IMG/VR virus record: IMGVR_UViG_3300017917_003859
Location: 32,001 to 96,000 of that record
Direction: 5' to 3' (one strand)
Source: a virus
DNA length: 64,000 nucleotides
In this document: positions 1 through 64,000 of the stretch, one piece after another
How the letters are laid out: each line of letters starts with the position of its first letter
Position numbering within the stretch: position 1 is the stretch's first letter
Notes under the pieces: model-generated
Database searches by the model: none
Seen by the model: the letters and a program-made list of their open reading frames with translations, nothing else
Told to the model about the DNA's origin: nothing
Position numbers and translations under genes: made by a program

Positions 1-722
1 GTGATTTAAAAGCAGGAGGTGATGTAGAGTTAGAAGAAATGGCTCGTACCCCAAATAATATCAAACTTGGAGACCCAGCCAAAATAGCACTAGCACGAAA
101 ATTATATGCTGGTACTTGGAAAGAAGATTTATTAAATGTTGTAGAAAAAGCAGGTGAAGAAGGAATTTCTCAACTAGAATTAGCTAAAGCTGTAGGTAAA
201 TCTAGCCAACCAGCAATTAATCCATCTGTAAATGAATTTCTTAAAATCGGAGCGTTTGCTCTAGTAAAATCATCAATATCACCTACAGTAGAACCTACTC
301 CAATTGAAGAACCAGAATTGGAATTGGAACCAGAAATTGAGCCTGAAAAAGTAGAACCGGCCGATGAAGATGAAGAAGATGTTGAAGTAAAAGATGATTG
401 GGAAAAATCGGAAGAGGAAGAAGAACCAGCAGAAGAAGAACCTAAAACAGCTGATATAAAAGCAGATGATAAAGAAATTGAAAAAATCTCAGGTGGTTCA
501 ACTTATGCCCAAAAGTTATCTTCTGAAGATGAAGAAAAATATAATAAACTTAAGAAAGGTATAGAAAATAAAGTTAATAAGTTATCACAAATGTCTAAAG
601 ACAATCGTGAAGCTTCTGATGATCTTAAGATTTTAAAACAACTAATTGCTAGAGATGATGTTAAAAAATTATTTAAAGCAAAGGGTGTAAGTTTAAAAGA
701 CCTTACTTCAAGCATTTTCTAA
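1..722 (+). CDS. 5'-truncated acidic protein with possible winged-helix segment; candidate head-internal protein
   Basis: The frame of ORF 39..722 is open to the window edge (DLKAGGDVELEE-MAR), so the true start is probably upstream. GISQLELAKAVGKSSQPAIN looks HTH-like; Glu/Pro-rich linker follows. Confidence 0.6.
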   Translation, partial: DLKAGGDVELEEMARTPNNIKLGDPAKIALARKLYAGTWKEDLLNVVEKAGEEGISQLELAKAVGKSSQPAINPSVNEFLKIGAFALVKSSISPTVEPTPIEEPELELEPEIEPEKVEPADEDEEDVEVKDDWEKSEEEEEPAEEEPKTADIKADDKEIEKISGGSTYAQKLSSEDEEKYNKLKKGIENKVNKLSQMSKDNREASDDLKILKQLIARDDVKKLFKAKGVSLKDLTSSIF

Positions 723-723
723 T

Positions 724-1326
724 ATGAAATGGGTAAAAGATAATTTTTTATTTATTATTATATTAGTTCTAATCGTAATTATATTAATGCAACGATGCGG
801 AAATGGTATTGATTTAGCTAATTTATTTAATAATAAACCATCTGCTGATACTATTATAAAAACAGATACTACATTTGTTACAATTACTAAAGAAATCCCA
901 ACATATATTCCTAAATGGAATACTAAAGTAGAACATGATATAATTTTTGATACAATTACCAAAATAGATACAACATATGTTTTAGGAGATTATTTTGCAA
1001 CTTATGTGTATAATGATACTATAAAAAAGGATACAATTACTATTTATATTAATGATTCTATTCATAAAAATAAAATTAAAAATAGAAATGTAAAGTATAA
1101 ATTATTATATTCTACTATATCTACTACAAATACTATAATTCAAAATAAACATGAATTTTATGTAGGTCCTAAATTAGTAGGAAGTAATAAGGGAATTAAT
1201 TTTTTTGGTCCTGAGGTGCTTTGGAGAACTAAAAATAAACAAGTATATAGTTTAGGAATTGGAATAGACGGGAATTTACAACCAAATTTAAGTTTAAGTA
1301 CCTATTGGAAAATAGGTAAAAAATAA
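724..1326 (+). CDS. Membrane-anchored protein, possibly spanin-like
   Basis: N-terminal hydrophobic helix ending LMQRC, repeated D-T-I/T motifs, amphipathic C-terminal beta strands ending YWKIGKK; directly upstream of terminase. Confidence 0.45.
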   Translation: MKWVKDNFLFIIILVLIVIILMQRCGNGIDLANLFNNKPSADTIIKTDTTFVTITKEIPTYIPKWNTKVEHDIIFDTITKIDTTYVLGDYFATYVYNDTIKKDTITIYINDSIHKNKIKNRNVKYKLLYSTISTTNTIIQNKHEFYVGPKLVGSNKGINFFGPEVLWRTKNKQVYSLGIGIDGNLQPNLSLSTYWKIGKK

Positions 1327-2897
1327 TGTCACAAGATCTTAAACAAATAATAAGAGAAGAGTATATTAAATGTGCTCAAGACCCTGCGCATTTTATGCGC
1401 AAATACTGTTACATCCAACATCCTCAACGTGGACGAGTAATATTTAATTTATACCCATTCCAGGGTAAAGTATTAAATTTATGGAAAGATAATCCATACT
1501 CTATAGTACTTAAATCTCGCCAGTTAGGTATATCAACTTTAGCAGCAGGTTATTCTTTATGGTTAATGATATTCCATAAAGATAAAAACGTATTGTGTTT
1601 AGCTACTAAACAAGAAACAGCCAAGAATATGGTTACTAAGGTAAAATTCATGTATGATAATTTACCTTCATGGCTAAAAGTACCTGCAGACGAAAACAAT
1701 AAACTTACATTAAGATTATCAAATGGATCCCAAATCAAAGCAGTATCAGCAGCAGGTGATGCAGGTCGATCTGAAGCAGTATCTTTACTTATAATAGATG
1801 AGGCTGCGTTTATTGACAATATTGGAGAAATATGGGCTTCTGCTCAACAAACTTTAGCAACTGGTGGTGGTGCAATTGTATTATCTACACCTTATGGTAC
1901 TGGTAATTGGTTTCACCAAACATGGGTTAAAGCTGAAACCAGTGAAAATGATTTTCTTCCTATTAAATTACCTTGGTTTGTACATCCTGAACGAGATGAT
2001 GCTTGGAGAAAACGACAAGATGAACTATTGGGTGATCCTAGATTAGCGGCTCAAGAATGTGATTGTAACTTTACCACTTCAGGAGATACAGTTTATTATC
2101 CTGAACATTTAGAATATTATCTTACTACACACATTTGTGAACCAGTAGAACGTAGAGGAGTAGACAAAAATCTTTGGATTTGGGAATCTCCAGACTATAC
2201 TAGAAATTACATGGTTGTAGCTGACGTAGCTAGGGGTGATGGAAAAGATTTTTCTGCATTTCATGTATTTGATTTAGAAACTAATGCTCAAGTAGCAGAA
2301 TATAAAGGACAAATAACCCCTAAAGAATTCGGTTATATGTTAGTAGGTATTGCTACAGAATATAATGAAGCGTTATTAGTACCTGAAAATGCCAATATAG
2401 GATGGGCTACAATTGATGCTATACAAGAAAGAGGATATAGAAATTTATATTATTCACCTAAAAGTGACTCCTCAACTTCAGATTCGTATTTTAACAAATA
2501 TGAAGATCATTCCAAAATGACCCCAGGTTTTACTATGTCTTTAAGAACTCGTCCATTAGTAATAAATAAAGGAAGAGAATATTTAGGAGACCATAGTGTT
2601 ATTATTCGTTCAAAACGTTTAATAGAAGAAATGAAAGTATTTGTTTGGAAAAATGGTAGAGCAGAAGCACAATCAGGATATAATGATGATTTAGTTATGC
2701 CTTTTAGTGTGGCTATGTATTTACGAGATACTTCACTTAAATTTAAATCTCAAGGAATTGAATTAGCAAAAGCAACAATAAATAATATATCAAGACCTTC
2801 TCAATATCAAGGAGCTTATTTTTCTTCAGGTAAAGATAACCCATATCATATACCTACAGGAAATAATCAAAATGAAGATATTAGATGGTTATTTTAA
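1326..2897 (+). CDS. terL: Terminase large subunit (T4 gp17-like)
   Basis: LYPFQ Q-motif, KSRQLGIST Walker A, LLIIDEAAF Walker B, STPYG motif III, nuclease motifs VVADVARG..DFS and NDDLVM. Confidence 0.95.
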   Translation: MSQDLKQIIREEYIKCAQDPAHFMRKYCYIQHPQRGRVIFNLYPFQGKVLNLWKDNPYSIVLKSRQLGISTLAAGYSLWLMIFHKDKNVLCLATKQETAKNMVTKVKFMYDNLPSWLKVPADENNKLTLRLSNGSQIKAVSAAGDAGRSEAVSLLIIDEAAFIDNIGEIWASAQQTLATGGGAIVLSTPYGTGNWFHQTWVKAETSENDFLPIKLPWFVHPERDDAWRKRQDELLGDPRLAAQECDCNFTTSGDTVYYPEHLEYYLTTHICEPVERRGVDKNLWIWESPDYTRNYMVVADVARGDGKDFSAFHVFDLETNAQVAEYKGQITPKEFGYMLVGIATEYNEALLVPENANIGWATIDAIQERGYRNLYYSPKSDSSTSDSYFNKYEDHSKMTPGFTMSLRTRPLVINKGREYLGDHSVIIRSKRLIEEMKVFVWKNGRAEAQSGYNDDLVMPFSVAMYLRDTSLKFKSQGIELAKATINNISRPSQYQGAYFSSGKDNPYHIPTGNNQNEDIRWLF

Positions 2898-2907
2898 ATA
2901 AAAAACA

Positions 2908-4767
2908 ATGGCGGATACGAATATATTTAATAGATTAAAACGATTATTTTCCACAGATGTTATTATCAGAAATGATGGTGGAAATCAGGTTAAGGTAATG
3001 GATGTTAATTCCATTCAACGTAGTGGTGAATATCAAACTAATTCTTTAAATGATAGATTTACTAGAATTTATTCTCAAAACGCTACATCTCTTTATGGTC
3101 AACAATTAAATGTTAACTACCAGTATTTAAGAGCCCAATTATATTCAGATTATGATGTTATGGATACAGACGCTATTGTAGCATCTGCTTTAGATATTAT
3201 TTCTGATGAATGTACTTTAAAAAACGAAATGGGAGAAATACTCCAAATTCGTAGTTCTGATGAAGATCTTCAAAAAATTCTTTATAATTTATTTTATGAT
3301 GTTTTAAATATTGAATTTAATCTTTGGTCATGGACTAGACAAATGTGTAAATATGGTGACTTTTTCTTAAAACTAGAAATAGCAGAAAAATTTGGTGTAT
3401 ATAATGTAATACCTTATACTGCATACCATATAATGCGTCAAGAAAACTATGACCCAAATTTACCCGCAGCAGTAAGATTTAGATTTAGTCCTGATGGTTA
3501 TGTAGGTGGTACAGGACAATATTTTGTTCCTAATCAATATTCCAAAACAGAAAACGGAATATATTTTGATAATTACGAAATGGCTCATTTCCGTTTATTA
3601 ACTGATGTAAACTATTTACCATATGGCCGTTCTTATATAGAACCAGCTCGTAAATTATTTAAACAATACACATTAATGGAGGATGCTATGTTAATTCATA
3701 GAATATCTAGAGCACCAGAAAAACGTGTTTTTTATATCAATGTAGGTTCTATTCCTCCTAATGAAGTGGAGAATTTCATGCAAAAAACTATTAATACCAT
3801 GAAAAAAACTCCATACATAGATCAACAAACTGGTGAATATAATCTTAAGTATAACATGCAAAATATGTTAGAAGATTTTTATATTCCTGTTCGTGGTAAT
3901 GACACAACTACTAAAATTGAAACTACTAAAGGTTTAGAGTATAATGGTATTGAAGATGTTAATTATTTAAGAGATAAATTGTTTGCTGCACTTAAAATAC
4001 CTAAAGCTTTTATGGGTTATGAGAAAGATTTAAGTGGTAAAGCAACATTAGCTGCTGAAGATATTCGTTTTGCTCGCACTATTGATAGAATCCAGCGTAT
4101 TATGTTGTCTGAGTTGTATAAAATTGCTTTAGTACATTTGTATACTCAAGGATATAAAGGAGAATCTTTAACAAATTTTGAACTTTCATTAACTACTCCA
4201 TCAATTATATACGATCAAGAACGTATTGCTTTAATGAAAGAAAAGGTTGATTTAGCCAAAAACATAATGGAGGCCCAATTATTACCCACAGATTGGATTT
4301 ATCACAATATCTTCCACTTCAGTGAAGATCAATTCGATGAATACAGAGATTTAATTTTACAAGATTCTAAACGTAAATTCCGTTTATCTCAAATAGTTGA
4401 AGAAGGAAATGATCCATTAGAAACTGGCCGTTCATATGGTACTCCACATGATTTAGCATCATTGTATGGTAAAGGTAGAACTATGTCAGATCCAGGAAAT
4501 GTTCCTGATGGGTATAATGGAGATGTTAAATTAGGTAGACCTTTTGAAAAAGTATCTAATATTAATACACAACAAAACGCATTTGGTAGAGATAGATTAG
4601 GTAAAAAAGATATGAAAATAGATGATCAACCTGATTATAATTCTAAATCATTAAATGAAAATTATTTAAAAAATAAACAATTTTTAAATGAAATTGAAAA
4701 AAAATTGGTTTTTACTACAGATAAATCAAAAGAATCATTACTTGATGAAAATCAATTGAAAGACTAA
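2908..4767 (+). CDS. Portal protein (T4 gp20-like)
   Basis: LMEDAMLIHRISRAPEKRVFYINVG, MLEDFYIPVRG and YLRDKLFAALKIP are gp20-family signatures; follows terL. Confidence 0.95.
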   Translation: MADTNIFNRLKRLFSTDVIIRNDGGNQVKVMDVNSIQRSGEYQTNSLNDRFTRIYSQNATSLYGQQLNVNYQYLRAQLYSDYDVMDTDAIVASALDIISDECTLKNEMGEILQIRSSDEDLQKILYNLFYDVLNIEFNLWSWTRQMCKYGDFFLKLEIAEKFGVYNVIPYTAYHIMRQENYDPNLPAAVRFRFSPDGYVGGTGQYFVPNQYSKTENGIYFDNYEMAHFRLLTDVNYLPYGRSYIEPARKLFKQYTLMEDAMLIHRISRAPEKRVFYINVGSIPPNEVENFMQKTINTMKKTPYIDQQTGEYNLKYNMQNMLEDFYIPVRGNDTTTKIETTKGLEYNGIEDVNYLRDKLFAALKIPKAFMGYEKDLSGKATLAAEDIRFARTIDRIQRIMLSELYKIALVHLYTQGYKGESLTNFELSLTTPSIIYDQERIALMKEKVDLAKNIMEAQLLPTDWIYHNIFHFSEDQFDEYRDLILQDSKRKFRLSQIVEEGNDPLETGRSYGTPHDLASLYGKGRTMSDPGNVPDGYNGDVKLGRPFEKVSNINTQQNAFGRDRLGKKDMKIDDQPDYNSKSLNENYLKNKQFLNEIEKKLVFTTDKSKESLLDENQLKD

Positions 4768-4779
4768 TATATTCCTATA

Positions 4780-4787
4780 TATTTATA
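4780..4787 (+). promoter_or_regulatory. Representative late-type promoter motif TATTTATA
   Basis: Exact copies at 4780, 11727, 12409, 17346, 21812, 24504, 26803, 27051, 36563, 44091, 49071, 53394, 62132; variants at 8773, 30708, 32511, 33098, 34216, 59593; mostly shortly before start codons. Confidence 0.7.
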
Positions 4788-4802
4788 ATAAAACCTGTAT
4801 AG

Positions 4803-5663
4803 ATGTTAATAAAACATTCAAAATTTAAAAACACCAGTATATTATTTGAGTTACTAGTAAGACAAATAACAACTGATACTTTATCTGGTAAAAATTCAGA
4901 AGCAACTGATATACTAAAAAAATATTTTAGTAAAACTGAATTGGGTCGTGAATATAAATTATATGAAACTTTACTTAAACGTACTAATTTATCTGAAGGT
5001 AAAGCTGAAATAATAATCAATACTGTACTTGAAGGTGCTAAACAATTAAATAAATCAGCACTTAAACGACAAAAATATAATTTAATTAAAGAAATTAAAA
5101 ATCATTATGATTTAGAAAAATTCTTTAAAACTAAATTACCCCACTATAAGACACAGGCTGCTATATATAATTTATTAGAATCAATAGACCGCAAACCTTT
5201 ACTTACTGAACAAATTATTTCAAATAAAATAACAATTTTAGAACATTTAACTTCAACCTCAACTGAAAAAAATAAAGAAAAAGCTCCTGAAGTAATAAAT
5301 GAATTTACTAAATTTGATAAGGGAACTCGCAATTTAGCTTATAAAATTTTATTAGAAAAATTTAATGAAAAATATTCTAATTTTACTAACAATCAAAAAT
5401 TAATTTTAAAAGAATTTATCAATAGTGTAGATAATAATGCTAAATTAAAAGAATTTTATAATATTAAAATTAATGAAATAAAGAAAGATTTAATTTTATT
5501 AAATAAAACTACTTCTAATAAAGTTACTAAAATTAAAATTAATGAAATAGTTAATTTATTAGTTGAATTAAATAAAACTGATAAAGTAAGTAATGATCAT
5601 ATGATTAATTTACTTCAATATTGTGATTTAATTGAAGAATTAAAAAAAATAAATGGAAAGTAA
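4803..5663 (+). CDS. Basic helical head-module protein, function unknown
   Basis: 286-aa ORF between portal and protease, preceded by TATTTATA at 4780. Confidence 0.6.
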   Translation: MLIKHSKFKNTSILFELLVRQITTDTLSGKNSEATDILKKYFSKTELGREYKLYETLLKRTNLSEGKAEIIINTVLEGAKQLNKSALKRQKYNLIKEIKNHYDLEKFFKTKLPHYKTQAAIYNLLESIDRKPLLTEQIISNKITILEHLTSTSTEKNKEKAPEVINEFTKFDKGTRNLAYKILLEKFNEKYSNFTNNQKLILKEFINSVDNNAKLKEFYNIKINEIKKDLILLNKTTSNKVTKIKINEIVNLLVELNKTDKVSNDHMINLLQYCDLIEELKKINGK

Positions 5664-6441
5664 TAACCCAAATACCCCTAAATTTACCGTTGATCCTGAA
5701 ACTGGAAAAGTAGATTATGGTATTTATCATAATTTAATTAAAGTTTGGAAAGAATTTCTTATTTTTTATAGAGATACTTTTTTAAAAAACGAAAATGTTT
5801 TAGATAAAAATGATCCTAAATTTAATGAGATATTTAATGATTCTAAAAAACTTTATAATAAATTTATTAGTCATTTAAAATCTAATTATCCAAAAGATTA
5901 CGAAAATATAAAACTTATCATCAGTAAACAAATTAAAGAAATTATACAAGCTTCTTTAAAAGAAATGAGTGCTACAGGTGCAGGTTCAGGAGCAGCAACT
6001 TTCACTCCAGGCACTGGTGCTCAATATGCTACACCGTATGCTTTTAATCCAAATAAAAAAGCAAAAGGAGCTCAAAATATTTACTATTATAAACTGGGAT
6101 GGAAACCAGTACCTGCTGAAGAATTACATAAACAATCTAAAGTTATAGACCATAAAGATTTATGGAAGAAAAAATTAAAAGAATCTAGTGAATCTTCTCA
6201 ATCATATTTAAATACATTAAATTTACAAGATCCATCTTTAAAACAGTTTGTAGAAACTCGAGTTACGGATTTTGATAAAATAGAAGATAAATTAAATACT
6301 TTACTCCCATTGTTAAAAGATGCTAAAAAAGAAACAATGGAATATTATAAAAATAATCCTGAATTTAAAATAAAATATGGGACTGATTTAGCATTAGATT
6401 ATTTAAATGACCTAATAACATTATTTAAAGAGAAAAAATGA
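5653..6441 (+). CDS. Putative prohead core/internal protein with LKE-delimited segments
   Basis: Head-module position; KQIKEIIQASLKE and KKLKE junctions separate dissimilar segments. Confidence 0.55.
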   Translation: MESNNPNTPKFTVDPETGKVDYGIYHNLIKVWKEFLIFYRDTFLKNENVLDKNDPKFNEIFNDSKKLYNKFISHLKSNYPKDYENIKLIISKQIKEIIQASLKEMSATGAGSGAATFTPGTGAQYATPYAFNPNKKAKGAQNIYYYKLGWKPVPAEELHKQSKVIDHKDLWKKKLKESSESSQSYLNTLNLQDPSLKQFVETRVTDFDKIEDKLNTLLPLLKDAKKETMEYYKNNPEFKIKYGTDLALDYLNDLITLFKEKK

Positions 6442-8075
6442 AAACATTACAAGAACACTACAACGCTATCAAATCCGGAAAAGGCGGAAATAAAACTCAA
6501 TTTTTAAAACACGCACGTCAACTTTTCCCAGAATATATCAATCAATATTTTGATTTTGATACAGCAACTAACGTATTAAAATCTAAACAAATTATTAGTG
6601 AAGCAGCAGCTGGTGGTGTTGTTTCTAAAGGATTTGATATTTTTGATTGGAAAAAGATTTTAGCTGAAGAAGTAAAATCAATAGAAAAAGAAACATCTAA
6701 AGAAGTTACAGATAAGCAATCACATTCATATGATAATAAAGATATGAAAAATGCTGACAATATTAACTTTAATGAAATCATGAAAGGTTTTTATTGTGAA
6801 TTACGCAATGAAAAAAATGCTGGTAAAACAGGTGATGAATTAAAAGATATTGTAGTTAAAAATTTAGCTAAAGATCCTTTATATTATACTAAAAATGGTG
6901 AATTTGGAACTGAAGGTGTAGGATACACTGATGAAGCTCCAGGTTTAGGTAAGCCCAAAGAACCAAAAGGCAAACATAAATCCTCAGGATATGGTGATCT
7001 AGATACTGATAAAAAAGAAGAGAAAGTAAAGTCAAATGTTCAAGACTCATTAGGTGATAAAGAAGCAAAAACTTCAATGCCTAAAAAAGTTAAAGAAATG
7101 CCTGTAGCTCCTCAAAACGCTTCTGGTGTTAAAAAAATGGCTATGCCTGGCAAAGAAAAAAAAATTAAATTAAAGGAAGGATTTGAATATTCATTTAGTG
7201 AATATGATTTTGAGATTCCTGATAATATGAAAGAATATATTAAAACTAAAATTAAAACCAAATTTCCTGATATATCTGATAAAAGTATTGACTCATATAT
7301 AGAAAATACTGAAAACTACTATTATTCTGAAGCTCGAAAAGAAAATAAACGAGGCAGAGAATATCCATCTGTAAGCGCTGATGATATAGTAGATTTGATT
7401 ATTGCTTATATTGAAGATATAGAATTAAAGGAAGGTATAGGAATGTTTCATGACCCTATAGGATATAAAAAACCTGAATTAAGTGATATAGATAAAATGT
7501 TCACTAAAGAGTATAAAGGTAATGGCATGTATGTGATTTATAAAAATGATAAAGAAGTCAAAACTATTGAAGGTGAAGGTAATGCTAATGCTTGGATAAA
7601 TAATGAAAAAAGAAAATTAAAAGAATCACTTAACGAAAATATCAATAAAAAATATACTCATTTTGCTATCCGTAAATCAGATGGTAAAATAGTAGAAGGA
7701 TGGGAAACAGTAAGTGATGTTGAAAGCTTAAAATATTATGCTAAGATGGATCTTAAAGATATATTTCCTGATTCTAAATTATCTGAATTTGTTATTGTTT
7801 CTAAAAAAGGATTAGAAAAAAAAGGAATTGATCCATTTGATTACAAAAATTGGTATTGGTATAAAAGTGGTGATTCTGTAAATGAAAATGAAGATGTTTA
7901 TCAACAACTTGAAGATCTTCAAAATGAATTAACAAAAGAAAAAGATCCTGAACGTAAAGCTGAACTTGAAAAAAAGATCAAAGCTTTAGAAGCAGGATTA
8001 AAAGAAAATATAAATGTTGGAGAATCAAAACTTCGTTCTATAATTCGTAATATTATTAAAGAAGAATTAAAATAA
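6438..8075 (+). CDS. Putative prohead core/internal polyprotein
   Basis: Directly upstream of protease; starts MKTLQE; several LKE/LNE/VNE junctions; ends KLRSIIRNIIKEELK. Confidence 0.6.
   Translation: MKTLQEHYNAIKSGKGGNKTQFLKHARQLFPEYINQYFDFDTATNVLKSKQIISEAAAGGVVSKGFDIFDWKKILAEEVKSIEKETSKEVTDKQSHSYDNKDMKNADNINFNEIMKGFYCELRNEKNAGKTGDELKDIVVKNLAKDPLYYTKNGEFGTEGVGYTDEAPGLGKPKEPKGKHKSSGYGDLDTDKKEEKVKSNVQDSLGDKEAKTSMPKKVKEMPVAPQNASGVKKMAMPGKEKKIKLKEGFEYSFSEYDFEIPDNMKEYIKTKIKTKFPDISDKSIDSYIENTENYYYSEARKENKRGREYPSVSADDIVDLIIAYIEDIELKEGIGMFHDPIGYKKPELSDIDKMFTKEYKGNGMYVIYKNDKEVKTIEGEGNANAWINNEKRKLKESLNENINKKYTHFAIRKSDGKIVEGWETVSDVESLKYYAKMDLKDIFPDSKLSEFVIVSKKGLEKKGIDPFDYKNWYWYKSGDSVNENEDVYQQLEDLQNELTKEKDPERKAELEKKIKALEAGLKENINVGESKLRSIIRNIIKEELK
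7168..7435 (+). repeat. 13-bp direct repeat AATTAAAGGAAGG bracketing an in-frame 255-bp module
   Basis: Copies at 7168-7180 and 7423-7435, both encoding LKEG; spacing 255 nt = 85 codons. Confidence 0.75.
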
Positions 8076-8076
8076 T

Positions 8077-8682
8077 ATGAAATCATTACTTATAGAAACC
8101 CGCCAATTTAATGTATCACCAATGGCACTTACCGAAGGTAAAAGTGTTGGTGGTAATCCATTAGTTGAAGGTATTTTAGCTACTTGTGAAGTAAAAAACG
8201 GAAACGGTAGATATTATGCTAAAGATTTGTGGGAACGTGAAATTGATAAATACATGACTTTAGTTAAAGAAAGACGTGCTTGTGGTGAATTAGATCATCC
8301 TGATTCTCAAGTAATTAACTTAAAAAATGTATCACACAATATCAATAGTATTTGGTGGGATGGTGATAATATTATGGGTAAAATCGAAATTTTACCTACC
8401 CCATCAGGAAATATATTAAAAGCATTAATCGAATCGGGTATTAAAGTTGGTGTATCAAGTCGTGGGATGGGTAGCCTAAAACAAGTAGGTGAAGTATTAG
8501 AAGTACAAGATGACTTTGAATTATTATGTTGGGATTTTGTAAGTACACCTTCAAATCAAGGATCATGGATGACTTCTATTCATGAAGGAATGTCTACTCC
8601 AATTAATTCAAATCCATATTCTAGAGTTAATTCAATAATAACCGAGATTCTATGTGCAAATGGATCTTGTCCTATAATTTAA
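8077..8682 (+). CDS. Prohead core protease (T4 gp21-like)
   Basis: KNGNGRYY, GELDHP, ILPTPSG, GVSSRGMGS and WDFVSTPS are gp21-family motifs. Confidence 0.95.
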   Translation: MKSLLIETRQFNVSPMALTEGKSVGGNPLVEGILATCEVKNGNGRYYAKDLWEREIDKYMTLVKERRACGELDHPDSQVINLKNVSHNINSIWWDGDNIMGKIEILPTPSGNILKALIESGIKVGVSSRGMGSLKQVGEVLEVQDDFELLCWDFVSTPSNQGSWMTSIHEGMSTPINSNPYSRVNSIITEILCANGSCPII

Positions 8683-8710
8683 CCACTCTTAAAATAGTAT
8701 TTTAAGATCG

Positions 8711-8740
8711 AGGCGCTTCAAAAAGAAGCGCCTTTCTTTT
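8711..8740 (+). terminator. Intrinsic terminator after protease
   Basis: AGGCGCTTC-AAAAA-GAAGCGCCT followed by TTCTTTT. Confidence 0.85.
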
Positions 8741-8772
8741 TCTATTCTTGCGACTTTGAATAGATACATACA

Positions 8773-8885
8773 TACGTATATTAGAATGTGCCCAATTCTA
8801 TGAGGCATTGTGAATTATAAATTTTATTACGCTTGAATTTATTTCGTATTAAGCGTATTTCCAACAATTAAAAATTAAGGAAAAA
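8773..8885 (+). promoter_or_regulatory. Late-type promoter variant (TACGTATA) and structured leader of scaffold/capsid operon
   Basis: TACGTATA at 8773-8780, then inverted repeats TGCC..GGCA and TACGCTT..AAGCGTA before ATG 8886. Confidence 0.5.
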
Positions 8886-9920
8886 ATGGCAACAAACAGA
8901 GATTTGCTTAAAGAAGCAATCGCAGATGCTAAAACTGTTAAAGAAACAGCTATAGCTAATGCAAAAGCTGCTTTAGAAGAAGCCTTCACTCCTTATCTCA
9001 AAGAAAAATTAGCAGCTAAATTATCAGAAATGGAAGAAGCTGAAAATGAAGAGATGATGAATGAAGAAACTTATGAAGCAGAAATGGATGAAGTTAAAAA
9101 ACCTTCAACTATGGACGAAGAAATTTCTTTGGATGAACTTTTAGCCGAATTAGAAGAAGAAGACACTATGGATGAAACCGGTCTTTATGAAGCTAAGAAG
9201 GAAGAAAAAGAAGAAGAAGAAATGTCTATTGAAGATATGTCTGAAGATGATTTAAAATCATTTATTGAAGATGTTATTAAAGACATGGTGGCTGCTGGGG
9301 AACTAGAAGCTGGTCATGAAGGTGAAGAGGGTGAAGAAGCAGAAGAAGAAGCTGAAATGGAACCTGCTGAAGGTGAAGAAGAAGCTGAAGAGTCTGAAGA
9401 AGAATTAGATGAAGAAGTTAATATTGATGAACTTCTATCTGAAGATTTAGAAGAAGAAATGGATGAAGTTAATTTAGATGAACTTTTAGCTGAGCTAGAA
9501 GAAACTGATTCTAAAAAAGAAGAAAAAGAACTTGATGAAGCTAAAGAAGAAGAATCAATGAAAAAAGATCTTGAAGAAGCTTATACTACAATCAAAACTC
9601 TTAAATCTGAACTTCAAGAAATTAACTTGTTAAATGCTAAACTTCTTTACACTAACAAGATTTTCCGTAATAAATCTTTAACCGAATCACAAAAAATTAA
9701 AGTTTTAACAGCATTCGATAAAGCTACATCTAAAAAAGAAGCTCAGTTGGTTTATGAAACTTTATTAGAGAATTTTAAAACATCAACTACTAAAAATCCT
9801 ATTAAAGAATCATTAAATCCAGCATCTAAAATTTTAGGAAATGTTCAAGCAAAACCAATTATCGAATCAAATGATGCGTTCGCTCGTATGCGCGAATTAG
9901 CTGGGTTACATAAAAAATAA
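8886..9920 (+). CDS. Prohead scaffolding/core protein (gp22-like)
   Basis: Very acidic helical protein between protease and capsid gene; three E(I/V)x(L/I)DELL repeats; many L/M-x-E sites. Confidence 0.85.
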   Translation: MATNRDLLKEAIADAKTVKETAIANAKAALEEAFTPYLKEKLAAKLSEMEEAENEEMMNEETYEAEMDEVKKPSTMDEEISLDELLAELEEEDTMDETGLYEAKKEEKEEEEMSIEDMSEDDLKSFIEDVIKDMVAAGELEAGHEGEEGEEAEEEAEMEPAEGEEEAEESEEELDEEVNIDELLSEDLEEEMDEVNLDELLAELEETDSKKEEKELDEAKEEESMKKDLEEAYTTIKTLKSELQEINLLNAKLLYTNKIFRNKSLTESQKIKVLTAFDKATSKKEAQLVYETLLENFKTSTTKNPIKESLNPASKILGNVQAKPIIESNDAFARMRELAGLHKK

Positions 9921-9961
9921 TAAAAACAATTAAAAACTAAAAACAAAAACAATTAAAAACA

Positions 9962-11677
9962 ATGAGTTCAATTCAAACATTATTAGAATCAGCTAACCCA
10001 TGGAAATCACTTCAAAGTGATGCTGCTAAGTTAGCTACTAAATGGTCTAAAACAGGATTATTAGAGCATTTAGGAAATGACGTGGATAAAAATAACATGT
10101 CAATCTTATTAGAAAACCAAGCAAAACAGTTAGTAGTAGAAGCTAGCTCAACTGGTGCTGGTGCAACTGCAGGTACTTTTACTGTAGGTCAATCTGAAAA
10201 CTGGGCAGGTATTGCTTTACCATTAGTACGTAAAGTATTTGGTCAAATCGCTGCAAAAGAATTTGTTAGCGTTCAACCAATGAACTTACCTTCAGGTCTA
10301 GTGTTTTTCTTAGATTTCCAATACGGAACTAGCAAAAACCCATTCTCTTCAGGTGATTCACTTTATGGTACTCGTAGCGCAACTGGTCAGTTTCCATTCT
10401 CTACTACTGATACAACTGGTGGTTTATATGGTGCAGGTCGTTTTGCTTATTCAACTAACCAATTCTCAGCTTCAGTATTTATTACTGGTTCTGCTAACGG
10501 TGGTACTTTACCAGTTGTTGGTCCTGGAACAGGTTCAATTGTAACAGCTTCTTGGTCTGACTTAAACTTTGACGCTAATTACTCTGCTTCAGTAATTGCT
10601 AATGGAATTTACAAAGTTACTGTTCCTACAGCTTCTGGAGTATTATCTAACTTTGATCCAGATGGAGTTCGTGCGTTTGTTTTAACTACTGGTTCTTGGG
10701 CTACTGTAGCTAATTCTTTACCAGCATTTACATCTTACAACTACACTAACAACTCAATTACATTCTTTTTCACAGCTTCAGCTACATTAGCTGCTACTAT
10801 AGCTGGTGATAAAGCTGTAATTTATTACAATAAGATTACTGCTGATAACAATCGTGGTGATTTTGAAGATACAAGTTCTCCTTCATTCTCAGTTCCAAAT
10901 GCTGCTAGCGCTACAGCAATTTCTATCCCAGAAATCAATATCAAGATGCAATCTCAAGCTATCACTGCTAAAACTAAAAAGTTAAAAGCTGTATGGACTC
11001 CTGAATTTGCTCAAGATTTAAACGCTTATCAGAACATTGATGCTGAAGCTGAATTAACTAACATCATGAGTGAATATATTTCAATGGAAATTGATCTTGA
11101 AATTCTTGATATGTTAATCGAAGATGCTTCTGCAGCTACTGAATATTGGACAGTTCAAAATAACATCGCTTTAGGTGCTAGTGGTATTACTAATAGTAAC
11201 TTAGGTTTCTATAACACTCAAGGTGGTTGGTTCCAAACTCTTGGTACTAAAATGCAAAAAGTAAGTAACAAGATTCACCAATTAACTCTTCGTGGTGGTG
11301 CAAATTTCTTAGTATGTTCTCCAACAGTTGCTACTGTATTAGAATCAATCCCAGGATTTGCTGCTAACACTAATGGTGATGCTGCTAACATGGAATATGC
11401 AATGGGTGTTCAGAAAGTAGGTCAAATCAATAACCGTTACACAGTTTATAAGAACCCTTATATGACTGAAAACGTAATTTTGATGGGCTTCCGCGGTAAA
11501 CAATTCCTTGAATCAGGTGCTGTTTTCGCTCCATACATTCCGTTAATTATGACTCCTCTAGTGTACGATCCAAATACCTTCACTCCACGTAAAGGTTTAA
11601 TGACTCGTTACGCTAAGAAGATGTTACGTCCAGAATTTTATGGACGCATCTACGTGTCAGGTCTAAATACACTTTAA
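9962..11677 (+). CDS. Major capsid protein (T4 gp23-like)
   Basis: ILLENQ, LPLVRKVF, VSVQPMNLPSGLVF, KLKAVWTPEFAQDL, APYIPL, FTPRKGLMTRY signatures. Confidence 0.96.
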   Translation: MSSIQTLLESANPWKSLQSDAAKLATKWSKTGLLEHLGNDVDKNNMSILLENQAKQLVVEASSTGAGATAGTFTVGQSENWAGIALPLVRKVFGQIAAKEFVSVQPMNLPSGLVFFLDFQYGTSKNPFSSGDSLYGTRSATGQFPFSTTDTTGGLYGAGRFAYSTNQFSASVFITGSANGGTLPVVGPGTGSIVTASWSDLNFDANYSASVIANGIYKVTVPTASGVLSNFDPDGVRAFVLTTGSWATVANSLPAFTSYNYTNNSITFFFTASATLAATIAGDKAVIYYNKITADNNRGDFEDTSSPSFSVPNAASATAISIPEINIKMQSQAITAKTKKLKAVWTPEFAQDLNAYQNIDAEAELTNIMSEYISMEIDLEILDMLIEDASAATEYWTVQNNIALGASGITNSNLGFYNTQGGWFQTLGTKMQKVSNKIHQLTLRGGANFLVCSPTVATVLESIPGFAANTNGDAANMEYAMGVQKVGQINNRYTVYKNPYMTENVILMGFRGKQFLESGAVFAPYIPLIMTPLVYDPNTFTPRKGLMTRYAKKMLRPEFYGRIYVSGLNTL

Positions 11678-11698
11678 TATTTAAATAAAGTGAAGAAG

Positions 11699-11725
11699 AG
11701 AGCCGCATTTTTGCGGCTCTTTTTA
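11699..11725 (+). terminator. Intrinsic terminator after capsid gene
   Basis: AGAGCCGCA-TTTT-TGCGGCTCT followed by T run. Confidence 0.85.
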
Positions 11726-11757
11726 ATATTTATAATAGACCCGAAGATTCAAGGCTT

Positions 11758-12339
11758 ATGAAACAATGTAAAAGATGCAGTGTAGAAAAACAATTAACAG
11801 AATTCTGTAATAGAAAAGGTGAAATAGATGGTAAACATCGATATTGTAAATCTTGTTTAAAAAAAGAAAATGATCAATGGTATCATACTACTAAACAAAA
11901 TAGATCAAATTATTATAAAGAATATCGCAAACAAAATAAAGAATATTTTAATAAATATTGCTATATTCACTATCATACAAATAAAGATTTATATAGAGAA
12001 TGGAATAAAAATAAATACCATTCAGACCCAATATTTAGAATAAAACATGTAACTTCTGCTCGCATATTTGAAGCTCTTAAAACTTATCAAACATTCAAAC
12101 GAGATCGTACTATAGAATATTTAGGATGTACTATAGAAAAATACACACAATATCTTGAATCTAAATTTACCTCAGAAATGAATTGGGAAAATTATGGAGT
12201 ATATTGGGAAATAGATCATATTAAACCTATAGATTCTTTTGATTTAAACATAGAAAAAAATTTATATGTTTGTTTTCATTATACCAATACTCAACCTTTA
12301 GAAAAAAGTCAAAATCGAAAAAAAAGTAATAATATATAA
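11758..12339 (+). CDS. HNH endonuclease with N-terminal CxxC pairs (free-standing homing-type)
   Basis: CKRC..CKSC, then WEIDHIKP...CFHYTNTQPL..N HNH motif; own TATTTATA at 11727. Confidence 0.85.
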   Translation: MKQCKRCSVEKQLTEFCNRKGEIDGKHRYCKSCLKKENDQWYHTTKQNRSNYYKEYRKQNKEYFNKYCYIHYHTNKDLYREWNKNKYHSDPIFRIKHVTSARIFEALKTYQTFKRDRTIEYLGCTIEKYTQYLESKFTSEMNWENYGVYWEIDHIKPIDSFDLNIEKNLYVCFHYTNTQPLEKSQNRKKSNNI

Positions 12340-12350
12340 TTTATAGAATT

Positions 12351-12380
12351 AGCCGAGCAAAAGCTCGGCTTTTTCTTTTT
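12351..12380 (+). terminator. Intrinsic terminator after HNH
   Basis: AGCCGAGC-AAAA-GCTCGGCT followed by T-rich tail. Confidence 0.85.
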
Positions 12381-12430
12381 AAATTTGGTTGTTAAATTAG
12401 TCTATCTATATTTATAATAAATTAATTACT

Positions 12431-13111
12431 ATGGTTGATAATAATGATGAGGTTTTTAAAAATAAAAAGAAACCAAAAAACCCAATTAAGTTCAAATTAG
12501 AACTTAATGAAGAACAAAAAGAAGCAAAACAAACTATTTTAGATAACCCAGTAGTATTACTTAAAGGAATGGCAGGTAGCGGTAAAACATTGTTAGCTTG
12601 TCAAGTTGCTTTAGATATGGTTTTTAAACAAGAATTAGAAAAAATAGTAATAACTCGTCCAACTGTATCTAAAGAAGAAATAGGATTTTTACCAGGTGAT
12701 TTAAAGGAAAAAATGGACCCTTGGTTAGCTCCAATTTATGCTAATTTATATCTATTATATGATAAAGATAAAATAGATAAAATGGTATTAGAAAACAAAA
12801 TAGAAATAGTTCCATTTGCATTTATGAGAGGTAGAACATTTCCAAATTGTTTTGTAATAATAGATGAATGTCAAAACATTACTCATTCACAAACTGAAAT
12901 GATTTTAGGTCGTTTAGGTAAAGGAGGTAAAATGGTATTTTGTGGTGATTTATCTCAAGTAGATTTAAAAAGTAAAAAAGACTCAGGAATTAGTTTTTTT
13001 ACTCGATTAGAAGAACGAATTAAAGGAGTAAAAATTGTTATTCTTAAGAAAAATCATCGTCATGAAATTGTTGAGGAAATTCTTAAAACATACGAAGAAT
13101 TTAGAGACTAA
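12431..13111 (+). CDS. phoH: PhoH-family ATPase
   Basis: GMAGSGKT, ITRP, IGFLPGDLKEKMDPW, FMRGRTF, IIDECQN, GDLSQVD motifs. Confidence 0.95.
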   Translation: MVDNNDEVFKNKKKPKNPIKFKLELNEEQKEAKQTILDNPVVLLKGMAGSGKTLLACQVALDMVFKQELEKIVITRPTVSKEEIGFLPGDLKEKMDPWLAPIYANLYLLYDKDKIDKMVLENKIEIVPFAFMRGRTFPNCFVIIDECQNITHSQTEMILGRLGKGGKMVFCGDLSQVDLKSKKDSGISFFTRLEERIKGVKIVILKKNHRHEIVEEILKTYEEFRD

Positions 13112-13136
13112 ATTAATTTGAAATTTTATTAAATAT

Positions 13137-13167
13137 AAAAGGATAACAGATGTTGTCCTTTTTATTT
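13137..13167 (+). terminator. Intrinsic terminator after phoH (possibly bidirectional)
   Basis: AAAAGGATAAC-AGAT-GTTGTCCTTTTT. Confidence 0.75.
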
Positions 13168-13210
13168 ACCTAAATAAAATATACATTTTACTAATTTTAT
13201 TACCTAAATA

Positions 13211-13240
13211 TTTGGCGTATTCAACTAAATTATATATTTT
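13211..13240 (+). promoter_or_regulatory. Bacteroidota-type promoter TTTG-N18-TATATTTT for the T9SS cassette
   Basis: TTTG at 13211 and TATATTTT at 13233; same architecture recurs before replication genes. Confidence 0.5.
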
Positions 13241-13282
13241 TAGTATTAAATTAATTTATAGTTATAAACAAAACAAAGTAAA

Positions 13283-15997
13283 ATGAAAAAATTATTTTTA
13301 AGTTTGATTATTGTATTGAGTTTCTCAATCTTTAATCTAAAAGCAGGTCATGGTATGCCTTTAGTAAATCCTTCATTCACTGTAGGAACAACTGGATTAA
13401 CCTTTACTGCAAGTTCAAATGCTGCTACTTGCGGTGGTGGCCCATATTGGTTACAAGTAGAATTACGTTGTACTTCTAGTCAATTAACCGGAACACCTCC
13501 TTCAACCATGCAAACCAACTTATTAAACTGGACAGGCCCAGGAGTAAATTATAATAGCTTTCCTTGGTTTAATTCTTTATTGAATGTTCCTAATTATACA
13601 TTCCCTACTTGGACTGATAATTGTACTACAGAGCCTTACAACTCCGTCTTTATATCTTTCACTGGATTATGTCCCGGACAAACATATTTCTTTTCAGCTC
13701 GTGAGTGGGTGAGTGGTACTAATTCTGTTGGTCCTTGGACAACACCTTCTTCTTTTGTAGTACCAGGTACATTTGTTCCATTAAATTTTAATGTAACTGC
13801 TTCACCTAGTATATTTTGTTCACCTGGATCTTCAACTTTAACTATAAGTAGTATAACTGGAGGATGCGGCCAGACAAACATTCAATGGTTACCTGGTGGT
13901 TCTACTTTAAATCCTATAGTTGTATCACCTGCTTCAACAACTAACTATACTGCTTTAGTTACTACTCCTTGTAATACTTTATCCAAAGTAATAACAGTAA
14001 CTGTAGTTCCAAACGTCAGTGCTGCCTTTACTCCCTTAAATACAAATACTTGCGCAGGAATTCCAGTACAATATAATCATACAGGAACAGCAGGTGTATC
14101 TCATATTTGGAGTGTTTTTCCTATTGGAGCTACTATTAGTAGTAATACAATTTCAAACCCATCAATAACCTTTAACAACCCAGGACTATACACTATTTCT
14201 CATACAGTATCTGTAGGAACTTGTAGTAATGTAGTTACAACAACTGCTAATATAACAGGAATAGGCGCATCATTTACATCTAGTAATCCAAATCAATGTT
14301 TACAAAATAATAGTTTTACATTTAATTCAACAGCTACTGTTGGTACACAGTCTTATACTTTTTCACCATCTATAGGTTCTCCACCATCAAGTAATACTCC
14401 AAATTATGGCCCTGTCAGCTTTACATCTCCAGGAACATATACTGTAACTTACTCAAATACTAATTCTGGATGTACTTCTTCAACGTATTCTGTGATTAAT
14501 ATTTATCCTACCCCAACACTAGCTGTCTCTAATAGTGGACCTGTTTGTGAAGGAAATAATATTAATTTAACTTTAACAACAACAGCTACTAGCTATAGTT
14601 GGACAGGTCCTAATGGTTTTACTTCTACATTACAAAATCCATCTATAACATCTACATCAGTAGCGAATTCAGGTACATACCAAATTAATGTAGCTAGTGT
14701 TAATAATTGTACTAATACTAGTAATACTAATGTTGTTATTAATCCTCCTCCTCAAATAACAGTAACTACTCCAACAGCATGCTCCGGAGGTTCTTTTTCT
14801 ATAAATTCTTTTGGAGGTATAAACTATACTTGGACTGGTCCTAATAGTTATACATCTAATTCACAAAATTTATTTTTTACAAATGCTAATTCAAATTTAA
14901 ATGGATTGTATACTGTGGTTGGCACTGATGTTAATGGTTGTATAGGAACCAATACTGTTTTAGTTAATGTTAATCCGTCATTCACTATAAGCATAAACAA
15001 CAATAGTCCAATATGTGCTGGTTCTGTATTACAACTTAACAGCCCTCCAGGATTTATATATAATTGGTCTGGTCCGAATGGATTTAGCTCAACACAGCAA
15101 ACACCACAACTAAGCAATGTATCATCACAAACTACAGGACAGTATTCGTTAAATGTTCAAGATAATAATGGATGTCAAGGTAGTGCTGTAACTAATGTTA
15201 TTGTTAATCCTTCACCTCAACTCAGTATTACCAACTCCAAAGATAAAATATGTACTCCAGCATGTGTTGATTTTACATTAAATGCTAGTTCTAGTTTAGC
15301 ATCTTTAATTTGGGAATTTATCAGTGGTGTATCTACAAATACAAATACTTCAACTCAATGTTATACTAAAGGAGGAATATACACATCAACAGCAACTGCT
15401 ACTGATGTAAATGGATGTATTAGTGTTATAACTCATAGTGTGGAAGTATATGATACACCAACTGCTGATTTTATTTTCTCACCTTTAAAACCTATCGAGA
15501 ATGAATATGTACAATTTTCTAATGCCTCTTACGGAGCACCATTAACTAGTATGATAAATGGATGGTATATAAATAATGAACTTACTTCATTTGCTAACAG
15601 TCCTCAAATAGCATTCCAATATCCTGGAGACTATCTTGTGACTTTAATAGTTTTAACTACTCATGGTTGTAGTGATACTATTTCTAAAATAGTAAATATA
15701 AAAGAAAATTATTATTTATGGGTACCAAATTCATTTACCCCAAATAATGATGGATTAAATGATACATTCCAGCCAAAAGGTCAAGGAATTGCTAAGTACG
15801 AGTTGATGGTGTTTGATCGTTGGGGTGAAATGATTTTTAAAACTAAGGAATTTAATCAAGGGTGGGATGGTAAACATCATAGAGGTATAGATTATGGTAT
15901 TTATTGTAAAGATGATGTATATACTTGGTTAATAAAAGTAACTGATGTTTTTGGTAAATCACATGAATTAAAAGGACATGTTACATTAATAAAATAA
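13283..15997 (+). CDS. Secreted Ig/PKD-repeat protein with T9SS type-B (gliding-motility-associated) C-terminal domain
   Basis: Sec signal peptide; three WxGPN Ig-like repeats; PKD-like FQYPGDYLVTL; C-terminal VPNSFTPNNDGLNDTF..VFDRWG..GWDG..KGHVTLIK. Confidence 0.9.
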   Translation: MKKLFLSLIIVLSFSIFNLKAGHGMPLVNPSFTVGTTGLTFTASSNAATCGGGPYWLQVELRCTSSQLTGTPPSTMQTNLLNWTGPGVNYNSFPWFNSLLNVPNYTFPTWTDNCTTEPYNSVFISFTGLCPGQTYFFSAREWVSGTNSVGPWTTPSSFVVPGTFVPLNFNVTASPSIFCSPGSSTLTISSITGGCGQTNIQWLPGGSTLNPIVVSPASTTNYTALVTTPCNTLSKVITVTVVPNVSAAFTPLNTNTCAGIPVQYNHTGTAGVSHIWSVFPIGATISSNTISNPSITFNNPGLYTISHTVSVGTCSNVVTTTANITGIGASFTSSNPNQCLQNNSFTFNSTATVGTQSYTFSPSIGSPPSSNTPNYGPVSFTSPGTYTVTYSNTNSGCTSSTYSVINIYPTPTLAVSNSGPVCEGNNINLTLTTTATSYSWTGPNGFTSTLQNPSITSTSVANSGTYQINVASVNNCTNTSNTNVVINPPPQITVTTPTACSGGSFSINSFGGINYTWTGPNSYTSNSQNLFFTNANSNLNGLYTVVGTDVNGCIGTNTVLVNVNPSFTISINNNSPICAGSVLQLNSPPGFIYNWSGPNGFSSTQQTPQLSNVSSQTTGQYSLNVQDNNGCQGSAVTNVIVNPSPQLSITNSKDKICTPACVDFTLNASSSLASLIWEFISGVSTNTNTSTQCYTKGGIYTSTATATDVNGCISVITHSVEVYDTPTADFIFSPLKPIENEYVQFSNASYGAPLTSMINGWYINNELTSFANSPQIAFQYPGDYLVTLIVLTTHGCSDTISKIVNIKENYYLWVPNSFTPNNDGLNDTFQPKGQGIAKYELMVFDRWGEMIFKTKEFNQGWDGKHHRGIDYGIYCKDDVYTWLIKVTDVFGKSHELKGHVTLIK

Positions 15998-15999
15998 AA

Positions 16000-17280
16000 A
16001 TGAGAAAAATATTATTAATTATATTTTTATTTGTACTTAATATAAGTAAATCCCAAATGTGTAATACAGCTCCTACTAATATGGGAGCTATTACACCCCT
16101 AACGGCTTGGACAAACGTAGCTGCTAATTTAGGAGCTAAAAGATATTGGACTTTCAATGCTACAGCAGGATGTACTTATGATTTTAGTTCTTGTAATGGT
16201 ACAAATACAAATGATACTTATTTAAGATTATATTCTGGTATAAGTCCATTAACAGCAATATTACAAACTTCAAATGATGATTTTGGAGTTTGGTGTACAG
16301 GAAGTACAAAAGCCTCATTATCTTGGGCGTGTACAGTAAGTGGAGCTTATTCTATTTTATTAACAAATTATTCTTGTGCTAACTTATCTCAAAATTCAAT
16401 ATTTAGTTATAAAGTAACTTGCCCAGTTATTCCTTCTAATAATAATTGTTCAGGAGCAATTGCTATAGGTATTCCTTATACAAGCCCAGTGACCTCAAAC
16501 AATGGAGCTACAGACGATGTGCCAACAAGCATCTCAGGTTGTGGCACACAGGGATCTAATATTTGGTATAAAGTTGTAGGTAATAACAATCAATTAACCG
16601 CTACTACATGTAATGCATCTACAAACTTTGATACTGAAGTGAGAGTATATACTGGAACTTGTTCTTCTCTTAATTCTATGGTTGAAATAGGATGTAACGA
16701 TGATGATGGAGCATGCGCTGCTGGAATTTTAAAATCAACAGTAACATGGTGTTCTTTATCAGGAACTACTTATTATATTTCAGTAGGATATTTTGCTTCT
16801 GGAGCAGGATATGGTAATTTTGTTCTATCAGTTACTAATGGAGCTGTTTGTTCTGTCTTACCTATAGAACTAATTCAATTTGAAGGTCAAAATAAAGATA
16901 TATATAATTATATTAGTTGGGTAACTGCTAATGAAATAAATAATAATTATTTTATTTTAGAAAGAAGTATAGATGGAGAAAATTGGTCTATAATTAATAC
17001 TCAAACTGGAGCTGGAACCTCTAATGCTCCTAAAATGTATGAACATAAAGATTATTATTTTGATAAAAACAATATTAATTATTATAAATTAAGTCAAGTA
17101 GATTTTAATAATCAAAAAACATATTTTAATGTTATAGCAATTGATTTTAAAAAACAATCTACTTGTGAAATATATGAATATTATGATTTATTAGGTAAAA
17201 AAATTAATATACAAGAAGTTATTCCTGGAATTTATCTGAGAAAATGTAATGATAAAATTGAAAAATTTATAAAAAATTAA
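16000..17280 (+). CDS. Cys-rich secreted protein with T9SS type-A-like C-terminal region
   Basis: Signal peptide ending SKS-Q; two (S/C)NDD-containing beta domains; LPIELIQFEG..WVTANEINNNYFILERSIDG; terminal YDLLGK..GIYL..KFIK. Confidence 0.8.
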   Translation: MRKILLIIFLFVLNISKSQMCNTAPTNMGAITPLTAWTNVAANLGAKRYWTFNATAGCTYDFSSCNGTNTNDTYLRLYSGISPLTAILQTSNDDFGVWCTGSTKASLSWACTVSGAYSILLTNYSCANLSQNSIFSYKVTCPVIPSNNNCSGAIAIGIPYTSPVTSNNGATDDVPTSISGCGTQGSNIWYKVVGNNNQLTATTCNASTNFDTEVRVYTGTCSSLNSMVEIGCNDDDGACAAGILKSTVTWCSLSGTTYYISVGYFASGAGYGNFVLSVTNGAVCSVLPIELIQFEGQNKDIYNYISWVTANEINNNYFILERSIDGENWSIINTQTGAGTSNAPKMYEHKDYYFDKNNINYYKLSQVDFNNQKTYFNVIAIDFKKQSTCEIYEYYDLLGKKINIQEVIPGIYLRKCNDKIEKFIKN

Positions 17281-17304
17281 ATAAAAATATATACTATTAT
17301 TTTG

Positions 17305-17334
17305 AATCCCTCTATCAATTAGAGGGATTTTTTT
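17305..17334 (+). terminator. Intrinsic terminator closing the T9SS cassette
   Basis: AATCCCTCTA-TCAAT-TAGAGGGATT followed by T run. Confidence 0.85.
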
Positions 17335-17365
17335 ATTGTTTTAAATATTTATAATAAAACATAAT

Positions 17366-17746
17366 ATGTCAGCAGGTAGGTATTCATTTGTTATAGAACA
17401 AGGTTCAACATTAAATTTAGAACTCCAATATAAAGATGCTAGTGGAAATCCAATAGATTTAACAGATTATAATGGTAGAATGCAAATTCGTCCTTCAATT
17501 GCTTCTAGTACAATTTATATATCTTTAAGTAGTTCTTTACAAGCAGATGGAACAGGATTAAATTTTAGTGGATCAAATGGATCAACTCCTCCTACTTCTG
17601 GTTCAATAGGAGTATATATTTCTGCTATTTCTTCTTCATTGTTAGATTTTGATCAAGCGGTATATGATTTGGAAATATATTCTGGAAGTTATGTATCAAG
17701 AATTTTAGAAGGACAAATTAAATTATCTAAAGAAGTAACTCGATAA
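17366..17746 (+). CDS. Virion structural protein (fibre/baseplate-associated Ig-like)
   Basis: IEQGSTL..PIDLTDY..MQIR..AVYDLEI..RILEG pattern; TATTTATA at 17346; first gene of the fibre cluster. Confidence 0.6.
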   Translation: MSAGRYSFVIEQGSTLNLELQYKDASGNPIDLTDYNGRMQIRPSIASSTIYISLSSSLQADGTGLNFSGSNGSTPPTSGSIGVYISAISSSLLDFDQAVYDLEIYSGSYVSRILEGQIKLSKEVTR

Positions 17747-20700
17747 TGTCAGATTGTATAGGTCCAATTAATATTACTCCTAACAACAATCAAATCAATT
17801 TACAGGATGTTAATAGAACAATCACAGTAATTGATAATAATTGTTGTACTCAGGTTGAAATAACACAACCCATTACTAATGTTATACAAGTACTTACAGG
17901 TCCTATGGGTCCTAAAGGGGAATTCCCCACCTCAGGATCTTTTAATCTTACTGGATCGATTAATGTAAGTGGAAGTATATCTGCTAATAATTTCAATGGA
18001 GGAACATTTAGTGGATCTTTTATAGGTAATTTTAGTGGTTCAGTTTCTTCTAATTTACAAGATGTAACTAATAATGGAAATGTAACTACATTACCTATTA
18101 CTGCTTCTAGTTTTTATGGAAATGGATTGCAAATTGTAGGAAATGCTATTATAACTGGTTCTTTAACTGTAAGTGGTTCAAATACTTTTAGAAATATAGG
18201 TCCCGCTGAATTTACAGGATCATTAGGTGTAAGTGGTTCAATAAATTTTAATAATAATTCAACTCTAATACCTGATTTATTTGGAGGTCCTGGTACTGTA
18301 GATTTAGTAGCAGGGCCCGGGGGATGGGCAGAATTAACTTCAAACAACACTCAATCTTTTATTTGGGTTGATGATAATGGAGCTTATGTAGGTACAAATT
18401 GGGATATTGGAAATTATTTATGGACATTTAATAATAGTGGTTCATTAATAGCTCCAGGTAGAATAGAAGCACCATCATTTACAGGTTCATTAGAAGGTAC
18501 TGCAAGTTATGCTATAACTGCATCCTATGCTTTAAATGTTCCCTTAACTTCATCTTATGCTATACAAGCATTAAGTAGTTCATATGCTGCAACTGCTTCA
18601 CTTGCCCCAGATTATTTACCTTTAACAGGTGGAACAATAAATGGAAATGTAATAGTTAATGGTACGGCATCTATTACTTATTTAAATGTTACTTATGAAT
18701 CTGCCTCTATTATTTATTCTTCTGGTTCAAATCAATTAGGTGATACAATAGATGATATTCAAACATTAATTGGAAAAGTTATTGTAAGTGGTAGTTTTGA
18801 AGTAACTGGAAGTACAAATATTCCTAATTTAACTGGTAGTTTATTTGGAACTGCTAGCTACTCAAATAACTCAGCTACTGCTTCAAATATATTAGGTGGA
18901 AAAGCACCCCATGTTCCCTTCTTTATCACTGATACTAGTTTAGCAACAAGCTCAATTTATCAATCTGGATCTAACACTATAATTATAAACCAAGATAATG
19001 CCACATCAGCAAATCCAGAAGCATTATATGTTTGGCAACCAAGTACAAGCTCATTTAATGTAATAAGTGGTAAAGGTAACTTAAATAACTATCTACAGCT
19101 TAATATTCAAAACACAAACCAAGGAACTGATGCCTCATCAGATGTAGTTGCAACCGCCAATAATGGTAGTGAAGTAGATAACTACATTGATATGGGTATT
19201 AATAATGAGAATTTTGCTGGATTTTTAGGAGGTCCAAATGATTCTTATGTGTATACTCATGGTCATAATTTTTGGATTGGAAATGTAAATGATGGATATA
19301 AATTATATTTCTTTAATAGCTCTAGTTTACAACCAATCATAACATTAAATGCTTTAGATGCTGAAGTTACTGGTTCTTTATTTGGTACTGCCTCTTGGGC
19401 TCAAAATGCTGTAACAGCATCAAATGTAAATACTGCATCTTATGCTTTAACAGCATCTTATGCCTTAAATGTACCAACAACTGCTTCATATGCAATAAGT
19501 TCTTCATATTCTATAACTGCTTCATATGCTTTAAATGCTTTAACTTCATCATATTCTATAAGTGCTTCACATGCTAATATATCTAATGATGCTTTAACAG
19601 CTACCAGTGCATCACATGCTTTAGTAGCAGATAATGCTTTAACAGCAAATTATGCTACAACAGCAGGTAATGGTGGAGTAACACAACTTATAGCAGGATC
19701 GGGTATTACATTATTACCTCCTGGAGGTCAAGGAGCAGTTACAATAGTATCAACTGGAGGTGGAGGTGTTACTATTATATCTGGCTCATTAATAACTGGT
19801 TCATTTATTAATACTACTAGTTATACTTTTAATCATAATTTAAATACTAGAACACCTATTATAACTGTATTTGATTCTAATTATAATCAAATTATACCTG
19901 AAAATATACAGTTAGTAGATAGTTCAAGTGCAATTATAACTTTTCCAACACAAGAAAGTGGATTTGCTATAGGATCAACCGGAGGCACAACCGGTACTGC
20001 TTTATCATCATCATATGCTTTATTTTCAACTTACGCTACTACAGCATCTTTCTATCAAGAAACAGATCCAATATTTACAGCTAAGAGTGCATCTTTAGCA
20101 ACAACAGGATCTAATATATTTAGAGGTAATCAAACGGTAACCGGAAGTCTATTCACAAGTGGCTCAAACACCTTAGTAGGAAACACAGTTTTAAGTGGCA
20201 GTATTAATATAAGTGGTTCTCAAACATTTAATGGTACCTCAGCTTTTTATGGTAACCATACATTGAGTGGTAGCAATACAATTACTGGAAATACTATTTT
20301 AAGTGGTAGTATTGAGGTAAGTGGTTCATCTAATTTTCATAATTCAAGTTTTATAGTAACAGGTTCAACTTCATTTTCTGGAAGTTTTAATGTTAAGGGA
20401 ACTTCTACATTCTCAGATACATCAATGACATTAACTGGTTCACTATTAGTAAGTGGATCTCAAATATTTAATGGTATAATAACAGTAACCGGATCTCAGT
20501 TTTTTAGTGGTTCTTCAAATATTAATGGAGCAGCTTCAATTACAGGCTCATTAAATGTAAGAGACGGAGACATTAATATAGTAAGTGGATCATCATTTAC
20601 AAGATGGGGTAATAAGTTATTTAACTACGGACAATTCTCAGATACTACAATACAAACAGGCTCAGCAAACACTGCGTATGCAATGAGATTTAATACAACA

Positions 20701-21075
20701 GATTTTGGATTAGGAGTAAGTTTAGTAAGTGGAAGTAGAATAACTGTAGAAAATACTGGAATATATAATTTACAATTTTCAGCTCAATTAGCTAACACTG
20801 CCAATACAACTATAGCAGTTGACATATGGTTTGCAATAACTGGAAGTAATGTACCTAATTCAAATACTCAAGTAAATATAACTAAAACCGCAGGTTCAAC
20901 TGGTAGAAACGTAGCAGCATGGAATTTTGCAACTCCTTTAAGTGCAAGCCAATATATAGAAATATATTGGAGTTGTGATGCCTCTACAGCACAAATACAA
21001 TCCGCCCCAACTGCAAGTACACCAACAAGACCAGCAATTCCATCAATAATAGCAACATTAACACAGATAGCATAA
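17746..21075 (+). CDS. Long tail fibre-like protein
   Basis: 1109 aa, Ser/Thr/Gly-rich, short GPMGPKG, TASYA repeats and many SGS/TGS beta repeats. Confidence 0.75.
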   Translation: MSDCIGPINITPNNNQINLQDVNRTITVIDNNCCTQVEITQPITNVIQVLTGPMGPKGEFPTSGSFNLTGSINVSGSISANNFNGGTFSGSFIGNFSGSVSSNLQDVTNNGNVTTLPITASSFYGNGLQIVGNAIITGSLTVSGSNTFRNIGPAEFTGSLGVSGSINFNNNSTLIPDLFGGPGTVDLVAGPGGWAELTSNNTQSFIWVDDNGAYVGTNWDIGNYLWTFNNSGSLIAPGRIEAPSFTGSLEGTASYAITASYALNVPLTSSYAIQALSSSYAATASLAPDYLPLTGGTINGNVIVNGTASITYLNVTYESASIIYSSGSNQLGDTIDDIQTLIGKVIVSGSFEVTGSTNIPNLTGSLFGTASYSNNSATASNILGGKAPHVPFFITDTSLATSSIYQSGSNTIIINQDNATSANPEALYVWQPSTSSFNVISGKGNLNNYLQLNIQNTNQGTDASSDVVATANNGSEVDNYIDMGINNENFAGFLGGPNDSYVYTHGHNFWIGNVNDGYKLYFFNSSSLQPIITLNALDAEVTGSLFGTASWAQNAVTASNVNTASYALTASYALNVPTTASYAISSSYSITASYALNALTSSYSISASHANISNDALTATSASHALVADNALTANYATTAGNGGVTQLIAGSGITLLPPGGQGAVTIVSTGGGGVTIISGSLITGSFINTTSYTFNHNLNTRTPIITVFDSNYNQIIPENIQLVDSSSAIITFPTQESGFAIGSTGGTTGTALSSSYALFSTYATTASFYQETDPIFTAKSASLATTGSNIFRGNQTVTGSLFTSGSNTLVGNTVLSGSINISGSQTFNGTSAFYGNHTLSGSNTITGNTILSGSIEVSGSSNFHNSSFIVTGSTSFSGSFNVKGTSTFSDTSMTLTGSLLVSGSQIFNGIITVTGSQFFSGSSNINGAASITGSLNVRDGDINIVSGSSFTRWGNKLFNYGQFSDTTIQTGSANTAYAMRFNTTDFGLGVSLVSGSRITVENTGIYNLQFSAQLANTANTTIAVDIWFAITGSNVPNSNTQVNITKTAGSTGRNVAAWNFATPLSASQYIEIYWSCDASTAQIQSAPTASTPTRPAIPSIIATLTQIA

Positions 21076-21076
21076 T

Positions 21077-21808
21077 ATGAAAATATTTCAACCTATAATA
21101 TCAGGATCATTAAGCGTTTCAGGTTCAGTTACAGCAATTGACTTTACTGGAAGTTTACGTGGTACTGCTTCTTATGCTATAACAGCCTCTTATGCTTTAA
21201 ATGGTGGAGGAGGTGGAGCATCATTCCCTTATACGGGTAGCGCAATTATAACTGGTAGTTTAATTGTAACTGGATCTACTACATCAACTTTAGGATTTAC
21301 AGGAAGTTTATATGGAACAGCAAGTTGGGCTAATAATTCAACTAGTGCTTCTTACGCTTTAAGCAGCTCTTATTCATTAACATCTTCATACGCATTAGTA
21401 GCAGATTCAGTTTTAGGTAGTGTTACTAGTGCTAGTTATGCTGCAACATCATCTTATAGTAATAATTTTACAGTAAATAGTACTATAACTATTGATCAAA
21501 CACTAACTGATTACGCCAGTGTGAATTCTAGTATAGTTGGTTCTAATAATCTATTTACACAAGCCACTGGCTCAAGAACCTCAGCTCATGGGAAATACAC
21601 TATATATAAAGGTGCAAATGCGAGAGCTGGAGAATTTATAACTGTATGGAATGGAACTACAGTAACATATACAGATGTTTCAACAACAGATATAGGAAAT
21701 ACAAGTGATATTACATTTCAATCATCAATTGTTGGAGGAAATATACAAATAGACATAGTTGCAGGCTCATCAGGTTGGACAATAAAAATGCTAACAATGT
21801 TTATTTAA
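21077..21808 (+). CDS. Short fibre-like virion protein
   Basis: Shares FTGSLxGTASYA and FPYTGSA blocks with neighbouring fibre genes. Confidence 0.7.
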   Translation: MKIFQPIISGSLSVSGSVTAIDFTGSLRGTASYAITASYALNGGGGGASFPYTGSAIITGSLIVTGSTTSTLGFTGSLYGTASWANNSTSASYALSSSYSLTSSYALVADSVLGSVTSASYAATSSYSNNFTVNSTITIDQTLTDYASVNSSIVGSNNLFTQATGSRTSAHGKYTIYKGANARAGEFITVWNGTTVTYTDVSTTDIGNTSDITFQSSIVGGNIQIDIVAGSSGWTIKMLTMFI

Positions 21809-21811
21809 GCA

Positions 21812-21848
21812 TATTTATAATAAATTAGTTGGATAGGGAAAACTAAAC
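21812..21848 (+). promoter_or_regulatory. TATTTATA promoter plus hairpin immediately before the 21849 start
   Basis: TTAGTT(21825-30)-GGATAGGGAA-AACTAA(21841-46), 2 nt before ATG. Confidence 0.45.
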
Positions 21849-24497
21849 ATGGCAAACGAATTTATAGCTCGTAATGGGCTCATAGCACAAAATAATTCAG
21901 TAGTATCTGGATCATTAACAGTAACTGGAGGTATTACTGGTTCATTATTAGGAACAGCATCATATACTTCACAAGCATTAAGTGCTTCATTCACCTCTAC
22001 TGCTTCTTATGTTAATCCACTATCACAATCAGTTTTAATAACTGGTAGTATAAATTTAACTGGATCAATAAATGCGTATGTAACTGGAGGAGATTATGTA
22101 AATATAGGTAACTATGCAAATCCAACTAATTTAAGAACATTAACGGTTGGGCAAAATACGGCTTACATGAGCTTTGGTAGTTTGGTTGGTGCTACAAGTT
22201 ATGGAGCTATTTACATTAACCAAGCAACACCAAGCGTATCTAATTATACCATAACATCTGATGGGCTTATCAGTGTTTTAAACGCATCAACAATAGCCTA
22301 CATAAGAATATTAAATAACAATCGTATTGCTATATCAAATACAGACCAGTCATTTACACCCGCAGCAGCAACAAGTGGGGCTGTTACAACTTTTACATTC
22401 ACCAAACCTAACAACACAGGACAGACAGCATCAACGGCTATTAACGGTATACTTTATACTTTAGGTAATAGACAATGGGCAACTGGAAATATTACAACGC
22501 AAAAAGAATTTGAACTTACAAGCCCTACTTATTTATTTACAGGTGCTAGTACAATAACGTCAGCATATTCATTTTATGTTAATGCCCCCGTAGCAGGAAC
22601 TAATGCCACAATAACCACAGCGTATGCTGCGGGATTCAATGGTCGTGTTCGTATTGAGGGTATTGTTAACTTAGGTGATGGTCGGATTTTTTCCGATGCA
22701 GGAATGGATTTTAACGCAGGTTCAAATTCAATAAGATTCTTCGTTGGTGGTGCTGGAGTTGGTGCATTTACAACAACTAGATTAACAGTAACGCCGTTTA
22801 CATCAAATACAGGTGCAGTAAATAATATATCATTTACAATTCCAGCAAATACAGGTCAAACAGCCTCTACGCCTATTATAGGAGTAAATTGGGCTTTAGG
22901 TTCAAGACAGTGGGCAACTGGTAACATCACAACTCAACAAGAATACCTACTAACAGCACCAACTTATTCTTTTGTAGGAGCTAGTACAATCACTAATTCA
23001 TATACATTTTACGTAGAAGCAGCTTTAGCAGGAACAAATGCCACAATAACTAATAACTATGCAGCTGGGTTTAACGGAAGAGTAAGAGTATTAGCAGGAG
23101 GAGCAGATATCACAGGTCCATTAATTGTTACTGGTAACTTAAATGTATCTAATTCAGTAACAGCCTCAATCGTATCAGCCTCAGCATTTACCGGTTCATT
23201 GTTTGGAACGGCAACAAGTGCATCATTTGCTTCAACAGCATCATTTGCTTCAACAGCATCATATTCTGAAACAGCTTCTTATGCAGTTGTATTCCCATAC
23301 ACAGGATCTGCAAATATAAGTGGTAGTATAAATTTAGAAGGAAACTATATACAGAATATTAACACTAATATTGGTGGAAATTATTATCATATAGAAGGAA
23401 ATAATAATACGAATGGAACTCAAACCGCCTTTTCTGCTTCAATAAATGCAGGTATAGTTACTGTAGATACTACATATGGAGACGTTACTGGATTCTTCAC
23501 TAACAATAATTATTTATTTATATATGATGCCTTTCAAGACAACATATATGGTAAAATTACTCGTCAATATGACTCAGCCAGTTACAATGGAACAAACACT
23601 CTCATCAACTTATTTGATGTAACAGTTACTACTACAGCAGCATATATTATAGATGCTAGTTCTATTGGTACAGGTGGTGATAAAACAATTCCTGCAGATT
23701 ATACTCATATTGAAGGATATAATAATATAACTGTTGGAAATTATAGTCATATAAAAGGTTATAGTAGTGTAGCTGTTGGAAATTATTCACACGCTGAAGG
23801 CCAAGGTGCATTAGCAATAGGAGATTATTCACATGCTGAAGGTGTAGGATCTGTTGCAATAGGAGAAGGTTCTCATGCTGAAGGAGGTTCCAAATCTGTA
23901 GGAAACTATTCACATGCTGAAGGTAGAATTAATCAAGCAATAGGAGATTATTCACACGCTGAAGGATTAAATACAAAAACAATTGGAACTTTTTCACATA
24001 CTGAAGGTGAAGGTACAATTGCATCAGGATCTGCTCAACATGTATCAGGAAAATATAATACTCATGGAGACACTACTTCTTTATTTATTATAGGAAATGG
24101 AGTAGATAACTTAAATAGATCAGATATAGTTAGAGTTACAACAACAGACGTGCAAGTAACTGGCTCTGTAATAGCCACAGCATTTACAGGATCTTTATAT
24201 GGTACAGCTTCTTGGGCTGAACACGCCTCAACTGCTTCATATGTTAATGGAATGATTACTAAAGTTAATGCGGTAACAGCAGCTTCTTTTGGTGGTACAC
24301 CATTAACAGCAAGTGTAACATTTACAACACCTTTTCCTAATGCAAACTACGGAATTACAATTACAGGAGAAGATGCTCGTACGTGGACAATACAATCAAA
24401 AGCTATAACTGGATTTGTGATTAATTCAAATAGTAGTGTTGCTCTAACTGGAAATACTTACTGGCAAGCTACAGGTTATGGTGAATTTAATAGTTAA
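21849..24497 (+). CDS. Tail fibre/adhesin with duplicated domain and YadA-like head repeats
   Basis: MANEF start, TASY blocks, ~90-aa internal duplication, ~14-aa (G)xYSHAEG repeats. Confidence 0.75.
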   Translation: MANEFIARNGLIAQNNSVVSGSLTVTGGITGSLLGTASYTSQALSASFTSTASYVNPLSQSVLITGSINLTGSINAYVTGGDYVNIGNYANPTNLRTLTVGQNTAYMSFGSLVGATSYGAIYINQATPSVSNYTITSDGLISVLNASTIAYIRILNNNRIAISNTDQSFTPAAATSGAVTTFTFTKPNNTGQTASTAINGILYTLGNRQWATGNITTQKEFELTSPTYLFTGASTITSAYSFYVNAPVAGTNATITTAYAAGFNGRVRIEGIVNLGDGRIFSDAGMDFNAGSNSIRFFVGGAGVGAFTTTRLTVTPFTSNTGAVNNISFTIPANTGQTASTPIIGVNWALGSRQWATGNITTQQEYLLTAPTYSFVGASTITNSYTFYVEAALAGTNATITNNYAAGFNGRVRVLAGGADITGPLIVTGNLNVSNSVTASIVSASAFTGSLFGTATSASFASTASFASTASYSETASYAVVFPYTGSANISGSINLEGNYIQNINTNIGGNYYHIEGNNNTNGTQTAFSASINAGIVTVDTTYGDVTGFFTNNNYLFIYDAFQDNIYGKITRQYDSASYNGTNTLINLFDVTVTTTAAYIIDASSIGTGGDKTIPADYTHIEGYNNITVGNYSHIKGYSSVAVGNYSHAEGQGALAIGDYSHAEGVGSVAIGEGSHAEGGSKSVGNYSHAEGRINQAIGDYSHAEGLNTKTIGTFSHTEGEGTIASGSAQHVSGKYNTHGDTTSLFIIGNGVDNLNRSDIVRVTTTDVQVTGSVIATAFTGSLYGTASWAEHASTASYVNGMITKVNAVTAASFGGTPLTASVTFTTPFPNANYGITITGEDARTWTIQSKAITGFVINSNSSVALTGNTYWQATGYGEFNS
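22389..23090 (+). repeat. Diverged ~90-codon internal duplication in fibre gene
   Basis: TGQTAST..RQWATGNITTQ..GASTIT..AGTNATIT..YAAGFNGRVR occurs twice; TGQ starts at 22416 and 22851 (period 435 nt). Confidence 0.85.
23697..24020 (+). repeat. Tandem ~42-nt repeats encoding YadA-head-like beta-roll units
   Basis: Repeated TATTC(A/T)CA(C/T)GCTGAAGG encoding YSHAEG. Confidence 0.8.
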
Positions 24498-24521
24498 TTA
24501 AAATATTTATAAATAAAGAAG

Positions 24522-26744
24522 ATGTCAATTTTTTATAATGATAGTGCAAGTTTTAAATCTTTAGAGATTACAAATGATTTTATTTATACCAATACAGAGT
24601 CTTTTTCTATAAATGGACCATTACAACTTAATCCAACTAAAGATCCAGGTACATCTAATATTTCAGCTTCTTATTTATTTGTATCATCTTCAGTAGACAA
24701 TACAGAGTATAATTTACATTATAGAAATAATGGAACACTTTGGGAAACTCATTGGCTAGAAGAAAAAACAGATACAGGTATAGTTTGGGGAGGAATACTA
24801 ACATTTACAGGAACTACAATGTCAATTACTCCTGGAGTAGGATTAATTATAAATCATAATGCATCTACTAGTTCACATGGAGATACAGTTCCAACTTATG
24901 TTAAGTTTGGCCCTATAACAGCTAGTGCAACTTATATAACATCATCACAAGTAACATATTTACTAATTGATACTGATGGAACTTTAATACAACAACCTAC
25001 AATATTTACTCCACAACAGTTTAATGAAAAACTACCATTAGGATATATCTTTTGTTTAACAACTTCTAGTATTAGTAGTTATGCAGATGCAAGAACAACT
25101 ACCTATGGACAAGACGAACAACAAACCCAATTTATTAGAGCATTTGGTCCATTAAAAGTAAATGGATATGATATAACACCACAAAGTGGATCTTTAAAAA
25201 TATCTATAGCTTCTGGACGAACTTATCGTTATGGTGGATTTTATACACAAAATCCAGACAATCCTTCTATATATGACTCCACAACAGTACCAACAGGAAG
25301 TTTAGTAAGAATTCAAAGAGATCCTGCAATTGTAGGAGGATTTAAAGCAATTACTAATGGAGGACTACCTTTTACAGTAATAGATCCTACAATGTGGGAT
25401 GATGGAAGTGGTACATTACAATCTGTAGGAGCAAGTGAATGGACAATTCAAAGATTATTTCAAGGAGTTGTAAATAACATTACTTACGTATATTATGGTC
25501 AAAATACTTATGACAGTTTAAATGCTGCTATACAAAGTATAACAACAGAAGCGTTTGAAGAAGCGCAAACTAGTATATTAGCTTTACCATTTATAGGGTA
25601 TGTTATTTGTAAAGGTAATACAACAAATTTAGCAGACACCACTGAGAATAAAATAATTAATTCTGGATTATTTAGAAATACAGCAGGCTCAAGTGGAGGG
25701 GGAGGTGTTGCAACAACAACATTAAATGATCTATCAGATGTAACCATTACATCACCATCAACGGGTCAAGCTTTAGTTTATAATGCAGGTATTTGGGTAA
25801 ATTCAAACCCAACATCAGCTTCATATGCCTCAACAGCTTCTTATATATTAGAAGCAGTAAGTGCATCTTATGCTACTTTAGCACAAACCGCTAACACAGC
25901 ATCTTTTGTACAAACAGCTCAAACTGCCTCATACGTGCTACAAGCAGTATCAAGTTCGTATGCAACAACATCAAGTTATGCATCAAGTGGAAATGGAATA
26001 TTTAGTGGATCGTTTAGTGGATCATTTGAAGGAAATGGTTCTGGATTAACAGGAATTATTGCAACCGCAGCACCTGCAGGACCAGATACATCAATTCAAT
26101 TTAACAGTGGTGGTACTACAGCTGGAAGTGCAGACCTTACTTTTAATGACACGACAAACAAGTTAACATTAACCGGATCATTGTATATAACTGGCTCAGT
26201 AGACGCTACAATATTTACTAATACATTAAAAATATCTGGATCTAGCGGCGCTTCCGGTAATTATATAACAACTCAGTTTTTAGGTAGCGATGTTACCAAT
26301 AGTACAACAGGATTAGTAACTGCAATGACAACTACAGGAGTAGGTCCTGGATTGTATCAATTTAAGTATGTAGTAAGATATCAGTCAGCTGCAACTACAA
26401 CTGGTATAGGCTTAGCAGTAGATCACACGCAAGCTGCTAATTACTTTGTATCTTCGTTTTGGTTTATTTCAACCGGTGGTGCTGCAGCAACTGGTGTAGC
26501 CGATCAAGTAGCTACGACTAATGCTGGTCAAATGGCTGAAGGTAAATCAGAACGTGTTAAAGGTACTGTTTCATCTACAACAGCGGGTGTTGATACAATA
26601 AACGCTGACATGTTAGCAGTAATGGAAGGTTTAATAGATGTATCGACGAGCGGAGATTTAATTTTAGAATTTAGATCAGAGGTGGCTGCTTCTCAAGTAA
26701 CTATTAAATCAGGAACTAGTCTTATATTAACTAAAATGTCATAA
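24522..26744 (+). CDS. Tail fibre/virion protein
   Basis: LNDLSDV..GQALVY..W repeat, AGPDTSIQFN motif, TASY blocks; TATTTATA at 24504. Confidence 0.7.
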   Translation: MSIFYNDSASFKSLEITNDFIYTNTESFSINGPLQLNPTKDPGTSNISASYLFVSSSVDNTEYNLHYRNNGTLWETHWLEEKTDTGIVWGGILTFTGTTMSITPGVGLIINHNASTSSHGDTVPTYVKFGPITASATYITSSQVTYLLIDTDGTLIQQPTIFTPQQFNEKLPLGYIFCLTTSSISSYADARTTTYGQDEQQTQFIRAFGPLKVNGYDITPQSGSLKISIASGRTYRYGGFYTQNPDNPSIYDSTTVPTGSLVRIQRDPAIVGGFKAITNGGLPFTVIDPTMWDDGSGTLQSVGASEWTIQRLFQGVVNNITYVYYGQNTYDSLNAAIQSITTEAFEEAQTSILALPFIGYVICKGNTTNLADTTENKIINSGLFRNTAGSSGGGGVATTTLNDLSDVTITSPSTGQALVYNAGIWVNSNPTSASYASTASYILEAVSASYATLAQTANTASFVQTAQTASYVLQAVSSSYATTSSYASSGNGIFSGSFSGSFEGNGSGLTGIIATAAPAGPDTSIQFNSGGTTAGSADLTFNDTTNKLTLTGSLYITGSVDATIFTNTLKISGSSGASGNYITTQFLGSDVTNSTTGLVTAMTTTGVGPGLYQFKYVVRYQSAATTTGIGLAVDHTQAANYFVSSFWFISTGGAAATGVADQVATTNAGQMAEGKSERVKGTVSSTTAGVDTINADMLAVMEGLIDVSTSGDLILEFRSEVAASQVTIKSGTSLILTKMS

Positions 26745-26813
26745 TAGTTAATTAGAATACTCTTAGACTAAAAGTCTACATATTTGTAATAAAAATATAT
26801 TATATTTATAAAC

Positions 26814-27023
26814 ATGAAAACACTAATTTATTTTAATGCACCCGATAAACCTGAAAATATGGGTATTAGTCAATTAACAGACGATGTTCAAACCTTTTTA
26901 GACGAACGTTCAGACATTCTTATCAATCCAGTAATTACAGGAAATATTCTTGAATTTGAAAATGTTGAAGGTATAAAAGGATATGCTGTAATGGCTGATA
27001 CTCCTGATGATTTCCAAAACTAA
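26814..27023 (+). CDS. Small hypothetical protein, possible fibre chaperone
   Basis: 69-aa ORF with own TATTTATA at 26803, after the fibre genes. Confidence 0.5.
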   Translation: MKTLIYFNAPDKPENMGISQLTDDVQTFLDERSDILINPVITGNILEFENVEGIKGYAVMADTPDDFQN

Positions 27024-27072
27024 TTAAGACAATTAGAATTAATTTTGGTATATTTATAATAAAATATACTCT

Positions 27073-28209
27073 ATGAATATTCCTATCTACCCCGGCTCAA
27101 GTTCATTTTTCCCAGGAAATACTCCTTTTGGGTTTTATGATAATGATTATGAATTTCAAGTAGATGCTGATAAAGTAACTACTTTTTGTGCTAGAAGATT
27201 GGGATACCCAATCATGGAAGTTGAATTGCAAGATTTAAACTTTTATGCTGCTTTTGAAGAAGCTATTACTACATATGGAAATGAAGTATACGCTTATCAA
27301 TTAAGAGATAATTTATTAAATGTTGATGGAGCATCTACATCTATAAATTTAAGTCAAGCAGCTATTACTCCTACTTTAAATGTAATAGTACGATTATCAC
27401 AACAATATGCTGAAGAAGCAGGTTCAGGAGGAAATGTAAATTGGTATAGTGGTTCAATTGCAACTACGGCAGGAATACAAGATTATGATTTATCTGTTTG
27501 GGCATCAAGCAATAATATAACTGGTGGAATTGAAATTAAAAGAGTATTTTGGCAACCACCTCCAGCAGTTAATCAAGTATACAATTTAAGTGTATTTTCA
27601 GGTCTTGGAGGAGTACCAGCAGTGGGTGCTTATGGATTATTTGGTTCAACTGGATTCTTAATGTATCCTACAAGTTTGTTAGTTCAATCTGCTCAAGCAG
27701 TTGAAATGCAAAACCAAATTTCTTTAGCTAATTATACTTTTGAATTAATAAATAATAAATTAAGAATATTTCCTATTCCTGATTCTAATGATAATTATAT
27801 TTGGTTTCAATATATTAAAGTAGATGAAAGAAAAAATTCAGCTATTACACCAAATGTTACTTCCTCTATTACTAATCCTTCAAATGCTGGATATCATAAT
27901 CCAACATATTCTAGAATTAATTCAATAGGAAGACAATGGATATTTGAATATACTTTAGCTTTATGTAAAGAAATGTTAGGGTATGTCCGTGGAAAATATT
28001 CTCAAGTCCCAATACCAGGAGCTGAAGTTACTTTAAATCAAGGTGATTTAATTTCTGCTGCTAATAATGAAAAAACTGCTTTAATTGAAAGACTAAGAAT
28101 ATATTTAGATGATACTTCAAGACAAAAATTATTAGAAAGAAAAGCAGCTGAATCTGATGCTCGCCAGAAAGAAATAGGACAAGTTCCAATGCAAATTTAT
28201 ATAGGATAA
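27073..28209 (+). CDS. Neck/head-tail adaptor (T4 gp13-like)
   Basis: RRLGYPIMEVEL and WIFEYTLALCKEMLG..RGKY..IPG..LN resemble gp13; position before sheath. Confidence 0.75.
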   Translation: MNIPIYPGSSSFFPGNTPFGFYDNDYEFQVDADKVTTFCARRLGYPIMEVELQDLNFYAAFEEAITTYGNEVYAYQLRDNLLNVDGASTSINLSQAAITPTLNVIVRLSQQYAEEAGSGGNVNWYSGSIATTAGIQDYDLSVWASSNNITGGIEIKRVFWQPPPAVNQVYNLSVFSGLGGVPAVGAYGLFGSTGFLMYPTSLLVQSAQAVEMQNQISLANYTFELINNKLRIFPIPDSNDNYIWFQYIKVDERKNSAITPNVTSSITNPSNAGYHNPTYSRINSIGRQWIFEYTLALCKEMLGYVRGKYSQVPIPGAEVTLNQGDLISAANNEKTALIERLRIYLDDTSRQKLLERKAAESDARQKEIGQVPMQIYIG

Positions 28210-28210
28210 C

Positions 28211-28720
28211 ATGGCATTATTTGGTTCAAATAGAGATGTTTCTTTTGTAAGAAAAATGAATAGAGAATTATTAGGAAATATAATCTCTCAACAATGTGTC
28301 TTATATAAAGTAAATTTAGAAAAAACAGTCTCTAACATATATGGTGAATCTGTAGATAAAAGATTTTACACTGAACCTACTTTACTCAATTGTAGAATAA
28401 CTAGAACAGACCCAGAATTTAATCAAACTGATATAGGCCCAGATTATACCAGAAATATCACATTTTCATTTCTTAAAGATGATTTAATAACATCCAACGC
28501 ATACCCAGAACCTGGAGATATAATTATGTACTATGAAGGATATTATGAAATTGAACAATCATATGACAACCAATTATTTGTAGGAAAAGACCCAGACTAT
28601 CCTTATGCTATAAATCCTATAAATCCTGGATTAGAGAATTTTGGATACTCAGTATCTATAAATTGTCTAGCTCATTATGTTCCTGCTGATAAAGTGAATA
28701 TCACCCTTGAAAGAGATTAA
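28211..28720 (+). CDS. Head closure/neck protein (gp14-like)
   Basis: NIYGES and PEPGDII motifs; synteny. Confidence 0.6.
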   Translation: MALFGSNRDVSFVRKMNRELLGNIISQQCVLYKVNLEKTVSNIYGESVDKRFYTEPTLLNCRITRTDPEFNQTDIGPDYTRNITFSFLKDDLITSNAYPEPGDIIMYYEGYYEIEQSYDNQLFVGKDPDYPYAINPINPGLENFGYSVSINCLAHYVPADKVNITLERD

Positions 28721-28722
28721 TT

Positions 28723-29598
28723 ATGGCAAACAAAAAACCAACACCTAAAACTCAAAGAGAAATAAGTATTTCTCAACAAGATCCATATAATCAGAGTGGT
28801 CCTGGGTTTCAACCTGTTGGAAACCCAAATGATTTCAATACGAATAACAGAGGAAATCAATTATCTTTTAAAGATGATACTGTAAAACCTTTTACTTTAG
28901 GTATTAAAGATATAGATGAAGCTATATATTATTATTTTAATGAAATAATAAAACCATCTATAATTCAAAATGGTCAAAGAATAAATGTTCCTGTAATATA
29001 TGGAGATCCTGAAAAATGGAAATCAATTCAAAAAGATGGATATTATAGAGATAAAAATGGAGCAATTATGTCTCCTTTATTAGTATTTAAAAGAAATAAT
29101 ATTACTAAAAATAGAAGTATAGGAAATAAATTAGACGCAAACAATCCAAATTTATATAGTTCTTTAGTAAAACAATATTCTAAAAAGAATTTTTACACTC
29201 CATTTGATATTTTAAATAATGTAAAACCACTAACAGAACAATATGCAGTAATAATTCCTGATTATGTAACTATAAATTATAGTTGTGTTATATATACTTA
29301 CTATATAGAACAAAATAATAAAATAATAGAAGCTATAAATTATGCTTCAGATTCATATTGGGGAGACCCAGCAAGATTTAAATTTAATGCTAGAATTGAT
29401 TCATTTAATACTGTAGTTGAAATTTCAGATGGAAAAAATAGATCTGTTAAAAGTACATTTGATATTAAATTAAATGGGTATCTTATTCCTGATCTTATTC
29501 AAAAAGATGTGAGTGCTGTAAAAAAGATTCCTACCATCAATACTATAAATTTTGGTATAGAAATTACAAATAACATAAATGATATAAATAATAAATAA
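28723..29598 (+). CDS. Tail terminator/sheath stabiliser (gp15-like)
   Basis: INVPVIYGDPEKW and PDYVTINY..QNNKIIE patterns; synteny. Confidence 0.6.
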   Translation: MANKKPTPKTQREISISQQDPYNQSGPGFQPVGNPNDFNTNNRGNQLSFKDDTVKPFTLGIKDIDEAIYYYFNEIIKPSIIQNGQRINVPVIYGDPEKWKSIQKDGYYRDKNGAIMSPLLVFKRNNITKNRSIGNKLDANNPNLYSSLVKQYSKKNFYTPFDILNNVKPLTEQYAVIIPDYVTINYSCVIYTYYIEQNNKIIEAINYASDSYWGDPARFKFNARIDSFNTVVEISDGKNRSVKSTFDIKLNGYLIPDLIQKDVSAVKKIPTINTINFGIEITNNINDINNK

Positions 29599-29600
29599 AC

Positions 29601-30395
29601 ATGTTATATTCTCATCCAGGTCATTGGCAATTATTTTTAAAACGTCCTGATAATATTGGGCTTCCCTTAATGGAAGTAAAATCCAAATATTTAAAAGAAG
29701 AATCATTTTACTATTCTCAATTTAATTGGAATAATCCTTTAGGAGGAGGAACACCTCCCACTATCTCTACCCCACCATCAACACCTACAGAACAATCTAT
29801 ATTTTTAGAAACTTTTGGAAATGATGGAACTACTCCAAATCCTAACTTACTAACAAATGCTGTCGGAACTGATTTTATAAATCCTCCTTTATCATGGACT
29901 ACAATATCATTAGATAGTATAAATGGGGTATATGCTAATAATGGTGATTATACAAATAACTGGAGTGTTATAGATGCTGCAGGTATAGTTGCCTATTGTG
30001 GATTACCTGCTTCAAATGATCCTTCTGAAATTCCAGGAGCATCTGGAGGAAGTGCTTTATTTATGTCTGATGTTTCTGACACTCAGGCATATATAACTTT
30101 ACCCGCTATAAATACTTTAGGTAAAACAAATATTAAATTACAATTTAAAGCTGTACAATTAAATCCAATAGCAATATATTATAGCACAAATAATATTTCA
30201 TGGACACTTATAAACGCATCATATTCCATCTCAGGTACAATACAAAGTGGTAATAATTGGGGATACGATTCTATAAATTTACCAGCCGGAACAGCTAATA
30301 AAGCAACATTATATATTAAATTCCAACAACTACCAGGAACAGGTGGTAATAATTGGCAATTATTTGATGATATACAAGTTTTAGCAACTTTTTAA
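29601..30395 (+). CDS. Putative virion accessory protein (helical N-terminus, Pro/Thr linker, beta-sandwich)
   Basis: GGGTPPTISTPPSTP linker followed by Trp/Asn-rich beta domain ending FDDIQV. Confidence 0.5.
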   Translation: MLYSHPGHWQLFLKRPDNIGLPLMEVKSKYLKEESFYYSQFNWNNPLGGGTPPTISTPPSTPTEQSIFLETFGNDGTTPNPNLLTNAVGTDFINPPLSWTTISLDSINGVYANNGDYTNNWSVIDAAGIVAYCGLPASNDPSEIPGASGGSALFMSDVSDTQAYITLPAINTLGKTNIKLQFKAVQLNPIAIYYSTNNISWTLINASYSISGTIQSGNNWGYDSINLPAGTANKATLYIKFQQLPGTGGNNWQLFDDIQVLATF

Positions 30396-30437
30396 TTTAA
30401 ACTTGATTTTTTAAAAAAATATATTATAATAAAGATT

Positions 30438-30689
30438 ATGGAAAAAAAATTTTTAACTCTCGAAGAATTAAATGGTTTAAAAAAGATTAATGAAGATAAT
30501 CAAAATCTTGTTGTATCTTATGGTCAAATTGAATACCAAATCCAATTATTAAAAGTTCAAAAACAAAATTTAAATGAACAATTAAAGATTAATAAAAATT
30601 CTGAAATAGAATTTTTTAAAGAACTTGAAACTAAATATGGAATTATGAATATTAATTTAGAGACAGGAGAGATCACCCCAGTTAATTAA
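30438..30689 (+). CDS. Small coiled-coil hypothetical protein
   Basis: 83-aa heptad-rich ORF ending KYG..INLETGEI. Confidence 0.6.
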   Translation: MEKKFLTLEELNGLKKINEDNQNLVVSYGQIEYQIQLLKVQKQNLNEQLKINKNSEIEFFKELETKYGIMNINLETGEITPVN

Positions 30690-30747
30690 TTTTGAGCCCT
30701 TTCTAGATATTTATTGACAACAATAAACAATTAAATATTTTAGAAAA

Positions 30748-32457
30748 ATGGCAGAAACTTTAATATCCCCTGGTGTATTAGCTAGAGAAATCGACCGTTC
30801 TCAAGTAGCAGCACAACCAGTGCAGGTAGGAGCAGCAATCATAGGCCCTACAGTAAAAGGTCCTGTAGAGTTACCTACAGTAGTAACTTCTTATAGTGAT
30901 TATGTAAACAAATTTGGTGATGTATTAGTAAGTGGTAGTGATACTTATTCTTATTTTACATCTATTGCTGCTTACAATTATTTTAACAATGGTGGCGATT
31001 CATTACTAATAGCAAGAGTAGTAACCGGATCGTACACTTCAGCAACTAGTACTGCAATTAGCGCTAGTACTCAAGCTTCTTCACAACCAGCATTTACCTT
31101 AAAAACAATCTCTAAAGGTATTATAATGAATAGCTCTAGCTCAATTGATTCAGCAGGTGCTTTAGCTAGTGGTTCAAAAGATAATATTCGTTGGGAAATT
31201 ATTAATCCAAACACTTCATCTGGAACATTTGATTTATTAGTTCGTCAAGGTAATGATGTTACAAATAGTAAAATAGTATTAGAACAATTTACTGGATTAT
31301 CATTAGATCCTAAATCTCCAAACTTTGTTTCTAAAGTTGTTGGTGATTATGTTTACAACTATAATCCATCTACTCAACAAATTGAATTAACAGGTAGTTA
31401 CAAAAATAATTCAAATTATATATATGTTAGCTCAGTTAATTTATTAACTCCAGATTATTTAGATAATAACGGTGTAGCTAAAGTTCAATATACTTCATCT
31501 ATTCCTTTAGCAGCAAGTGGTTCATTCAGTGGCGCTACTGGTGATCTTAAAGGTGGAGCTGCTTTCTATAACAACATTACTATAGCAGGTAATACTCAAG
31601 GTTTAGATGCTGGTTGTTATACTAACATGATTAATTTATTAGCTAATAAAGATGATTATAGATTTAATGTATTGATCACTCCAGGTTTAATTGATTCATT
31701 ACATACAAGTGCTATAAGTACTATCATTACTAACACTCAACAACGTGGTGATAACATTTTTGTAGTTGACCCAGTAGTTTATGGTCAAGCATCTTCAGCT
31801 GTAATTTCTCAAGCCTCTTCTCGTGATACTTCATATGCAGCAGAATATTGGCCATGGTGTCAAATTCAAGACCCTGCAACCGGTAAAAATGTTTGGGTTC
31901 CAGCTTCTACAATGATTGTAGGTGTTTATGCTTATAATGATTCAGTAGCAGAACCTTGGTTTGCACCTGCAGGTATTAATCGTGGTGGATTAGGAACAGT
32001 ATTACGTGTTGAACAAAAATTAAATCAATCAACTCGTGATAACCTTTACAACGGTAAAGTAAATCCAATTGCTACATTCCCTGGACAAGGTATTGTAGTA
32101 TATGGTCAGAAAACATTACAACAAAAACCTTCTGCTCTTGACCGTGTAAATGTTCGTCGTTTATTAATTTCTCTTAAGTCTTATATTTCTCAAGTAGCAA
32201 ATAACTTAGTATTTGAACAAAATACAATTGCTACAAGAAATAGCTTCTTAAGCCAAGTTAATCCATACTTATCTTCAGTACAACAAAGACAAGGTTTATA
32301 TGCGTTTAAAGTTGTAATGGATGATACTAACAATACAGCAGACGTAATTGATAGAAATCAAATGATAGGTCAAATTTACGTTCAACCTACTAAAACTGCT
32401 GAATTTATCTACCTAGATTTCATCATTACTCCAACTGGCGCTACATTCCCAGCATAA
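30748..32457 (+). CDS. Contractile tail sheath protein (gp18-like)
   Basis: SPGVLAREID, WFAPAGINRG, NPIATF, GQKTL, LDRVNVRRLL, PTKTAEFI. Confidence 0.95.
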   Translation: MAETLISPGVLAREIDRSQVAAQPVQVGAAIIGPTVKGPVELPTVVTSYSDYVNKFGDVLVSGSDTYSYFTSIAAYNYFNNGGDSLLIARVVTGSYTSATSTAISASTQASSQPAFTLKTISKGIIMNSSSSIDSAGALASGSKDNIRWEIINPNTSSGTFDLLVRQGNDVTNSKIVLEQFTGLSLDPKSPNFVSKVVGDYVYNYNPSTQQIELTGSYKNNSNYIYVSSVNLLTPDYLDNNGVAKVQYTSSIPLAASGSFSGATGDLKGGAAFYNNITIAGNTQGLDAGCYTNMINLLANKDDYRFNVLITPGLIDSLHTSAISTIITNTQQRGDNIFVVDPVVYGQASSAVISQASSRDTSYAAEYWPWCQIQDPATGKNVWVPASTMIVGVYAYNDSVAEPWFAPAGINRGGLGTVLRVEQKLNQSTRDNLYNGKVNPIATFPGQGIVVYGQKTLQQKPSALDRVNVRRLLISLKSYISQVANNLVFEQNTIATRNSFLSQVNPYLSSVQQRQGLYAFKVVMDDTNNTADVIDRNQMIGQIYVQPTKTAEFIYLDFIITPTGATFPA

Positions 32458-32467
32458 TAATTTAATT

Positions 32468-32501
32468 AATCTTCCCTCTGAAAAATGAGGGAAGATTTTT
32501 T
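32468..32501 (+). terminator. Intrinsic terminator after sheath
   Basis: AATCTTCCCTC-loop-GAGGGAAGATT followed by T run. Confidence 0.8.
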
Positions 32502-32551
32502 AAAACATAATATGTATAACAAAATAATAACACAACTAAATTAAATATAAA

Positions 32552-33040
32552 ATGGCAGTATTATCACCAAACGAAATATTTTTTACAGCATTTGAACCTA
32601 AAGTAAAAAACAGGTTTATTATGTATGTAGATGGAATCCCTTCATATATGATTAAATCAATTTCTGGAGTATCAGTAGATATGGGAGAAATAGTTTTAAA
32701 TCATATTAACATTTATCGTAAAATTAAAGGTAAAGCAAAATGGAGTGATTTAACTATGACTTTATTTGATCCAATTACTCCTTCTGGTGCTCAAGCAACA
32801 ATGGAATGGGTTCGTTTACATCATGAATCTGTAACTGGTCGTGATGGTTATTCTGATTTTTATAAAAAAGATGTAACTATTAACGTATTAGGCCCTGTAG
32901 GTGATATAGTGTCAGAATGGATCGTTAAAGGAGCATTCATTAAATCATCTAATTTTGGTGATTTTAATTGGGATACCGATGCTGAAGCTCAAAGTATTGA
33001 AGTAGTGTTAGGTATGGATTATATGATCTTAAATTACTAA
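32552..33040 (+). CDS. Tail tube protein (gp19-like)
   Basis: Follows sheath; NRF, KGKAKWSD, YKKD, W..GAF tube-family patterns; TATGTATA at 32511. Confidence 0.9.
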   Translation: MAVLSPNEIFFTAFEPKVKNRFIMYVDGIPSYMIKSISGVSVDMGEIVLNHINIYRKIKGKAKWSDLTMTLFDPITPSGAQATMEWVRLHHESVTGRDGYSDFYKKDVTINVLGPVGDIVSEWIVKGAFIKSSNFGDFNWDTDAEAQSIEVVLGMDYMILNY

Positions 33041-33061
33041 GATTTTAATAAAAATAAAATT

Positions 33062-33088
33062 AAGCTTGTCTTTCGACAAGCTTTTTTT
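33062..33088 (+). terminator. Intrinsic terminator after tube
   Basis: AAGCTTGTC-TTTC-GACAAGCTT followed by T run. Confidence 0.85.
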
Positions 33089-33133
33089 ATCTTACAATAG
33101 TTATAATAAACATTAAGTTATTAAATAAAAATT

Positions 33134-33889
33134 ATGGAACAAGTTACAAATCAAGAAACACCCAAATTTAATTTTCCAACAGAAACTGTTGAATTACCTT
33201 CAAAAGGATTACTATATCCTAAAGACAATCCTCTTTCAAAAGGTACAATCGAAATTAGATATATGACTGCTGCTCATGAAGATATTTTATCAAACCAAAC
33301 ATACATCCAGAAAGGAACAGTACTTGATAAATTAATGCAAGCTTTAATTGTATCTCCTATTAATTATGATGATTTAATTGTTGGAGATAAAAATGCAATT
33401 ATGGTTGCTTCACGTGTTTTAGGTTATGGTAAAAATTATACTTTTACTTATAATGGACAAGAGGAAACTATTGATTTAAGTACTCTTGATAATAAACCAT
33501 TTGATACATCATTGATTACCCCTGGTATAAACGAATTTAATTTTACTTTACCTAATTCAGGAATAGTGGTTACTTTTAAAATTTTAACTCATGCTGATGA
33601 GAAAAAAATAGACAATGAACTAGAAGGATTGAAAAAAATAAAAAAAGATTCATCCCCCGAATTATCAACTCGTTTAAAATATATTATCACTTCAGTAAAT
33701 GGGGATCGAACAGTCAAAACTATTCGAGATTTTGTCGATAATCATCTATTAGCTGTAGATTCTCGAGCATTAAGAGAATATATCAAAAAAGTTCAACCAG
33801 ATGTTGATCTAACTTTTTTTCCCGACGGGAGTGAAAAAGCAGTTAACATTCCAATTGGACTTAACTTTTTTTGGCCTGACTATAACTAA
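33134..33889 (+). CDS. Tail/baseplate-hub assembly chaperone (T4 gp26-like)
   Basis: VELPSKG..IRYMTAAHEDIL and terminal PIGLNFFWP; between tube and tape measure. Confidence 0.75.
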   Translation: MEQVTNQETPKFNFPTETVELPSKGLLYPKDNPLSKGTIEIRYMTAAHEDILSNQTYIQKGTVLDKLMQALIVSPINYDDLIVGDKNAIMVASRVLGYGKNYTFTYNGQEETIDLSTLDNKPFDTSLITPGINEFNFTLPNSGIVVTFKILTHADEKKIDNELEGLKKIKKDSSPELSTRLKYIITSVNGDRTVKTIRDFVDNHLLAVDSRALREYIKKVQPDVDLTFFPDGSEKAVNIPIGLNFFWPDYN

Positions 33890-34199
33890 CGCTGCCGAAT
33901 TTAGACTATATTTATTTAATCAAATTCATCAAATAGTATTTCATGGTAAAGGTGGATATGACTGGAATACAGTCTATAATATGCCTATTTGGTTAAGAAA
34001 ATATACCTTCAATGAAATCAAAAAATATTATGATGATGAAAAAGAGGCATATGAAAATAAATCTAATAAAAATTCTGTTATAGGAACAGATGGGTTAGTT
34101 AAAGATAGAAGTGTATTTGAAAATCAACAAGTACCACAAAAACAACCAAAAATTTCTAAACCGGGTATAACACCTAAAAAACCTGTTAGCTACAAGTAA
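33831..34199 (+). CDS. Second chaperone ORF, probably a frameshift extension of the previous gene
   Basis: Overlaps upstream ORF in the +1 frame; track start is a GTG; YNMPIWLRKY motif; T7 runs in the overlap region. Confidence 0.65.
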   Translation: MKKQLTFQLDLTFFGLTITNAAEFRLYLFNQIHQIVFHGKGGYDWNTVYNMPIWLRKYTFNEIKKYYDDEKEAYENKSNKNSVIGTDGLVKDRSVFENQQVPQKQPKISKPGITPKKPVSYK

Positions 34200-34213
34200 T
34201 TCTTGTAGCTTTC
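34188..34213 (+). terminator. Hairpin over the chaperone stop codon (terminator-like)
   Basis: AGCTACAAG-TAATT-CTTGTAGCT followed by TTC. Confidence 0.5.
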
Positions 34214-34243
34214 AATATTTATTATAGATAAATAATTTATAGA

Positions 34244-36562
34244 ATGGCAGAAGATCCAAAGAAAAAAGCTGATGAAACTAAAAAATCATTAGAAGAAATT
34301 AGTGAAATCACTGGTGCTTTAGAAGATGGTTTTAGATCTCTTACTAGTAGACTCTCAGACATAGTTGAGGAAATTAAAGAAGGCACTTCTGAAGCAAATT
34401 CTTTTAATTTAGCTTACAAAGATATAAATAGATCTGTAAAATCATTAAGTAAAATTACAGAAGACTTAATTAAGAATCAGGTAAAAATAAATGAAAAGTC
34501 TATAACTTCTAAAAGTATTCAAGATCAAATTAATAAAAAAATTGCCGAGCAACAAATTTTAACTACTAGGATAGGAAGTCTCCAAAAACAATTGGCCGAT
34601 GATGCTAGTATGAGTGAAGATGAAAGGATTGAAAAAGAAAAATTAATCCTTCAACTTCAAAAGAATTTTAATGAATTATCATTTAATGCTATAGAACCTC
34701 TTCAAAAACAAAAAGAAGAAATTGAAGCTATAGAAGAATCATTAAGGAAAGCAGATAAAGAATTAGGAGTATTTGCCGGAGTTTTAAAAGGAATAGGTAA
34801 GATTCCAATAGTAGGAGATTTAGTTGATACTAAAAAAGCTTTAGAAGCAGCTAGAGAAGCAACTGATAAAACAGGTAGTGGTTTAAAAGGTTTAGGAGCA
34901 GGATTATCTAATTTAAAAGGACAAGTATTTCAAAGTCTTACCAATCCAGCAAATGTTGCTTTATTTGTATTTACTCAATTAGGAAAAACATTTTTAGATT
35001 TAGATAAAGGTATTGGTGAATTTGCTAAAGGAATGAATATGAGTTATCGAGAAGCGGCTAATCTCGATAAAGAATTCAACAGCATAGCTAATTCATCCGG
35101 TGATATAGCTGTTACTACTAAAGGTATTAGAGAAACAATGCTTACTATGGGTAAGATAATGGGTTCTAATGCTATATTAAATGAAAAAGATGCTGTTACC
35201 TTTACTCAATTAAGAGAAAAAGCAGGATTAGCTAATGAAGAATTAGCTCAAATGGAAAAATTAACTCTAGCTACTGGAGGTAATTTGGAAGATAATGTTT
35301 CTAGCATGTTATATGCTGCTAAAACCACTGCTCTTAATAATGGTGTATTATTAAATGAAAAACAAATAATGCAAGAAGTAGCTAAAGCATCCTCAGCCAC
35401 TAAATTATCATTAGCTGGAAATCCTGAAGCATTAGCTAAAGCTGCTGCTCAAGCTAAAGCTTTAGGTATGTCTTTAGAGCAAGTTGATAAAATAGCAAGC
35501 GGTTTGCTTGAAATAGAATCTTCAATTTCTAATGAATTAGAAGCTGAATTATTAACTGGTAAAAATTTAAATTTAGAACAAGCTCGTCTATATGCATTAA
35601 ATAATGATATGGAGGGGTTATCTAAAGAAATAGCTAAAAACTTTGGTAGTGCTGCTGATTTTTCTAAGATGAATCGTATCCAACAAGAAGCTGCTGCTAA
35701 AGCTGTAGGGATGACTCGTGAAGAATTAGCTGCTACCTTAACAGATCAAGCAGCATTAAAAGGATTATCTGGGGAACAAGCTAAAAACGCTAAAGCTGCT
35801 TTGGATGCCGCTAGAGCAAGAGGGATGAGTGAAGAAGAAATTAAAAAACAAGGTATAGATGGATTAATGGCTCAACAATCTATGCAAGAACGCTTTAATA
35901 ATTCTGTTGAAAAATTAAAAGAAATATTTACCTCCTTACTAGAACCACTAATACCAGTATTTGATATATTCTCAGATATCTTTAATCTTGTAGGGCCTAT
36001 AATTAAATTATTAGGTAGTGTTTTAGTTCCTATAATAAAATTAATATCTGCAATATTAATGCCTGTAGTAGAAGGTTTAAAATGGGTATTTACTTTAGGC
36101 AGTAGTGGATTTGAAGGTACTAAAAAATCATGGAGTGGTTTAGGAAGCATGTTTACTGGAAATGATATAATATCACCAGGCTATGGTAAACGTACATTAA
36201 TGGGTCCTGAAGGCGCAATAGCACTAAATGATAAAGATACCGTAATAGCCGGAACAGATTTATTTAAAGGTAATGATACTATATCTGAACCCGGAGGAGG
36301 AACAACATTAAAACCTGCAGGTAGTCTTCAAGCTTCACCTTCAATAAGAGAAACAACATTAAAACCTGCAGGTAGTCTTCAAGCTTCACCTTCAATTGAT
36401 TACACAGCATTAGCAAACGCAATAGTATCTGCATTAGCGACATCCCCAATGAATGTAAATGTTAAAGGTGAAGTTGACGGTAAAACTTTAATCAATTTTA
36501 TAGAAAATAACGCTACCGCTGTAGGAACTGCTCAAGCTAAAGGTACTTCTAAGATTCAATAA
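34244..36562 (+). CDS. Tape measure protein
   Basis: Long helical Ala/Leu/Lys/Glu-rich protein after the chaperones; late hydrophobic stretch. Confidence 0.8.
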   Translation: MAEDPKKKADETKKSLEEISEITGALEDGFRSLTSRLSDIVEEIKEGTSEANSFNLAYKDINRSVKSLSKITEDLIKNQVKINEKSITSKSIQDQINKKIAEQQILTTRIGSLQKQLADDASMSEDERIEKEKLILQLQKNFNELSFNAIEPLQKQKEEIEAIEESLRKADKELGVFAGVLKGIGKIPIVGDLVDTKKALEAAREATDKTGSGLKGLGAGLSNLKGQVFQSLTNPANVALFVFTQLGKTFLDLDKGIGEFAKGMNMSYREAANLDKEFNSIANSSGDIAVTTKGIRETMLTMGKIMGSNAILNEKDAVTFTQLREKAGLANEELAQMEKLTLATGGNLEDNVSSMLYAAKTTALNNGVLLNEKQIMQEVAKASSATKLSLAGNPEALAKAAAQAKALGMSLEQVDKIASGLLEIESSISNELEAELLTGKNLNLEQARLYALNNDMEGLSKEIAKNFGSAADFSKMNRIQQEAAAKAVGMTREELAATLTDQAALKGLSGEQAKNAKAALDAARARGMSEEEIKKQGIDGLMAQQSMQERFNNSVEKLKEIFTSLLEPLIPVFDIFSDIFNLVGPIIKLLGSVLVPIIKLISAILMPVVEGLKWVFTLGSSGFEGTKKSWSGLGSMFTGNDIISPGYGKRTLMGPEGAIALNDKDTVIAGTDLFKGNDTISEPGGGTTLKPAGSLQASPSIRETTLKPAGSLQASPSIDYTALANAIVSALATSPMNVNVKGEVDGKTLINFIENNATAVGTAQAKGTSKIQ
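36301..36396 (+). repeat. Perfect 45-bp direct repeat (period 51) in tape measure C-terminus
   Basis: AACAACATTAAAACCTGCAGGTAGTCTTCAAGCTTCACCTTCAAT at 36301 and 36352. Confidence 0.9.
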
Positions 36563-36596
36563 TATTTATAATAAATTAATTTAAATTAAAAATACC

Positions 36597-36854
36597 ATGG
36601 GACTATTAGATAAACTAACACTTCAAGGATCTCCATTATCAATTGCAAATGGAGGATCAGTAGCAACTAACCCGTTAGCTACAGCTCAATCTAAAATGCA
36701 TGATGAATATTCACTTAACGGAAGTAATGCTTCATTAGTTAATTCACAATATCAACAATACAAAGATGGCGCAGTTAATATTTTACCTCCACCATCATTA
36801 TTAGATTTAGACGGGATAACACCATCAAAATATACAGATAACTTGCCTCAATAA
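36597..36854 (+). CDS. Small virion/baseplate protein
   Basis: MGLL start shared with next gene; TATTTATA at 36563. Confidence 0.55.
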   Translation: MGLLDKLTLQGSPLSIANGGSVATNPLATAQSKMHDEYSLNGSNASLVNSQYQQYKDGAVNILPPPSLLDLDGITPSKYTDNLPQ

Positions 36855-38812
36855 TGGGATTATTATCTCTCAAAACCAATCTTAAATCTCTTAAGTTTGG
36901 TAATGATCAAGCTGGAGGAGGATCTAGTAATCAACCATACATCCAAACACCCCTTACAGCTAATCTACCACCATCCTTAGATTTTCTCACTAGTGATTTT
37001 CTATTGAGGGGGGGCCCTATTGGGGCTCCAATATCTACAACTAACGATATTGTTAGATTAACTAAATATTTTACTGATCCTAAATCACCTTCTGGATTAT
37101 TATTTGCTTTAAAACAAAATTTATTATCTAGAACAGCAGTTCGCACTCAAGCTAGCGGTAAATTAGTTAATGAAGGTATTTATACACCTTTATCTACTTT
37201 AGCTCAAGCTAGTGTATCTGCTTTTGGTTTTCATTTTAATAAACAAGGATTAAATCCTATTCCTAATACTCCTGGATCTTTACGTACATATGAAGATGTT
37301 GTTAGTGGTCCTACAATTAATGTTGGGAATCTTAATTTAGGAACTAATATATCATTTTTAAATGTTACTCCTAATAGACTAGTTGATTTATATAAAGTAA
37401 AACAAGATAAAACAACCAATACAGTTACTTCTAATGGAATAATTATTTCTCAATTAGATACTGTTAATATATTGAGATATCAAGGTGGACCTGGTTCCAT
37501 TTTAGGTATTGGAACAACCAACATTAAATTTGCAGATCAAAGAACAGGTTTAAATAATCCTTTATATAAAAATGAAAATACAAGAAATGCATTTTTAAGA
37601 GGAGGAGTTCCTAATCCCCAAACTAAACCATTAGAAAAAACAATAGAAAAAACTCGTACTGCTCCTTATGCCAAAACTACATTATCTGGAAAGTATGCTG
37701 AATCTATCTACAATATAAATGAGGCTGATTATAATAAAATAAGCCAAGAAGGTGCATATAATGCCGGAATACCGGTTGATCAATTGTTAGATAGCTCTAA
37801 TAAAGATAATTATAGAGTTACTTTTAACCCAAGTGTATATACTTCAGGTTCAATTTTTGAACCTAACACTGAAAAAACTAATGAAAACAATACAATTACT
37901 TATAATCAACAAGATTTTTCATTAGCTGAAAGTTATAGATCAAATACTCAAAATTTAGTAGATTTTAGAGCTAAACTAAGAAAATCTTTTGATGAATCTA
38001 TAACAACTGAACAAGACCAGAAAGCTTTTAATGTATTAAGTAATTCTCCAAATTATAATACAAATAAAATTGAAACTAGAATAAACTTAGGAGATCCTGG
38101 AAATCCATTTGGTAAAAATTTATCTTCATATTCTACAGGCATTGGAAATGGAGCTGCTTCTAATAATTCATACGATAAAATAACTTCTTTACCTTTATAT
38201 AGAAGTAGTGGAGTTGATAATAATAAATCTATAAATGATTTAATTAAATTTAGAATAGCAGCAATTGATAATGATGATCCAACCCAGAAAGTATATATAC
38301 ATTTTAGAGCATTTTTAAATAGCATTAGTGATAATTATAATGCAGATTGGAATCCTTCTAAATATGTTGGAAGAGGTGAAAATTTTTATAATTATAGTGG
38401 ATTTGATAGAAAAATTTCATTATCATTTACTGTAGCTGCTCAATCTAAAGTTGAATTAATCCCAATGTATAAAAAATTAAATTACTTAGCATCAAATTTA
38501 GCCCCCGATTATAGTGGAGTAGGGTATATGAGAGGCCCTTTAGTTACATTAACTGTAGGAGGTTATTTATACGAACAACCCGGATTTATTACTGAATTAT
38601 CATTTGAAATGAGCGAAGAAACACCTTGGGAAATAGGAATAAATGAAGAAGGAGATTCGGATCCTAATGTAAAACAATTATCACATATTATAAAAGTATC
38701 TAGTTTTAACTTCACCCCAATCCATACTTTTATTCCTAGAAAAGCTCAGTGGAATAATTTAGGAAAAACTCCATTTATTGCTCTAACTAATGGTGCTAAC
38801 ACTAATTATTAA
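36854..38812 (+). CDS. Baseplate/tube-initiator-like protein
   Basis: C-terminal FRAFL..ISDNY..W..YVGRGE..YSGFDRKISLSF tube-fold-like region; post-tape-measure position. Confidence 0.6.
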   Translation: MGLLSLKTNLKSLKFGNDQAGGGSSNQPYIQTPLTANLPPSLDFLTSDFLLRGGPIGAPISTTNDIVRLTKYFTDPKSPSGLLFALKQNLLSRTAVRTQASGKLVNEGIYTPLSTLAQASVSAFGFHFNKQGLNPIPNTPGSLRTYEDVVSGPTINVGNLNLGTNISFLNVTPNRLVDLYKVKQDKTTNTVTSNGIIISQLDTVNILRYQGGPGSILGIGTTNIKFADQRTGLNNPLYKNENTRNAFLRGGVPNPQTKPLEKTIEKTRTAPYAKTTLSGKYAESIYNINEADYNKISQEGAYNAGIPVDQLLDSSNKDNYRVTFNPSVYTSGSIFEPNTEKTNENNTITYNQQDFSLAESYRSNTQNLVDFRAKLRKSFDESITTEQDQKAFNVLSNSPNYNTNKIETRINLGDPGNPFGKNLSSYSTGIGNGAASNNSYDKITSLPLYRSSGVDNNKSINDLIKFRIAAIDNDDPTQKVYIHFRAFLNSISDNYNADWNPSKYVGRGENFYNYSGFDRKISLSFTVAAQSKVELIPMYKKLNYLASNLAPDYSGVGYMRGPLVTLTVGGYLYEQPGFITELSFEMSEETPWEIGINEEGDSDPNVKQLSHIIKVSSFNFTPIHTFIPRKAQWNNLGKTPFIALTNGANTNY

Positions 38813-38814
38813 TA

Positions 38815-39111
38815 ATGAATCGTTACCAAAACATACCTACTATAAAAATAGATAAAAAACCTGTTTATAGAACAGTTAAATATCCTGAAATTCCATTAGA
38901 TGAAAATGATATTTATGTTACTACTGTTCAAGGAGATAGATTTGATGTGTTAGCTTTACAATATTATCAAGATGAATCATTATGGTGGATTATATCTATT
39001 GCTAATGATTCTTTACCTCAAAATTCATTAATAATACCTGAAGGCATCCAATTAAGAATCCCAGCAAATACTGCTGTTATTATACAAAATTATAATATAT
39101 TAAATTCATAA
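38815..39111 (+). CDS. LysM-like baseplate wedge protein (gp53/tail-X-like)
   Basis: GDRFDVLALQYYQDESLWWIISIAN..G.QLRIP. Confidence 0.8.
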   Translation: MNRYQNIPTIKIDKKPVYRTVKYPEIPLDENDIYVTTVQGDRFDVLALQYYQDESLWWIISIANDSLPQNSLIIPEGIQLRIPANTAVIIQNYNILNS

Positions 39112-39114
39112 GTT

Positions 39115-42021
39115 ATGGCAAATATAGTAGGAGAACCATTTGATGATTATGTATCAAAACAAATAATAGATCGTCAAAAAATTCATGGTCAAGGATTTTC
39201 CCAAAATCGAGATAATTTTACTTTATCATACCTTAATTCTAAAACGAGTTGGATTAAATTATCATCTGGGGTAGCTATAGGTGTTGGAATTGGAGAATAT
39301 GAAGAAGCAAAAGAAAAATTAAAAAAAATAGGATTAGATAGTAATCCTTCATTTTACGGTCCTGACCCATCTGATATCAAAAATGGTAAAGTTACAGGAT
39401 TATCTAATTTTTTTGTTTTATTTAATGGTACTTCTGATAATTCAGGAACTTTATATGAAGGAATAGATATAGTTAATGGTAAAAATCCTAATCAATTTTT
39501 AGGGCAAAGTATTCTTAATAAAGTAGCATATGGTATTGGAGGAACAGAATTCGGATTAACCCCAATGCCTGGTATAACTTCAGCAGATACTAAATTTAGA
39601 AATAGAGGCTCAATTAGAGAAGGTACAGTAAACATTAAAGCATATAATCGAACTCAATTAGAAATTATTGATTTGCTTTATTTACGTTTAGGTTTTCCTA
39701 TGTTACTTGAATGGGGTCATTCTGTGATAGTAGATGAAAATGGTAATATAAATACCAAACCTGATTTTAGTATATCTAAAGAATTTTTAAGTTTAAAATA
39801 TAATACTGATAATGAAGTCTTAGCAGCATTAGAAACTCAAAGAAAAAAATCAGCAGGAAATTATGATGGAATGTATGGTAGAGTTGTAAATTTTGATTGG
39901 TCATTTAATAAAGATGGTTCATATGATATTACTTTAAAATTAATTAGTATAGGAGCAGTTATTGAATCACTTAAAGCAAATGTTTATATTAAAGATAACA
40001 TTTCTAAATCCGACCCTCCAAAAACAGATGAACAAACTCCTACCCCAGAATCTGATGCTGATTGGATAACAGCTTCTAAATATTCTCATACTATAGGAAA
40101 TTTCTTTTTTCAATTTTTTAAAAAAGAACCAAAACTACAAGATAAAGGAATATTTTATTGCAATATAGATGATATAGCACCCATAAGAGGAGGAACTAAT
40201 AAAGACTTTATATGGAGTTCAGAATTAAACAAATACTATATTAGACTAGGAGCATTTTGGAGTTTACTTCAACAAATAGTTCCTATAAAATTAGATGGAA
40301 AAAAAGAAGAAACTCCTATTATATATTTTTTACCTAGTGGAGTAGAAGATAACCCAGCATATACTGAAGAATACCAGATATCTTCTAATCCTAATGTGTG
40401 TTTGATAGGAAATTTTAAAATTAAATTAGATTATATTTTAAATCAACCAACGTATACTATTCTTCCTCAATTACGTTCATTTAAAGATACTACAGATGAT
40501 GGAATATTAAAAGGAAAAATTGAAAATATATATATTAATACTACATTAATTTTACAAAGTTTAGATAATAATAAAGATGAAAATGGAGATGTAAAGTTAT
40601 TTGATTTTATTCAAAGTATTTTAGATTCAATAAATGTTGCTTTAGGGGGAATCAATAAATTAACTTTAATAGTAGATGAAAATAATAATAATGCCAAAAT
40701 AATTGATGAAACCCCTGTTAAAGGATTACCTAAACAAACTAAACCTGAACCTCCAATATTCAATATTTTTGGATATTATAAAAATAAAACATCTGCTGGG
40801 TTTATTAAAGATTTTTCTTTAAAAACAGAAATAACTAACAATTTAGCTTCTATGTTAACTGTAGGAGCTACTGCTAATAAATCTGTAGTTGGTGAAGACG
40901 CTACTGCTTTTTCTAAATGGAATAAAGGCTTAACACCAATAATTGGAGATAAAATATATTATCCTAATGACGCAGCATCAAAACTTACCCCATCACGAGC
41001 TATTGCTCAATTTCAAAAAGAAAACCAACAAATAATTGATCAATATAAAAAATGGATAAGCAATCAAGAAATCGCAGGCCCTGATAATACTAGTATTAAT
41101 GTAGGTGGAGGCTCTACTCCTTTCCAATCCATAAAATCAGAAGATTTAAATAATTATATTGATACTGTTAAAAATTTTATAAATTTTAACAAAGAATATA
41201 ATCTAAAAAGCCCATTTAACAAAAATAAAACAACTGCAACTAGTAGTAAAGGATTTCTTCCAATTAATTTTTCTTTAACAATGGATGGATTATCTGGTAT
41301 AAAAATTTATCAACAAATAATAACTGATACTTCTTATTTACCATCAAACTACCCTACATCTTTAAAATTTATTATTAAAGGAGTATCCCACAAAATTGAT
41401 AGTAGTGGTTGGTTAACAACAATTGAAACAGTTTCTGTTCCTGTTATAGATGCTATAAAAAATATTTCATCCACGTCAACTACTTCTACACCATCATCAA
41501 CAACAGCACCAGCTCCTGCAGATAGAGCAGAATCTAGAAATAATCCAAATGCCGAGAATTTAAGAAAGACTTTATCTCAATTAGGATATAAAGAAAAAGG
41601 TAAAGAAATAGATAGTGGTGGAGTAGATATTAGTAATTCTATAGAAAAAGCAGCATCTGCTATATTAAAAACTATAAAACAAGAATTACCATCAGTACAA
41701 GTAACTGTAACTGGAGGTAATGATAATTATCATCAAAATTTAAATTATAATTCTAGACATAAAGCTGGAAACGCGGTTGATTTAACTGTAACTCCTAATG
41801 ATCCTGTTACTTTAGATAAAATAGTAAATATACTACAACGATATGCTGCAGGTAATGCTCCAAATTTTAGGTTTATAGATGAATATAGAAATTTAACTAA
41901 GGCTGGAACAGGTAATCATTTTCATTTATCTTGGGGAGCAGGTACTGAATCACAAAATGAATTAAATAAATCTTTAAAACTTGCCCAACAAGGAAAAATT
42001 ACACCTATTAAAATAGCATAA
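39115..42021 (+). CDS. Baseplate hub protein with C-terminal M15-like Zn peptidase
   Basis: Hub-like LLEWGHS and GVSHKI..W.T regions; Ser/Thr/Pro linker; SRHKAGNAVD...HFHLS LAS peptidase motif. Confidence 0.7.
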   Translation: MANIVGEPFDDYVSKQIIDRQKIHGQGFSQNRDNFTLSYLNSKTSWIKLSSGVAIGVGIGEYEEAKEKLKKIGLDSNPSFYGPDPSDIKNGKVTGLSNFFVLFNGTSDNSGTLYEGIDIVNGKNPNQFLGQSILNKVAYGIGGTEFGLTPMPGITSADTKFRNRGSIREGTVNIKAYNRTQLEIIDLLYLRLGFPMLLEWGHSVIVDENGNINTKPDFSISKEFLSLKYNTDNEVLAALETQRKKSAGNYDGMYGRVVNFDWSFNKDGSYDITLKLISIGAVIESLKANVYIKDNISKSDPPKTDEQTPTPESDADWITASKYSHTIGNFFFQFFKKEPKLQDKGIFYCNIDDIAPIRGGTNKDFIWSSELNKYYIRLGAFWSLLQQIVPIKLDGKKEETPIIYFLPSGVEDNPAYTEEYQISSNPNVCLIGNFKIKLDYILNQPTYTILPQLRSFKDTTDDGILKGKIENIYINTTLILQSLDNNKDENGDVKLFDFIQSILDSINVALGGINKLTLIVDENNNNAKIIDETPVKGLPKQTKPEPPIFNIFGYYKNKTSAGFIKDFSLKTEITNNLASMLTVGATANKSVVGEDATAFSKWNKGLTPIIGDKIYYPNDAASKLTPSRAIAQFQKENQQIIDQYKKWISNQEIAGPDNTSINVGGGSTPFQSIKSEDLNNYIDTVKNFINFNKEYNLKSPFNKNKTTATSSKGFLPINFSLTMDGLSGIKIYQQIITDTSYLPSNYPTSLKFIIKGVSHKIDSSGWLTTIETVSVPVIDAIKNISSTSTTSTPSSTTAPAPADRAESRNNPNAENLRKTLSQLGYKEKGKEIDSGGVDISNSIEKAASAILKTIKQELPSVQVTVTGGNDNYHQNLNYNSRHKAGNAVDLTVTPNDPVTLDKIVNILQRYAAGNAPNFRFIDEYRNLTKAGTGNHFHLSWGAGTESQNELNKSLKLAQQGKITPIKIA

Positions 42022-42644
42022 TGTATTATCCTAAATCCCAAATAATAACCAATTTATACACAAACGGACAGGAATATGCTCTAAAATCCACCAACCAAAA
42101 TTATATAGGATTTTATTGGAAAACTTCTGATGGAAAGTTTTTTACAGGTAAAGCCCCAGAAGATAAAAATATACAAGAATTAATTCTATTTTCTAATACA
42201 GCAACTAAACAATACTCTAATCTTACATCGGATGCATTTACCGCCCCTTCAGGAGTATATTTAAATAATAATTATACTATAGCAAATGAGTATAATAAAT
42301 TAAATAAAACTTTACTTAATGTTAATAATCTCCCACTTTCATTTAATCCCCAACCAACTCAAGATGATTATAATTTAGGAGAATTTACAAGATATTTTTG
42401 TAAAAAAACAAATGAAATTCGTTATTTAGAAATTAATAAAGATACATACGAAAAACTTTTAGGACAAGATCCAACTTATCTTTGGCAATTATATACCCCA
42501 TTTAAATACCAATGGATAATATCAGGAGATAAAGAAACAGTTTATAAAACAAATGAACAAGTTACTAATTACATGATAACTAAATTTAAATTTCCTTTAT
42601 TTAATAAATTTCTTAAAGAAGATTATCTTAAATTTTGGAAATAA
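42021..42644 (+). CDS. Hypothetical baseplate-associated protein
   Basis: Coupled to hub gene by TAATG; last gene of the structural block. Confidence 0.55.
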   Translation: MYYPKSQIITNLYTNGQEYALKSTNQNYIGFYWKTSDGKFFTGKAPEDKNIQELILFSNTATKQYSNLTSDAFTAPSGVYLNNNYTIANEYNKLNKTLLNVNNLPLSFNPQPTQDDYNLGEFTRYFCKKTNEIRYLEINKDTYEKLLGQDPTYLWQLYTPFKYQWIISGDKETVYKTNEQVTNYMITKFKFPLFNKFLKEDYLKFWK

Positions 42645-42648
42645 AGAT

Positions 42649-42720
42649 ACGGCTTAGGACCGTTATAGCTTACGCTATAGAAAGCACCTCTAAATCGCTA
42701 TCTGAGGTGCTTTCAATTTT
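42649..42720 (+). ncRNA. Three-hairpin structured element (candidate cis-regulatory RNA; last stem may be a terminator)
   Basis: ACGG-CTTAGGA-CCGT; TATAGC-TTAC-GCTATA; GAAAGCACCTC-13nt-GAGGTGCTTTC; GC-richer than flanks. Confidence 0.55.
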
Positions 42721-42725
42721 TTAAA

Positions 42726-42757
42726 TTTGGAATACCTAAAATTTTTATATATAATTA
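42726..42757 (+). promoter_or_regulatory. TTTG-N20-TATAATTA promoter opening the replication module
   Basis: Same architecture at 12384, 13211, 44603, 54208, 56220, 60328 and 63690. Confidence 0.55.
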
Positions 42758-42772
42758 AGTTAATTAAAGGTT

Positions 42773-44062
42773 ATGGCATTCTATATTGTTGAAACAAATG
42801 AACAACTAAATGAAATATTTGATAAAGCTTATGATAAAGTCTTTATTGAGCCTATTTTTTATAATGATGATATTCATCCTTCATTAAATTATATTTCATT
42901 ACTATATTTAAAGCCGTTAAACAATGATAAAGGGTATGTTTTATGTCTTGATCATACTGAGGCCTTATCTTTGAATAAAGGTAGTATAGATAATTTACTT
43001 GCTACTTTTAAAGAAATATATATTAGAGATAGAAAATCATTTATATATTTTTTTCCATTAAAAAATTTAATTGATATATCATTTTATACTCCTGAATTTA
43101 TTGAGCCTACTACTTCTGCTCATGAAGTTTTTTATCAAAAATATGGAGATAAAGACAATATAAATACTATAATACCATTAGTTAAACATTATGAAAAATG
43201 TGAATTGATTTTTAATAAAGTAAAAGATTATTGTATTAAACTTGATAATTCAAAATTTTATACTAAATTAACTAATGTGTTTTTTGCTATTGAAAAAAAC
43301 GGAATTAAAATAGATAAACATGTTTTTGATAAATTCTTTGAACCAAATAATGAATTATTTTCTATTCAAAACAATAGAATATATACCCAATATAACTTAT
43401 ATACTACAACAGGAAGACCTTCTAATAGTTTTAATAATATCAACTTTGCTGCATTAACTAAAGATAATGGATGTAGAAAAGCATTTGTTCCTGAAAATAA
43501 TTATTTTATTGAAATAGACATTACAGCCTATCACCCAACATTAGCAGCCCAATTGGTTGGTTTTGATTTTAAAAATGAAACCCCATATCAATATTTAGCG
43601 CGTGAGGCTGAAGTAGATTTAACTGAGGCTAAAACATTAATGTTTAAACAATTATATGGTGGAGTATATAAAGAATATCAATATATAGAATTTTTACAAT
43701 CTATACAAGAATATGTAAAAAACTTATGGAATACATATTCTTCTACGGGTTCAATAAAAGCACCAATCTCTGGGCATGTGTTTGAAAATTTGAAAGATAT
43801 TAATCCTCAAAAATTATTTAATTATCTTTTACAAAATTTGGAAACTTCAACTAATGTTTTTATATTGTGGGATATTATAAAAATATTAAAAGGTAAATCT
43901 ACTAAAATTGTATTATATACTTACGATTCCATATTAATAGATTATAATGAAAATGATAATATATTAAATCAAATCCAACAAGTATTTGAAAAATATAAAC
44001 TAAAAATAAAAACAACCCAAGGTACAACGTACAATAACATGATTCTTTACAATAATTTATGA
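42773..44062 (+). CDS. Compact family A DNA polymerase-like protein
   Basis: TTTGRPS, RKAF, motif A IEIDITAYH, motif B AKTLMFKQLYG, NYLLQ, motif C LYTYDSILID. Confidence 0.8.
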   Translation: MAFYIVETNEQLNEIFDKAYDKVFIEPIFYNDDIHPSLNYISLLYLKPLNNDKGYVLCLDHTEALSLNKGSIDNLLATFKEIYIRDRKSFIYFFPLKNLIDISFYTPEFIEPTTSAHEVFYQKYGDKDNINTIIPLVKHYEKCELIFNKVKDYCIKLDNSKFYTKLTNVFFAIEKNGIKIDKHVFDKFFEPNNELFSIQNNRIYTQYNLYTTTGRPSNSFNNINFAALTKDNGCRKAFVPENNYFIEIDITAYHPTLAAQLVGFDFKNETPYQYLAREAEVDLTEAKTLMFKQLYGGVYKEYQYIEFLQSIQEYVKNLWNTYSSTGSIKAPISGHVFENLKDINPQKLFNYLLQNLETSTNVFILWDIIKILKGKSTKIVLYTYDSILIDYNENDNILNQIQQVFEKYKLKIKTTQGTTYNNMILYNNL

Positions 44063-44526
44063 AACAAATCGAATTTGAACCCTCTATAGATATTTATAAT
44101 CAGTATGATTTCATTACTAACAAAAATTTTACTGATTTTATGAATAACAGGTTATTTGCTACCTTCACCCAGCAAAATGAAATAGATAATTTAGTTAAAC
44201 AACTATCAAGTACTTACAACATAATGTATAATAAAATGTTTGTATTATTTGTTAAAAGTACAAACGAATATGTTGTGACTTACAATGTAGAGCAGGGAAA
44301 CGTTGATAGTATTCCTAGCAATACTATATTAGTACATAGAAAAAAAGAAACCAACACTTTATATACTATTAATGCTCTTAATGATTTAATTAAAAAATTA
44401 AATAATGGTATGTTAGATTCAAATTATAAAGTAGATTGGGTACAATATAAAAATTGTATATTATTAACTCAACAAGGTGAAGTAAAACAACTGAATACAA
44501 AAATATTTAAAATCGTAGACTTATAA
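44059..44526 (+). CDS. Hypothetical protein (true start may be internal ATG at 44140)
   Basis: VHRKKETNTLYTINALN core; internal TATTTATA at 44091 suggests a later start. Confidence 0.6.
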   Translation: MKQIEFEPSIDIYNQYDFITNKNFTDFMNNRLFATFTQQNEIDNLVKQLSSTYNIMYNKMFVLFVKSTNEYVVTYNVEQGNVDSIPSNTILVHRKKETNTLYTINALNDLIKKLNNGMLDSNYKVDWVQYKNCILLTQQGEVKQLNTKIFKIVDL

Positions 44527-44658
44527 TAAACCATAACTGGTACGAATAATACTAGAACAACACTACAAATAAAAAGGCATTCAAGAGCTTTGATAGCTAA
44601 ATTTGGCCTATAAAAATTAAAGTAGTATATTAATTAGTAACTTAAAAACCAAAATAAC

Positions 44659-45522
44659 ATGGATTTAAATTCAATCAAATCAAAACTGAATGCTCTACAG
44701 TCGCAAGGGCAAAAGAAAGAAAAGGTAGATTATTCAAAATACCTTTGGAAACCAAAACAAGAAGGTAAATATCAAATTCGAATTGTTCCTTCTAAATTAG
44801 ACAAAAATAATCCTTTTAAAGAAGTATTTCTTCATTATGGTATGTCTAAATTTCCAATGTATGCTTTAACTAATTGGGGAGAAAAAGATCCAATTGTAGA
44901 ATTTGCAAAACAACTTCGTTCAACTAATGATAAAGAAAATTGGAAATTAGCTAAAAAATTAGAACCAAAAATGCGTATTTTCGCCCCAGTAATTGTTAGG
45001 GGTGAAGAAGATAAAGGTGTACGTTTGTGGGAATTCGGTAAAGAAATTTACATGCAATTGTTAGGAATTGCTGATGATGAAGATTACGGTGATTATACTG
45101 ATATTAATGATGGTCGTGATTTTACTCTAGAAGCAGTAATTGGTGATATTGGTGGTCGCCAAGGTTTAAAAACCAGCATTCGTGCCAAAACAAAAATATC
45201 TCCATTAAGCACTAATAAATCAGATATTGAAAAATGGCTTGAAGAACAACCAAACATTTTAGAAATTCAGTCTACATACAAAATGAGTTTTGATAAAATG
45301 AAAGAAACTCTTCAAAACTGGCTAAACCCAGAAGCTGAAGTTGAAGAGGGAGATGAAGAAGAAAACGAAGTAGAAGAAACTTCAAATAATGATTTACCTT
45401 GGGAAGATAAAAAAGAAGAAAAAAAATCTACTCCTAATAAATCAAATTATACATTAAAAACTTCAACTAAAGTATCAAAAGCAGATAAATTTGATAAATT
45501 ATTTGAAGAAGAAGAAGACTAA
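44659..45522 (+). CDS. Single-stranded DNA-binding protein (gp32-like)
   Basis: WKP..IRIVP..PFKE..HY, GVRLWEFGK, D..DGRDF, acidic tail; upstream of RecA. Confidence 0.8.
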   Translation: MDLNSIKSKLNALQSQGQKKEKVDYSKYLWKPKQEGKYQIRIVPSKLDKNNPFKEVFLHYGMSKFPMYALTNWGEKDPIVEFAKQLRSTNDKENWKLAKKLEPKMRIFAPVIVRGEEDKGVRLWEFGKEIYMQLLGIADDEDYGDYTDINDGRDFTLEAVIGDIGGRQGLKTSIRAKTKISPLSTNKSDIEKWLEEQPNILEIQSTYKMSFDKMKETLQNWLNPEAEVEEGDEEENEVEETSNNDLPWEDKKEEKKSTPNKSNYTLKTSTKVSKADKFDKLFEEEED

Positions 45523-45536
45523 AAAATTAATAAGTT

Positions 45537-46619
45537 ATGGGAAAAAAATCAACGTCGTTAACTGAGGCAGTTAGCAATCAGTTAAAGGGAAATTTTGACT
45601 TAGATAAATTTAAAGAAAAAAAATCTTTAAACAATAATGTCAAATTTAAAGAACAAAAATGGATCCCATTCTCTAAAGCACTCCAGGATACTTTAAGTAT
45701 TCCTGGAGCGCCTATAGGACATATTACTCTCCTAAGAGGACATTCGGATACAGGTAAAACAACTGCTCTTCTAGAATTAGCAGTTAATGCTCAAAAAATG
45801 GGAATATTACCTGTATTCATTATCACTGAGATGAAATGGAGTTGGGCTCATGCTCGTCAAATGGGATTTCAATTAGAAGAAATCAAAAATGATAATGGAG
45901 AAGTAGTTAATTATAAAGGATTCTTTCTTTACGCAGATAGAGGTACATTGAATACTATTGAAGATGTAGCTGAATTTATTGCCGATTTATTAGATGAGCA
46001 ACGTAAAGGAAATTTACCTTATGATTTGTGTTTCTTTTGGGATAGTATTGGCTCTATACCATGTAAAATGAGTATAGAAGCAAATAAAAATAATCCTATG
46101 TGGAATGCAGGAGCAATGTCTCAACAATTTGGAAATTTTATAAACCAATATTTCCCTTTATCACGTAAAGAAAATTCAAAATACACCAATTCATTAGTAG
46201 CAATTAATAAAATTTGGGTAGCACCAGCTGAAACAATTATGTCTCAACCTAAAATCAAAATGAAAAATGGTGAAACAATGTTTTTAGATTCTACTATTGT
46301 TATAACATTTGGTAATGTTACTAATAGTGGTACAAGTAAAATTAAAGCTACTAAAAATGGTAAAGAAGTAGAATTTGCTAAACGCACTAAAGTTTCATGT
46401 GATAAAAATCATATTATGGGTATGCAAACCAAAGGAACTATTACTATGACAGTTCATGGCTTCATCCCAGATGAAAAATCAGCAATCGATGCTTATAAAA
46501 AAGAACACTCTAACGAATGGATCCAAATTTTAGGCTCAGCTGATTTTGATTTAATGGAAGATAACTCAGATTGGGAAGAAAATGTTAAAGATATACCTCT
46601 ATTAGAAGATGAACAATAA
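45537..46619 (+). CDS. RecA/UvsX-like recombinase
   Basis: Walker A GHSDTGKT, FIITE, FFWDSIGS, INKIW. Confidence 0.85.
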   Translation: MGKKSTSLTEAVSNQLKGNFDLDKFKEKKSLNNNVKFKEQKWIPFSKALQDTLSIPGAPIGHITLLRGHSDTGKTTALLELAVNAQKMGILPVFIITEMKWSWAHARQMGFQLEEIKNDNGEVVNYKGFFLYADRGTLNTIEDVAEFIADLLDEQRKGNLPYDLCFFWDSIGSIPCKMSIEANKNNPMWNAGAMSQQFGNFINQYFPLSRKENSKYTNSLVAINKIWVAPAETIMSQPKIKMKNGETMFLDSTIVITFGNVTNSGTSKIKATKNGKEVEFAKRTKVSCDKNHIMGMQTKGTITMTVHGFIPDEKSAIDAYKKEHSNEWIQILGSADFDLMEDNSDWEENVKDIPLLEDEQ

Positions 46620-47658
46620 AGATCTCCTTAAACTCCTTGATAGTATCCAAGAAGATGATAAAAAAACTACCCAAACAGATGAAAATAGAATTTTAATTAT
46701 CGATGGATTAAACCTATTTTTCAGAAATTTTGCAGTATTAAATTATATCAATTCATATGGAACACACATTGGAGGACTAAGCGGCTTTTTGAGATCTCTA
46801 GGAGCATTAACTAAACAACTCCACCCAACTTCTGTTTATGTAGTATTTGACGGAGTAGGTTCTACCATAGCTAGGAAGAACCTTCTCCCCGAATACAAAT
46901 CTGGTAGGAATTCTACTAAAATGACTAAAGCTTTATTTAATGATATAGATGAAGAAAATGAATCTAAAGCTAATCAAATAGGGCGATTAATAAATTATTT
47001 ACAATGTCTTCCTATTAAAATCATATCTATTGATAAAGTAGAAGCAGATGATGTTATAGCGTTTTTAAGTAAAGAACTTACTAAAAATAATAAAACAAAA
47101 GCATATGTTGTTTCTACAGATAAAGATCTTCTTCAATTAGTAGATGATAACATTACTATTTATGGAGCTATTGAAAAAGAATTTTATACTCCAAAAGTTG
47201 TAAAAGAAAAATATGGATTACATTCATATAATTTTTTAATTTACAAAACATTAATGGGAGATGGATCTGATAAAATAAAAGGAATACAAGGCTTAGGAGC
47301 TAAAAAACTCCCTAAACTATTCCCAGAACTATTTGAAGATAAAAAAATCACTTTAGATGATTTATTTAAAATTTGTGAAGGAAAATATGATAAACATATT
47401 ATTTATTCTCGAATTGTATTTAATTCTGATGATGTAAAAAGAAATTATAAAGTTATGAATTTAGAAAACCCAATGTTGGATGATCAAGAAAAACTTTATA
47501 TATTAAATTGTATAAATTCTTCTCCATATAAATTAAATATAGTTGATTTTATTAAAATGTACCATGAAGATGGATTGAGTAATGTATTAAAAAATATAGA
47601 TTATTGGTTAAAAGATAACTGGACTATATTAGATAGATACAATAAAACAAAATACTAA
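46609..47658 (+). CDS. 5'-3' exonuclease/flap endonuclease (T4 RNase H-like)
   Basis: IIDGLN, VVFDG, YKSGR, EADDVIA, STDKDLLQL, GDGSDKIKG. Confidence 0.92.
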   Translation: MNNKDLLKLLDSIQEDDKKTTQTDENRILIIDGLNLFFRNFAVLNYINSYGTHIGGLSGFLRSLGALTKQLHPTSVYVVFDGVGSTIARKNLLPEYKSGRNSTKMTKALFNDIDEENESKANQIGRLINYLQCLPIKIISIDKVEADDVIAFLSKELTKNNKTKAYVVSTDKDLLQLVDDNITIYGAIEKEFYTPKVVKEKYGLHSYNFLIYKTLMGDGSDKIKGIQGLGAKKLPKLFPELFEDKKITLDDLFKICEGKYDKHIIYSRIVFNSDDVKRNYKVMNLENPMLDDQEKLYILNCINSSPYKLNIVDFIKMYHEDGLSNVLKNIDYWLKDNWTILDRYNKTKY

Positions 47659-47670
47659 ATAAGTTATAAA

Positions 47671-49062
47671 ATGACACTGAATTCAATAGAAAATTATGGA
47701 ATAGGATTCCAAACAAAAGTTATATCTGGTTTGTTAACAGATAAAACATTTTTACAAAATATTAATGATGTATTAACTGAAGAATACTTTACAAATAGTG
47801 CTCACCAATGGATTATAACTGAAATAATTAAGTATTATCAAAAATTCCATTGTCCCCCAACAATGGAGGTACTTAAAACTGAAATGAAAAAAATAGGTAA
47901 TGAAATTTTACAATTATCTATTAAAGAACAACTAAGAGAAGCATATAAACTCTCAGATGAAAATGATTTGCCATATATTAAACAAGAATTTGCTAATTTT
48001 TGTAAAAATCAACAATTAAAAAAAGCACTTCTTAATTCAGTTGATTTATTACAAGCTGGAGATTATGATTCTATTCGTTCATTAGTAAATAATGCTTTAA
48101 AAGCAGGGCAAGAAAAAAACATAGGCCATGAATATTCTAAAGATATAGAATCAAGGTATAGAGATGAAGATAGATCGCCAATCCCATTTCCGTGGAATAC
48201 ATTTAATAAAATTACTCAAGGAGGATATGGTAAAGGTGATTTAGTATTAATTTTTGGTAATCCAAAAGGAGGAAAATCCTGGTCAGTAATAGCTATGGCC
48301 GCTGAAGCAGTTAAATTAGGTTATAATATAATATATTATGCTCTAGAATTAGGAGAAACATATGTAGGGAAACGCTTTGATGCTTATTTCACAGGTATTC
48401 CAGTTGATCAATTAGATAAACATAGGGATAAAGTAGATGAAATAACAAAAAATCTTCCTGGAAAATTAATTATTAAAGGCTATCCACCAAAAAGAGCATC
48501 TTTAGCTACAATTGAAAATCATATTAATCAGGTAAGAGAATTAGGAGAAGAAGAAAACAAAAATTTTACAGTTGATGCTATATATATAGATTATTTAGAT
48601 TTATTAAAAAACAGAGCATCAAGAAAAGAAAGAAAAGATGATATAGATGATGTATATACAGATGCTAAAGGTTTAGCTAAAGAATTAAATATTCCTATAA
48701 TTTCTCCTTCCCAAGCAAATCGTTCAGGTGCAGAAAAAGAAATTCTTGAGAGTAGTCATATTGCTGGAAGTTTTGATAAAATAATGATCGGGGATATAAT
48801 TATATCCTTAGCTAGAGGAAGAAAAGATAGATTAGAAGGAACAGGTAGATGGCATATAATGGGTAATAGATATGGACCTGATGGTGTTACTTATAGTTCA
48901 ACAATAGATACATCTACAGGACATATAGAAATTAATGAAGAAGAATTAGATTTAGATAAAGTAGATATAAATATATCTTCAAAACCTGACTCTGTAGGTG
49001 TATTTAATGAAGAAAAAGAATTTTTAAGAAAGAAGTTTTTTGAGCTTGAAAATAATCTTTAA
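47671..49062 (+). CDS. Replicative helicase (DnaB/gp41-like)
   Basis: GNPKGGKS, YALE, IDYLDLL, SQANRSG, NRYG. Confidence 0.9.
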   Translation: MTLNSIENYGIGFQTKVISGLLTDKTFLQNINDVLTEEYFTNSAHQWIITEIIKYYQKFHCPPTMEVLKTEMKKIGNEILQLSIKEQLREAYKLSDENDLPYIKQEFANFCKNQQLKKALLNSVDLLQAGDYDSIRSLVNNALKAGQEKNIGHEYSKDIESRYRDEDRSPIPFPWNTFNKITQGGYGKGDLVLIFGNPKGGKSWSVIAMAAEAVKLGYNIIYYALELGETYVGKRFDAYFTGIPVDQLDKHRDKVDEITKNLPGKLIIKGYPPKRASLATIENHINQVRELGEEENKNFTVDAIYIDYLDLLKNRASRKERKDDIDDVYTDAKGLAKELNIPIISPSQANRSGAEKEILESSHIAGSFDKIMIGDIIISLARGRKDRLEGTGRWHIMGNRYGPDGVTYSSTIDTSTGHIEINEEELDLDKVDINISSKPDSVGVFNEEKEFLRKKFFELENNL

Positions 49063-49094
49063 TATTTTTATATTTATACTTATAACCTTAATTT

Positions 49095-50045
49095 ATGATT
49101 ACTGAACCTCGCTTATATTACAAGCCATTCGAATACCAAGATGCATTCGAATTTTACAAAAATCAACATCGTGCTCATTGGCTAGCAGATGAAGTACCAT
49201 TAGCTTCAGATTTAAATGATTGGAAATTAAAATTAAATGAATCTGAAAAGAACTTAGTAGGAAATATTTTAAAATCATTTGCACAAACAGAAGTACATGT
49301 AAATGATTATTGGTCAACAAAAGTATCTGTTTGGTTTCCAAAACCAGAAATTCAAGCAATGGCTCGTGTGTTTGCTGATTTTGAAAGTATTCATGCTGAA
49401 GCATATGCTCGTCTAAATGAAGAATTGGGTTTAGATGATTTTAAAGCATTTTTAGAAGATGAAGTATCTAAAGCTAAAATTGAACGTTTAATTGAAGTAC
49501 CTGGTAACACAATTGAAGAACAAGCAGTTTCATTAGCTATATTTTCAGCATTTACTGAAGGTGTAAATTTATTTTCTTCATTCGCTATATTAATGTCTTT
49601 TCAATTAAGAAATTTAATGAAAGGTACCGCTCAAATCGTGGAGTGGAGTGTTCGAGATGAATCATTACATTCAAAAGCAGGATGTTGGTTATTTAAAATA
49701 TTATTGAAAGAACGTCCTGATTTAGATACATTTGAATTAAGAGATAAAATTATAGAAGCATGTCAATTATCTGTTCAATTAGAATTTGATTTTATTGAGA
49801 AAGCATTTGAAATGGGAGATATTGAAGGTTTAAATAAAGAACAGTTAAAAGCATTTATTAAAGCAAGAGCAAATGAAAAAATGATTGAATTAGGTTACCA
49901 AGCAATTTATAACGATGTTGATCCTAATTTATTAAAACAAATGGAATGGTTTGGTCATTTAACAAGTGGTAAAACACACCAGGACTTTTTTGCAGGTCGA
50001 GTAACAAGTTATGCAAAATCAACAGCTGACTGGGACGATTTATAA
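49095..50045 (+). CDS. nrdB: Ribonucleotide reductase class I beta subunit
   Basis: YKPFEY, ESIHAEAY, EGVNLFSSF, RDESLH, DFF. Confidence 0.95.
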   Translation: MITEPRLYYKPFEYQDAFEFYKNQHRAHWLADEVPLASDLNDWKLKLNESEKNLVGNILKSFAQTEVHVNDYWSTKVSVWFPKPEIQAMARVFADFESIHAEAYARLNEELGLDDFKAFLEDEVSKAKIERLIEVPGNTIEEQAVSLAIFSAFTEGVNLFSSFAILMSFQLRNLMKGTAQIVEWSVRDESLHSKAGCWLFKILLKERPDLDTFELRDKIIEACQLSVQLEFDFIEKAFEMGDIEGLNKEQLKAFIKARANEKMIELGYQAIYNDVDPNLLKQMEWFGHLTSGKTHQDFFAGRVTSYAKSTADWDDL

Positions 50046-50055
50046 AAATATAACT

Positions 50056-50607
50056 ATGATAAAATTAATTGATTTACTAAACGAAGGAAAACAAGTAGGC
50101 ACCTTATATCATTTTACTTCATTAAGTGGGGGAGAAAATATTATAAAATCAAACATCCTAAAACCTATAAATTATGATTTTATCTCTTTAACTAGAGATA
50201 AAAATTTATACAAAACCTCAGATCATATAGAAGGAGGATTAGTTAGATTAACTTTAGATGGAGATAAATTATCAAATAACTTTAAAATTAAACCATATGA
50301 TGAAGATCAAAGAAAAATATATGGTAGTTTTGAATCTGAAGAAAGAATTGATAAACCTATAAAAAATATTAAAGATTATATAACTAAAATTGATATAATT
50401 TTAGATTTTTATAAGTATGTTAATCGCAACTATCCTGAATTATTATTTTATGAACCTCAAGAAATAAAAAATGCTGTTTCTATTTTTAAATCATCTGGAA
50501 TACCATTTAATATATTATTAAAAAATAATAAAGTAGATTTAAAAACATGGTTAAAAATTTCTAAAGATTTTATACAAGATAATAAAAATGAATTTAACGA
50601 TTTTTAA
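50056..50607 (+). CDS. Putative ADP-ribosyltransferase-fold protein with KLIDLLNE leader
   Basis: ATG at 50056 after nrdB stop; LYHFTS, FISLTR and FESEER resemble ART strand-1 His, SxT and ExE elements. Confidence 0.5.
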   Translation: MIKLIDLLNEGKQVGTLYHFTSLSGGENIIKSNILKPINYDFISLTRDKNLYKTSDHIEGGLVRLTLDGDKLSNNFKIKPYDEDQRKIYGSFESEERIDKPIKNIKDYITKIDIILDFYKYVNRNYPELLFYEPQEIKNAVSIFKSSGIPFNILLKNNKVDLKTWLKISKDFIQDNKNEFNDF

Positions 50608-50667
50608 AAAATTCACACCTAAAGATTTTATAGTAGACTTTAAAAATATAGAAATAATAATAAAAAT

Positions 50668-52392
50668 ATGAGCATACAAGTAGATACAAGTAAATGGATT
50701 AAAGGAAAAAATTATCCGGTATGGTTTGATGAAATAGGGTTAAGTATGATTTCAAAAGGTTATTTATTACCTGATGAAGATGTATTTGACGCATTTAAAC
50801 GAGTAAGTAGAGCAGCAGCTAAACGTCTTAAACGTAAAGATTTACAACCTTACTTTTATGAAGCAATTGAAAAAAATTGGTTATGTTTAGCTTCACCTGT
50901 TCTATCTAATTTAGGAACAGAACGTGGAATGCCTATTTCATGTTTTGGAATTGATGTAGGTGATTCTATTGAAGGAATTGCTGATGCAAATTCTGAATTA
51001 ATGAGATTATCTTCTCAAGGTGGAGGAGTAGGTATTGGTTTATCTCGCATTCGCGGAAGAGGAAAACCTATTAAAGACAATGGTGTAAGTGAAGGTGTTG
51101 TACCTTGGGCTAAAATTTACGATTCAACTATATTAGCAACAAATCAAGGTTCAGTTCGTAGAGGAGCAGCATCTGTAAACCTAAACATCAACCACCCAGA
51201 TATTGAAGAATTTTTAGGTATTCGTCGTCCTAAAGGAGATGTTAATCGCCAATGTTTAAATTTACATCAATGTGTTGTTATTGATGATGAATTTATGAAT
51301 AAACTAGAAAATGGAGATCCTAAAGCTAAAAGATTATGGGGTGAAATATTAAAAACTCGTCTTGAAACAGGTGAACCTTACCTTATGTTTGAGGACAACA
51401 TTAATAATGCAAACCCTGAAGCATACAAAAAGAACAATTTAAAAGTATCAATGACTAACATTTGTACCGAAATTGCTCTTTATACAGATGAATTACATTC
51501 ATTTATTTGTTGTTTATCTTCATTAAATTTAGCTCGTTGGGATGAATGGAAAGACTATAAATTTGAAAATGGAATGACTTTACCTGAACTATCAATTTGG
51601 TTTTTAGAAGGGGTACTTCAAGAATTTATTGATAGAGCTAAAAATATTAAATTTTTTGAAAATACTGTTCGATCAGCAACTAAAGGTAGAGCAGTTGGGT
51701 TGGGGGTTTTAGGATGGCATACATTTTTACAAGCAAAAAACATTCCATTTGTTGGTATTCAAGCATCTGCTTATACAAGAATTATGTTTGAATTTATTCA
51801 AAATGAAGCTCTTAAAGCCTCTAAAGCACAAGCGGAATTTTATGGTGAACCAGAATGGTGTAAAGGAACTGGACTAAGACATACACATCATCTAGCACCA
51901 GCACCTACAGTATCTAATGCTCATATTTCAGGAGGTGTTTCACCTTCAATTGAACCAATTCCTGCTAATGTTTATAATTTAAAGACAGCAAAAGGTGTTT
52001 TTATCAAACGTAATAAAATATTAGAAGAATTATTGGAGAAAAAAGGATATAACATTGATAGTGTTTGGGAACAAATTCTAAAAGACCAAGGCTCAGTTTT
52101 AGGTTTACCTGATTATATTTTAACAGATGAAGAAAAAGAAATATTTTTAACATTTAAAGAAATTAATCAGTTAGAAATTGTTAAACAAAATGGTATTAGA
52201 CAAAAATATGTTGATCAAGCAATTTCATTAAATTTAACATTTGATCCAAATGATACACCAAAATGGATTTCTCAAGTACATAAAGAAGCATGGAAACAAG
52301 GAATTAAAACATTGTATTATTTACGTACTGAAAGTGTATTAAGAGGAGATAATTTACAGCGTTTAGCTGATTGTGTTAGCTGCGAAGGATAA
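50668..52392 (+). CDS. nrdA: Ribonucleotide reductase class I alpha subunit (no evident ATP cone)
   Basis: PISC, GGGVG, RRGA, TNICTEI, CCLSS, PTVS, DQAIS, KTLYY, C-terminal CVSCEG. Confidence 0.95.
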   Translation: MSIQVDTSKWIKGKNYPVWFDEIGLSMISKGYLLPDEDVFDAFKRVSRAAAKRLKRKDLQPYFYEAIEKNWLCLASPVLSNLGTERGMPISCFGIDVGDSIEGIADANSELMRLSSQGGGVGIGLSRIRGRGKPIKDNGVSEGVVPWAKIYDSTILATNQGSVRRGAASVNLNINHPDIEEFLGIRRPKGDVNRQCLNLHQCVVIDDEFMNKLENGDPKAKRLWGEILKTRLETGEPYLMFEDNINNANPEAYKKNNLKVSMTNICTEIALYTDELHSFICCLSSLNLARWDEWKDYKFENGMTLPELSIWFLEGVLQEFIDRAKNIKFFENTVRSATKGRAVGLGVLGWHTFLQAKNIPFVGIQASAYTRIMFEFIQNEALKASKAQAEFYGEPEWCKGTGLRHTHHLAPAPTVSNAHISGGVSPSIEPIPANVYNLKTAKGVFIKRNKILEELLEKKGYNIDSVWEQILKDQGSVLGLPDYILTDEEKEIFLTFKEINQLEIVKQNGIRQKYVDQAISLNLTFDPNDTPKWISQVHKEAWKQGIKTLYYLRTESVLRGDNLQRLADCVSCEG

Positions 52393-52393
52393 T

Positions 52394-53371
52394 ATGAAAA
52401 AATACTTTTTACCAATTTTAATAGCGCTGTCTGCATTATCAATTAGTGCAGCAGCTGCTTTTTATAGCGTAACAGGTCTAGCAAAATTGTTTGCTGGAGT
52501 AGAAACAGCAGTTATATGGATGGCTTCTTCTCTTGAAGTAGCTAAATTAGTTGTAGCATCTTTACTTTATCAATACTGGAAAAAAATAGGATGGGTACTT
52601 AAAGTATACTTAACAATTGCCTTAATTACATTAATGATAATTACATCTGCAGGTATTTATGGATATTTAAGTAGTGGTTATCAAGATACAGCAAATAAAA
52701 CAGGAGTTGTAGATAAAGAAATCGCTTTAATTGATAATAGAATAAAAACACAAGAATCAAGTAAAGAATTTACTTTACAACAATTAAAAAATACCCAACA
52801 AAGTATTTCTCAATTAAGAGGAGCATTAGGTAATAATACACAAACCTATAAAGATAAAGATGGAAACATTTTAACTACTACTTCCTCGGCAAATAGAAAA
52901 GCATATGAAAAACAACTTGAATTGGCTTTAGTAGAAGAAAAAACACTAACTAACAAATTAAATACTTTAGATTCTACATTATCAGTTTTATCAGAGGAAA
53001 AGTTAATAAAAGAATCAAATGCTGAACTGGCAGGTGAATTAGGTCCATTAAAATATATTGCTAAATTAACTGGTAAATCTATGGATAAAATTATAAATTG
53101 GTTTTTATTAGTTATTATATTTGTATTTGATCCATTAGCTATTGCTTTAGTTATAGCAGCTAACTTTGCTTTTGCCCAATTAAAAAATCCTAATAAACTG
53201 GCTATATATGATGAAAAACCAGTTGAAGTAAAACCAATCATCACAGAGCATAAAGTTGATGATTTATCAGTTCCTCCTCCACCAAAACCTAAAAATTCAT
53301 GGTACAATTATGTTCCTCCGGTTTTTGGAAAAAAGAAAAATAAAGATGATGATGAAATAATTACTTATTAG
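52394..53371 (+). CDS. Membrane protein with coiled coil
   Basis: ATG at 52394 after nrdA stop; three N-terminal hydrophobic helices, coiled coil, fourth helix IIFVFDPLAI. Confidence 0.7.
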   Translation: MKKYFLPILIALSALSISAAAAFYSVTGLAKLFAGVETAVIWMASSLEVAKLVVASLLYQYWKKIGWVLKVYLTIALITLMIITSAGIYGYLSSGYQDTANKTGVVDKEIALIDNRIKTQESSKEFTLQQLKNTQQSISQLRGALGNNTQTYKDKDGNILTTTSSANRKAYEKQLELALVEEKTLTNKLNTLDSTLSVLSEEKLIKESNAELAGELGPLKYIAKLTGKSMDKIINWFLLVIIFVFDPLAIALVIAANFAFAQLKNPNKLAIYDEKPVEVKPIITEHKVDDLSVPPPPKPKNSWYNYVPPVFGKKKNKDDDEIITY

Positions 53372-53414
53372 GCTTTTTAAATTTTTTATAATATATTTAT
53401 AATAAATTAATGTT

Positions 53415-54206
53415 ATGATAAAGATTTCACATGAAGTGCCCCTTTGTTTATTAGAAAAAAGTAGAGAATTTAATGATTATGATTATTGTCTTCCTCATTT
53501 AATGGATGAAAATGAAGAATATAAACAATTTTTCCTTAAATCTAAAGAAATAGGTCGTCATATAATGATGGATAATAGTTTACATGAACTTGGAGTCCCA
53601 TATTCTGAAAAAAGATTGTTTTATTGGTTAAATGAATTACAACCACCAGAATTTTTTGTTCCTGATTATTGGGAAAATAAAACAGAATCTATTGTTTCTG
53701 CTAAAAAATGGATTGGATTTCAACAACAATATCCAAATACTACATTTATAGCTGTAGCACAGGCTAAATCATATGGTGAAGCATTAGAGTGTTATCAAAT
53801 TTATAAAGATTTAGGTTATAAAAAGATAGCATTTAGTTATGGAGCTTCTTTCTATAATAAATTATGTCCCCATCCTAATAAATCATTAGGAAAAGCATTA
53901 GGTAGAATTCATTTAATTTCTCATTTATATAAAGAAAATATTATTACTTCAACTGATAGAATCCATTTATTGGGTTGTGCTGTACCTCAAGAATTTAAAT
54001 GGTACAAAAACATGCCTTTTATTGAAAGTATAGATACTTCAAACCCAGTAATGGCTACTTTAGATGAAATGGAATATGGTAGTTATGGTTTATATGAAAA
54101 ACCTAAATCAAATATGAATGATTCATTTTATATAAAATTAAATCAAATAAATATTCCATTATTACATCATAATATTGAAAAATTTAGAAAAATAAATTCA
54201 TTATAA
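53415..54206 (+). CDS. TGT-fold protein, probable DNA 7-deazaguanine transglycosylase (DpdA-like)
   Basis: IMMDNS, VPD, AVAQ, IHLLG, SIDTS follow the TGT/DpdA barrel motif order; directly upstream of queC. Confidence 0.6.
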   Translation: MIKISHEVPLCLLEKSREFNDYDYCLPHLMDENEEYKQFFLKSKEIGRHIMMDNSLHELGVPYSEKRLFYWLNELQPPEFFVPDYWENKTESIVSAKKWIGFQQQYPNTTFIAVAQAKSYGEALECYQIYKDLGYKKIAFSYGASFYNKLCPHPNKSLGKALGRIHLISHLYKENIITSTDRIHLLGCAVPQEFKWYKNMPFIESIDTSNPVMATLDEMEYGSYGLYEKPKSNMNDSFYIKLNQINIPLLHHNIEKFRKINSL

Positions 54207-54253
54207 ATTTGGAATTTTAATTTAAAAATATTATATTTATTATAAATACAGTT

Positions 54254-55138
54254 ATGAAAAAATACGCAGTTTTATCGTTAAGTGGGGGAATGGATAGCTC
54301 CACATTATTACTCCATTTATTAGCAAATAATTATGAAGTAACTGCTTTATCATTTGATTATGGTCAAAAACATAAAGTTGAATTAGAAAAAGCAAAAGAA
54401 TTAGTAGAATACATTAATGGGAATTTTAATATAGATGAAGAATCAAAAACAGTTGATTATCCATATTATGTTAAACATCAAATCATTAAATTAGATGGTC
54501 TCTCTCAATTACTCAATTCATCATTAGTTGAAGGTGGTTCTGAAGTACCTGAAGGACACTATGCTGAAGAAAATATGAAAGATACAGTTGTTCCTAATCG
54601 TAATAAAATATTCAGTTCTATTATTCAAGCAGTTGCCTTATCAATAGCTGAAAAAAATAACGCTGAATGTTCTATAGCAATGGGAATTCATGCTGGTGAC
54701 CATGCTATTTATCCGGATTGTCGTCAAGAATTTAGAGATGCTGATTTTGAAGCATTTAAACAAGGAAATTGGGGTGCTGAAAGAGTAAATGTATATACAC
54801 CTTATCTTGATACTGATAAATTTGGTATTTTAAAGGATGGAGAATCTTGTTGTGAGTGTTTAAATTTAAATTTTGACGAAGTATATTCACGTACTAATAC
54901 AAGTTATAAACCAATACATATCCCTTCTTACAATAAACAAGGATTTACAGAACAAGGAAAATGGTACTCAGATTACAAATCAGCTAGTTCAGTAGAACGT
55001 ATTGAAGCATTTATGAAATTAGGAAGAAAAGATCCTGTTAAATATGCTGAAATTATTCCAAGTGGAGAAGCAATCCCTCGCACTTGGGAAGAAGTAGTAA
55101 TTCATGTTAAAAATATTTTAGAAAATCATAATAAATAA
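54254..55138 (+). CDS. queC: 7-cyano-7-deazaguanine synthase
   Basis: SGGMDS, FDYGQKH, VPNRN, YPDCR. Confidence 0.92.
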   Translation: MKKYAVLSLSGGMDSSTLLLHLLANNYEVTALSFDYGQKHKVELEKAKELVEYINGNFNIDEESKTVDYPYYVKHQIIKLDGLSQLLNSSLVEGGSEVPEGHYAEENMKDTVVPNRNKIFSSIIQAVALSIAEKNNAECSIAMGIHAGDHAIYPDCRQEFRDADFEAFKQGNWGAERVNVYTPYLDTDKFGILKDGESCCECLNLNFDEVYSRTNTSYKPIHIPSYNKQGFTEQGKWYSDYKSASSVERIEAFMKLGRKDPVKYAEIIPSGEAIPRTWEEVVIHVKNILENHNK

Positions 55139-55151
55139 AAAGGAGGTAAAT

Positions 55152-55493
55152 ATGTTTAATTTTGAAGATTATTTTAATTCATGGAATGATTTGTTTAAAT
55201 TTAATTATGAATACAAATCAACATCTTATAATTGGGATGAATTAAAAAAACAAGGTAAAGTAGAAGAAACTACTGAAGAAAAAAATGGTTTTAAAACTAT
55301 TACTCGAACCTTTATTTCAAAAGATGGAAATCAAAGAATTACTCAATCTGAAACTTTCCCTATTATTGATGAAACTAAACAAAAATTAATTAGTTTAGAT
55401 AAACAAATTTATGAAGCTGTAAAAAAAGAAGACTATGAAACAGCAGCTAAATTAAAAAAAGAAAAAGAAACTTTAATAAAAAATAAAAAATGA
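55152..55493 (+). CDS. Small protein with C-terminal UVR (UvrB/UvrC) coiled coil
   Basis: LDKQIYEAVKKEDYETAAKLK. Confidence 0.7.
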   Translation: MFNFEDYFNSWNDLFKFNYEYKSTSYNWDELKKQGKVEETTEEKNGFKTITRTFISKDGNQRITQSETFPIIDETKQKLISLDKQIYEAVKKEDYETAAKLKKEKETLIKNKK

Positions 55494-55741
55494 AACAAGC
55501 AATTTTATTCACAGCAAATTGGTGTTCTGCATGTCAAACAATGAAACCAATTATTGAACAAGTAACTAAAGAAACTAAAACTCAATTAGCAAAAATTGAT
55601 ACTGATTATGATGTTAGTTTAACTCAACAATATAATATTAAAAGTATTCCTACTTTAGTAATTTTAGAAAACGGAAATGAAATTAATCGAGTAGTAGGCA
55701 CTCAATCTGCTGAAAGCATTAGAAATCTAATTAAAGGATAA
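55490..55741 (+). CDS. Thioredoxin
   Basis: FTANWCSAC and IKSIPTL. Confidence 0.9.
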   Translation: MKQAILFTANWCSACQTMKPIIEQVTKETKTQLAKIDTDYDVSLTQQYNIKSIPTLVILENGNEINRVVGTQSAESIRNLIKG

Positions 55742-55742
55742 T

Positions 55743-56219
55743 ATGGCAAGATACATCTCAACAAAATTATTCGAAAACTACTCAGTAGCAATTCGTCAAT
55801 GGAAAGCACAACATTCACATTGTCAATTATTACATGGATATGCTTTAAAATTTAAAGTATGGTTTGCATCTAATGAACCTGACATTGATAAACAACTCGA
55901 TGATATGAATTGGATTGTTGATTATGGTGGATTTAAAACTCCTCCTCATGGTAATGGATTAAAAGATTGGATGAATCATATGTGGGATCATACAACATTA
56001 ATTCAAAAAGATGATCCATATGCTGATATTTTTGAGCAATTAGGGCAAATGGGTTTAGCTAAAGTGCATTTTTTAGAAAAAATGGGAGCTGAGTCATGTG
56101 CACGTTTAGTTTATGAACATTTTAATGAAGTTTTATCTAAAACAGATGCAGGTCGTTGTAAATGTATCAAGGTAGAATGTTTTGAAAATGATAATAATTC
56201 TTCAATTTATGAAGAATAA
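55743..56219 (+). CDS. queD: 6-carboxy-5,6,7,8-tetrahydropterin synthase
   Basis: CQLLHGY, WIVDYG, WDH, AE, VECFE; within que cluster. Confidence 0.88.
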   Translation: MARYISTKLFENYSVAIRQWKAQHSHCQLLHGYALKFKVWFASNEPDIDKQLDDMNWIVDYGGFKTPPHGNGLKDWMNHMWDHTTLIQKDDPYADIFEQLGQMGLAKVHFLEKMGAESCARLVYEHFNEVLSKTDAGRCKCIKVECFENDNNSSIYEE

Positions 56220-56263
56220 TTTGGATTATAAAATAAATTAATTTATATTTAAAAACAAAAGTT

Positions 56264-56509
56264 ATGGAAAATCAAGAAACAATGTTGTCCTTATATGATT
56301 ATTTAGGACATGCCGCTGGCTCTCAATTAGGAAAAGATGTAGCAGCTGCTGCTAAAAATGAAAAGTGTGGATTTGAAATTAGAGTAGTCTCTAATCCTAA
56401 ATATACTGGTGAAGTTATGTTATATCCTAAATCTTTTTTAGATAAGTATTTTAAAAAAACAAAAACAACTGACCAGAATATTTCTGATAATGACATACTA
56501 CCATTTTAA
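56264..56509 (+). CDS. Hypothetical protein
   Basis: 81-aa ORF preceded by TTTG-N20-TATATTTA (56220-56251) and AAGTTATG. Confidence 0.65.
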   Translation: MENQETMLSLYDYLGHAAGSQLGKDVAAAAKNEKCGFEIRVVSNPKYTGEVMLYPKSFLDKYFKKTKTTDQNISDNDILPF

Positions 56510-56511
56510 TT

Positions 56512-57351
56512 ATGAGTAAAATACAAAAAGATAAATTATTAATTAGTTCCGACTTCTATTCAGTACAAGGAGAAGGAAAAACTACAGGTGTACCTTCATA
56601 TTTTGTACGTTTAGGTATGTGCAATTTAACTTGTGGAATGTCTCGTTTATTTGCCAATAAGTTAATGAAAGAAAAATCATTAGAAGATGGTGAAATCTTT
56701 GAAGGTGACTTACATAAGGAAGGTAAAGCAACTTGGACTTGTGATTCTACTTCTCAGTGGTTATGGAGAGGTGAAGATAAAGATTTCCAATACTTAATTG
56801 ATAGGTGGAAAGAACAAGGCATCTATGAAGATATTAAGAACGGTACTATCCATATTATTTGGACAGGTGGTGAACCTACAATTAAAGGACATCAGGAAGC
56901 AATTTGTAATTTTTTAGATTATTGGAATCAAATAGATCCACATTATTCATATAATGAAATAGAGACAAATGGTACTGTTTATATTGAAGATGGAGAAAAT
57001 AAAGGAGTATTTAATTACATAAATCAAATTAACTGCTCACCAAAGTTAGCTAACTCAGGTATGACTGAGAAACAGCGTATTAATCCCGATGCTATTAAAC
57101 GCATTATGGAACACGCTAACTATCAATTCAAATTCGTTATTAGTACAGAAGATGATGTTAAGGAAATATTTCGTGATTTTGTAGAACCATTTAATATACC
57201 GCTTAAAAATGTAGTTTGTATGCCTGGGTTAGATGATCAAACTGATTTTCATGAGCGTACTCAATTTTGTTTAGAAATGGCTAAAAAATATAAATTTATT
57301 GGTCTTACTCGTTTACATATTTCGGCTTGGGATAAAACATTAAATGTATAA
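56512..57351 (+). CDS. queE: 7-carboxy-7-deazaguanine synthase (radical SAM)
   Basis: FYSVQGEG, FVRLGMCNLTC..CDS, TGGEP, IETNG, SPK, KFV, RLH. Confidence 0.9.
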   Translation: MSKIQKDKLLISSDFYSVQGEGKTTGVPSYFVRLGMCNLTCGMSRLFANKLMKEKSLEDGEIFEGDLHKEGKATWTCDSTSQWLWRGEDKDFQYLIDRWKEQGIYEDIKNGTIHIIWTGGEPTIKGHQEAICNFLDYWNQIDPHYSYNEIETNGTVYIEDGENKGVFNYINQINCSPKLANSGMTEKQRINPDAIKRIMEHANYQFKFVISTEDDVKEIFRDFVEPFNIPLKNVVCMPGLDDQTDFHERTQFCLEMAKKYKFIGLTRLHISAWDKTLNV

Positions 57352-57352
57352 A

Positions 57353-57505
57353 ATGGAAAAGGAAGACGCTAAAAAACACTTAATGAAATTAAGAATAGAA
57401 GCTTTATATAGAGAGTGGGCTATTTTAAAAGAAGTTGTATCTTCAACCCCTAATGATCAAGATTTAGGTAAAAAAATTAGAGAATATTTTAATAATAAAA
57501 AATAA
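57353..57505 (+). CDS. 50-aa hypothetical protein (absent from ORF track)
   Basis: MEKEDAKKHL...TPNDQDLGKKIREYFNNKK fills the queE-folE gap. Confidence 0.65.
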   Translation: MEKEDAKKHLMKLRIEALYREWAILKEVVSSTPNDQDLGKKIREYFNNKK

Positions 57506-57506
57506 T

Positions 57507-58148
57507 ATGAAATATATCAATAAAGCAAATGAAAATACTCCTCGTACTGCTAAGGAGATTGAAAAGATGATTAAAGAAGCATCTAAACATTATGGTAAAT
57601 TTTTAAAATCAATGGGATTTGATTATGAACAAGATCCTCAAACCCTAGATACTCCTCGTCGTGTAGCTAAAGCCTGGTTAAAAGATCTAGTTATAGGCTC
57701 AGTTACCGAAGAACCATCAATGACTGTATTTCCTAATGAAGAAAATTATAATGGAGTAGTAATTCAAACAGGAATTCCTGTAGTATCACTTTGTGCGCAC
57801 CATAATCTACCTTTTACAGGTTATGCTTCGGTAGCATATGTGCCTAAAGATAAAGTAGTAGGTTTAAGTAAATTAAATCGTGTTGTTGATTGGTTTTCTC
57901 GTCGCCCACAAATGCAAGAATCTCTTACTCAACAAATTCATAGTTTTTTATCTGAAAAATTAGGATGTGAGTCTGTAGCTGTTAGTATTGCTTCTAAACA
58001 TATGTGTTGTTCAAATCGTGGTATTAAACATCCCACATCAACTATGACTACTAATAAATTTAGTGGTGTATTTATGGAACCAAATAATATGATTCGTGAA
58101 GAATTTTTACATGCAATTGCAAAAAATGGAAAAGATATCAATCAATAA
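57507..58148 (+). CDS. folE: GTP cyclohydrolase I
   Basis: TPRRVAK, SLCAHHNLPF, GLSKLNR, RPQMQE, HMC..RG. Confidence 0.95.
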   Translation: MKYINKANENTPRTAKEIEKMIKEASKHYGKFLKSMGFDYEQDPQTLDTPRRVAKAWLKDLVIGSVTEEPSMTVFPNEENYNGVVIQTGIPVVSLCAHHNLPFTGYASVAYVPKDKVVGLSKLNRVVDWFSRRPQMQESLTQQIHSFLSEKLGCESVAVSIASKHMCCSNRGIKHPTSTMTTNKFSGVFMEPNNMIREEFLHAIAKNGKDINQ

Positions 58149-58410
58149 AGAAAAATTTAAAGAAGCATCACTATTAGCTATAATTCAAATATTTTTATAC
58201 GGATTATTATGTATAAATTATAGATCAGTAGCTGCTGCTCATTATCATGAAGCTGCAATTTCTGATTTTTTAATAGCTTCTATGAATTTTTTTATTATTA
58301 AAAAAATATCTCAATCCACAGATGCTTTATATCAATGGGTAGGGTATGTTATAGGATCAGTTATAGGTTCATATTTAGGAATTTATTTATCAATAATGCT
58401 AAATTCATGA
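58096..58410 (+). CDS. Small membrane protein (start possibly 58126)
   Basis: Hydrophobic segments and a GxxxGxxxG pattern. Confidence 0.55.
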   Translation: MKNFYMQLQKMEKISINKEKFKEASLLAIIQIFLYGLLCINYRSVAAAHYHEAAISDFLIASMNFFIIKKISQSTDALYQWVGYVIGSVIGSYLGIYLSIMLNS

Positions 58411-58904
58411 ATCCGGCAGATTTAATTACTCCTCAAATATTAAATTTTTGTAAACCTATGAATACAATAGTAGTATGTGGATTTACAAAAACTGGAAAAA
58501 TAGCAATTGCTGAAAAATTATCTAAAGAACTTAATAGAAAACTTTTCATTTCAGATGATTTTCAATATGTTAAACCTGAAGAATCATTATATGAATTTAT
58601 AAAAAATATTTCTCCTTATCATCAACAGCGTGTTCCTATTATTGTTGAAGGAATTTTATGTTTTAGATTATTGAGAAAAGGAATACAAGAAGGAATATTT
58701 TTTCCTGATTTAATTATAAAAACTAAATGTGATGAAAAAACAATTAGGTATTTTTATGATAAAGATGGAGAAGGGCATAAAGCAAATAGAGCAATATCTT
58801 TTAATAAAGGATTAGATACTATATGGAATGAATATTTAAATTTATTGAATAAAAATCCATGGTTTAAAAAACCCCAATTTATAGAATTGAATACATCATT
58901 ATGA
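58407..58904 (+). CDS. P-loop nucleoside/nucleotide kinase-like protein
   Basis: ATG at 58407 overlaps the previous stop; VCGFTKTGKI degenerate Walker A, ISDD, IIVEG. Confidence 0.5.
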   Translation: MNPADLITPQILNFCKPMNTIVVCGFTKTGKIAIAEKLSKELNRKLFISDDFQYVKPEESLYEFIKNISPYHQQRVPIIVEGILCFRLLRKGIQEGIFFPDLIIKTKCDEKTIRYFYDKDGEGHKANRAISFNKGLDTIWNEYLNLLNKNPWFKKPQFIELNTSL

Positions 58905-59077
58905 TTCAAGAACAACATCCACCAATCAAAATTACTCTTTCTAGTTTTGGAAATGAGTTTATAGCTATTTTACCTAAAAATTATGATTTAGATTTAGTAT
59001 GCAGAGCATTTGAAGGACTACTTATTAGTGCTGGATATGAAAAAGAACAAATAAATAAATTTATAAACACAAAATAA
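58901..59077 (+). CDS. 58-aa hypothetical protein (absent from ORF track)
   Basis: ATGA overlap with upstream stop; MIQEQHPPIK...FINTK ends just before the next ATG. Confidence 0.6.
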   Translation: MIQEQHPPIKITLSSFGNEFIAILPKNYDLDLVCRAFEGLLISAGYEKEQINKFINTK

Positions 59078-59078
59078 T

Positions 59079-59582
59079 ATGGAAAACAAATACATACCTT
59101 TTATCTCTGAGGTAGAAGAATTTAATGAAACAATGGGTAAAGGATGGCAAAATCGTACTACACCAACAATTAATAAAGTAGATGCTGATTTTGTAATTAA
59201 TTTTATTCAAGAAGAACTTGATGAATTAAAAGAAGCAGTTGAAGAAAATGATATTGTAGGAGTATTTGATGCTATTTTAGATATTACTTATGTAGGATTA
59301 GGAAATGGGGCTTTAGTATTTGGATTAAAAGATAAAATATTAGATGGATATGCTGAAGTACAAGCATCTAATATGTCTAAACTTTGCAAATCAGAAGAAG
59401 AAGCACGTTTAACAGTTATTAAGCGCTCTGAAGAACAAGGTCGCCCGTGTCATTATGTAAAAGTAGGAGACAATTGGATTGTATATAGAGATGATAAAAA
59501 AATTATGAAAAGTTTAAACTATTTTCCTCCAAACCTAAACCAATTTTTTACAGAGGATGAAATAAATTCATGTAAAAAATAG
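59079..59582 (+). CDS. MazG-like/PRA-PH all-alpha NTP pyrophosphatase
   Basis: IQEELDEL..DAILDITYV..EVQASNMSK. Confidence 0.8.
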   Translation: MENKYIPFISEVEEFNETMGKGWQNRTTPTINKVDADFVINFIQEELDELKEAVEENDIVGVFDAILDITYVGLGNGALVFGLKDKILDGYAEVQASNMSKLCKSEEEARLTVIKRSEEQGRPCHYVKVGDNWIVYRDDKKIMKSLNYFPPNLNQFFTEDEINSCKK

Positions 59583-59624
59583 ATCTCTTATATATTTATT
59601 ATCGATAACTAGATAGTAAAATAT

Positions 59625-60347
59625 ATGACAAAAATTTATTTAATTGAAAACTGTTTTGGAGATCCAAACAAAGTATATATTGGGAAAACCATTAATAGTA
59701 GATATAATCCTCACAAATATATATTTGGAGAAAATATCAAATATACTATTATAGATGAAATTAATTCTTTAGATAAAAAAGATTGGAAACCTTTAGAGTG
59801 TTATTGGATTGAACAATTTAAACAGTGGAATTTTAATGTTTTAAATAAAAATAAAGGAGGAAGTGGTCCTTCTTATTTAGATGAAGAACAAAGAAAAAAT
59901 TTAAGAGTTCCTAAAAAGAATAAAGAAAAATATTCATATCCTAAAACTCAATGTTTTATAAATTCTGTAAAGGGAAAACACAAAATTCACCCTGAAAGTA
60001 GAAATAGGAATATAAGTCAATCTTTAAAAGGATATAAACAAACAGAAGAACATATTGAAAAAAGAATTAAAAAATTAAAAAATAAACCCAATATAAAAAA
60101 TCGAAAACCAAAACCAGAAGGATTTGGAAAAATTATTAGTGAAAAGTTGAAAGGAAAAAAACATGATTTTACATCAAAACCTATTATTCAATATGATTTG
60201 AATAAAAATCTTATACAAGAATTTCCTTCCATTACTAATGCATGTGATGTTATATTTAATGATAGATCTAAAAATCCAAATATAACTAAATGTTGTCAAG
60301 GAAAAATAAAAACTGCTTATGGATTTATTTGGAAATATAAAAATTAA
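59625..60347 (+). CDS. GIY-YIG homing endonuclease with NUMOD-type DNA-binding C-terminus
   Basis: IYLI..VYIGKT, E..WI, LN..GG; C-terminal KPIIQYDL..FPSI..CC.GK.KTAYGFIWKY. Confidence 0.85.
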   Translation: MTKIYLIENCFGDPNKVYIGKTINSRYNPHKYIFGENIKYTIIDEINSLDKKDWKPLECYWIEQFKQWNFNVLNKNKGGSGPSYLDEEQRKNLRVPKKNKEKYSYPKTQCFINSVKGKHKIHPESRNRNISQSLKGYKQTEEHIEKRIKKLKNKPNIKNRKPKPEGFGKIISEKLKGKKHDFTSKPIIQYDLNKNLIQEFPSITNACDVIFNDRSKNPNITKCCQGKIKTAYGFIWKYKN

Positions 60348-60382
60348 TTTATATTTTTATTAAAAATTTAAAACTAAAACAC

Positions 60383-62131
60383 TTGTATCAGTCAATTTAC
60401 TACGATCACCAATCATATACTTATTATCTCCGTGATGATGATATGGGTTGGTCTGAATTTAAATATCAACCAACATATTGGAAACGAGTAGATGAATGGC
60501 AAGAAAATGCTCAACCTGTACTGACCGGAGGATGGGCAGTACCAACTAAAAAATATAATAAAGATGATTCTAATTTATTAGAAAAAGATATTGATAAATG
60601 TCTTGTTGTATTACGAGAATTATATTACAAATTAGATGATGTTGTGCCTAAATGGCATAACATTGTTTATTTAGATATTGAAATCGAAATGGGAGGTGCT
60701 TTAACACCTGAATACATCAAAGCTGCACCTATGCCTCTTACATCCATTGCTTTAATTGACATTACCACTAAACAAAAAATATGTTTAATTGTTGATAAAA
60801 CAGGTGAAATTAAAGAAACAAATCAAGATAGCAAACATATTATACCTTGTGGTTCAGAAAAAGAATTAATTAAACGCTTTCTAGATAAATGGGAAGAATT
60901 AGACCCAACAATCATCTGTGGATATAACTCAGAATATTTTGATGTACCTTACTTGTATTTTAGAATTAAACAAGTACTAGGTGAGGATGAAGTATTGCGT
61001 TTATCTCCCATTAAAAAAATTAATTATAGAGAATTTGCTGGTCAAATGCAACTTACTATAGGAGGTGTTAACCATTTAGATTATATGCTTTTACATAAAA
61101 AGTATATTATGAAAGAAGAACCCTCATATAAATTAGGAGATATAGGAACTAAATATGTTAATTTAGGTAAAATAGAGTATGAAGGTAATTTAAATACTTT
61201 ATTTAAAAACGATATAAATAAATTTATAGATTATAACTTACGAGATGTTGAAATTATAGAAGCATTAGAAGGTAAATTAAAATTTATCGACTTAACAATC
61301 ATGATTTCTCATATTTGTAATATACCTTACGAAAGTATTTACTACAATACAGTAATGAATGAAGGTGCTATTTTAAAGTATTTAAGACGTGAAGGCATCA
61401 TTTCACCAAACAAACCAACTACTCATAATCCATCACTTAAAAACATTAAGGAAAGTTATGCTGGTGGTTATTTATTGGAACCTATTCCTGGATTATATTT
61501 TGATGTTATTGATTTAGACTTTACTTCACTATATCCTTCAATTATTAAATCACTTAATTTAGGTATTGAAACATTAGTAGGTAGAATTAAAGTACCTTAC
61601 AATGCTACTTACGAGCAAAATCATAGTTTAGAAAAACTTAAAGAACGCAATCCTGAAGAAGAAATAACTATTGAAAAATTAGACAAAACAAATTATACAC
61701 TTAAATCAGCTAAAATTAAATTAAAAACATTAATTGATATAATTGAAAAAAACAATTACACAATATCTGCTTCAGGTGCTATGTTTGATACTAACGAAAA
61801 AAGTATTGTATCTAAAATATTAGCAGGGTGGTTTGACAAACGAGAGCATTATTGTGGTTTAAAGAAAAAAGCAGGTAAAGCAGAGGATTGGGCCAATTAT
61901 AAATTATATGATTTGTTTCAACATGCTTTTAAAATCTTACAAAACGCAATGTATGGCACATTTGCTATTAATGGATGGAGATACACTGATGGTCATTTGA
62001 TTTGTAGTGCTGCTATTACAAATAGTGGACAAAGATTAACTATGTCTACTATAGATTTTGTAAATGATAAAATAAACAATGAATATTTACAATTAAGTAA
62101 AGATAAGTTAATTACTAAATTTGGTTTATGA
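60383..62131 (+). CDS. Family B DNA polymerase, N-terminal part (exonuclease + motifs A and B); TTG start
   Basis: LDIE, GYNSEYFD, YNLRD exo motifs; DFTSLYPS; KILQNAMYG; ends before DTDS. Confidence 0.9.
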   Translation: MYQSIYYDHQSYTYYLRDDDMGWSEFKYQPTYWKRVDEWQENAQPVLTGGWAVPTKKYNKDDSNLLEKDIDKCLVVLRELYYKLDDVVPKWHNIVYLDIEIEMGGALTPEYIKAAPMPLTSIALIDITTKQKICLIVDKTGEIKETNQDSKHIIPCGSEKELIKRFLDKWEELDPTIICGYNSEYFDVPYLYFRIKQVLGEDEVLRLSPIKKINYREFAGQMQLTIGGVNHLDYMLLHKKYIMKEEPSYKLGDIGTKYVNLGKIEYEGNLNTLFKNDINKFIDYNLRDVEIIEALEGKLKFIDLTIMISHICNIPYESIYYNTVMNEGAILKYLRREGIISPNKPTTHNPSLKNIKESYAGGYLLEPIPGLYFDVIDLDFTSLYPSIIKSLNLGIETLVGRIKVPYNATYEQNHSLEKLKERNPEEEITIEKLDKTNYTLKSAKIKLKTLIDIIEKNNYTISASGAMFDTNEKSIVSKILAGWFDKREHYCGLKKKAGKAEDWANYKLYDLFQHAFKILQNAMYGTFAINGWRYTDGHLICSAAITNSGQRLTMSTIDFVNDKINNEYLQLSKDKLITKFGL

Positions 62132-62153
62132 TATTTATAACAAATACTGGATT

Positions 62154-62795
62154 ATGAAAAAATCACAACTTAGGCAAATAATTAAAGAAGAAATATTTAA
62201 AATATTAAATGAGAATATTTCTAAAATCATAGATAATTTTGAACAAGGACTAATGGTTTATATTATGGATGCATATCAACGATTAGACAATGATGAAGCT
62301 GAGTTATTAGAACTAAATGAATTATATGATTCTATAAATTGGTTTCTTAAAAATACCCCAGAAAAAGAGTTTATAGAATATGAAAAAGAAAATATGGAAT
62401 TTTTTATAAATAATAGATCTCAAATTGAACATTATTTAATAGATAATATAAATGAACCTATTAAAGTTCAATGGCCCGGATTACCAGATGTATTTTATTA
62501 TACTCCATTAGTAAAAAAGAATCAAATCTGGATTAAATTAGGGACTACCCCTAATTCAAAATTAGACCCCAAATATGATTACTACAACCCCAGTGAAGAT
62601 TTAGAGTTCCCTATACGAATTAAAAATAAAGATGATTTTGAAAAATATTCTAAAGAATTAGAGGTAAAAGGGTATTATTGGTATGGAGGAAAACCCCCAT
62701 CATCGTTTAACCCTGCAGAACAAACAAACGGAATAGAATATCCTTTTAAATTATTAAGAATAGATAAAAATTCAAAACAGTTAGGATATAATTAA
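62154..62795 (+). CDS. Inserted protein with MKKSQLRQIIKEE leader
   Basis: ATG 62154, 14 nt after TATTTATA (62132-39); ILNE and INE junctions; lies between the two polB parts. Confidence 0.7.
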   Translation: MKKSQLRQIIKEEIFKILNENISKIIDNFEQGLMVYIMDAYQRLDNDEAELLELNELYDSINWFLKNTPEKEFIEYEKENMEFFINNRSQIEHYLIDNINEPIKVQWPGLPDVFYYTPLVKKNQIWIKLGTTPNSKLDPKYDYYNPSEDLEFPIRIKNKDDFEKYSKELEVKGYYWYGGKPPSSFNPAEQTNGIEYPFKLLRIDKNSKQLGYN

Positions 62796-62819
62796 ACTAA
62801 AATCATTTTAATAAAAGTT

Positions 62820-63701
62820 ATGCAAAATATTATTATAAGCGACACAGATAGTTTATACATCTGTTTAGGCCCTATCTTAGAACATATGCGCTCTCAAGGT
62901 ATCGAAATCAACGACACTAACAAAAATGAGATCATATTAAAATTAGCAAACCAAATACAAGAAGAATCAAACGCTAATTTAGATTCAATTAGTAAAAATT
63001 TATACAACATCACCCCAGGCTCTCACTATTTCCAATTAAAACAAGAAGTAATATGTGCTGGTGTACTTACAACAGGTAAACGTCGTTATGCAATGTATGT
63101 TACTAATAAAGAAGGTGTACCTGTTGAGGAATTAGACATGAAAGGACTTGAATTAATGAAGTCCAACATGAATAAATTATTTAAAAAGTTTGGTGAAGAC
63201 TTAATTAAGAATGTATTGTTTGGTAAACCCAAAAATAAAATAGATAATTCAATAATTGAATTTTACAAATCACTTAAAACATTAGATCCAAGATCACTTG
63301 GTAAACCTACAGGAGTAAAACAAATAGAAGCATATTATGTTCCTGCTCGTGCTGGAGAAATGTTTAGTTCGTTTAAATTAAAAGCCCCAGCTAATACAAA
63401 AGCTGCTGTACGATATAATGATTTGCTTAAATTTAAAAAATTAGATAAAAAATATGAATCTATTATTGAAGGTGATAAAATATTTATTATTAATTTGAAG
63501 AAAAACCCATATAATTTAGAAACAATTGGTTTACCAAATGCTCAAGTACCTAAAGAAATAGAGGAATTTGTTAAAGCATATATTGATATTGAAGAAATAT
63601 TTGAATCATTGTTAGCAAATAAATTGAAGAATTTATATGATGATTTAAAATGGGAGTTTCCTCCTCTTAATTCAAATGTTGGAAAATTCTTTGCCTTTTA
63701 A
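62820..63701 (+). CDS. Family B DNA polymerase, C-terminal part (motif C and thumb)
   Basis: Begins MQNIIISDTDSLYI; KRRYA, KGLE; own AAGTTATG start context. Confidence 0.9.
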   Translation: MQNIIISDTDSLYICLGPILEHMRSQGIEINDTNKNEIILKLANQIQEESNANLDSISKNLYNITPGSHYFQLKQEVICAGVLTTGKRRYAMYVTNKEGVPVEELDMKGLELMKSNMNKLFKKFGEDLIKNVLFGKPKNKIDNSIIEFYKSLKTLDPRSLGKPTGVKQIEAYYVPARAGEMFSSFKLKAPANTKAAVRYNDLLKFKKLDKKYESIIEGDKIFIINLKKNPYNLETIGLPNAQVPKEIEEFVKAYIDIEEIFESLLANKLKNLYDDLKWEFPPLNSNVGKFFAF

Positions 63702-63729
63702 ATTAAATTATTTATATTAAATAAAAGTT

Positions 63730-64000
63730 ATGATACAAAAATTCGAATTACAAGCAATTATCAACAAATATTACCTAAATGGTTTAGTTGAATCTACTAA
63801 ATGGGATGTTAAAGATAATAAATTAAATATTAAATTTACTTCACCTACTAGAGAAATGGTTGGTGAATTAATATGTGATAAATTTCCATTAGAGAATTCA
63901 ACATTTGGTATTATAAATACTTCTCAACTACTTAAATTAATTAATATTACATCAGGAGATGTATTGTTAAGTTTTGTTAAAAATAATAAAATATTTTCAA
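63730..64000 (+). CDS. 3'-truncated ORF, probable sliding clamp (gp45-like)
   Basis: AAGTTATG start after TTTG-N19-TATATTAA; MIQKFELQAIINKYYLNGLVES... open to window end; follows polB. Confidence 0.5.
   Translation, partial: MIQKFELQAIINKYYLNGLVESTKWDVKDNKLNIKFTSPTREMVGELICDKFPLENSTFGIINTSQLLKLINITSGDVLLSFVKNNKIFS

What the first reader, a model, noticed from the sequence alone, without database searches (positions are those of the whole stretch)
5653..62795. Shared LRxIIKEE / KLxxLLNE helix as a candidate portable capsid-targeting tag
Seen: related amphipathic helices ending in Glu occur in otherwise unrelated ORFs: MKKSQLRQIIKEEIFKILNE (62154), MIKLIDLLNE (50056), KLRSIIRNIIKEEL (end of 6438 ORF), KQIKEIIQASLKE (5653 ORF), and LEE-MAR at the window start; terminase also starts QDLKQIIREE. 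The two tagged ORFs in the replication block each follow a TATTTATA-like motif. Inference: a distributed system of late promoter + packaging tag + LxE site + variable domain, insertable anywhere in the genome, that loads effectors into the head for injection. This is my best candidate for an undescribed system.
Basis: inference. Interest (0 to 1): 0.85.

Follow-up and report, generated by a model that had tools for sequence, protein, structure and literature searches.

The report
Interchangeable capsid-loading-like leader peptides
About 18 unrelated proteins of this uncultured T4-like phage, and over 1,100 protein families in metagenomes, begin with interchangeable short helical tags ending in the cutting motif of the T4-type head protease, so they are probably loaded into the capsid and trimmed as T4's internal proteins are; no virion data exist.

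Summary
The window lies in a 155-kb, 29% GC T4-like phage with a T4-type portal, S77 head protease, scaffold and capsid protein.

**The leaders**
- Six unrelated proteins start with MKKSELKQIIKEEIxKVLNE. About five more carry diverged forms.
- Seven proteins start with a 10-residue MIKLIDLLNE type.
- Chance expects none. Codons differ synonymously and the bodies are unrelated.
- The long leader heads 1,134 metagenomic protein clusters, nearly always at residue 1.
- It occurred in all four near-complete related genomes tested, all with the S77 protease. It is absent from T4, RM378, HTVC008M and Mel-JY01.

**Why a capsid tag is the best reading**
- Similarity stops at a hydrophobic-x-Glu site, the T4 protease motif.
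- In two unrelated enzyme families the leaders are swapped at one fixed x-E junction. The swap partners include a copy of the scaffold's C-terminal peptide.
- The short leader has the register of T4's capsid targeting sequence.

**What did not hold**
- TerL's N-terminus is only a look-alike.
- The C-terminal helix of ORF 6438 is not conserved in relatives.
- Only the 62154 gene, not 50056, has the structural-gene promoter.

I read this as a new variant of the T4 capsid-targeting system, with about 0.55 confidence. Packaging and cleavage are untested. The scan noted such tags before, on other DNA and on this genome.

The parts
62154..62213 (+). Long leader (20 aa, MKKSQLRQIIKEEIFKILNE) of ORF 62154-62795 (213 aa, body of unknown fold)
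   Evidence: Scores 43.6 bits against the leader profile. Homologues carry the long leader or a 14-aa short-type leader on the same body, with the junction after LNE. In the AF2 model the first 40 residues have pLDDT 55-65, and no PDB fold matches the body.
62128..62145 (+). Copy of the structural-gene promoter motif (ATGATATTTATAACAAAT), 8 nt before the ATG at 62154
   Evidence: Scores 11.3-11.5 bits on the promoter PWM, with the same spacing as the sites before baseplate, fibre and head genes. Sites of 12 bits or more number 23 on the + strand and 1 on the - strand.
50056..50085 (+). Short leader (MIKLIDLLNE) of ORF 50056-50607 (183 aa)
   Evidence: In 120 homologues the leader in front of the invariant GKQVGxLYH[FY]T varies: short, 17-aa, long 20-aa or scaffold-mimic. 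It always ends in hydrophobic-x-E. In the model the leader has pLDDT about 50 and is detached.
50086..50607 (+). Body of the 50056 protein: ADP-ribosyltransferase fold
   Evidence: Foldseek matches Tpt1/KptA, DarT, CC0527 and Scabin (E 1e-4 to 1e-2). H19, S44, R47 and E95 are invariant in 48 sequences.
5926..5964 (+). Leader-like helix KQIKEIIQASLKE followed by MSATGAG, inside head-module ORF 5653-6441
   Evidence: Orthologues in five relatives begin with this helix (M..LK.YIK.L...L.E followed by xSATGxG).
8028..8072 (+). C-terminal leader-like helix KLRSIIRNIIKEELK of ORF 6438-8075, the gene just before the protease
   Evidence: It matches the regex. It is not conserved in relatives, though G004 has a similar amphipathic end.
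3..722 (+). 3' part of the 290-aa ORF that starts at genome 31850 (150 nt before the window) with MKRKDLYQYIRQEIINELSE. ELEE|MAR lies at 27-47.
   Evidence: A perfect promoter site (18.4-20.9 bits) lies 7 nt upstream. The ORF is a paralogue of the 30136 ORF from ELxE-MAR onwards. Residues 65-145 look like a winged HTH. Orthologues in relatives carry canonical leaders, and some end in the scaffold C-terminal motif.
1326..1370 (+). TerL N-terminus MSQDLKQIIREEYIK: a look-alike, not counted as a leader
   Evidence: It scores 14.6 bits, against 36-46 bits for the true leaders in the same search. Relatives conserve EYIKCAxDP but not the leader-like part.
8077..8682 (+). T4 gp21-type prohead protease; starts MKSLLIE (T4: MNEPQLLIE)
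   Evidence: Pfam Peptidase_S77, 1.7e-29; PHROG 207, 1.4e-57. The T4 sequence was read.
8886..9920 (+). Acidic scaffold protein with RDLLKE at the N-terminus, three [LI]DELL[AS]E repeats (9129, 9423, 9474) and the C-terminal ARMRELAGL (9885-9908)
   Evidence: The C-terminal motif is conserved in the scaffolds of the relatives and reused at the N-termini of small proteins.
9962..11677 (+). T4 gp23-type major capsid protein. Predicted maturation site QLVVE|A after residue 60 (10127-10141), and LLE|S at residues 7-9.
   Evidence: It is 57% identical to the capsid protein of Flavobacterium phage immuto. In the alignment, the T4 gp23 LTE|A and gp24 LRE|S sites fall on V-x-E|[AST] of this clade.

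Best explanation
The peptides are capsid-targeting propeptides of the T4 kind, used on a large scale by a clade of aquatic T4-like phages of Bacteroidota.

**What is shown**
- There are at least three interchangeable N-terminal address peptides: the 20-residue MKKSELKQIIKEEIxKVLNE, the 10-residue MIKLxDLLxE, and, outside this window, xFKRMQKLAGLITE, a copy of the scaffold protein's C-terminal peptide.
- They are fused to unrelated, mostly small bodies.
- Each ends in hydrophobic-x-Glu.

**What is inferred**
- The amphipathic helix docks the protein onto the scaffolding core, or the inner capsid surface, while the prohead assembles.
- The gp21-type S77 protease then cuts after the Glu. The mature body stays in the head with the DNA and enters the host at infection.
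- The long leader reads as two tandem units of the T4 register: L6, I9, I10, E12 and I14, V17, L18, E20. That gives two candidate cut sites.
- Cargo would include an ADP-ribosyltransferase-fold enzyme (50056), which would parallel T4 Alt. Elsewhere in the genome it would include an Acb1-like 2H phosphoesterase and an NT5C-like nucleotidase.
For: 1. **Real and selected at the protein level.** Six canonical leaders score 36-46 bits, and the bodies show no BLASTP similarity. Codons for Leu, Arg, Ile and Ser vary among copies. Chance expects 0.
2. **Wide spread at N-termini.** 1,134 clusters at 50% identity have E<=1e-3, and 133 of the best 148 start at residue 1. In 1 Mb of IMG/VR loci there are 229 leader ORFs, median length 100 aa, and 169 bodies fall into 150 clusters.
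3. **A sharp boundary at a protease-type site.** Information falls from 2-4.8 bits at positions 1-20 to 0.1-0.3 bits after position 21. In a set chosen on residues 1-13 only, 152 of 171 have hydrophobic-x-E with the E at residues 16-24, and 94 have it exactly at 20. Later positions show 1-4 each.
4. **Interchangeability at one junction.** In the ART-like family, MIKLIDLLNE, MIKLxxILKEITE, MKKxELKQIIKEEILKVLNE and RMQxLAGI-type leaders all precede E|GKQVG. In the Acb1-like family, MIKLKDLLNE|EKQTYDYGC and FKRMQKLAGLITE|EKQTYDYGC both occur. In the 62154 family, long and short leaders sit on the same body.
5. **Link to the head.** The third leader equals the scaffold's C-terminal peptide (14 C-terminal, 14 N-terminal and 3 internal occurrences). 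Conserved head-module proteins begin with leader-like helices. In relatives G005 and G009, canonical leader genes lie among the head genes. Ten of the 18 tagged genes lie in the 18 kb just upstream of TerL.
6. **The T4 machinery is present.** The genome has the S77 protease, portal, gp23-type capsid protein and TerL. The protease is in 4 of 4 near-complete and 12 of 24 leader-bearing viral contigs overall. The T4 gp23 and gp24 cut sites align with V-x-E|A of this capsid protein.
7. **Same register as T4.** IPII/III MKTYQEFIAE, gp24 MAKINELLRE and Alt MELITELFDE can be set against MIKLIDLLNE. In T4, residues 4 and 7 target and residues 8 and 10 direct processing, and gp21 cuts after L/I-x-E (PMC9026906).
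8. **Expression context.** No tagged gene lies among the 68 genes of the early-promoter block, against 18 of 149 elsewhere (p=8e-4). The genes at 62154, 99725, 30136, 31850 and 14823 carry the promoter of the structural genes.
Against: - There are no virion proteomics, N-terminal sequences or expression data for this phage or for cultured relatives. None was found for phage immuto.
- Co-occurrence with the S77 protease may only reflect ancestry. The long leader is confined to one clade and is absent from four other S77 phages.
- About 11% of leaders lack a hydrophobic-x-E near residue 20. Examples are the immuto proteins MKKSQLRQIIKEALDAS and MKKSELVKLIKEELNIQD.
- In the AF2 model of the 62154 protein the leader runs on into a long body helix (residues 3-43), so a clean detachable tag is not evident there.
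- One leader-bearing protein (genome 31850, window 3-722) has a winged HTH and sits where a small terminase would be. A small terminase would not be a cleaved cargo.
- Most tagged genes have no promoter of their own, and the promoter class also precedes queC, so 'late' is unproven. No gp55 homologue was detected.
- Eighteen different cargo proteins is far more than T4's four or five.
Confidence: 0.55

Rival explanations
1. The helix is a docking or oligomerisation module for some partner other than the prohead. The partner could be a phage hub protein, a host protein, the packaging motor or another virion part. The hydrophobic-x-E ending would then just be what Lys/Glu/Ile-rich amphipathic helices look like.
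For: - TerL and a possible small terminase (winged HTH, upstream of TerL) have leader-like N-termini.
- The 62154 leader is modelled as continuous with a body helix.
- 11% of leaders lack the site near residue 20.
- Restriction to one clade is equally explained by any clade-specific partner.
Against: - It does not explain why the helix is interchangeable with the scaffold's C-terminal peptide at the same junction in two unrelated families.
- It does not explain why sequence conservation stops exactly after the Glu.
- TerL's resemblance is weak and not conserved.
Confidence: 0.25
2. The peptide is a recognition leader for an enzyme other than the head protease. That enzyme could be a modifying enzyme, as in the radical-SAM-linked tags this scan met in RB43-like phages, or a degradation machine that times protein turnover.
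For: A near-invariant leader on many unrelated small proteins is also the signature of RiPP-like systems and of degrons.
Against: - I noticed no conserved enzyme gene beside the dispersed tagged genes in this genome or in the relatives' head regions that I read. This was by eye, not a test.
- The only radical-SAM-like gene I recognised in the window, read by eye from its N-terminal motif, sits with queC, queD and folE, whose Pfam matches point to 7-deazaguanine synthesis. That gene itself (56512-57351) gave no Pfam match.
- The link to the scaffold C-terminus and the head-gene context are unexplained by this reading.
Confidence: 0.08
3. The similarity is compositional chance in an AT-rich genome, or the proteins are simply paralogues.
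For: The genome is 28.6% GC and its proteins are rich in Lys, Ile, Glu and Asn.
Against: - Shuffles give 0.0 against 6 observed.
- The bodies are unrelated.
- 1,134 clusters carry the leader at residue 1.
- Codon use differs between copies.
Confidence: 0.01

Closest known systems
Capsid targeting sequence (CTS) of phage T4 internal proteins IPI, IPII and IPIII (MKTYQEFIAE), and the N-terminal propeptides of Alt and gp24, removed by the gp21 prohead protease
   Same: - An N-terminal tag on otherwise unrelated, mostly small proteins.
- The short form has 10 residues with hydrophobic residues at 4, 7 and 8 and Glu at 10.
- It ends in L/I-x-E.
- The phage has gp20, gp21, gp22 and gp23 homologues.
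- One cargo has an ADP-ribosyltransferase fold, like Alt.
- In T-even phages, too, only the tag is shared among diverse internal proteins (PMC3012670, PMC12373910).
   Different: - The main leader is 20 residues, reads as two register units, and has no detectable sequence homology to the T4 CTS. The leader profile finds nothing in T4.
- There are about 18 tagged genes per genome, against T4's three IPs plus Alt, and over 1,100 tagged protein clusters in metagenomes.
- Tagged genes are scattered through the genome, including between the halves of a split DNA polymerase and between nrdB and nrdA.
- Three leader classes are interchangeable.
- Nothing has been shown experimentally.
Scaffold-mimic cargo peptides: encapsulin cargo-loading peptides, and the scaffold C-terminal coat-binding helix of P22-type phages
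   Same: A short terminal peptide identical to the one that anchors the scaffold is enough, in principle, to address foreign proteins to the shell interior. Here the scaffold's C-terminal [KR]MQKLAG[IL] reappears on small proteins.
   Different: - Here the peptide is moved to the N-terminus and followed by an I-T-E protease-type site.
- It is exchangeable with two unrelated helical leaders.
- Which partner the scaffold's C-terminus binds in this clade (capsid protein or portal) is unknown.
Propeptides of head and ejection proteins of giant phages (phiKZ gp175 and SPN3US gp245 substrates)
   Same: Many head-internal proteins are processed after Glu by a diverged gp21-type protease, and the propeptides carry redundant sites (PMC9026906).
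   Different: According to the review I read (PMC9026906), those propeptides are identified per protein by mass spectrometry. I did not find one near-invariant portable leader described for them.

Membership tests
T4-type capsid targeting sequence / gp21-processed propeptide | The tag sits at the extreme N-terminus of proteins that are otherwise unrelated | tested here: met
   133 of the 148 best hits start at residue 1. The bodies are unrelated.
T4-type capsid targeting sequence / gp21-processed propeptide | Register of the 10-residue CTS: hydrophobic at 4 and 7 (targeting), hydrophobic at 8 and Glu at 10 (processing) (PMC9026906) | tested here: met
   MIKLIDLLNE, MIKLVDLLKE and MIKLIDILKE fit exactly. 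The register occurs at 18 of 221 N-termini, against 2.9 shuffled. The long leader fits in two overlapping registers; that is my reading, not a test.
T4-type capsid targeting sequence / gp21-processed propeptide | The tag ends in the gp21 site L/I-x-E, and similarity between carriers ends there | tested here: met
   152 of 171 independently chosen leaders have hydrophobic-x-E with the E at residues 16-24. Information content collapses after position 20-21. The junctions are fixed in two body families.
T4-type capsid targeting sequence / gp21-processed propeptide | The phage encodes the gp21-type (S77) protease with a gp22-type scaffold and gp23-type capsid protein | tested here: met
   The protease is in 4 of 4 near-complete leader-bearing genomes.
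T4-type capsid targeting sequence / gp21-processed propeptide | Sequence homology to the T4 CTS (MKTYQEFIAE) | tested here: not met
   The leader profile finds no match in T4. The short leader shares 5 of 10 residues with the gp24 propeptide MAKINELLRE, too short to call homology. The case rests on analogy of register, not demonstrable descent.
T4-type capsid targeting sequence / gp21-processed propeptide | [quoted passage not shown] | not testable with these tools
   No proteomic data were found for this clade.
T4-type capsid targeting sequence / gp21-processed propeptide | The tag is removed by the prohead protease, and alone it suffices to package a foreign protein | not testable with these tools
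   This needs a cleavage assay and a reporter-fusion packaging test.
ADP-ribosyltransferase superfamily (body of the 50056 protein) | ART fold with a conserved NAD-site His or Arg, a central S/T motif and a catalytic Glu | tested here: inconclusive
   The top PDB folds are all ART-type: Tpt1, DarT, CC0527 and Scabin, with E 1e-4 to 1e-2 and TM 0.4-0.5. H19, S44, R47 and E95 are invariant. There is no Pfam hit, and activity is untested.

The most novel reading that the evidence does not exclude
A whole clade of aquatic T4-like phages of Bacteroidota uses a small set of interchangeable address peptides. These are the 20-residue MKKSELKQIIKEEIxKVLNE, the 10-residue MIKLxDLLxE, and a copy of the scaffold's C-terminal peptide. 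With them each phage loads a dozen or more different proteins into its capsid for co-injection. Across metagenomes the cargo would span over 1,000 families, including ADP-ribosyltransferase-like and Acb1-like enzymes. If so, the leader would be a sequence handle for listing the injected effector repertoire of uncultured phages, and a ready-made protein-packaging tag.
Probability: 0.45. Interest if true: 0.75.

Novelty: new variant of a known kind. Interest (0 to 1): 0.6.

Why it matters
- T4's capsid targeting sequence is the textbook case of a phage loading proteins into its head for injection. It is known for a handful of proteins in T-even phages.
- If these leaders work the same way, protein co-injection is a major, modular strategy in abundant aquatic phages. 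One short motif would then pick out over a thousand candidate injected proteins, likely anti-defence and host-takeover factors, from sequence alone.
- The exchange of helical leaders with a scaffold-tail mimic at one protease-type junction also suggests how such cargo systems evolve.
- The reading is directly testable in a cultured relative, Flavobacterium phage immuto.

Tried and rejected
- tblastn of the 22-aa leader against cultured phages gave nothing useful, not even immuto. The query is short and subject to the low-complexity filter. Profile and pattern searches replaced it.
- Pfam and PHROGs gave no family for the 62154, 50056, 5653, 6438 or scaffold proteins, nor for most other tagged proteins.
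- The ESM Atlas gave no usable hit for the 62154 body, and Foldseek gave no significant fold.
- BLAST with T4 gp55 found no late sigma factor, so T4-type late transcription could not be confirmed.
- TerL as a tagged protein: rejected. It scores 14.6 bits, and the variable part is not conserved in relatives.
- The C-terminal helix of ORF 6438 as a conserved feature: rejected for lack of conservation.
- Paralogy, DNA-level duplication and compositional chance: rejected.
- 'Promoter plus tag' as a fixed cassette: rejected. Only 5 of 18 tagged genes have the promoter, and 50056 lacks it.
- The literature search for the peptide strings found no paper.

Full report
**Setting.** The window is bases 32001-96000 of a 155,027-bp, 28.6% GC viral contig with nearly all genes on one strand. 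It encodes a T4-type head module:
- TerL at 1326-2897.
- A gp20-type portal at 2908-4767.
- A Peptidase_S77 (gp21-type) prohead protease at 8077-8682.
- An acidic scaffold at 8886-9920.
- A gp23-type capsid protein at 9962-11677.

The closest cultured relative is Flavobacterium phage vB_FspM_immuto, with 57% capsid-protein identity. A protein with a CHU_C type IX secretion domain points to a Bacteroidota host.

**Observation.** Scanning the whole genome shows a far clearer picture than the window alone.
- A loose regex hits seven times, always the same flavour.
- A profile built from five of the copies scores them at 36-46 bits, all at the N-terminus, and finds a sixth, diverged copy at 14.8 bits. 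The six are 62154 in the window and genome positions 99725, 122765, 21633, 124341 and 124603.
- Weaker N-terminal variants lie at genome 3, 19829, 26486, 30136 and 31850.
- A second class, M-I-K-L-x-D-[LI]-L-x-E, heads 50056 in the window and genome 24584, 25633 and 106662. Looser forms lie at 14823, 15259 and 22007.
- The bodies have no detectable similarity to one another.
- Leu, Arg, Ile and Ser codons differ between copies, so selection acts on the peptide, not the DNA.
- Residue shuffles give 0.0 matches to L[KR]QII[KR]EE against 6 observed, and 2.9 against 18 for the T4-type N-terminal register.

**Spread.** A 30-position profile of the long leader, run against 1.84 billion representative proteins, finds 1,134 clusters at E<=1e-3. 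Of the best 148, 133 carry the leader at residue 1. The consensus is MKKSELKQIIKEEI(S/R)KVL(N/K)E, and after it the sequences are unrelated.

A back-translated pattern hits at least 119 stretches of IMG/VR contigs. Some hold arrays of up to seven tagged genes. In that 1 Mb there are 229 tagged ORFs with a median length of 100 aa, and 169 bodies fall into 150 similarity clusters.

By CheckV's completeness estimates, the 24 largest contigs are fragments or near-complete copies of genomes of roughly 150-240 kb. The S77 protease is found in 4 of 4 that are at least 90% complete and in 12 of 24 overall. Near-complete relatives carry 2-11 long leaders each, and immuto carries three. The profile finds nothing in T4, Rhodothermus phage RM378, Pelagibacter phage HTVC008M or Microcystis phage Mel-JY01. 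The long leader is therefore a clade-specific dialect.

**The boundary.** Information content is 2-4.8 bits per position for residues 1-20, 1.2 bits at position 21 (N/D/G/E/S/A), and 0.1-0.3 bits beyond. That set was ranked by the profile, so I repeated the test on IMG/VR ORFs chosen on residues 1-13 only. Of these, 152 of 171 have hydrophobic-x-Glu with the Glu at residues 16-24, and 94 have it exactly at 20. Later positions carry 1-4 each. All also have I-[KR]-E at residues 10-12, but the selection pattern imposes that.

**Interchangeability.** This is the strongest evidence.
- The 50056 protein has 182 homologues. In the 120 listed, the body starts with an almost invariant GKQVGxLYH[FY]T. 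In front of it stands MIKLIDLLNE, MIKLxxILKEITE, the long MKKxELKQIIKEEILKVLNE, an RMQxLAGI-type peptide, or another helix. All end in hydrophobic-x-E directly before the G.
- The unrelated Acb1-like 2H phosphoesterase at genome 106662 (Pfam Acb1, 31.3 bits against a cut-off of 27) shows the same. MIKLKDLLNE|EKQTYDYGC and FKRMQKLAGLITE|EKQTYDYGC occur on the same body start.
- In the 62154 family, a 72%-identical homologue has the 14-residue MIKLSTLLKEILNE in place of the 20-residue leader.

**Link to the head.** The third leader, [KR]MQKLAG[IL], is the C-terminal peptide of the scaffold in this phage (ARMRELAGL, 9885-9908). The same holds in each of the five relatives whose scaffold I read. 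Across the fetched loci it occurs 14 times at a C-terminus and 14 times near an N-terminus, where it is followed by I-T-E, and 3 times elsewhere. Another agent of this scan reached the same reading on a related genome (e1-5702871). I saw that note only.

Further links:
- Conserved head-module proteins carry leader-like helices. The orthologues of ORF 5653 begin M..LK.YIK.L...L.E followed by xSATGxG.
- The orthologues of the ORF that runs into the window start begin with canonical leaders, for example MKKSDLKKHIKEEILSILKE.
- In relatives G005 and G009, canonical leader genes lie inside the head module.
- In this genome, 10 of the 18 tagged genes lie in the 18 kb just upstream of TerL.

**Comparison with T4, read from the T4 record.** IPII and IPIII start MKTYQEFIAE, gp24 starts MAKINELLRE, Alt starts MELITELFDE, and gp21 starts MNEPQLLIE. 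The review PMC9026906 states three things:
- The first 10 residues of IPIII suffice for packaging.
- Residues 4 and 7 matter for targeting, and residues 8 and 10 for processing.
- gp21 cuts after L/I-x-E.

The short leader MIKLIDLLNE has this register and shares 5 of 10 residues with the gp24 propeptide. This phage's protease starts MKSLLIE. In a capsid-protein alignment, the T4 gp23 site LTE|A and gp24 site LRE|S fall on QLVVE|A of this phage and on V-x-E|[AST] of its relatives. The long leader can be read as two such units: L6, I9, I10, E12 and I14, V17, L18, E20. That is my inference.

**Cargo.** With a 48-sequence alignment, the 50056 body folds to a model of pLDDT 75 and pTM 0.73. The leader has pLDDT about 50 and is detached. 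Its best PDB matches are all ADP-ribosyltransferase folds: Tpt1/KptA, DarT, CC0527 and Scabin. H19, S44, R47 and E95 are invariant. T4's packaged Alt is also an ADP-ribosyltransferase. Other short-leader bodies are Acb1-like and NT5C-like. The 62154 body has no recognisable fold.

**Expression context.** Two promoter-like classes stand out.
- ATATTTATAATAAA lies 4-23 nt before the ATG of head, fibre and baseplate genes. At 12 bits or more there are 23 sites on the + strand and 1 on the - strand.
- GGCTTACA-N-TATATTTA is almost confined to 126-155 kb.

No tagged gene lies among the 68 genes of that early-type block, against 18 of 149 elsewhere (p=8e-4). With a PWM built without leader genes, 62154 scores 11.3 and genome 99725 scores 11.6, both at the canonical 8-nt spacing. 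Genome 30136, 31850 and 14823 score 14-18. But 50056 scores 0.9, and only 5 of 18 tagged genes have a site of their own (p about 0.05). The same motif precedes queC, and no gp55 homologue was found, so calling the class 'late' is not established.

**What fell.**
- TerL's MSQDLKQIIREEY scores 14.6 bits. In relatives the conserved element is EYIKCAxDP, and the leader-like part varies or is missing.
- The C-terminal helix of ORF 6438 is not conserved.
- The ORF at the window start (genome 31850) and its paralogue at 30136 share a winged-HTH domain that begins at ELxE|MAR. Given their place before TerL, one may be a small terminase, which would not fit a cleaved-cargo role. In two relatives, though, this protein ends in the scaffold's C-terminal motif.

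**Verdict.** The best reading is a T4-CTS-like prohead-targeting and processing system that uses new, interchangeable leaders on a much larger cargo set. The principle is known (PMC3012670, PMC9026906, PMC12373910). The peptides, their scale and their exchange with a scaffold mimic were in no paper searched. Packaging, cleavage and injection are inferred, not shown.

This scan has noted similar tag systems on other T4-like phages (e1-5340821, e1-5729798, e1-5686980, e1-5756284). It has also noted these very leaders in overlapping windows of this genome (e1-5896208, e1-5896228, e1-5896239).

Noticed in passing
window 60383-63701: The family-B DNA polymerase is split into two ORFs: 60383-62131 (exonuclease and the start of the polymerase domain) and 62820-63701 (the rest). 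The leader-bearing gene 62154-62795, with its own promoter motif, sits between them.
   Followed up: partly
window 49095-52392: The ADP-ribosyltransferase-fold gene 50056-50607 is wedged between the small (49095-50045) and large (50668-52392) ribonucleotide reductase subunit genes.
   Followed up: partly
window 9885-9908, genome 123350 (outside the window), and loci L130-L135: The scaffold's C-terminal peptide [KR]MQKLAG[IL] recurs near the N-terminus of small unrelated proteins, followed by I-T-E. It replaces the helical leaders on ART-like and Acb1-like bodies.
   Followed up: yes
window 3-722 and genome 30136-30975: Two paralogues (49% identity over 80 aa) have a leader, a winged-HTH-like domain beginning at ELxE|MAR, an acidic linker and a C-terminal helix, just upstream of TerL. 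They could be a small terminase or a DNA-binding head protein.
   Followed up: partly
window 53415-58148: A 7-deazaguanine DNA-modification gene set is present: QueC 54254-55138, PTPS/QueD 55743-56219, GTP cyclohydrolase I 57507-58148 and thioredoxin 55490-55741. Relatives of immuto are known for such modifications (PMC10516641, title and abstract only).
   Followed up: partly
whole genome; window sites at 4776, 11723, 12405, 17342, 21808, 27047, 36559, 53390: There are two strand-specific promoter-like classes. ATATTTATAATAAA lies 4-23 nt before structural-gene starts. GGCTTACA-N(10-22)-TATATTTA lies before the small genes at 126-155 kb, often after a GC-rich hairpin.
   Followed up: partly
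window 13283-15997: A 904-aa protein has PKD domains and a C-terminal CHU_C type IX secretion sorting domain, implying a Bacteroidota host.
   Followed up: no
metagenomic proteins P0005, P0009, P0018: Some proteins carry two or three leader copies, one of them internal, for example ...VLRE|GAPHEEITKSQLKQIIKEELIKVLKE|... They could be polyproteins, gene fusions or miscalled starts.
   Followed up: no

Follow-up and report, generated by a model that had tools for sequence, protein, structure and literature searches.

The gene and its neighbours in the head module

The window, i.e. the whole stretch of 64,000 nt that was analysed, belongs to a freshwater T4-like phage and carries a head module arranged as portal, protease, scaffold and gp23. 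Pfam matched the portal (PF07230), the protease (PF03420) and the capsid protein (PF07068) of this module. The gene studied here lies directly upstream of the protease.

6438..8075, + strand: whole gene of the candidate head-cargo polyprotein (545 aa plus stop), directly upstream of the protease
8077..8682, + strand: S77 prohead protease of the T4 gp21 type (PF03420, E = 1.7e-29), the presumed cutter of the joints
8886..9920, + strand: acidic, [LI]xE-rich scaffold at the gp22 position, context for the protease specificity
9962..11677, + strand: gp23-type major capsid protein (PF07068) with a predicted maturation site L-V-V-E60 before A

The start of ORF 6438-8075 and the stop of the preceding ORF overlap, and ORF 6438-8075 in turn stops 1 nt before the ATG of the protease gene; the encoded protein begins with MKTLQE and ends with KLRSIIRNIIKEELK. 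The ORF, its motifs and junctions and the 13-bp repeat around a 255-bp module were all found where the first-pass annotation had placed them. Its proposal of an adjacent protease was likewise supported by alignment of the protein encoded at 8077-8682 to 5JBL, in which His (GELDHP) and Ser (GVSSRG) occupied the catalytic positions of T4 gp21. In T4, gp21 cuts after L/I-x-E, and targeting peptides load foreign proteins into the heads (PMC9026906). The scaffold contained 22 [LI]xE sites compared with 12.9 expected (z = 3.2), and the scaffold and the neighbouring ORF 4803-5663 encode the most LxE-enriched proteins of the genome. Across related loci, the capsid protein was conserved before V-x-E and variable after it.

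The polyprotein gene adjoined the protease gene in all 60 loci that showed both genes, with a gap of 2-13 bp in most loci and a longer one, of 248 bp at most, in the others, and the length of the polyprotein ranged from 251 to 935 aa in 74 viral contigs. At the corresponding position, between portal and protease, T4 has gp67 and gp68, two protease substrates that are 80 and 141 aa long and not modular. The gene product might hence be a disposable accessory of the prohead core or scaffold, equivalent to gp67/gp68; its pieces would be expelled before DNA packaging, and the variable modules would be filler or size-tuning spacers without a role in the next host. Such a function would fit the place of the gene immediately before the protease gene, where T4 has gp68, the LxE enrichment of the scaffold and of ORF 4803-5663, as expected of chopped core proteins, and the fate of the T4 core proteins, which are cut to many fragments that exit the head (PMC9026906). 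Sequence similarity to gp67/gp68 was absent, however, and homology was rejected, as hhalign of alignment A2 gave probabilities of 0.08% for gp68 and 0.47% for gp67. Considering also the properties of the modules described below, we regard a core accessory as unlikely.

Frame, modules and joints of the 545-aa protein

The protein consists, in this order, of a conserved N-terminal part (aa 1-171), a Lys/Pro linker, a series of modules and an amphipathic tag ending in IKE; the module ends are E247, E332, E396, E483 and E523.

6438..6602, + strand: N-terminal unit, aa 1-55, three helices, ending in I-S-E55 (pLDDT 86-93)
6603..6950, + strand: conserved central domain, aa 56-171, with 57-101 disordered and 103-155 helical (alignment A2)
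6951..7178, + strand: Lys/Pro-rich disordered linker, aa 172-247, pI 9.8, ending in K-L-K-E247 (pLDDT below 50)
7168..7180, + strand: left copy of the 13-nt direct repeat, AATTAAAGGAAGG, encoding (K)LKE before G
7179..7433, + strand: module B, aa 248-332, helical and acidic, flanked by the 13-nt repeat
7423..7435, + strand: right copy of the 13-nt direct repeat, encoding (E)LKE before G
7434..7625, + strand: module C, aa 333-396, GIGMFHDP...KLKE, small beta-sheet plus helix (pLDDT 92-96)
7626..7637, + strand: four-residue spacer S-L-N-E, aa 397-400, between two predicted cut sites
7638..7886, + strand: module E, aa 401-483, NINKKYTHF...SVNE, alpha/beta
7887..8006, + strand: module F, aa 484-523, NEDVYQQL...GLKE, helix
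8007..8072, + strand: C-terminal spacer and amphipathic tag, aa 524-545, S-K-L-R-S-I-I-R-N-I-I-K-E followed by E-L-K

AlphaFold modelled the full protein as beads on a string with a pTM of 0.26, in agreement with the earlier description of a chain of separate modules and not with a single fold. Folded stretches (1-55, 250-332, 345-400 and 481-545) alternated with disordered ones (57-101, 172-248, 334-344 and 455-481). According to this model the modules fold independently, as confident domains split by disorder at the joints. The query, whose gene lies in the cluster of head genes, contained at least five separately folding units, and single-linkage clustering of 177 relatives gave at least about 40 module clusters, a rough count since the tags chain clusters together. 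That the modules are unrelated small domains for which AlphaFold predicts confident folds speaks against their being parts of a core accessory.

When the query was compared with Pfam and PHROGs no family match was obtained, and ten long relatives gave only weak TPR, DUF5661 and sub-threshold ParBc_2 matches; a peptidase family was found neither in the query nor in these relatives. Foldseek with the full model returned uncharacterised relatives only among viral models and nothing at E below 0.6 in the PDB. The sole match of the full model in a wide VIA-align search was a generic helical hairpin at 474-545, an ESM Atlas search with module C gave viral hypothetical proteins only, and tblastn against phage records gave only a hypothetical protein of Flavobacterium phage immuto, a cultured relative in which the homologue is gene 199. 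Family and fold searches revealed no recognisable function for any module of the query, and the lack of fold matches does not imply novel folds.

The N-terminal part, aa 1-171, was matched by 641 cluster representatives (50% identity clusters), and inserts behind about aa 75 are present in many relatives. Homologues of the polyprotein number at least 1444. The smallest relatives, of 251 aa (e.g. L024), consist of the carrier and the tag only. Module B occurred only in this phage among 177 polyproteins and module C in many of them; module F commonly stands right behind the linker in homologues. The conservation of three joints was measured without imposing the motif. The first invariant site of the protein was I/L-x-E55, kept in 172 of 172 anchored homologues; among 164 homologues, 153 had a linker that ended in L-x-E, where the P2 residue was Q, K, E, N or I, and the tag ended in I/V-x-E in all 169 occurrences (69 terminal, 100 internal). 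Fixed L/I and E around a free middle residue at these three joints are the signature of an L/I-x-E rule and not of homology at the nucleotide level.

The first-pass annotation had compared MKTLQE at the N-terminus with the capsid-targeting sequence of T4 internal proteins. This part of its proposal did not hold up, as E6 varied among relatives (LQE, LQD, LQT, LQQ) and MKTLQE(HYNA) lacks the I/L-x-E that the T4 sequence has at residues 8-10 (PMC9026906). MKTLQE was also rejected as a shared tag, because no other ORF of the genome starts in this way. Better candidates for an address are the N-terminal 55-aa unit, a possible long leader or addressing unit that is fused straight to module C in P0121, and the tag KLRSxIxxIIKE. 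A tag-like sequence begins 11 other ORFs of this genome and many ORFs in viral contigs. Of the 12 ORFs of the genome that start with such a sequence, one encodes the terminase, a protein not located inside the head, which is a point against the cargo explanation given below.

Module exchange at the joints

The glutamates of [LI]xE motifs are located at aa 6, 55, 77, 247, 332, 396, 400, 420, 450, 523 and 542, and an additional VNE at aa 481-483. Eleven [LI]xE motifs compared with 7.5 expected (z = 1.4, rank 34 of 161 ORFs) correspond to chance level, and LxE density was rejected as evidence. The 13-nt repeat, whose two exact copies of AATTAAAGGAAGG are 255 nt apart in the same frame, was rejected as stand-alone evidence, since 61% of codon-shuffled genes hold an exact repeat of at least 13 nt. 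The signal is in the position of the motifs and not in their number. In ungapped BLAST alignments of 120 homologues the modal breakpoints were q247-250, q328 (start), q397, q481 and q521-524, which correspond to E247, E332, E396, E483 and E523. In a test with 177 homologues, in which the breakpoint contexts are not independent events, hard alignment ends fell at -1 to +3 of an [LIVM]xE glutamate in 35% of the distinct contexts compared with 14% at random, and alignment starts fell in the same window in 38% compared with 19%. IVE420 and LSE450 lie inside folded modules and would have to be protected if the joints are cut.

Relatives whose flanks were 95-99.7% identical differed by entire modules. 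L063 and L064 differed by a 65-aa module with a 12-nt repeat at the end of LNE and were 97% identical outside the insert; a 58-aa module with a 10-nt repeat distinguished L063 from L062. L029 and L013 differed by a 53-aa insert behind ILAE, and L039 carried, compared with L038, a 356-aa insert between flanks of 98% identity, bounded by a 57-nt tag-coding repeat (91% identity); the left boundary of this insert was T-K-E, a non-canonical site. The pairs L008/L010, L005/L006 and L009/L017 were 99.4-99.7% identical up to the tag and then continued into different terminal modules. Thus orthologues are not colinear, and modules were gained or lost exactly at LxE junctions, as had been anticipated from the sequence of this phage.

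The joints act as recombination points, and module turnover is very fast and in-frame. As every joint or tag encodes a near-identical peptide, the DNA carries short (10-13 nt) and longer (about 57 nt) repeats, and recombination at these repeats would remove, insert or swap modules while frame and cut sites stay intact. The idea that modules are swapped at the DNA encoding the joints was supported by the 10-12-nt repeats encoding LNE that flank module indels in 95-97% identical genes, and by the 57-nt tag repeat. Recent intragenomic recombination between tag copies was rejected: tag DNA is only 50-62% identical within the genome, with a conserved peptide.

Module changes between 97-99% identical genomes fit conflict-driven genes better than assembly parts and hence speak against a core accessory. 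They also bear on the possibility that the protein is an ordinary fast-evolving hypothetical protein without modular logic and that the pattern arose by chance. The LxE count and the 13-nt repeat, each unremarkable, would agree with this. Breakpoints clustering at five glutamates, the family-wide enrichment, indels exactly at the joints, the same modules in other architectures and the beads-on-a-string model contradict it, and we consider it highly improbable.

Modules B and C were also found as small separate genes, in which N-terminal leaders end with LxE at the start of the module. Free-standing tagged homologues of module B were P0133-P0139 and tagged genes of module C were P0122, P0123, P0126, P0130 and P0131; the free-standing form of module E, P0129, had no leader. 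The genomic context of free-standing homologues was viewed through IMG/VR loci, among which there was no viral locus for P0138. In this phage itself, aa 28-132 of the ORF at genome position 123350-123748 shared 61% identity with the terminal module of P0104, P0079 and P0083. Free-standing members of the family of the 287-aa L039 module, which gave 379 matches, have varied leaders that all end in [LIV]xE just ahead of the conserved start. The L039 module was modelled with a ParB/Srx-type fold (pLDDT 87); its top 21 structural rows were all of the ParB/Srx superfamily (Z 3.5-5.2), PTQNE and DGHHRW were invariant, and a sequence search against the PDB gave no match. L039 therefore probably carries a ParB/Srx-type domain, as judged from the model. 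Both the occurrence of modules as separate genes with their own leaders and a probable ParB/Srx-type domain in one relative are at odds with a core accessory.

Exchange at the joints could also take place in a multidomain virion protein that is not cut at all. The [LIV]xE joints would then be ends of helical linkers kept as microhomology for in-frame shuffling, and the adjacency of the protease would be coincidental. The chance level of both the LxE count and the 13-nt repeat would be in line with this, the joints clearly serve as recombination points, and in phage N4 the polyvalent virion RNA polymerase is packaged without processing (PMC5512222). Three observations oppose an uncut protein, namely the fixed L/I and E with a free middle residue at the three measured joints, the conservation of the tag peptide over divergent DNA, and the free-standing homologues that keep [LIV]xE right before the module despite unrelated leaders. 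We assign it a low probability. Conserved joints could nevertheless persist solely as recombination-friendly linkers, which is a point against cleavage.

Putative capsid cargo and known head-internal proteins

The classic example of protein injection together with phage DNA is T4 with its three internal proteins, of which one blocks a restriction enzyme. For the gene described here we favour, as the probable explanation, a capsid-loaded polyprotein that is cut in trans by the adjacent protease into exchangeable cargo. It is the addition, loss and swapping of modules exactly at the joints in relatives that points to exchangeable capsid cargo, probably cut apart there. The N-terminal 55-aa unit, the central domain, the Lys/Pro-rich linker and the amphipathic tag would form a constant frame, the carrier, and 0 to about 10 small modules, typically 40-80 aa long, in a few cases 150-300 aa, and each ending in [L/I/V]-x-E, would be the cargo, located between linker and tag or behind the tag. 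The polyprotein would be co-assembled into the prohead core with the N-terminal unit and/or the tag as its address, and the adjacent S77 protease would cleave every exposed joint. The freed modules would then be separate small proteins inside the head that leave with the DNA. A literature search, which included the tag strings, retrieved neither a paper describing such polyproteins nor virion proteome data for this phage or any relative.

A more specific version is tentative, and we put it forward as a possibility. The gene may be a plug-in rack in aquatic T4-like phages, i.e. a constant carrier beside the head protease into and out of which small proteins are clicked, with the same cargos moving to and from free-standing genes that have an N-terminal tag. 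Any small protein could enter or leave because each joint encodes both a cut site and a recombination handle. The reshuffled, pre-made proteins, probably for counter-defence, would be injected with the DNA, and the arrangement would correspond to an integron cassette array at the level of capsid delivery.

If the cargo explanation is true, the T4 internal-protein idea became combinatorial in a large uncultured group of T4-like phages from aquatic habitats. They would load dozens of small modules of unknown nature in a single chain, cut them apart with the head protease and exchange them at a rate above that of point mutation. Small 'dark matter' folds, hundreds in number, would become candidate factors of early host takeover or counter-defence, and the tags and joints would be natural means of loading foreign proteins into phage heads. 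For metagenomes, the order of leader or joint, [LIV]xE and cargo would offer a simple annotation rule for virion-delivered proteins.

Like the modules described here, T4 IPI, IPII, IPIII and Alt are small, diverse and fast-changing proteins (Mullaney and Black 1996; PMC9026906, PMC3012670). The T4 proteins are loaded by way of the capsid targeting sequence and processed by gp21. Their prohead-core address is a short peptide that ends in L/I-x-E, the motif cut by the S77 protease, and an address of this kind is predicted for the present phage; in both cases the shared peptide is a common handle for gene exchange. Each T4 cargo has its own gene and one N-terminal 10-residue tag, whereas up to about ten cargos share one reading frame at the gp68 position here, and the conserved N-terminus is a 55-aa unit instead of a 10-mer. 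The tag is C-terminal or internal here, whereas the proven T4 targeting sequences are all N-terminal, which is a point against the cargo explanation; in T4 Alt, propeptides are present at the N- and the C-terminus (PMC9026906). Beyond M-K-T-x-Q-E, the sequence resembles neither the T4 proteins nor the T4 tag, and Pfam, PHROG and tblastn searches against phage records gave no homology to IPI, IPII, IPIII or Alt.

In the giant phages phiKZ, 201phi2-1 and SPN3US, gp21-like proteases cleave many internal head proteins behind the Glu of short motifs, frequently at more than one site, and there are long N-terminal propeptides thought to target proteins into the prohead (PMC5694885, PMC10052503). These are single cargos with a propeptide and not combinatorial chains, and module shuffling at their cut sites is not described.

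Polyvalent proteins (Iyer et al. 2017, PMC5512222) combine several unrelated domains per polypeptide and are encoded among virion genes, with predicted delivery with the DNA and a predicted proteolytic split into functional units, as proposed here. With its separately folding units, the query falls within their range of two to fifteen unrelated domains among virion genes. Polyvalent proteins have their own embedded zincin-like peptidase (MPTase) and large enzymatic domains, whereas no peptidase domain is present here, the cutter would be a separate prohead protease acting at a three-residue motif, and most modules are 40-80 aa long and of unknown fold. ParB-type domains occur among the cargo of polyvalent proteins, and the relative L039 probably carries a ParB/Srx-type domain.

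Head-gene neighbourhood and the adjacent protease

The phage genome containing the window has a size of 155 kb and a G+C content of 30%. Its T4-type head module spans window positions 2908-11677 and begins with a gp20-type portal gene (PF07230); coordinates are those of the window unless marked "genome".

4803-5663 (+), unassigned 286-aa ORF after the portal gene
5653-6441 (+), unassigned 262-aa ORF
6438-8075, 545-aa ORF, candidate head-cargo polyprotein (the target)
8077-8682 (+), S77 prohead protease (PF03420)
between protease and capsid genes, acidic scaffold
last gene of the module, gp23-type capsid protein (PF07068)
11758-12339 (+), HNH / endonuclease VII-like ORF between the capsid gene and PhoH

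In the closest cultured relative, Flavobacterium phage immuto (capsid identity 57%), the gene order matches and the target homologue has 360 aa; DNA identity to the nearest relatives in collections is only ~80-87%. Because the T4 order is 20-67-68-21-22-23, the target occupies the gp68 position, and profile comparison revealed no similarity to gp67 or gp68. A disposable core protein at this place is a less likely alternative. The evidence best supports a carrier-plus-cargo polyprotein, which would be built into the prohead core and cleaved in trans by the adjacent protease; we infer that it is loaded into the head, cut and ejected.

The protease retains the His of GELDHP and the Ser of GVSSRG, which we take to be the catalytic residues of the family. 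It aligns with T4 gp21 (5JBL), and both residues fall on positions that are Ala in the crystallised chain. Its N-terminus reads M-K-S-L-L-I-E7 and I-T-E lies close to the C-terminus; by analogy to gp21, which has an L-I-E site at residue 9 and C-terminal self-processing (T4 review), it may process itself.

Among the neighbours, ORF 4803-5663, conserved in immuto (gene 197), shows the largest [LI]xE excess genome-wide (16 vs 6 expected, z = 4.9) and is probably a core protein cut by the protease into small fragments. ORF 5653-6441 carries S-L-K-E/M-S-A-T-G-A-G-S-G-A-A-T-F-T-P-G (slashes mark joints), similar to the N-terminus predicted for the mature capsid protein, V-V-E/A-S-S-T-G-A-G-A-T-A-G-T-F-T-V-G; in immuto the counterpart of this part stands alone as a gene of 73 aa whose start is tag-like. 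The HNH ORF may be a mobile insertion, since the genes at that place differ in immuto.

Anatomy and joint conservation of the target

The target comprises a carrier (55-aa unit, central domain and a Lys/Pro linker ending at E247), modules B (aa 248-332), C (333-396), E (401-483) and F (484-523), and a C-terminal amphipathic tag, KLRSxIxxIIKE. All features on which the first-pass annotation had based a polyprotein cut at L-x-E sites were recovered: the start MKTLQE, the end KLRSIIRNIIKEELK, the joints KLKE/G, ELKE/G, KLKE/SLNE/NIN, SVNE/N and GLKE/NIN, and an exact 13-nt repeat at 7168 and 7423 (spacing 255 nt). Chance is an unlikely explanation of the whole pattern. Taken alone, neither the [LI]xE count (11 vs 7.5 expected, z = 1.4, rank 34 of 161) nor the repeat (exact repeats of at least 13 nt in 61% of codon shuffles) is above chance.

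Evidence beyond these counts came from homologues. Searching 5.8 billion proteins yielded 1444, and the best 120 (306-749 aa) share 70-83% identity over residues 1-247; past residue 247 they form a mosaic and are not colinear. Ungapped alignment ends and starts were modal at 247-250, 328, 397, 481 and 521-524, corresponding to E247, E332, E396, E483 and E523. In 177 distinct relatives, whose contexts are not independent events, the share of contexts with a hard end at -1 to +3 from the glutamate of an [LIVM]xE was 35% vs 14% for random positions, and with a hard start 38% vs 19%. Joints were also counted by anchoring on adjacent conserved residues, with the motif not imposed.

Joint conservation among relatives
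N-terminal unit end: I/L-x-E55, 172/172
Linker end: L-x-E (x = Q, K, E, N or I), 153/164, remainder mis-anchored
Tag end: I/V-x-E, 169/169

The gp21 cleavage rule, L/I-x-E (PMC9026906), predicts this combination of fixed outer residues around a free central one. The capsid protein follows the same logic, being conserved up to V-x-E60 and variable thereafter. Across 74 IMG/VR loci the target gene encodes 251-935 aa, and it adjoins the protease gene in 60/60 loci showing one, mostly 2-13 bp apart and otherwise up to 248 bp. In the shortest forms, the N-terminal part and linker lead through K-L-Q-E straight into the tag; thus carrier and tag constitute the constant frame and the modules are inserts.

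No single fold was predicted. The AlphaFold model (63-row alignment, pTM 0.26) contains separate units, confident at 1-55, 250-332, 345-400 and 481-545 and moderate at 103-155 and 405-455, with disorder at or beside the joints (57-101, 172-248, 334-344, 455-481); in this model the modules fold independently. Structure searches with the target model and module C gave no informative neighbour for any unit. An uncut multidomain protein is a less likely reading; the carrier-plus-cargo polyprotein remains best supported.

The T4 targeting sequence is MKTYQEFIAE. Residue roles in PMC9026906 are consistent with it. The proposal that MKTLQE is such a sequence was not upheld, because E6 varies and I-x-E at 8-10 is absent; the likeness is confined to five of six residues.

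Leaders and free-standing modules

Of 23 matches to the pattern h..hh[KRQ]E across the proteome, 12 lie at the extreme N-terminus (1.2 expected). The terminase among these was discarded as a false positive; the other 11 ORFs begin with an amphipathic tag, e.g. M-K-K-S-E-L-R-Q-I-I-K-E-E (1.2 expected by position).

62154-62795 (inside the window)
genome 3-368
genome 14823-15266
genome 19829-21256
genome 21633-22007
genome 22007-22870
genome 26486-27448
genome 30136-30975
genome 99725-100162
genome 106662-107210
genome 122765-123292

The full KLRS-type tag has its sole genome copy at the target's C-terminus, where DNA identity to the N-terminal copies reaches only 50-62%; therefore the peptide is conserved, not the DNA. 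Tagged queries retrieved IMG/VR loci in which 134 ORFs begin MK[ILK][TS]K.QLKQIIKE/E, an abundance partly due to seeding the scan on the tag. Their bodies are unrelated, and tandem arrays of 4-6 genes are frequent, with many contigs showing them (small unrelated genes at L181 5001-6119, L188 2686-4645 and L149 3598-5999, for example), similar to T4 internal-protein genes with one targeting sequence in common. A literature search found no papers containing the tag or leader strings.

A search of shorter proteins with residues 248-545 recovered free-standing modules. Module C follows three or more types of N-terminal leader, M-K-L-T-K-T-Q-L-K-Q-I-I-K-E/ and M-N-K-E-T-L-R-M-Q-.-L-S-G-V-I-T-E/ among them, and module B either M-K-K-S-E-L-R-Q-I-I-K-E/ or M-.-D-F-D-L-R-K-Y-L-A-E/N-K-L-I-K-E/; all terminate in [LIV]xE directly ahead of the module. 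The last leader precedes module B in the metagenomic proteins P0133 and P0135-P0139, and its shortened form L-.-E/N-K-L-.-K-E/ recurs between modules of small polyproteins. Outside the window, aa 28-132 of the ORF at genome 123350-123748 are 61% identical to the terminal module, standing after the tag, of three other phages' polyproteins.

A 287-aa module of locus L039 has a free-standing family (379 matches) with unrelated leaders, all ending in [LIV]xE directly before a conserved D-E..D start, and with invariant PTQNE and DGHHRW. Its model (pLDDT 87, pTM 0.85) gave ParB/Srx superfamily members in all of the best 21 structural rows, at modest scores (Foldseek E = 0.02-0.1, Z 3.5-5.2, residues ~50-160), making a ParB/Srx-type domain probable. 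Polyvalent proteins packaged in heads are known to carry ParB-type domains as cargo (PMC5512222).

The scaffold C-terminus (9890-9920) reads A-R-M-R-E-L-A-G-L-H-K-K. A similar motif, R-M-Q-K-L-A-G, serves one free-standing cargo ORF as N-terminal leader and closes a different ORF at its C-terminus (genome 123350-123748, 30136-30975), and a large family of modular proteins with LxE joints (L085-L128) starts with M-.-.-E-.-L-R-M-Q-M-L-A-G-V-I-T-E/. This scaffold-like motif may represent a second kind of address that binds the coat.

Module turnover

Turnover is fast and in frame: locus pairs with near-identical flanks differ in whole modules, as expected from the proposed gain and loss at LxE joints.

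Differences between paired IMG/VR loci
L063 vs L064: 65-aa module, 12-nt direct repeat TAAATGAAATAG encoding LNE/I, 97% identity outside insert
L063 vs L062: 58-aa module, 10-nt repeat, 95% outside insert
L029 vs L013: 53 aa after ILAE/ within the N-terminal part, 9-nt imperfect junction repeat, 97% outside insert
L039 vs L038: 356-aa insert, left edge at a non-canonical site, tag-coding DNA on both sides (57 nt, 91%), flanks 98%
L008/L010, L005/L006, L009/L017: terminal modules differ, divergence at or directly past the tag, 99.4-99.7% up to the tag

The repeats of 10-12 nt at the first two junctions support the suggested exchange at joint-coding DNA. Module B has the same anatomy, its 85 aa being flanked by two copies of the 13-nt joint-coding repeat, and in L056-type relatives the linker is joined directly to module C. 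That the joints serve also as recombination handles is the best-supported interpretation. Approximate clustering gave roughly 40 or more module clusters in 177 proteins (15 singletons, median length ~60 aa). In L062 and L066, an insert in the N-terminal part (~aa 75-95) contains P-S-P-K-Q-D-Y-E-I-A-F-K-K-F, similar to K-T-D-Y-E-M-A-F-E-H-F, which is conserved in the other modular leader family.

What the first reader, a model, noticed from the sequence alone, without database searches (positions are those of the whole stretch)
10457..10780. [S/T]-[G/A]-S tripeptide clustered in likely exposed regions of unrelated virion proteins: candidate modification sequon
Seen: the capsid protein has eight such tripeptides (SAS, TGS, TGS, TAS, SAS, TAS, TGS, TAS) within about 110 residues and I find none in the rest. 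The sheath has six, all in its N-terminal half. The 126-aa ORF 17366 has three, neck and baseplate proteins one each, and the fibres many; replication enzymes nearly lack it. Capsid, sheath and fibres have unrelated folds, so a structural repeat cannot explain all of them. Inference: a lineage-specific signal for Ser/Thr modification (e.g. O-glycosylation) coating the virion. No modifying enzyme is visible in this window.
Basis: partly seen in the sequence, partly recalled or inferred. Interest (0 to 1): 0.75.

Follow-up and report, generated by a model that had tools for sequence, protein, structure and literature searches.

The report
Candidate sugar-attachment motif on phage virion
The outward-facing head, sheath, baseplate and fibre proteins of this 155-kb T4-like aquatic phage carry the tripeptide Ser/Thr-Gly/Ala-Ser four to five times more often than chance. 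The phage also encodes a conserved pair of soluble sugar transferases outside the window, so the tripeptide may mark where the phage sugar-coats its own particle, although no sugar has been measured.

Summary
The capsid protein has 8 [ST][GA]S, all in residues 169-273 (expected 1.8; 0.9 within that stretch alone). The sheath has 6, all in the N-terminal half. The fibres have 15-58 each.

The excess survives 20-residue block shuffles and uses mixed synonymous codons. It is position-specific: the third residue is Ser only, the middle is G>A>S, and TGS 60 versus SGT 15 and TGT 16 genome-wide.

Portal, tube, terminase, scaffold and hub lack the motif. T4, HTVC008M, S-MbCM100 and two huge phages show no such excess. 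The same orthologues are enriched in four relatives (Flavobacterium phage immuto, Microcystis phage Mel-JY01, two IMG/VR genomes), and site positions turn over while the counts stay high. The motif-rich regions are not homologous to each other.

Outside the window the genome has a 17-kb island of soluble enzymes: two GT4, three GT2, methyltransferases and sugar-tailoring enzymes. The GT4 pair is core to the motif-bearing clade. DNA of immuto carries no glycosylated base.

Best reading (about 0.45): an O-glycosylation sequon read by phage transferases. The main rival is an unmodified structural motif; over half of the fibre copies sit in 6-residue repeats. No chemistry exists. Other agents of this scan reported a similar [S/T]-G-S motif with a transferase pair on other DNA.

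The parts
9962..11677 (+). Major capsid protein, T4 Gp23 type, 571 aa
   Evidence: PF07068 at E 1.6e-74. T4 gp23 chains at E 4.5e-28. AF2 model pLDDT 82.8. Foldseek top hits are the P1 and T4 heads.
10466..10780 (+). Cluster of eight [ST][GA]S in capsid residues 169-273, the region equivalent to the T4 insertion domain
   Evidence: Sites are kept in 73-98% of 120 close homologues. The motif is concentrated at reference positions 160-295 in homologues of 30-60% identity. Sites lie at the ends or starts of predicted strands, and one lies in a helix.
17366..17746 (+). 126-aa virion-associated ORF with three SGS
   Evidence: phrog_1084 at E 4.9e-19. The excess is weak (p 0.04). The G005 orthologue has 3 v 0.6.
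17746..21075 (+). Fibre protein, 1109 aa, 58 motif copies, many at 6-residue spacing
21077..21808 (+). Fibre protein, 243 aa, 13 copies; shares the module [ST]GS-L-x-G-[ST]AS with the other fibres
21849..24497 (+). Fibre protein, 882 aa, 26 copies, with YadA-head-like repeats
24522..26744 (+). Fibre protein, 740 aa, 15 copies
30748..32457 (+). Tail sheath, 569 aa; six copies at residues 62-257, N-terminal to the conserved gp18-like core (residues 362-567)
   Evidence: PF04984 and PF17482. T4 gp18 at E 1.4e-46 over residues 362-567. Orthologues have 8, 10, 8 and 7 copies.
2908..4767 (+). Portal protein, an internal virion protein with 0 copies; serves as a negative control
   Evidence: phrog_213 at E 2.9e-59. 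0 copies in all clade orthologues.
32552..33040 (+). Tail tube, covered by the sheath, 0 copies; serves as a negative control
   Evidence: phrog_4542.
13283..15997 (+). S/T-rich PKD/Ig protein with a CHU_C type IX secretion signal domain; not enriched (2 v 3.5); serves as an internal control

Best explanation
The proposal is that [ST]-[G/A, sometimes S]-S, usually with a hydrophobic residue just before and just after, is an acceptor motif (sequon). Soluble phage-encoded glycosyltransferases would read it in the cytoplasm and attach O-linked sugars to the outward-facing parts of the virion: the capsid insertion domain, the outer sheath domains, the baseplate periphery and the fibres.

The most likely initiating enzymes are the adjacent pair of GT4 (GT-B fold) transferases at G000:C1:103890-105341 and 105353-106669. 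Both keep the E-x7-E motif. The variable GT2 and GT10-like transferases, methyltransferases and sugar-tailoring enzymes of the same 17-kb island (to about 120533) would build and decorate the glycan.

Shown: the motif statistics, its distribution over proteins and relatives, and the gene content. Inferred: that the motif is read by an enzyme at all, that the enzyme is this pair, and that a sugar is attached.
For: 1. Excess over composition and over local composition in at least five mutually non-homologous protein families.

2. Sharp position specificity that simple chemistry does not predict. After [ST][GA], Ser is 3.2-4.1x over composition, while Thr is 0.3-0.7x and Asp and Asn are not enriched. 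Genome-wide counts are TGS 60 v SGT 15 v TGT 16, and TAS 47 v SAT 15 v TAT 15.

3. Codons are synonymous mixtures, so the selection acts on the protein.

4. Only outer virion proteins carry the motif. Portal, tube, terminase, scaffold, hub and the large inner tail ORFs are at or below expectation.

5. The same orthologues are enriched in G003, G005, immuto and Mel-JY01, yet sites turn over. The sheath has 25 motif columns in 5 orthologues, none shared by all and 15 unique, while counts stay at 6-10 against an expected 2-3. This fits selection on number rather than on fixed structural positions.

6. Controls without the transferase pair show no ORF-level excess and no asymmetry: T4 (14 v 25), HTVC008M, S-MbCM100, LR756511 and LR756508.

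7. The genome encodes two GT4, three GT2, one weak GT10-like, three methyltransferases, RmlD, DegT, an ATP-grasp enzyme, an SDR, SMP-30 and a 2OG oxygenase. None has a predicted membrane segment, and the genome has no flippase-, polymerase- or oligosaccharyltransferase-like multi-TM ORF.

8. The GT4 pair is present, adjacent and 46-65% identical in all eight clade genomes searched. The first of the two has more than 8000 metagenome relatives, and the 120 best are 63-100% identical.

9. Its closest solved structure, by sequence and by fold, is the chlorovirus NY-2A putative transferase B736L.

10. Virion DNA of immuto gave only dA, dC, dT and fdPreQ1 in place of dG. The island there is therefore not used to glycosylate DNA (10.1101/2023.04.13.536721). 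This phage also has QueC.

11. Mel-JY01 is recorded on a cyanobacterial host, so the trait follows the phage lineage and not a Bacteroidota host enzyme.
Against: - There is no chemical evidence of any modification in this phage or in any relative.
- The co-occurrence amounts to roughly one independent contrast (the clade against its neighbours).
- LR756508 has a 33%-identical homologue of the first transferase but no motif excess. RM378 has a single homologue and motif-rich ORFs of unknown role, while its capsid and sheath are not enriched.
- The fold of the transferase is generic GT4 and says nothing about the acceptor.
- In the capsid model the sites sit at strand ends with hydrophobic flanks, and one lies in a helix. 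They could therefore be structural caps. Solvent exposure could not be computed.
- 67 of 125 fibre copies lie in 6-residue periodic arrays.
- The depletion in the rest of the proteome (18 v 32) is not consistent across relatives.
- The island could instead modify host surface glycans through host lipid carriers.
Confidence: 0.45

Rival explanations
1. The motif is an unmodified structural signature. A Ser/Thr ends a beta strand, a small residue allows the chain to break or pack, and a Ser starts the next turn. The phage lineage has used this repeatedly in beta-rich surface modules, and the fibres amplified it as 6-residue repeats. On this reading the glycan island serves something else, such as remodelling host surface polysaccharide.
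For: Seven of the eight capsid sites lie at the start or end of predicted strands. Flanks are hydrophobic at -1 and +3. 67 of 125 fibre copies have a neighbour exactly 6 residues away, and the fibres share the module [ST]GS-L-x-G-[ST]AS. Some sites are conserved in all orthologues, for example three in ORF 10571, and capsid column 208 is conserved down to 30-40% identity. Large aquatic phages often carry glycosyltransferases of unknown role.
Against: A general structural rule should also show in homologous proteins of T4, HTVC008M, S-MbCM100, LR756508 and RM378, and it does not. Thr, Asp and Asn are as good or better as strand-end or cap residues but are not enriched at position 3, and the mirror forms SGT and SAT are not enriched. 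Most sites turn over between orthologues while the counts are kept. The beta-rich PKD/Ig protein of the same genome is not enriched. The regions are not homologous, so no shared promiscuous domain explains the pattern.
Confidence: 0.3
2. The motif is read by a trans-acting factor other than a glycosyltransferase. Candidates are another O-linked modification (phosphorylation, acylation), a phage chaperone or assembly factor (the phage encodes a Cpn60 chaperonin), or a decoration protein that docks on the motif.
For: The specificity, directionality, restriction to one lineage and site turnover all call for a reader, but none of them identifies it. The phage encodes Cpn60 and many ORFs of unknown function.
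Against: No kinase or acyltransferase candidate was seen in the ORFs scanned. Chaperonins are not known to read short polar motifs (established knowledge of GroEL). The conserved soluble GT4 pair and sugar island are the only clear candidate modifying enzymes found, and they co-occur with the trait.
Confidence: 0.13
3. The excess is a chance or compositional artefact of Ser-, Thr-, Gly- and Ala-rich proteins, with the motif picked after the fact.
For: ORF 17366 (p 0.04) and the gp6-like wedge protein (3 v 0.9) are weak on their own.
Against: Local block shuffles still give p 0.0025 for the capsid and p 0.0005 or less for every fibre. 12 of 209 ORFs pass Poisson p<0.01, and all 12 lie in structural gene blocks. 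The result is replicated in four related genomes and absent in five controls.
Confidence: 0.02

Closest known systems
Virion glycosylation of mycobacteriophages (Che8 and other cluster F1 phages; Freeman et al. 2023, Cell Host Microbe 31:1216; known here through PMC11256854 and PMC12582341)
   Same: Phage-encoded glycosyltransferases act in the cytoplasm, and glycans are covalently attached to the major capsid protein to give a glycan coat (PMC11256854).
   Different: The phage family (T4-like myovirus) and the hosts (Bacteroidota, cyanobacteria) differ. Here a short internal tripeptide is scattered over the capsid insertion domain, sheath, baseplate and fibres, and the tail tube has none. In the mycobacteriophages the sugars are, to my knowledge, on C-terminal extensions of the capsid and tail-tube subunits; that paper is not held, so this was not checked. 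Nothing has been shown chemically here.
Chlorovirus (PBCV-1, NY-2A) capsid glycosylation by virus-encoded soluble glycosyltransferases
   Same: The virus encodes its own cytoplasmic transferases and sugar enzymes, and it uses non-canonical acceptor motifs on the outer face of the capsid protein (PMC5408694 and PMC9614988, listed). The first GT4 of this phage has chlorovirus NY-2A B736L as its best solved relative by sequence (E 7.6e-8) and by fold.
   Different: Chlorovirus glycans are N-linked to Asn on a double-jelly-roll capsid protein. B736L itself is only a putative transferase. Identity is about 16% over the fold alignment, and other GT4 enzymes (MshA, PimB', glycogen synthase) score nearly as well.
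Bacteroidota general O-glycosylation, sequon D-(S/T)-(A/I/L/V/M/T)
   Same: It is a three-residue Ser/Thr sequon in the phylum of the probable host.
   Different: The motif differs: there is no Asp at -1, where the residue is mostly V/F/I/Y/L, and Ser is obligatory at +2. That system acts on exported proteins in the periplasm (established knowledge), whereas virions assemble in the cytoplasm. The trait is also present in a phage recorded on Microcystis.
Serine-rich-repeat adhesin glycosylation by GtfA/GtfB in Gram-positive bacteria
   Same: It uses an adjacent pair of GT-B proteins acting in the cytoplasm on Ser-small-Ser motifs (own knowledge, used as a lead only).
   Different: There is no match to the NCBIfam GtfA or GtfB models. 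No GtfA appears among the top Foldseek hits. Both phage proteins keep the catalytic E-x7-E motif, whereas GtfB is a non-catalytic partner.

Membership tests
T4-type major capsid protein (Pfam Gp23, PF07068) | Significant match to the family profile, and an HK97-like fold with an insertion domain | tested here: met
   E 1.6e-74 and 252 bits against a cut-off of 24.4. Foldseek finds the T4 and P1 heads at E 1e-20. About 130 extra residues lie between the parts that align to T4 77-197 and 249-478.
Phage-encoded virion glycosylation (mycobacteriophage type) | Glycosyltransferase genes in the phage genome | tested here: met
   Three GT2 and two GT4 at or near the curated Pfam cut-offs, plus sugar-tailoring enzymes, at G000:C1:103890-120533.
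Phage-encoded virion glycosylation (mycobacteriophage type) | Glycans covalently bound to virion proteins (mass spectrometry, glycan stain) | not testable with these tools
   No proteomic or mass data exist for this phage or its relatives. Literature searches found none.
Phage-encoded virion glycosylation (mycobacteriophage type) | Homology of the transferases or of the acceptor regions to the Che8 system | not tested
Sequon-directed protein glycosylation (general criterion) | A short motif over-represented on exposed acceptor proteins with position-specific constraints, beyond what composition explains | tested here: met
   with controls.
Sequon-directed protein glycosylation (general criterion) | Motif hydroxyls are solvent-exposed in the assembled particle | tested here: inconclusive
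   The capsid sites lie in the region equivalent to the T4 insertion domain, which protrudes from the capsid (PMC9546572). The sheath sites lie N-terminal to the conserved core.
Bacteroidota general O-glycosylation | Sequon D-(S/T)-(A/I/L/V/M/T) | tested here: not met
   Position -1 is mostly hydrophobic, and Asp is not among the seven commonest residues there. Position +2 is Ser only.
GtfA/GtfB serine-rich-repeat glycosylation | A GtfA-family catalytic subunit plus a non-catalytic GtfB partner | tested here: not met
   No NCBIfam GtfA or GtfB hit. Both proteins keep a conserved E-x7-E motif. No GtfA in the Foldseek top 50.
Phage DNA sugar hypermodification (glycosyltransferases acting on modified bases) | Glycosylated nucleosides in virion DNA | tested here: not met
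   This was tested through the literature for the closest cultured relative only. DNA of immuto gave dA, dC, dT and fdPreQ1. The syntenic island is present in immuto. This phage has QueC. It was not measured for this phage itself.

The most novel reading that the evidence does not exclude
An abundant clade of T4-like aquatic phages, infecting Bacteroidota and apparently cyanobacteria, coats its whole outer virion with O-linked glycans. The coated parts would be the capsid insertion domain, sheath, baseplate and fibres. The glycans would be attached at a previously undescribed sequon, hydrophobic-[ST]-[GAS]-S-hydrophobic, by a conserved pair of soluble phage GT4 transferases. A hypervariable island of further transferases and methyltransferases would diversify the glycan between phages.
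Probability: 0.4. Interest if true: 0.85.

Novelty: new variant of a known kind. Interest (0 to 1): 0.68.

Why it matters
Virion glycosylation by phage enzymes is documented only for some mycobacteriophages and, among large DNA viruses, for chloroviruses. A sequon-directed sugar coat on a widespread group of T4-like aquatic phages would have several consequences.

- It would give a function to the glycosyltransferase islands that are common and unexplained in large environmental phages. The first transferase here has more than 8000 metagenome relatives.
- It would define a new bacterial-virus O-glycosylation sequon.
- It would bear on adsorption, particle stability, grazing and decay of phages in water.

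The hypothesis is directly testable, because a cultured relative with the same genes and the same motif pattern exists (Flavobacterium phage immuto).

Tried and rejected
1. DNA-level cause. Rejected: the motif codons are mixtures of TCA/TCT/AGT, ACT/ACA and GGT/GGA, like the background.

2. Compositional artefact. Rejected by shuffles of the local region and by 20-residue block shuffles.

3. A general property of T4-like virion proteins. Rejected by T4, HTVC008M and S-MbCM100.

4. One promiscuous domain inserted into many virion proteins. hhalign finds no similarity among the motif-rich regions, except for the paralogues ORF 10571 and ORF 11612. The alignments were shallow, with 1-5 sequences each.

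5. A helix or turn N-cap explanation for the third-position Ser. Asp, Asn and Thr are not enriched there.

6. The host Bacteroidota sequon. The motif does not match.

7. A GtfA/GtfB-like system. Not supported.

8. Transferases acting on DNA. Contradicted for the relative immuto by published nucleoside analysis.

9. Solved homologues of the fibres that might explain the repeats. None were found.

10. The identity of the motif-rich ORFs of RM378. PHROGs gave nothing beyond a neck adaptor, so RM378 could not be used as an independent lineage.

11. Avoidance of the motif in non-virion proteins. It is seen in this genome (18 v 32) and in G005, but not in G003, immuto or Mel-JY01. It is therefore not claimed.

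12. The primary paper on mycobacteriophage glycosylation is not held.
Full report
**What the window is.** The window is bases 32001-96000 of a 155,027-bp IMG/VR phage record that is about 95% complete. GC content is about 30%, and almost all genes are on one strand. The capsid protein (9962-11677) is a T4 Gp23-type protein: PF07068 at E 1.6e-74 and T4 gp23 chains at E 4.5e-28. The closest cultured relative is Flavobacterium phage vB_FspM_immuto (57% capsid identity). Next come Microcystis phage Mel-JY01 (50%), the huge phage LR756508 (48%) and Rhodothermus phage RM378 (35%). A PKD protein with a CHU_C type IX secretion signal domain fits a Bacteroidota host.

**The observation.**
- The capsid has eight [ST][GA]S, all in residues 169-273 (nt 10466-10780). 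Shuffles give 1.8 for the whole protein and 0.9 for residues 160-279 alone, and 8 was reached in at most 1 of 5000 shuffles.
- The sheath has six copies against 1.7 expected (p 0.007), all in residues 62-257.
- The four fibres have 58, 13, 26 and 15 against 7.9, 3.0, 5.1 and 4.3.
- ORF 17366 is weak on its own (3 v 0.8, p 0.04).
- Shuffling within 20-residue blocks, which keeps local composition, still gives p 0.0025 for the capsid and p 0.019 for the sheath.
- Over the whole genome, 12 of 209 ORFs pass Poisson p<0.01. All 12 lie in structural gene blocks, including a baseplate block and further fibre-like genes outside the window.
- Portal, large terminase, tail tube, hub and the probable scaffold have none. 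The neck adaptor and the large inner tail ORFs are at or below expectation.

**The nature of the signal.** The signal is at the protein level, because the codons are synonymous mixtures like the background.
- It is position-specific. After [ST][GA], Ser is 3.2x (non-fibre) and 4.1x (fibre) over composition, while Thr is 0.67x and 0.27x. Asp and Asn are not enriched.
- The first residue is Ser or Thr only.
- The middle residue is G>A, with S also raised in non-fibre proteins, and never D.
- It is directional: genome-wide TGS 60, SGT 15, TGT 16, TAS 47, SAT 15, TAT 15.
- Flanks are mostly hydrophobic at -1 and +3.
- In the fibres, 67 of 125 copies have a neighbour exactly six residues away, and the fibres share a module of the form [ST]GS-L-x-G-[ST]AS. 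There the motif is part of periodic structural repeats. In the non-fibre proteins only 8 of 60 copies are so spaced.

**The capsid.** The AF2 model (pLDDT 82.8) matches the T4 and P1 heads. The part aligning to T4 residues 77-197 ends at query 175, and the next aligned part starts at query 324 and T4 249. The motif cluster therefore lies in an enlarged equivalent of the T4 insertion domain, which forms protrusions on the capsid surface (PMC9546572). Seven sites lie at the start or end of predicted strands and one in a short helix. In 120 homologues of 78-86% identity each site is kept in 73-98%, often through changes inside the class such as TAS to TGS or SGS to TGS. In homologues of 30-60% identity the motif is still concentrated at reference positions 160-295. 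Across 80 IMG/VR capsids of 53-76% identity the total is 392 against 120 expected.

**Unrelated folds.** Profile-profile comparison of the motif-rich regions finds only one related pair, the paralogues ORF 10571 and ORF 11612. The regions compared were the capsid insertion region, the sheath N-terminal part, five baseplate-block ORFs, the 126-aa ORF and two others. All other pairs have a probability of 1.4% or less. The alignments were shallow, so distant homology is not excluded.

**Controls.**
- T4 structural proteins show no excess (14 v 25; gp23, gp18, gp34-37 and gp12 all ordinary).
- The marine T4-like phages HTVC008M and S-MbCM100 have one marginal ORF each and no TGS/SGT asymmetry.
- The huge phages LR756508 and LR756511 have 0 and 1 enriched ORFs.
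- The trait is therefore not a general property of myovirus particles.

Within the clade, G003, G005, immuto and Mel-JY01 have 8-12 enriched ORFs each. The same orthologues are affected:
- sheath: 8, 10, 8 and 7;
- ORF 2647: 7, 9, 5 and 4;
- ORF 5359: 17, 16, 8 and 13;
- ORF 10571: 7, 7, 4 and 7;
- portal, tube, terminase and scaffold: at or near 0.

Sites turn over. The five sheath orthologues have 25 distinct motif columns, none shared by all and 15 unique. ORF 2647, ORF 11612 and the capsid behave similarly, while ORF 10571 keeps three sites in all five. Alignment error in variable regions inflates this somewhat. Even so, many aligned triplets clearly differ.

**Candidate enzymes.** These lie outside the window, at G000:C1:103890-120533.
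- Two adjacent GT4-like proteins of 483 and 438 aa.
- Three GT2 and a weak GT10-like match.
- Three methyltransferases, an RmlD-like reductase, a short DegT aminotransferase, an ATP-grasp enzyme, an SDR, an SMP-30 lactonase and a 2OG oxygenase.
- No ORF of the region has a predicted membrane segment, and the genome has no flippase-, polymerase- or oligosaccharyltransferase-like ORF.
- Both GT4 proteins keep a conserved E-x7-E motif.
- The 483-aa protein folds as a GT-B enzyme (pLDDT 87.5). Its best solved relative, by sequence (E 7.6e-8) and by fold, is the putative transferase B736L of chlorovirus NY-2A, closely followed by generic GT4 enzymes.
- The pair is present and adjacent in all eight clade genomes searched, at 46-65% identity. 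In Mel-JY01 the first gene is split.
- The island is syntenic in immuto but has different tailoring genes.
- LR756508 has only a 33%-identical homologue of the first gene, RM378 has one homologue, and LR756511, T4, HTVC008M and S-MbCM100 have none.

Motif excess and the full pair therefore coincide. This is about one independent contrast, and RM378 is unclear: it has seven motif-rich ORFs of unknown role, and its capsid and sheath are not enriched.

**What the transferases do not do.** A rival use for phage transferases is sugar hypermodification of DNA (10.1101/2023.12.21.572611). For immuto, published nucleoside analysis found canonical dA, dC and dT, with dG fully replaced by a formylated 7-deazaguanine (10.1101/2023.04.13.536721). 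No glycosylated base was reported. This phage has QueC in the window (54254-55138), so the same pathway is likely here. Modification of host surface glycans through host lipid carriers cannot be excluded.

**Weighing.** The signal has six properties: sharp and directional specificity, restriction to outer virion proteins of unrelated families, absence from homologues in other lineages, turnover of sites with maintained numbers, independence from host phylum, and coincidence with a conserved soluble transferase pair. Together these are best explained by a trans-acting reader of the motif, and O-glycosylation by the phage's own enzymes is the most economical candidate. I give this 0.45. An unmodified structural motif remains a serious rival (0.30). 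The reasons are the strand-end positions, the hydrophobic flanks, the periodic fibre repeats and the complete lack of chemistry. Another kind of reader gets 0.13 and chance 0.02.

**Comparison with what is known.** Virion glycosylation by phage enzymes is known for cluster F1 mycobacteriophages, and capsid glycosylation by viral enzymes is known for chloroviruses. The Bacteroidota sequon does not fit. A GtfA/GtfB-type system is not supported. Literature searches found no report of this motif or of glycosylated virions in T4-like aquatic phages.

**Earlier notes of this scan.** Earlier notes had already recorded the same motif on the overlapping window of this genome and the glycan island. A follow-up on another genome reached a similar reading for an [S/T]-G-S motif with a transferase pair. 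These notes are not independent evidence.

Noticed in passing
window 54254-55138: A QueC homologue (PF06508, E 1.8e-40). With the published fdPreQ1 DNA of the relative immuto, this suggests that dG in this phage's DNA is replaced by a 7-deazaguanine. The Pfam TGT model found no DpdA-type transglycosylase.
   Followed up: partly
window 13283-15997: A phage-encoded 904-aa protein with PKD/Ig domains and a CHU_C type IX secretion signal domain. It is S/T-rich but not enriched in the motif.
   Followed up: partly
L004:2823-4454 (G000:C1:97823-99454, outside the window): A phage-encoded Cpn60/GroEL-type chaperonin (PF00118, E 3e-70).
   Followed up: no
L004:11662-12210 (G000:C1:106662-107210): An Acb1-like 2H phosphoesterase (anti-CBASS family, E 1.9e-7) lies directly after the GT4 pair. 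It is followed by a NUMOD homing endonuclease inside the glycan island.
   Followed up: no
L002:10571-11608 and L002:11612-12574 (G000, baseplate block): Two adjacent paralogous ORFs (hhalign 99.2%), both motif-rich, with similar C-terminal ends. They are conserved in all clade genomes.
   Followed up: partly
L213 (Mel-JY01, record positions 83441-84932): The orthologue of the first GT4 gene is split into two ORFs of 190 and 302 aa, with a TGA between them, in Microcystis phage Mel-JY01. This may be a sequencing error or a real break. The motif excess is still present in that phage.
   Followed up: no
G003:C1:108937-116865 (L106-L107): A 2642-aa ORF built almost entirely of Ser-Gly-rich repeats (SGT about 400 times, SGS about 300 times) in a related IMG/VR phage. 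It distorts genome-wide tripeptide counts for that genome.
   Followed up: no
L006:3486-4817 (G000:C1:134486-135817): A thymidylate-synthase-family protein of 443 aa, far longer than the 266-position profile, which it matches over residues 6-339. Whether it is ThyA or a hydroxymethylase was not resolved.
   Followed up: no
L005:14028-15361 (G000:C1:127028-128361): A ClpP-family protease gene and a glucosaminidase gene lie directly upstream of a motif-rich fibre-like ORF (128394-129518).
   Followed up: no
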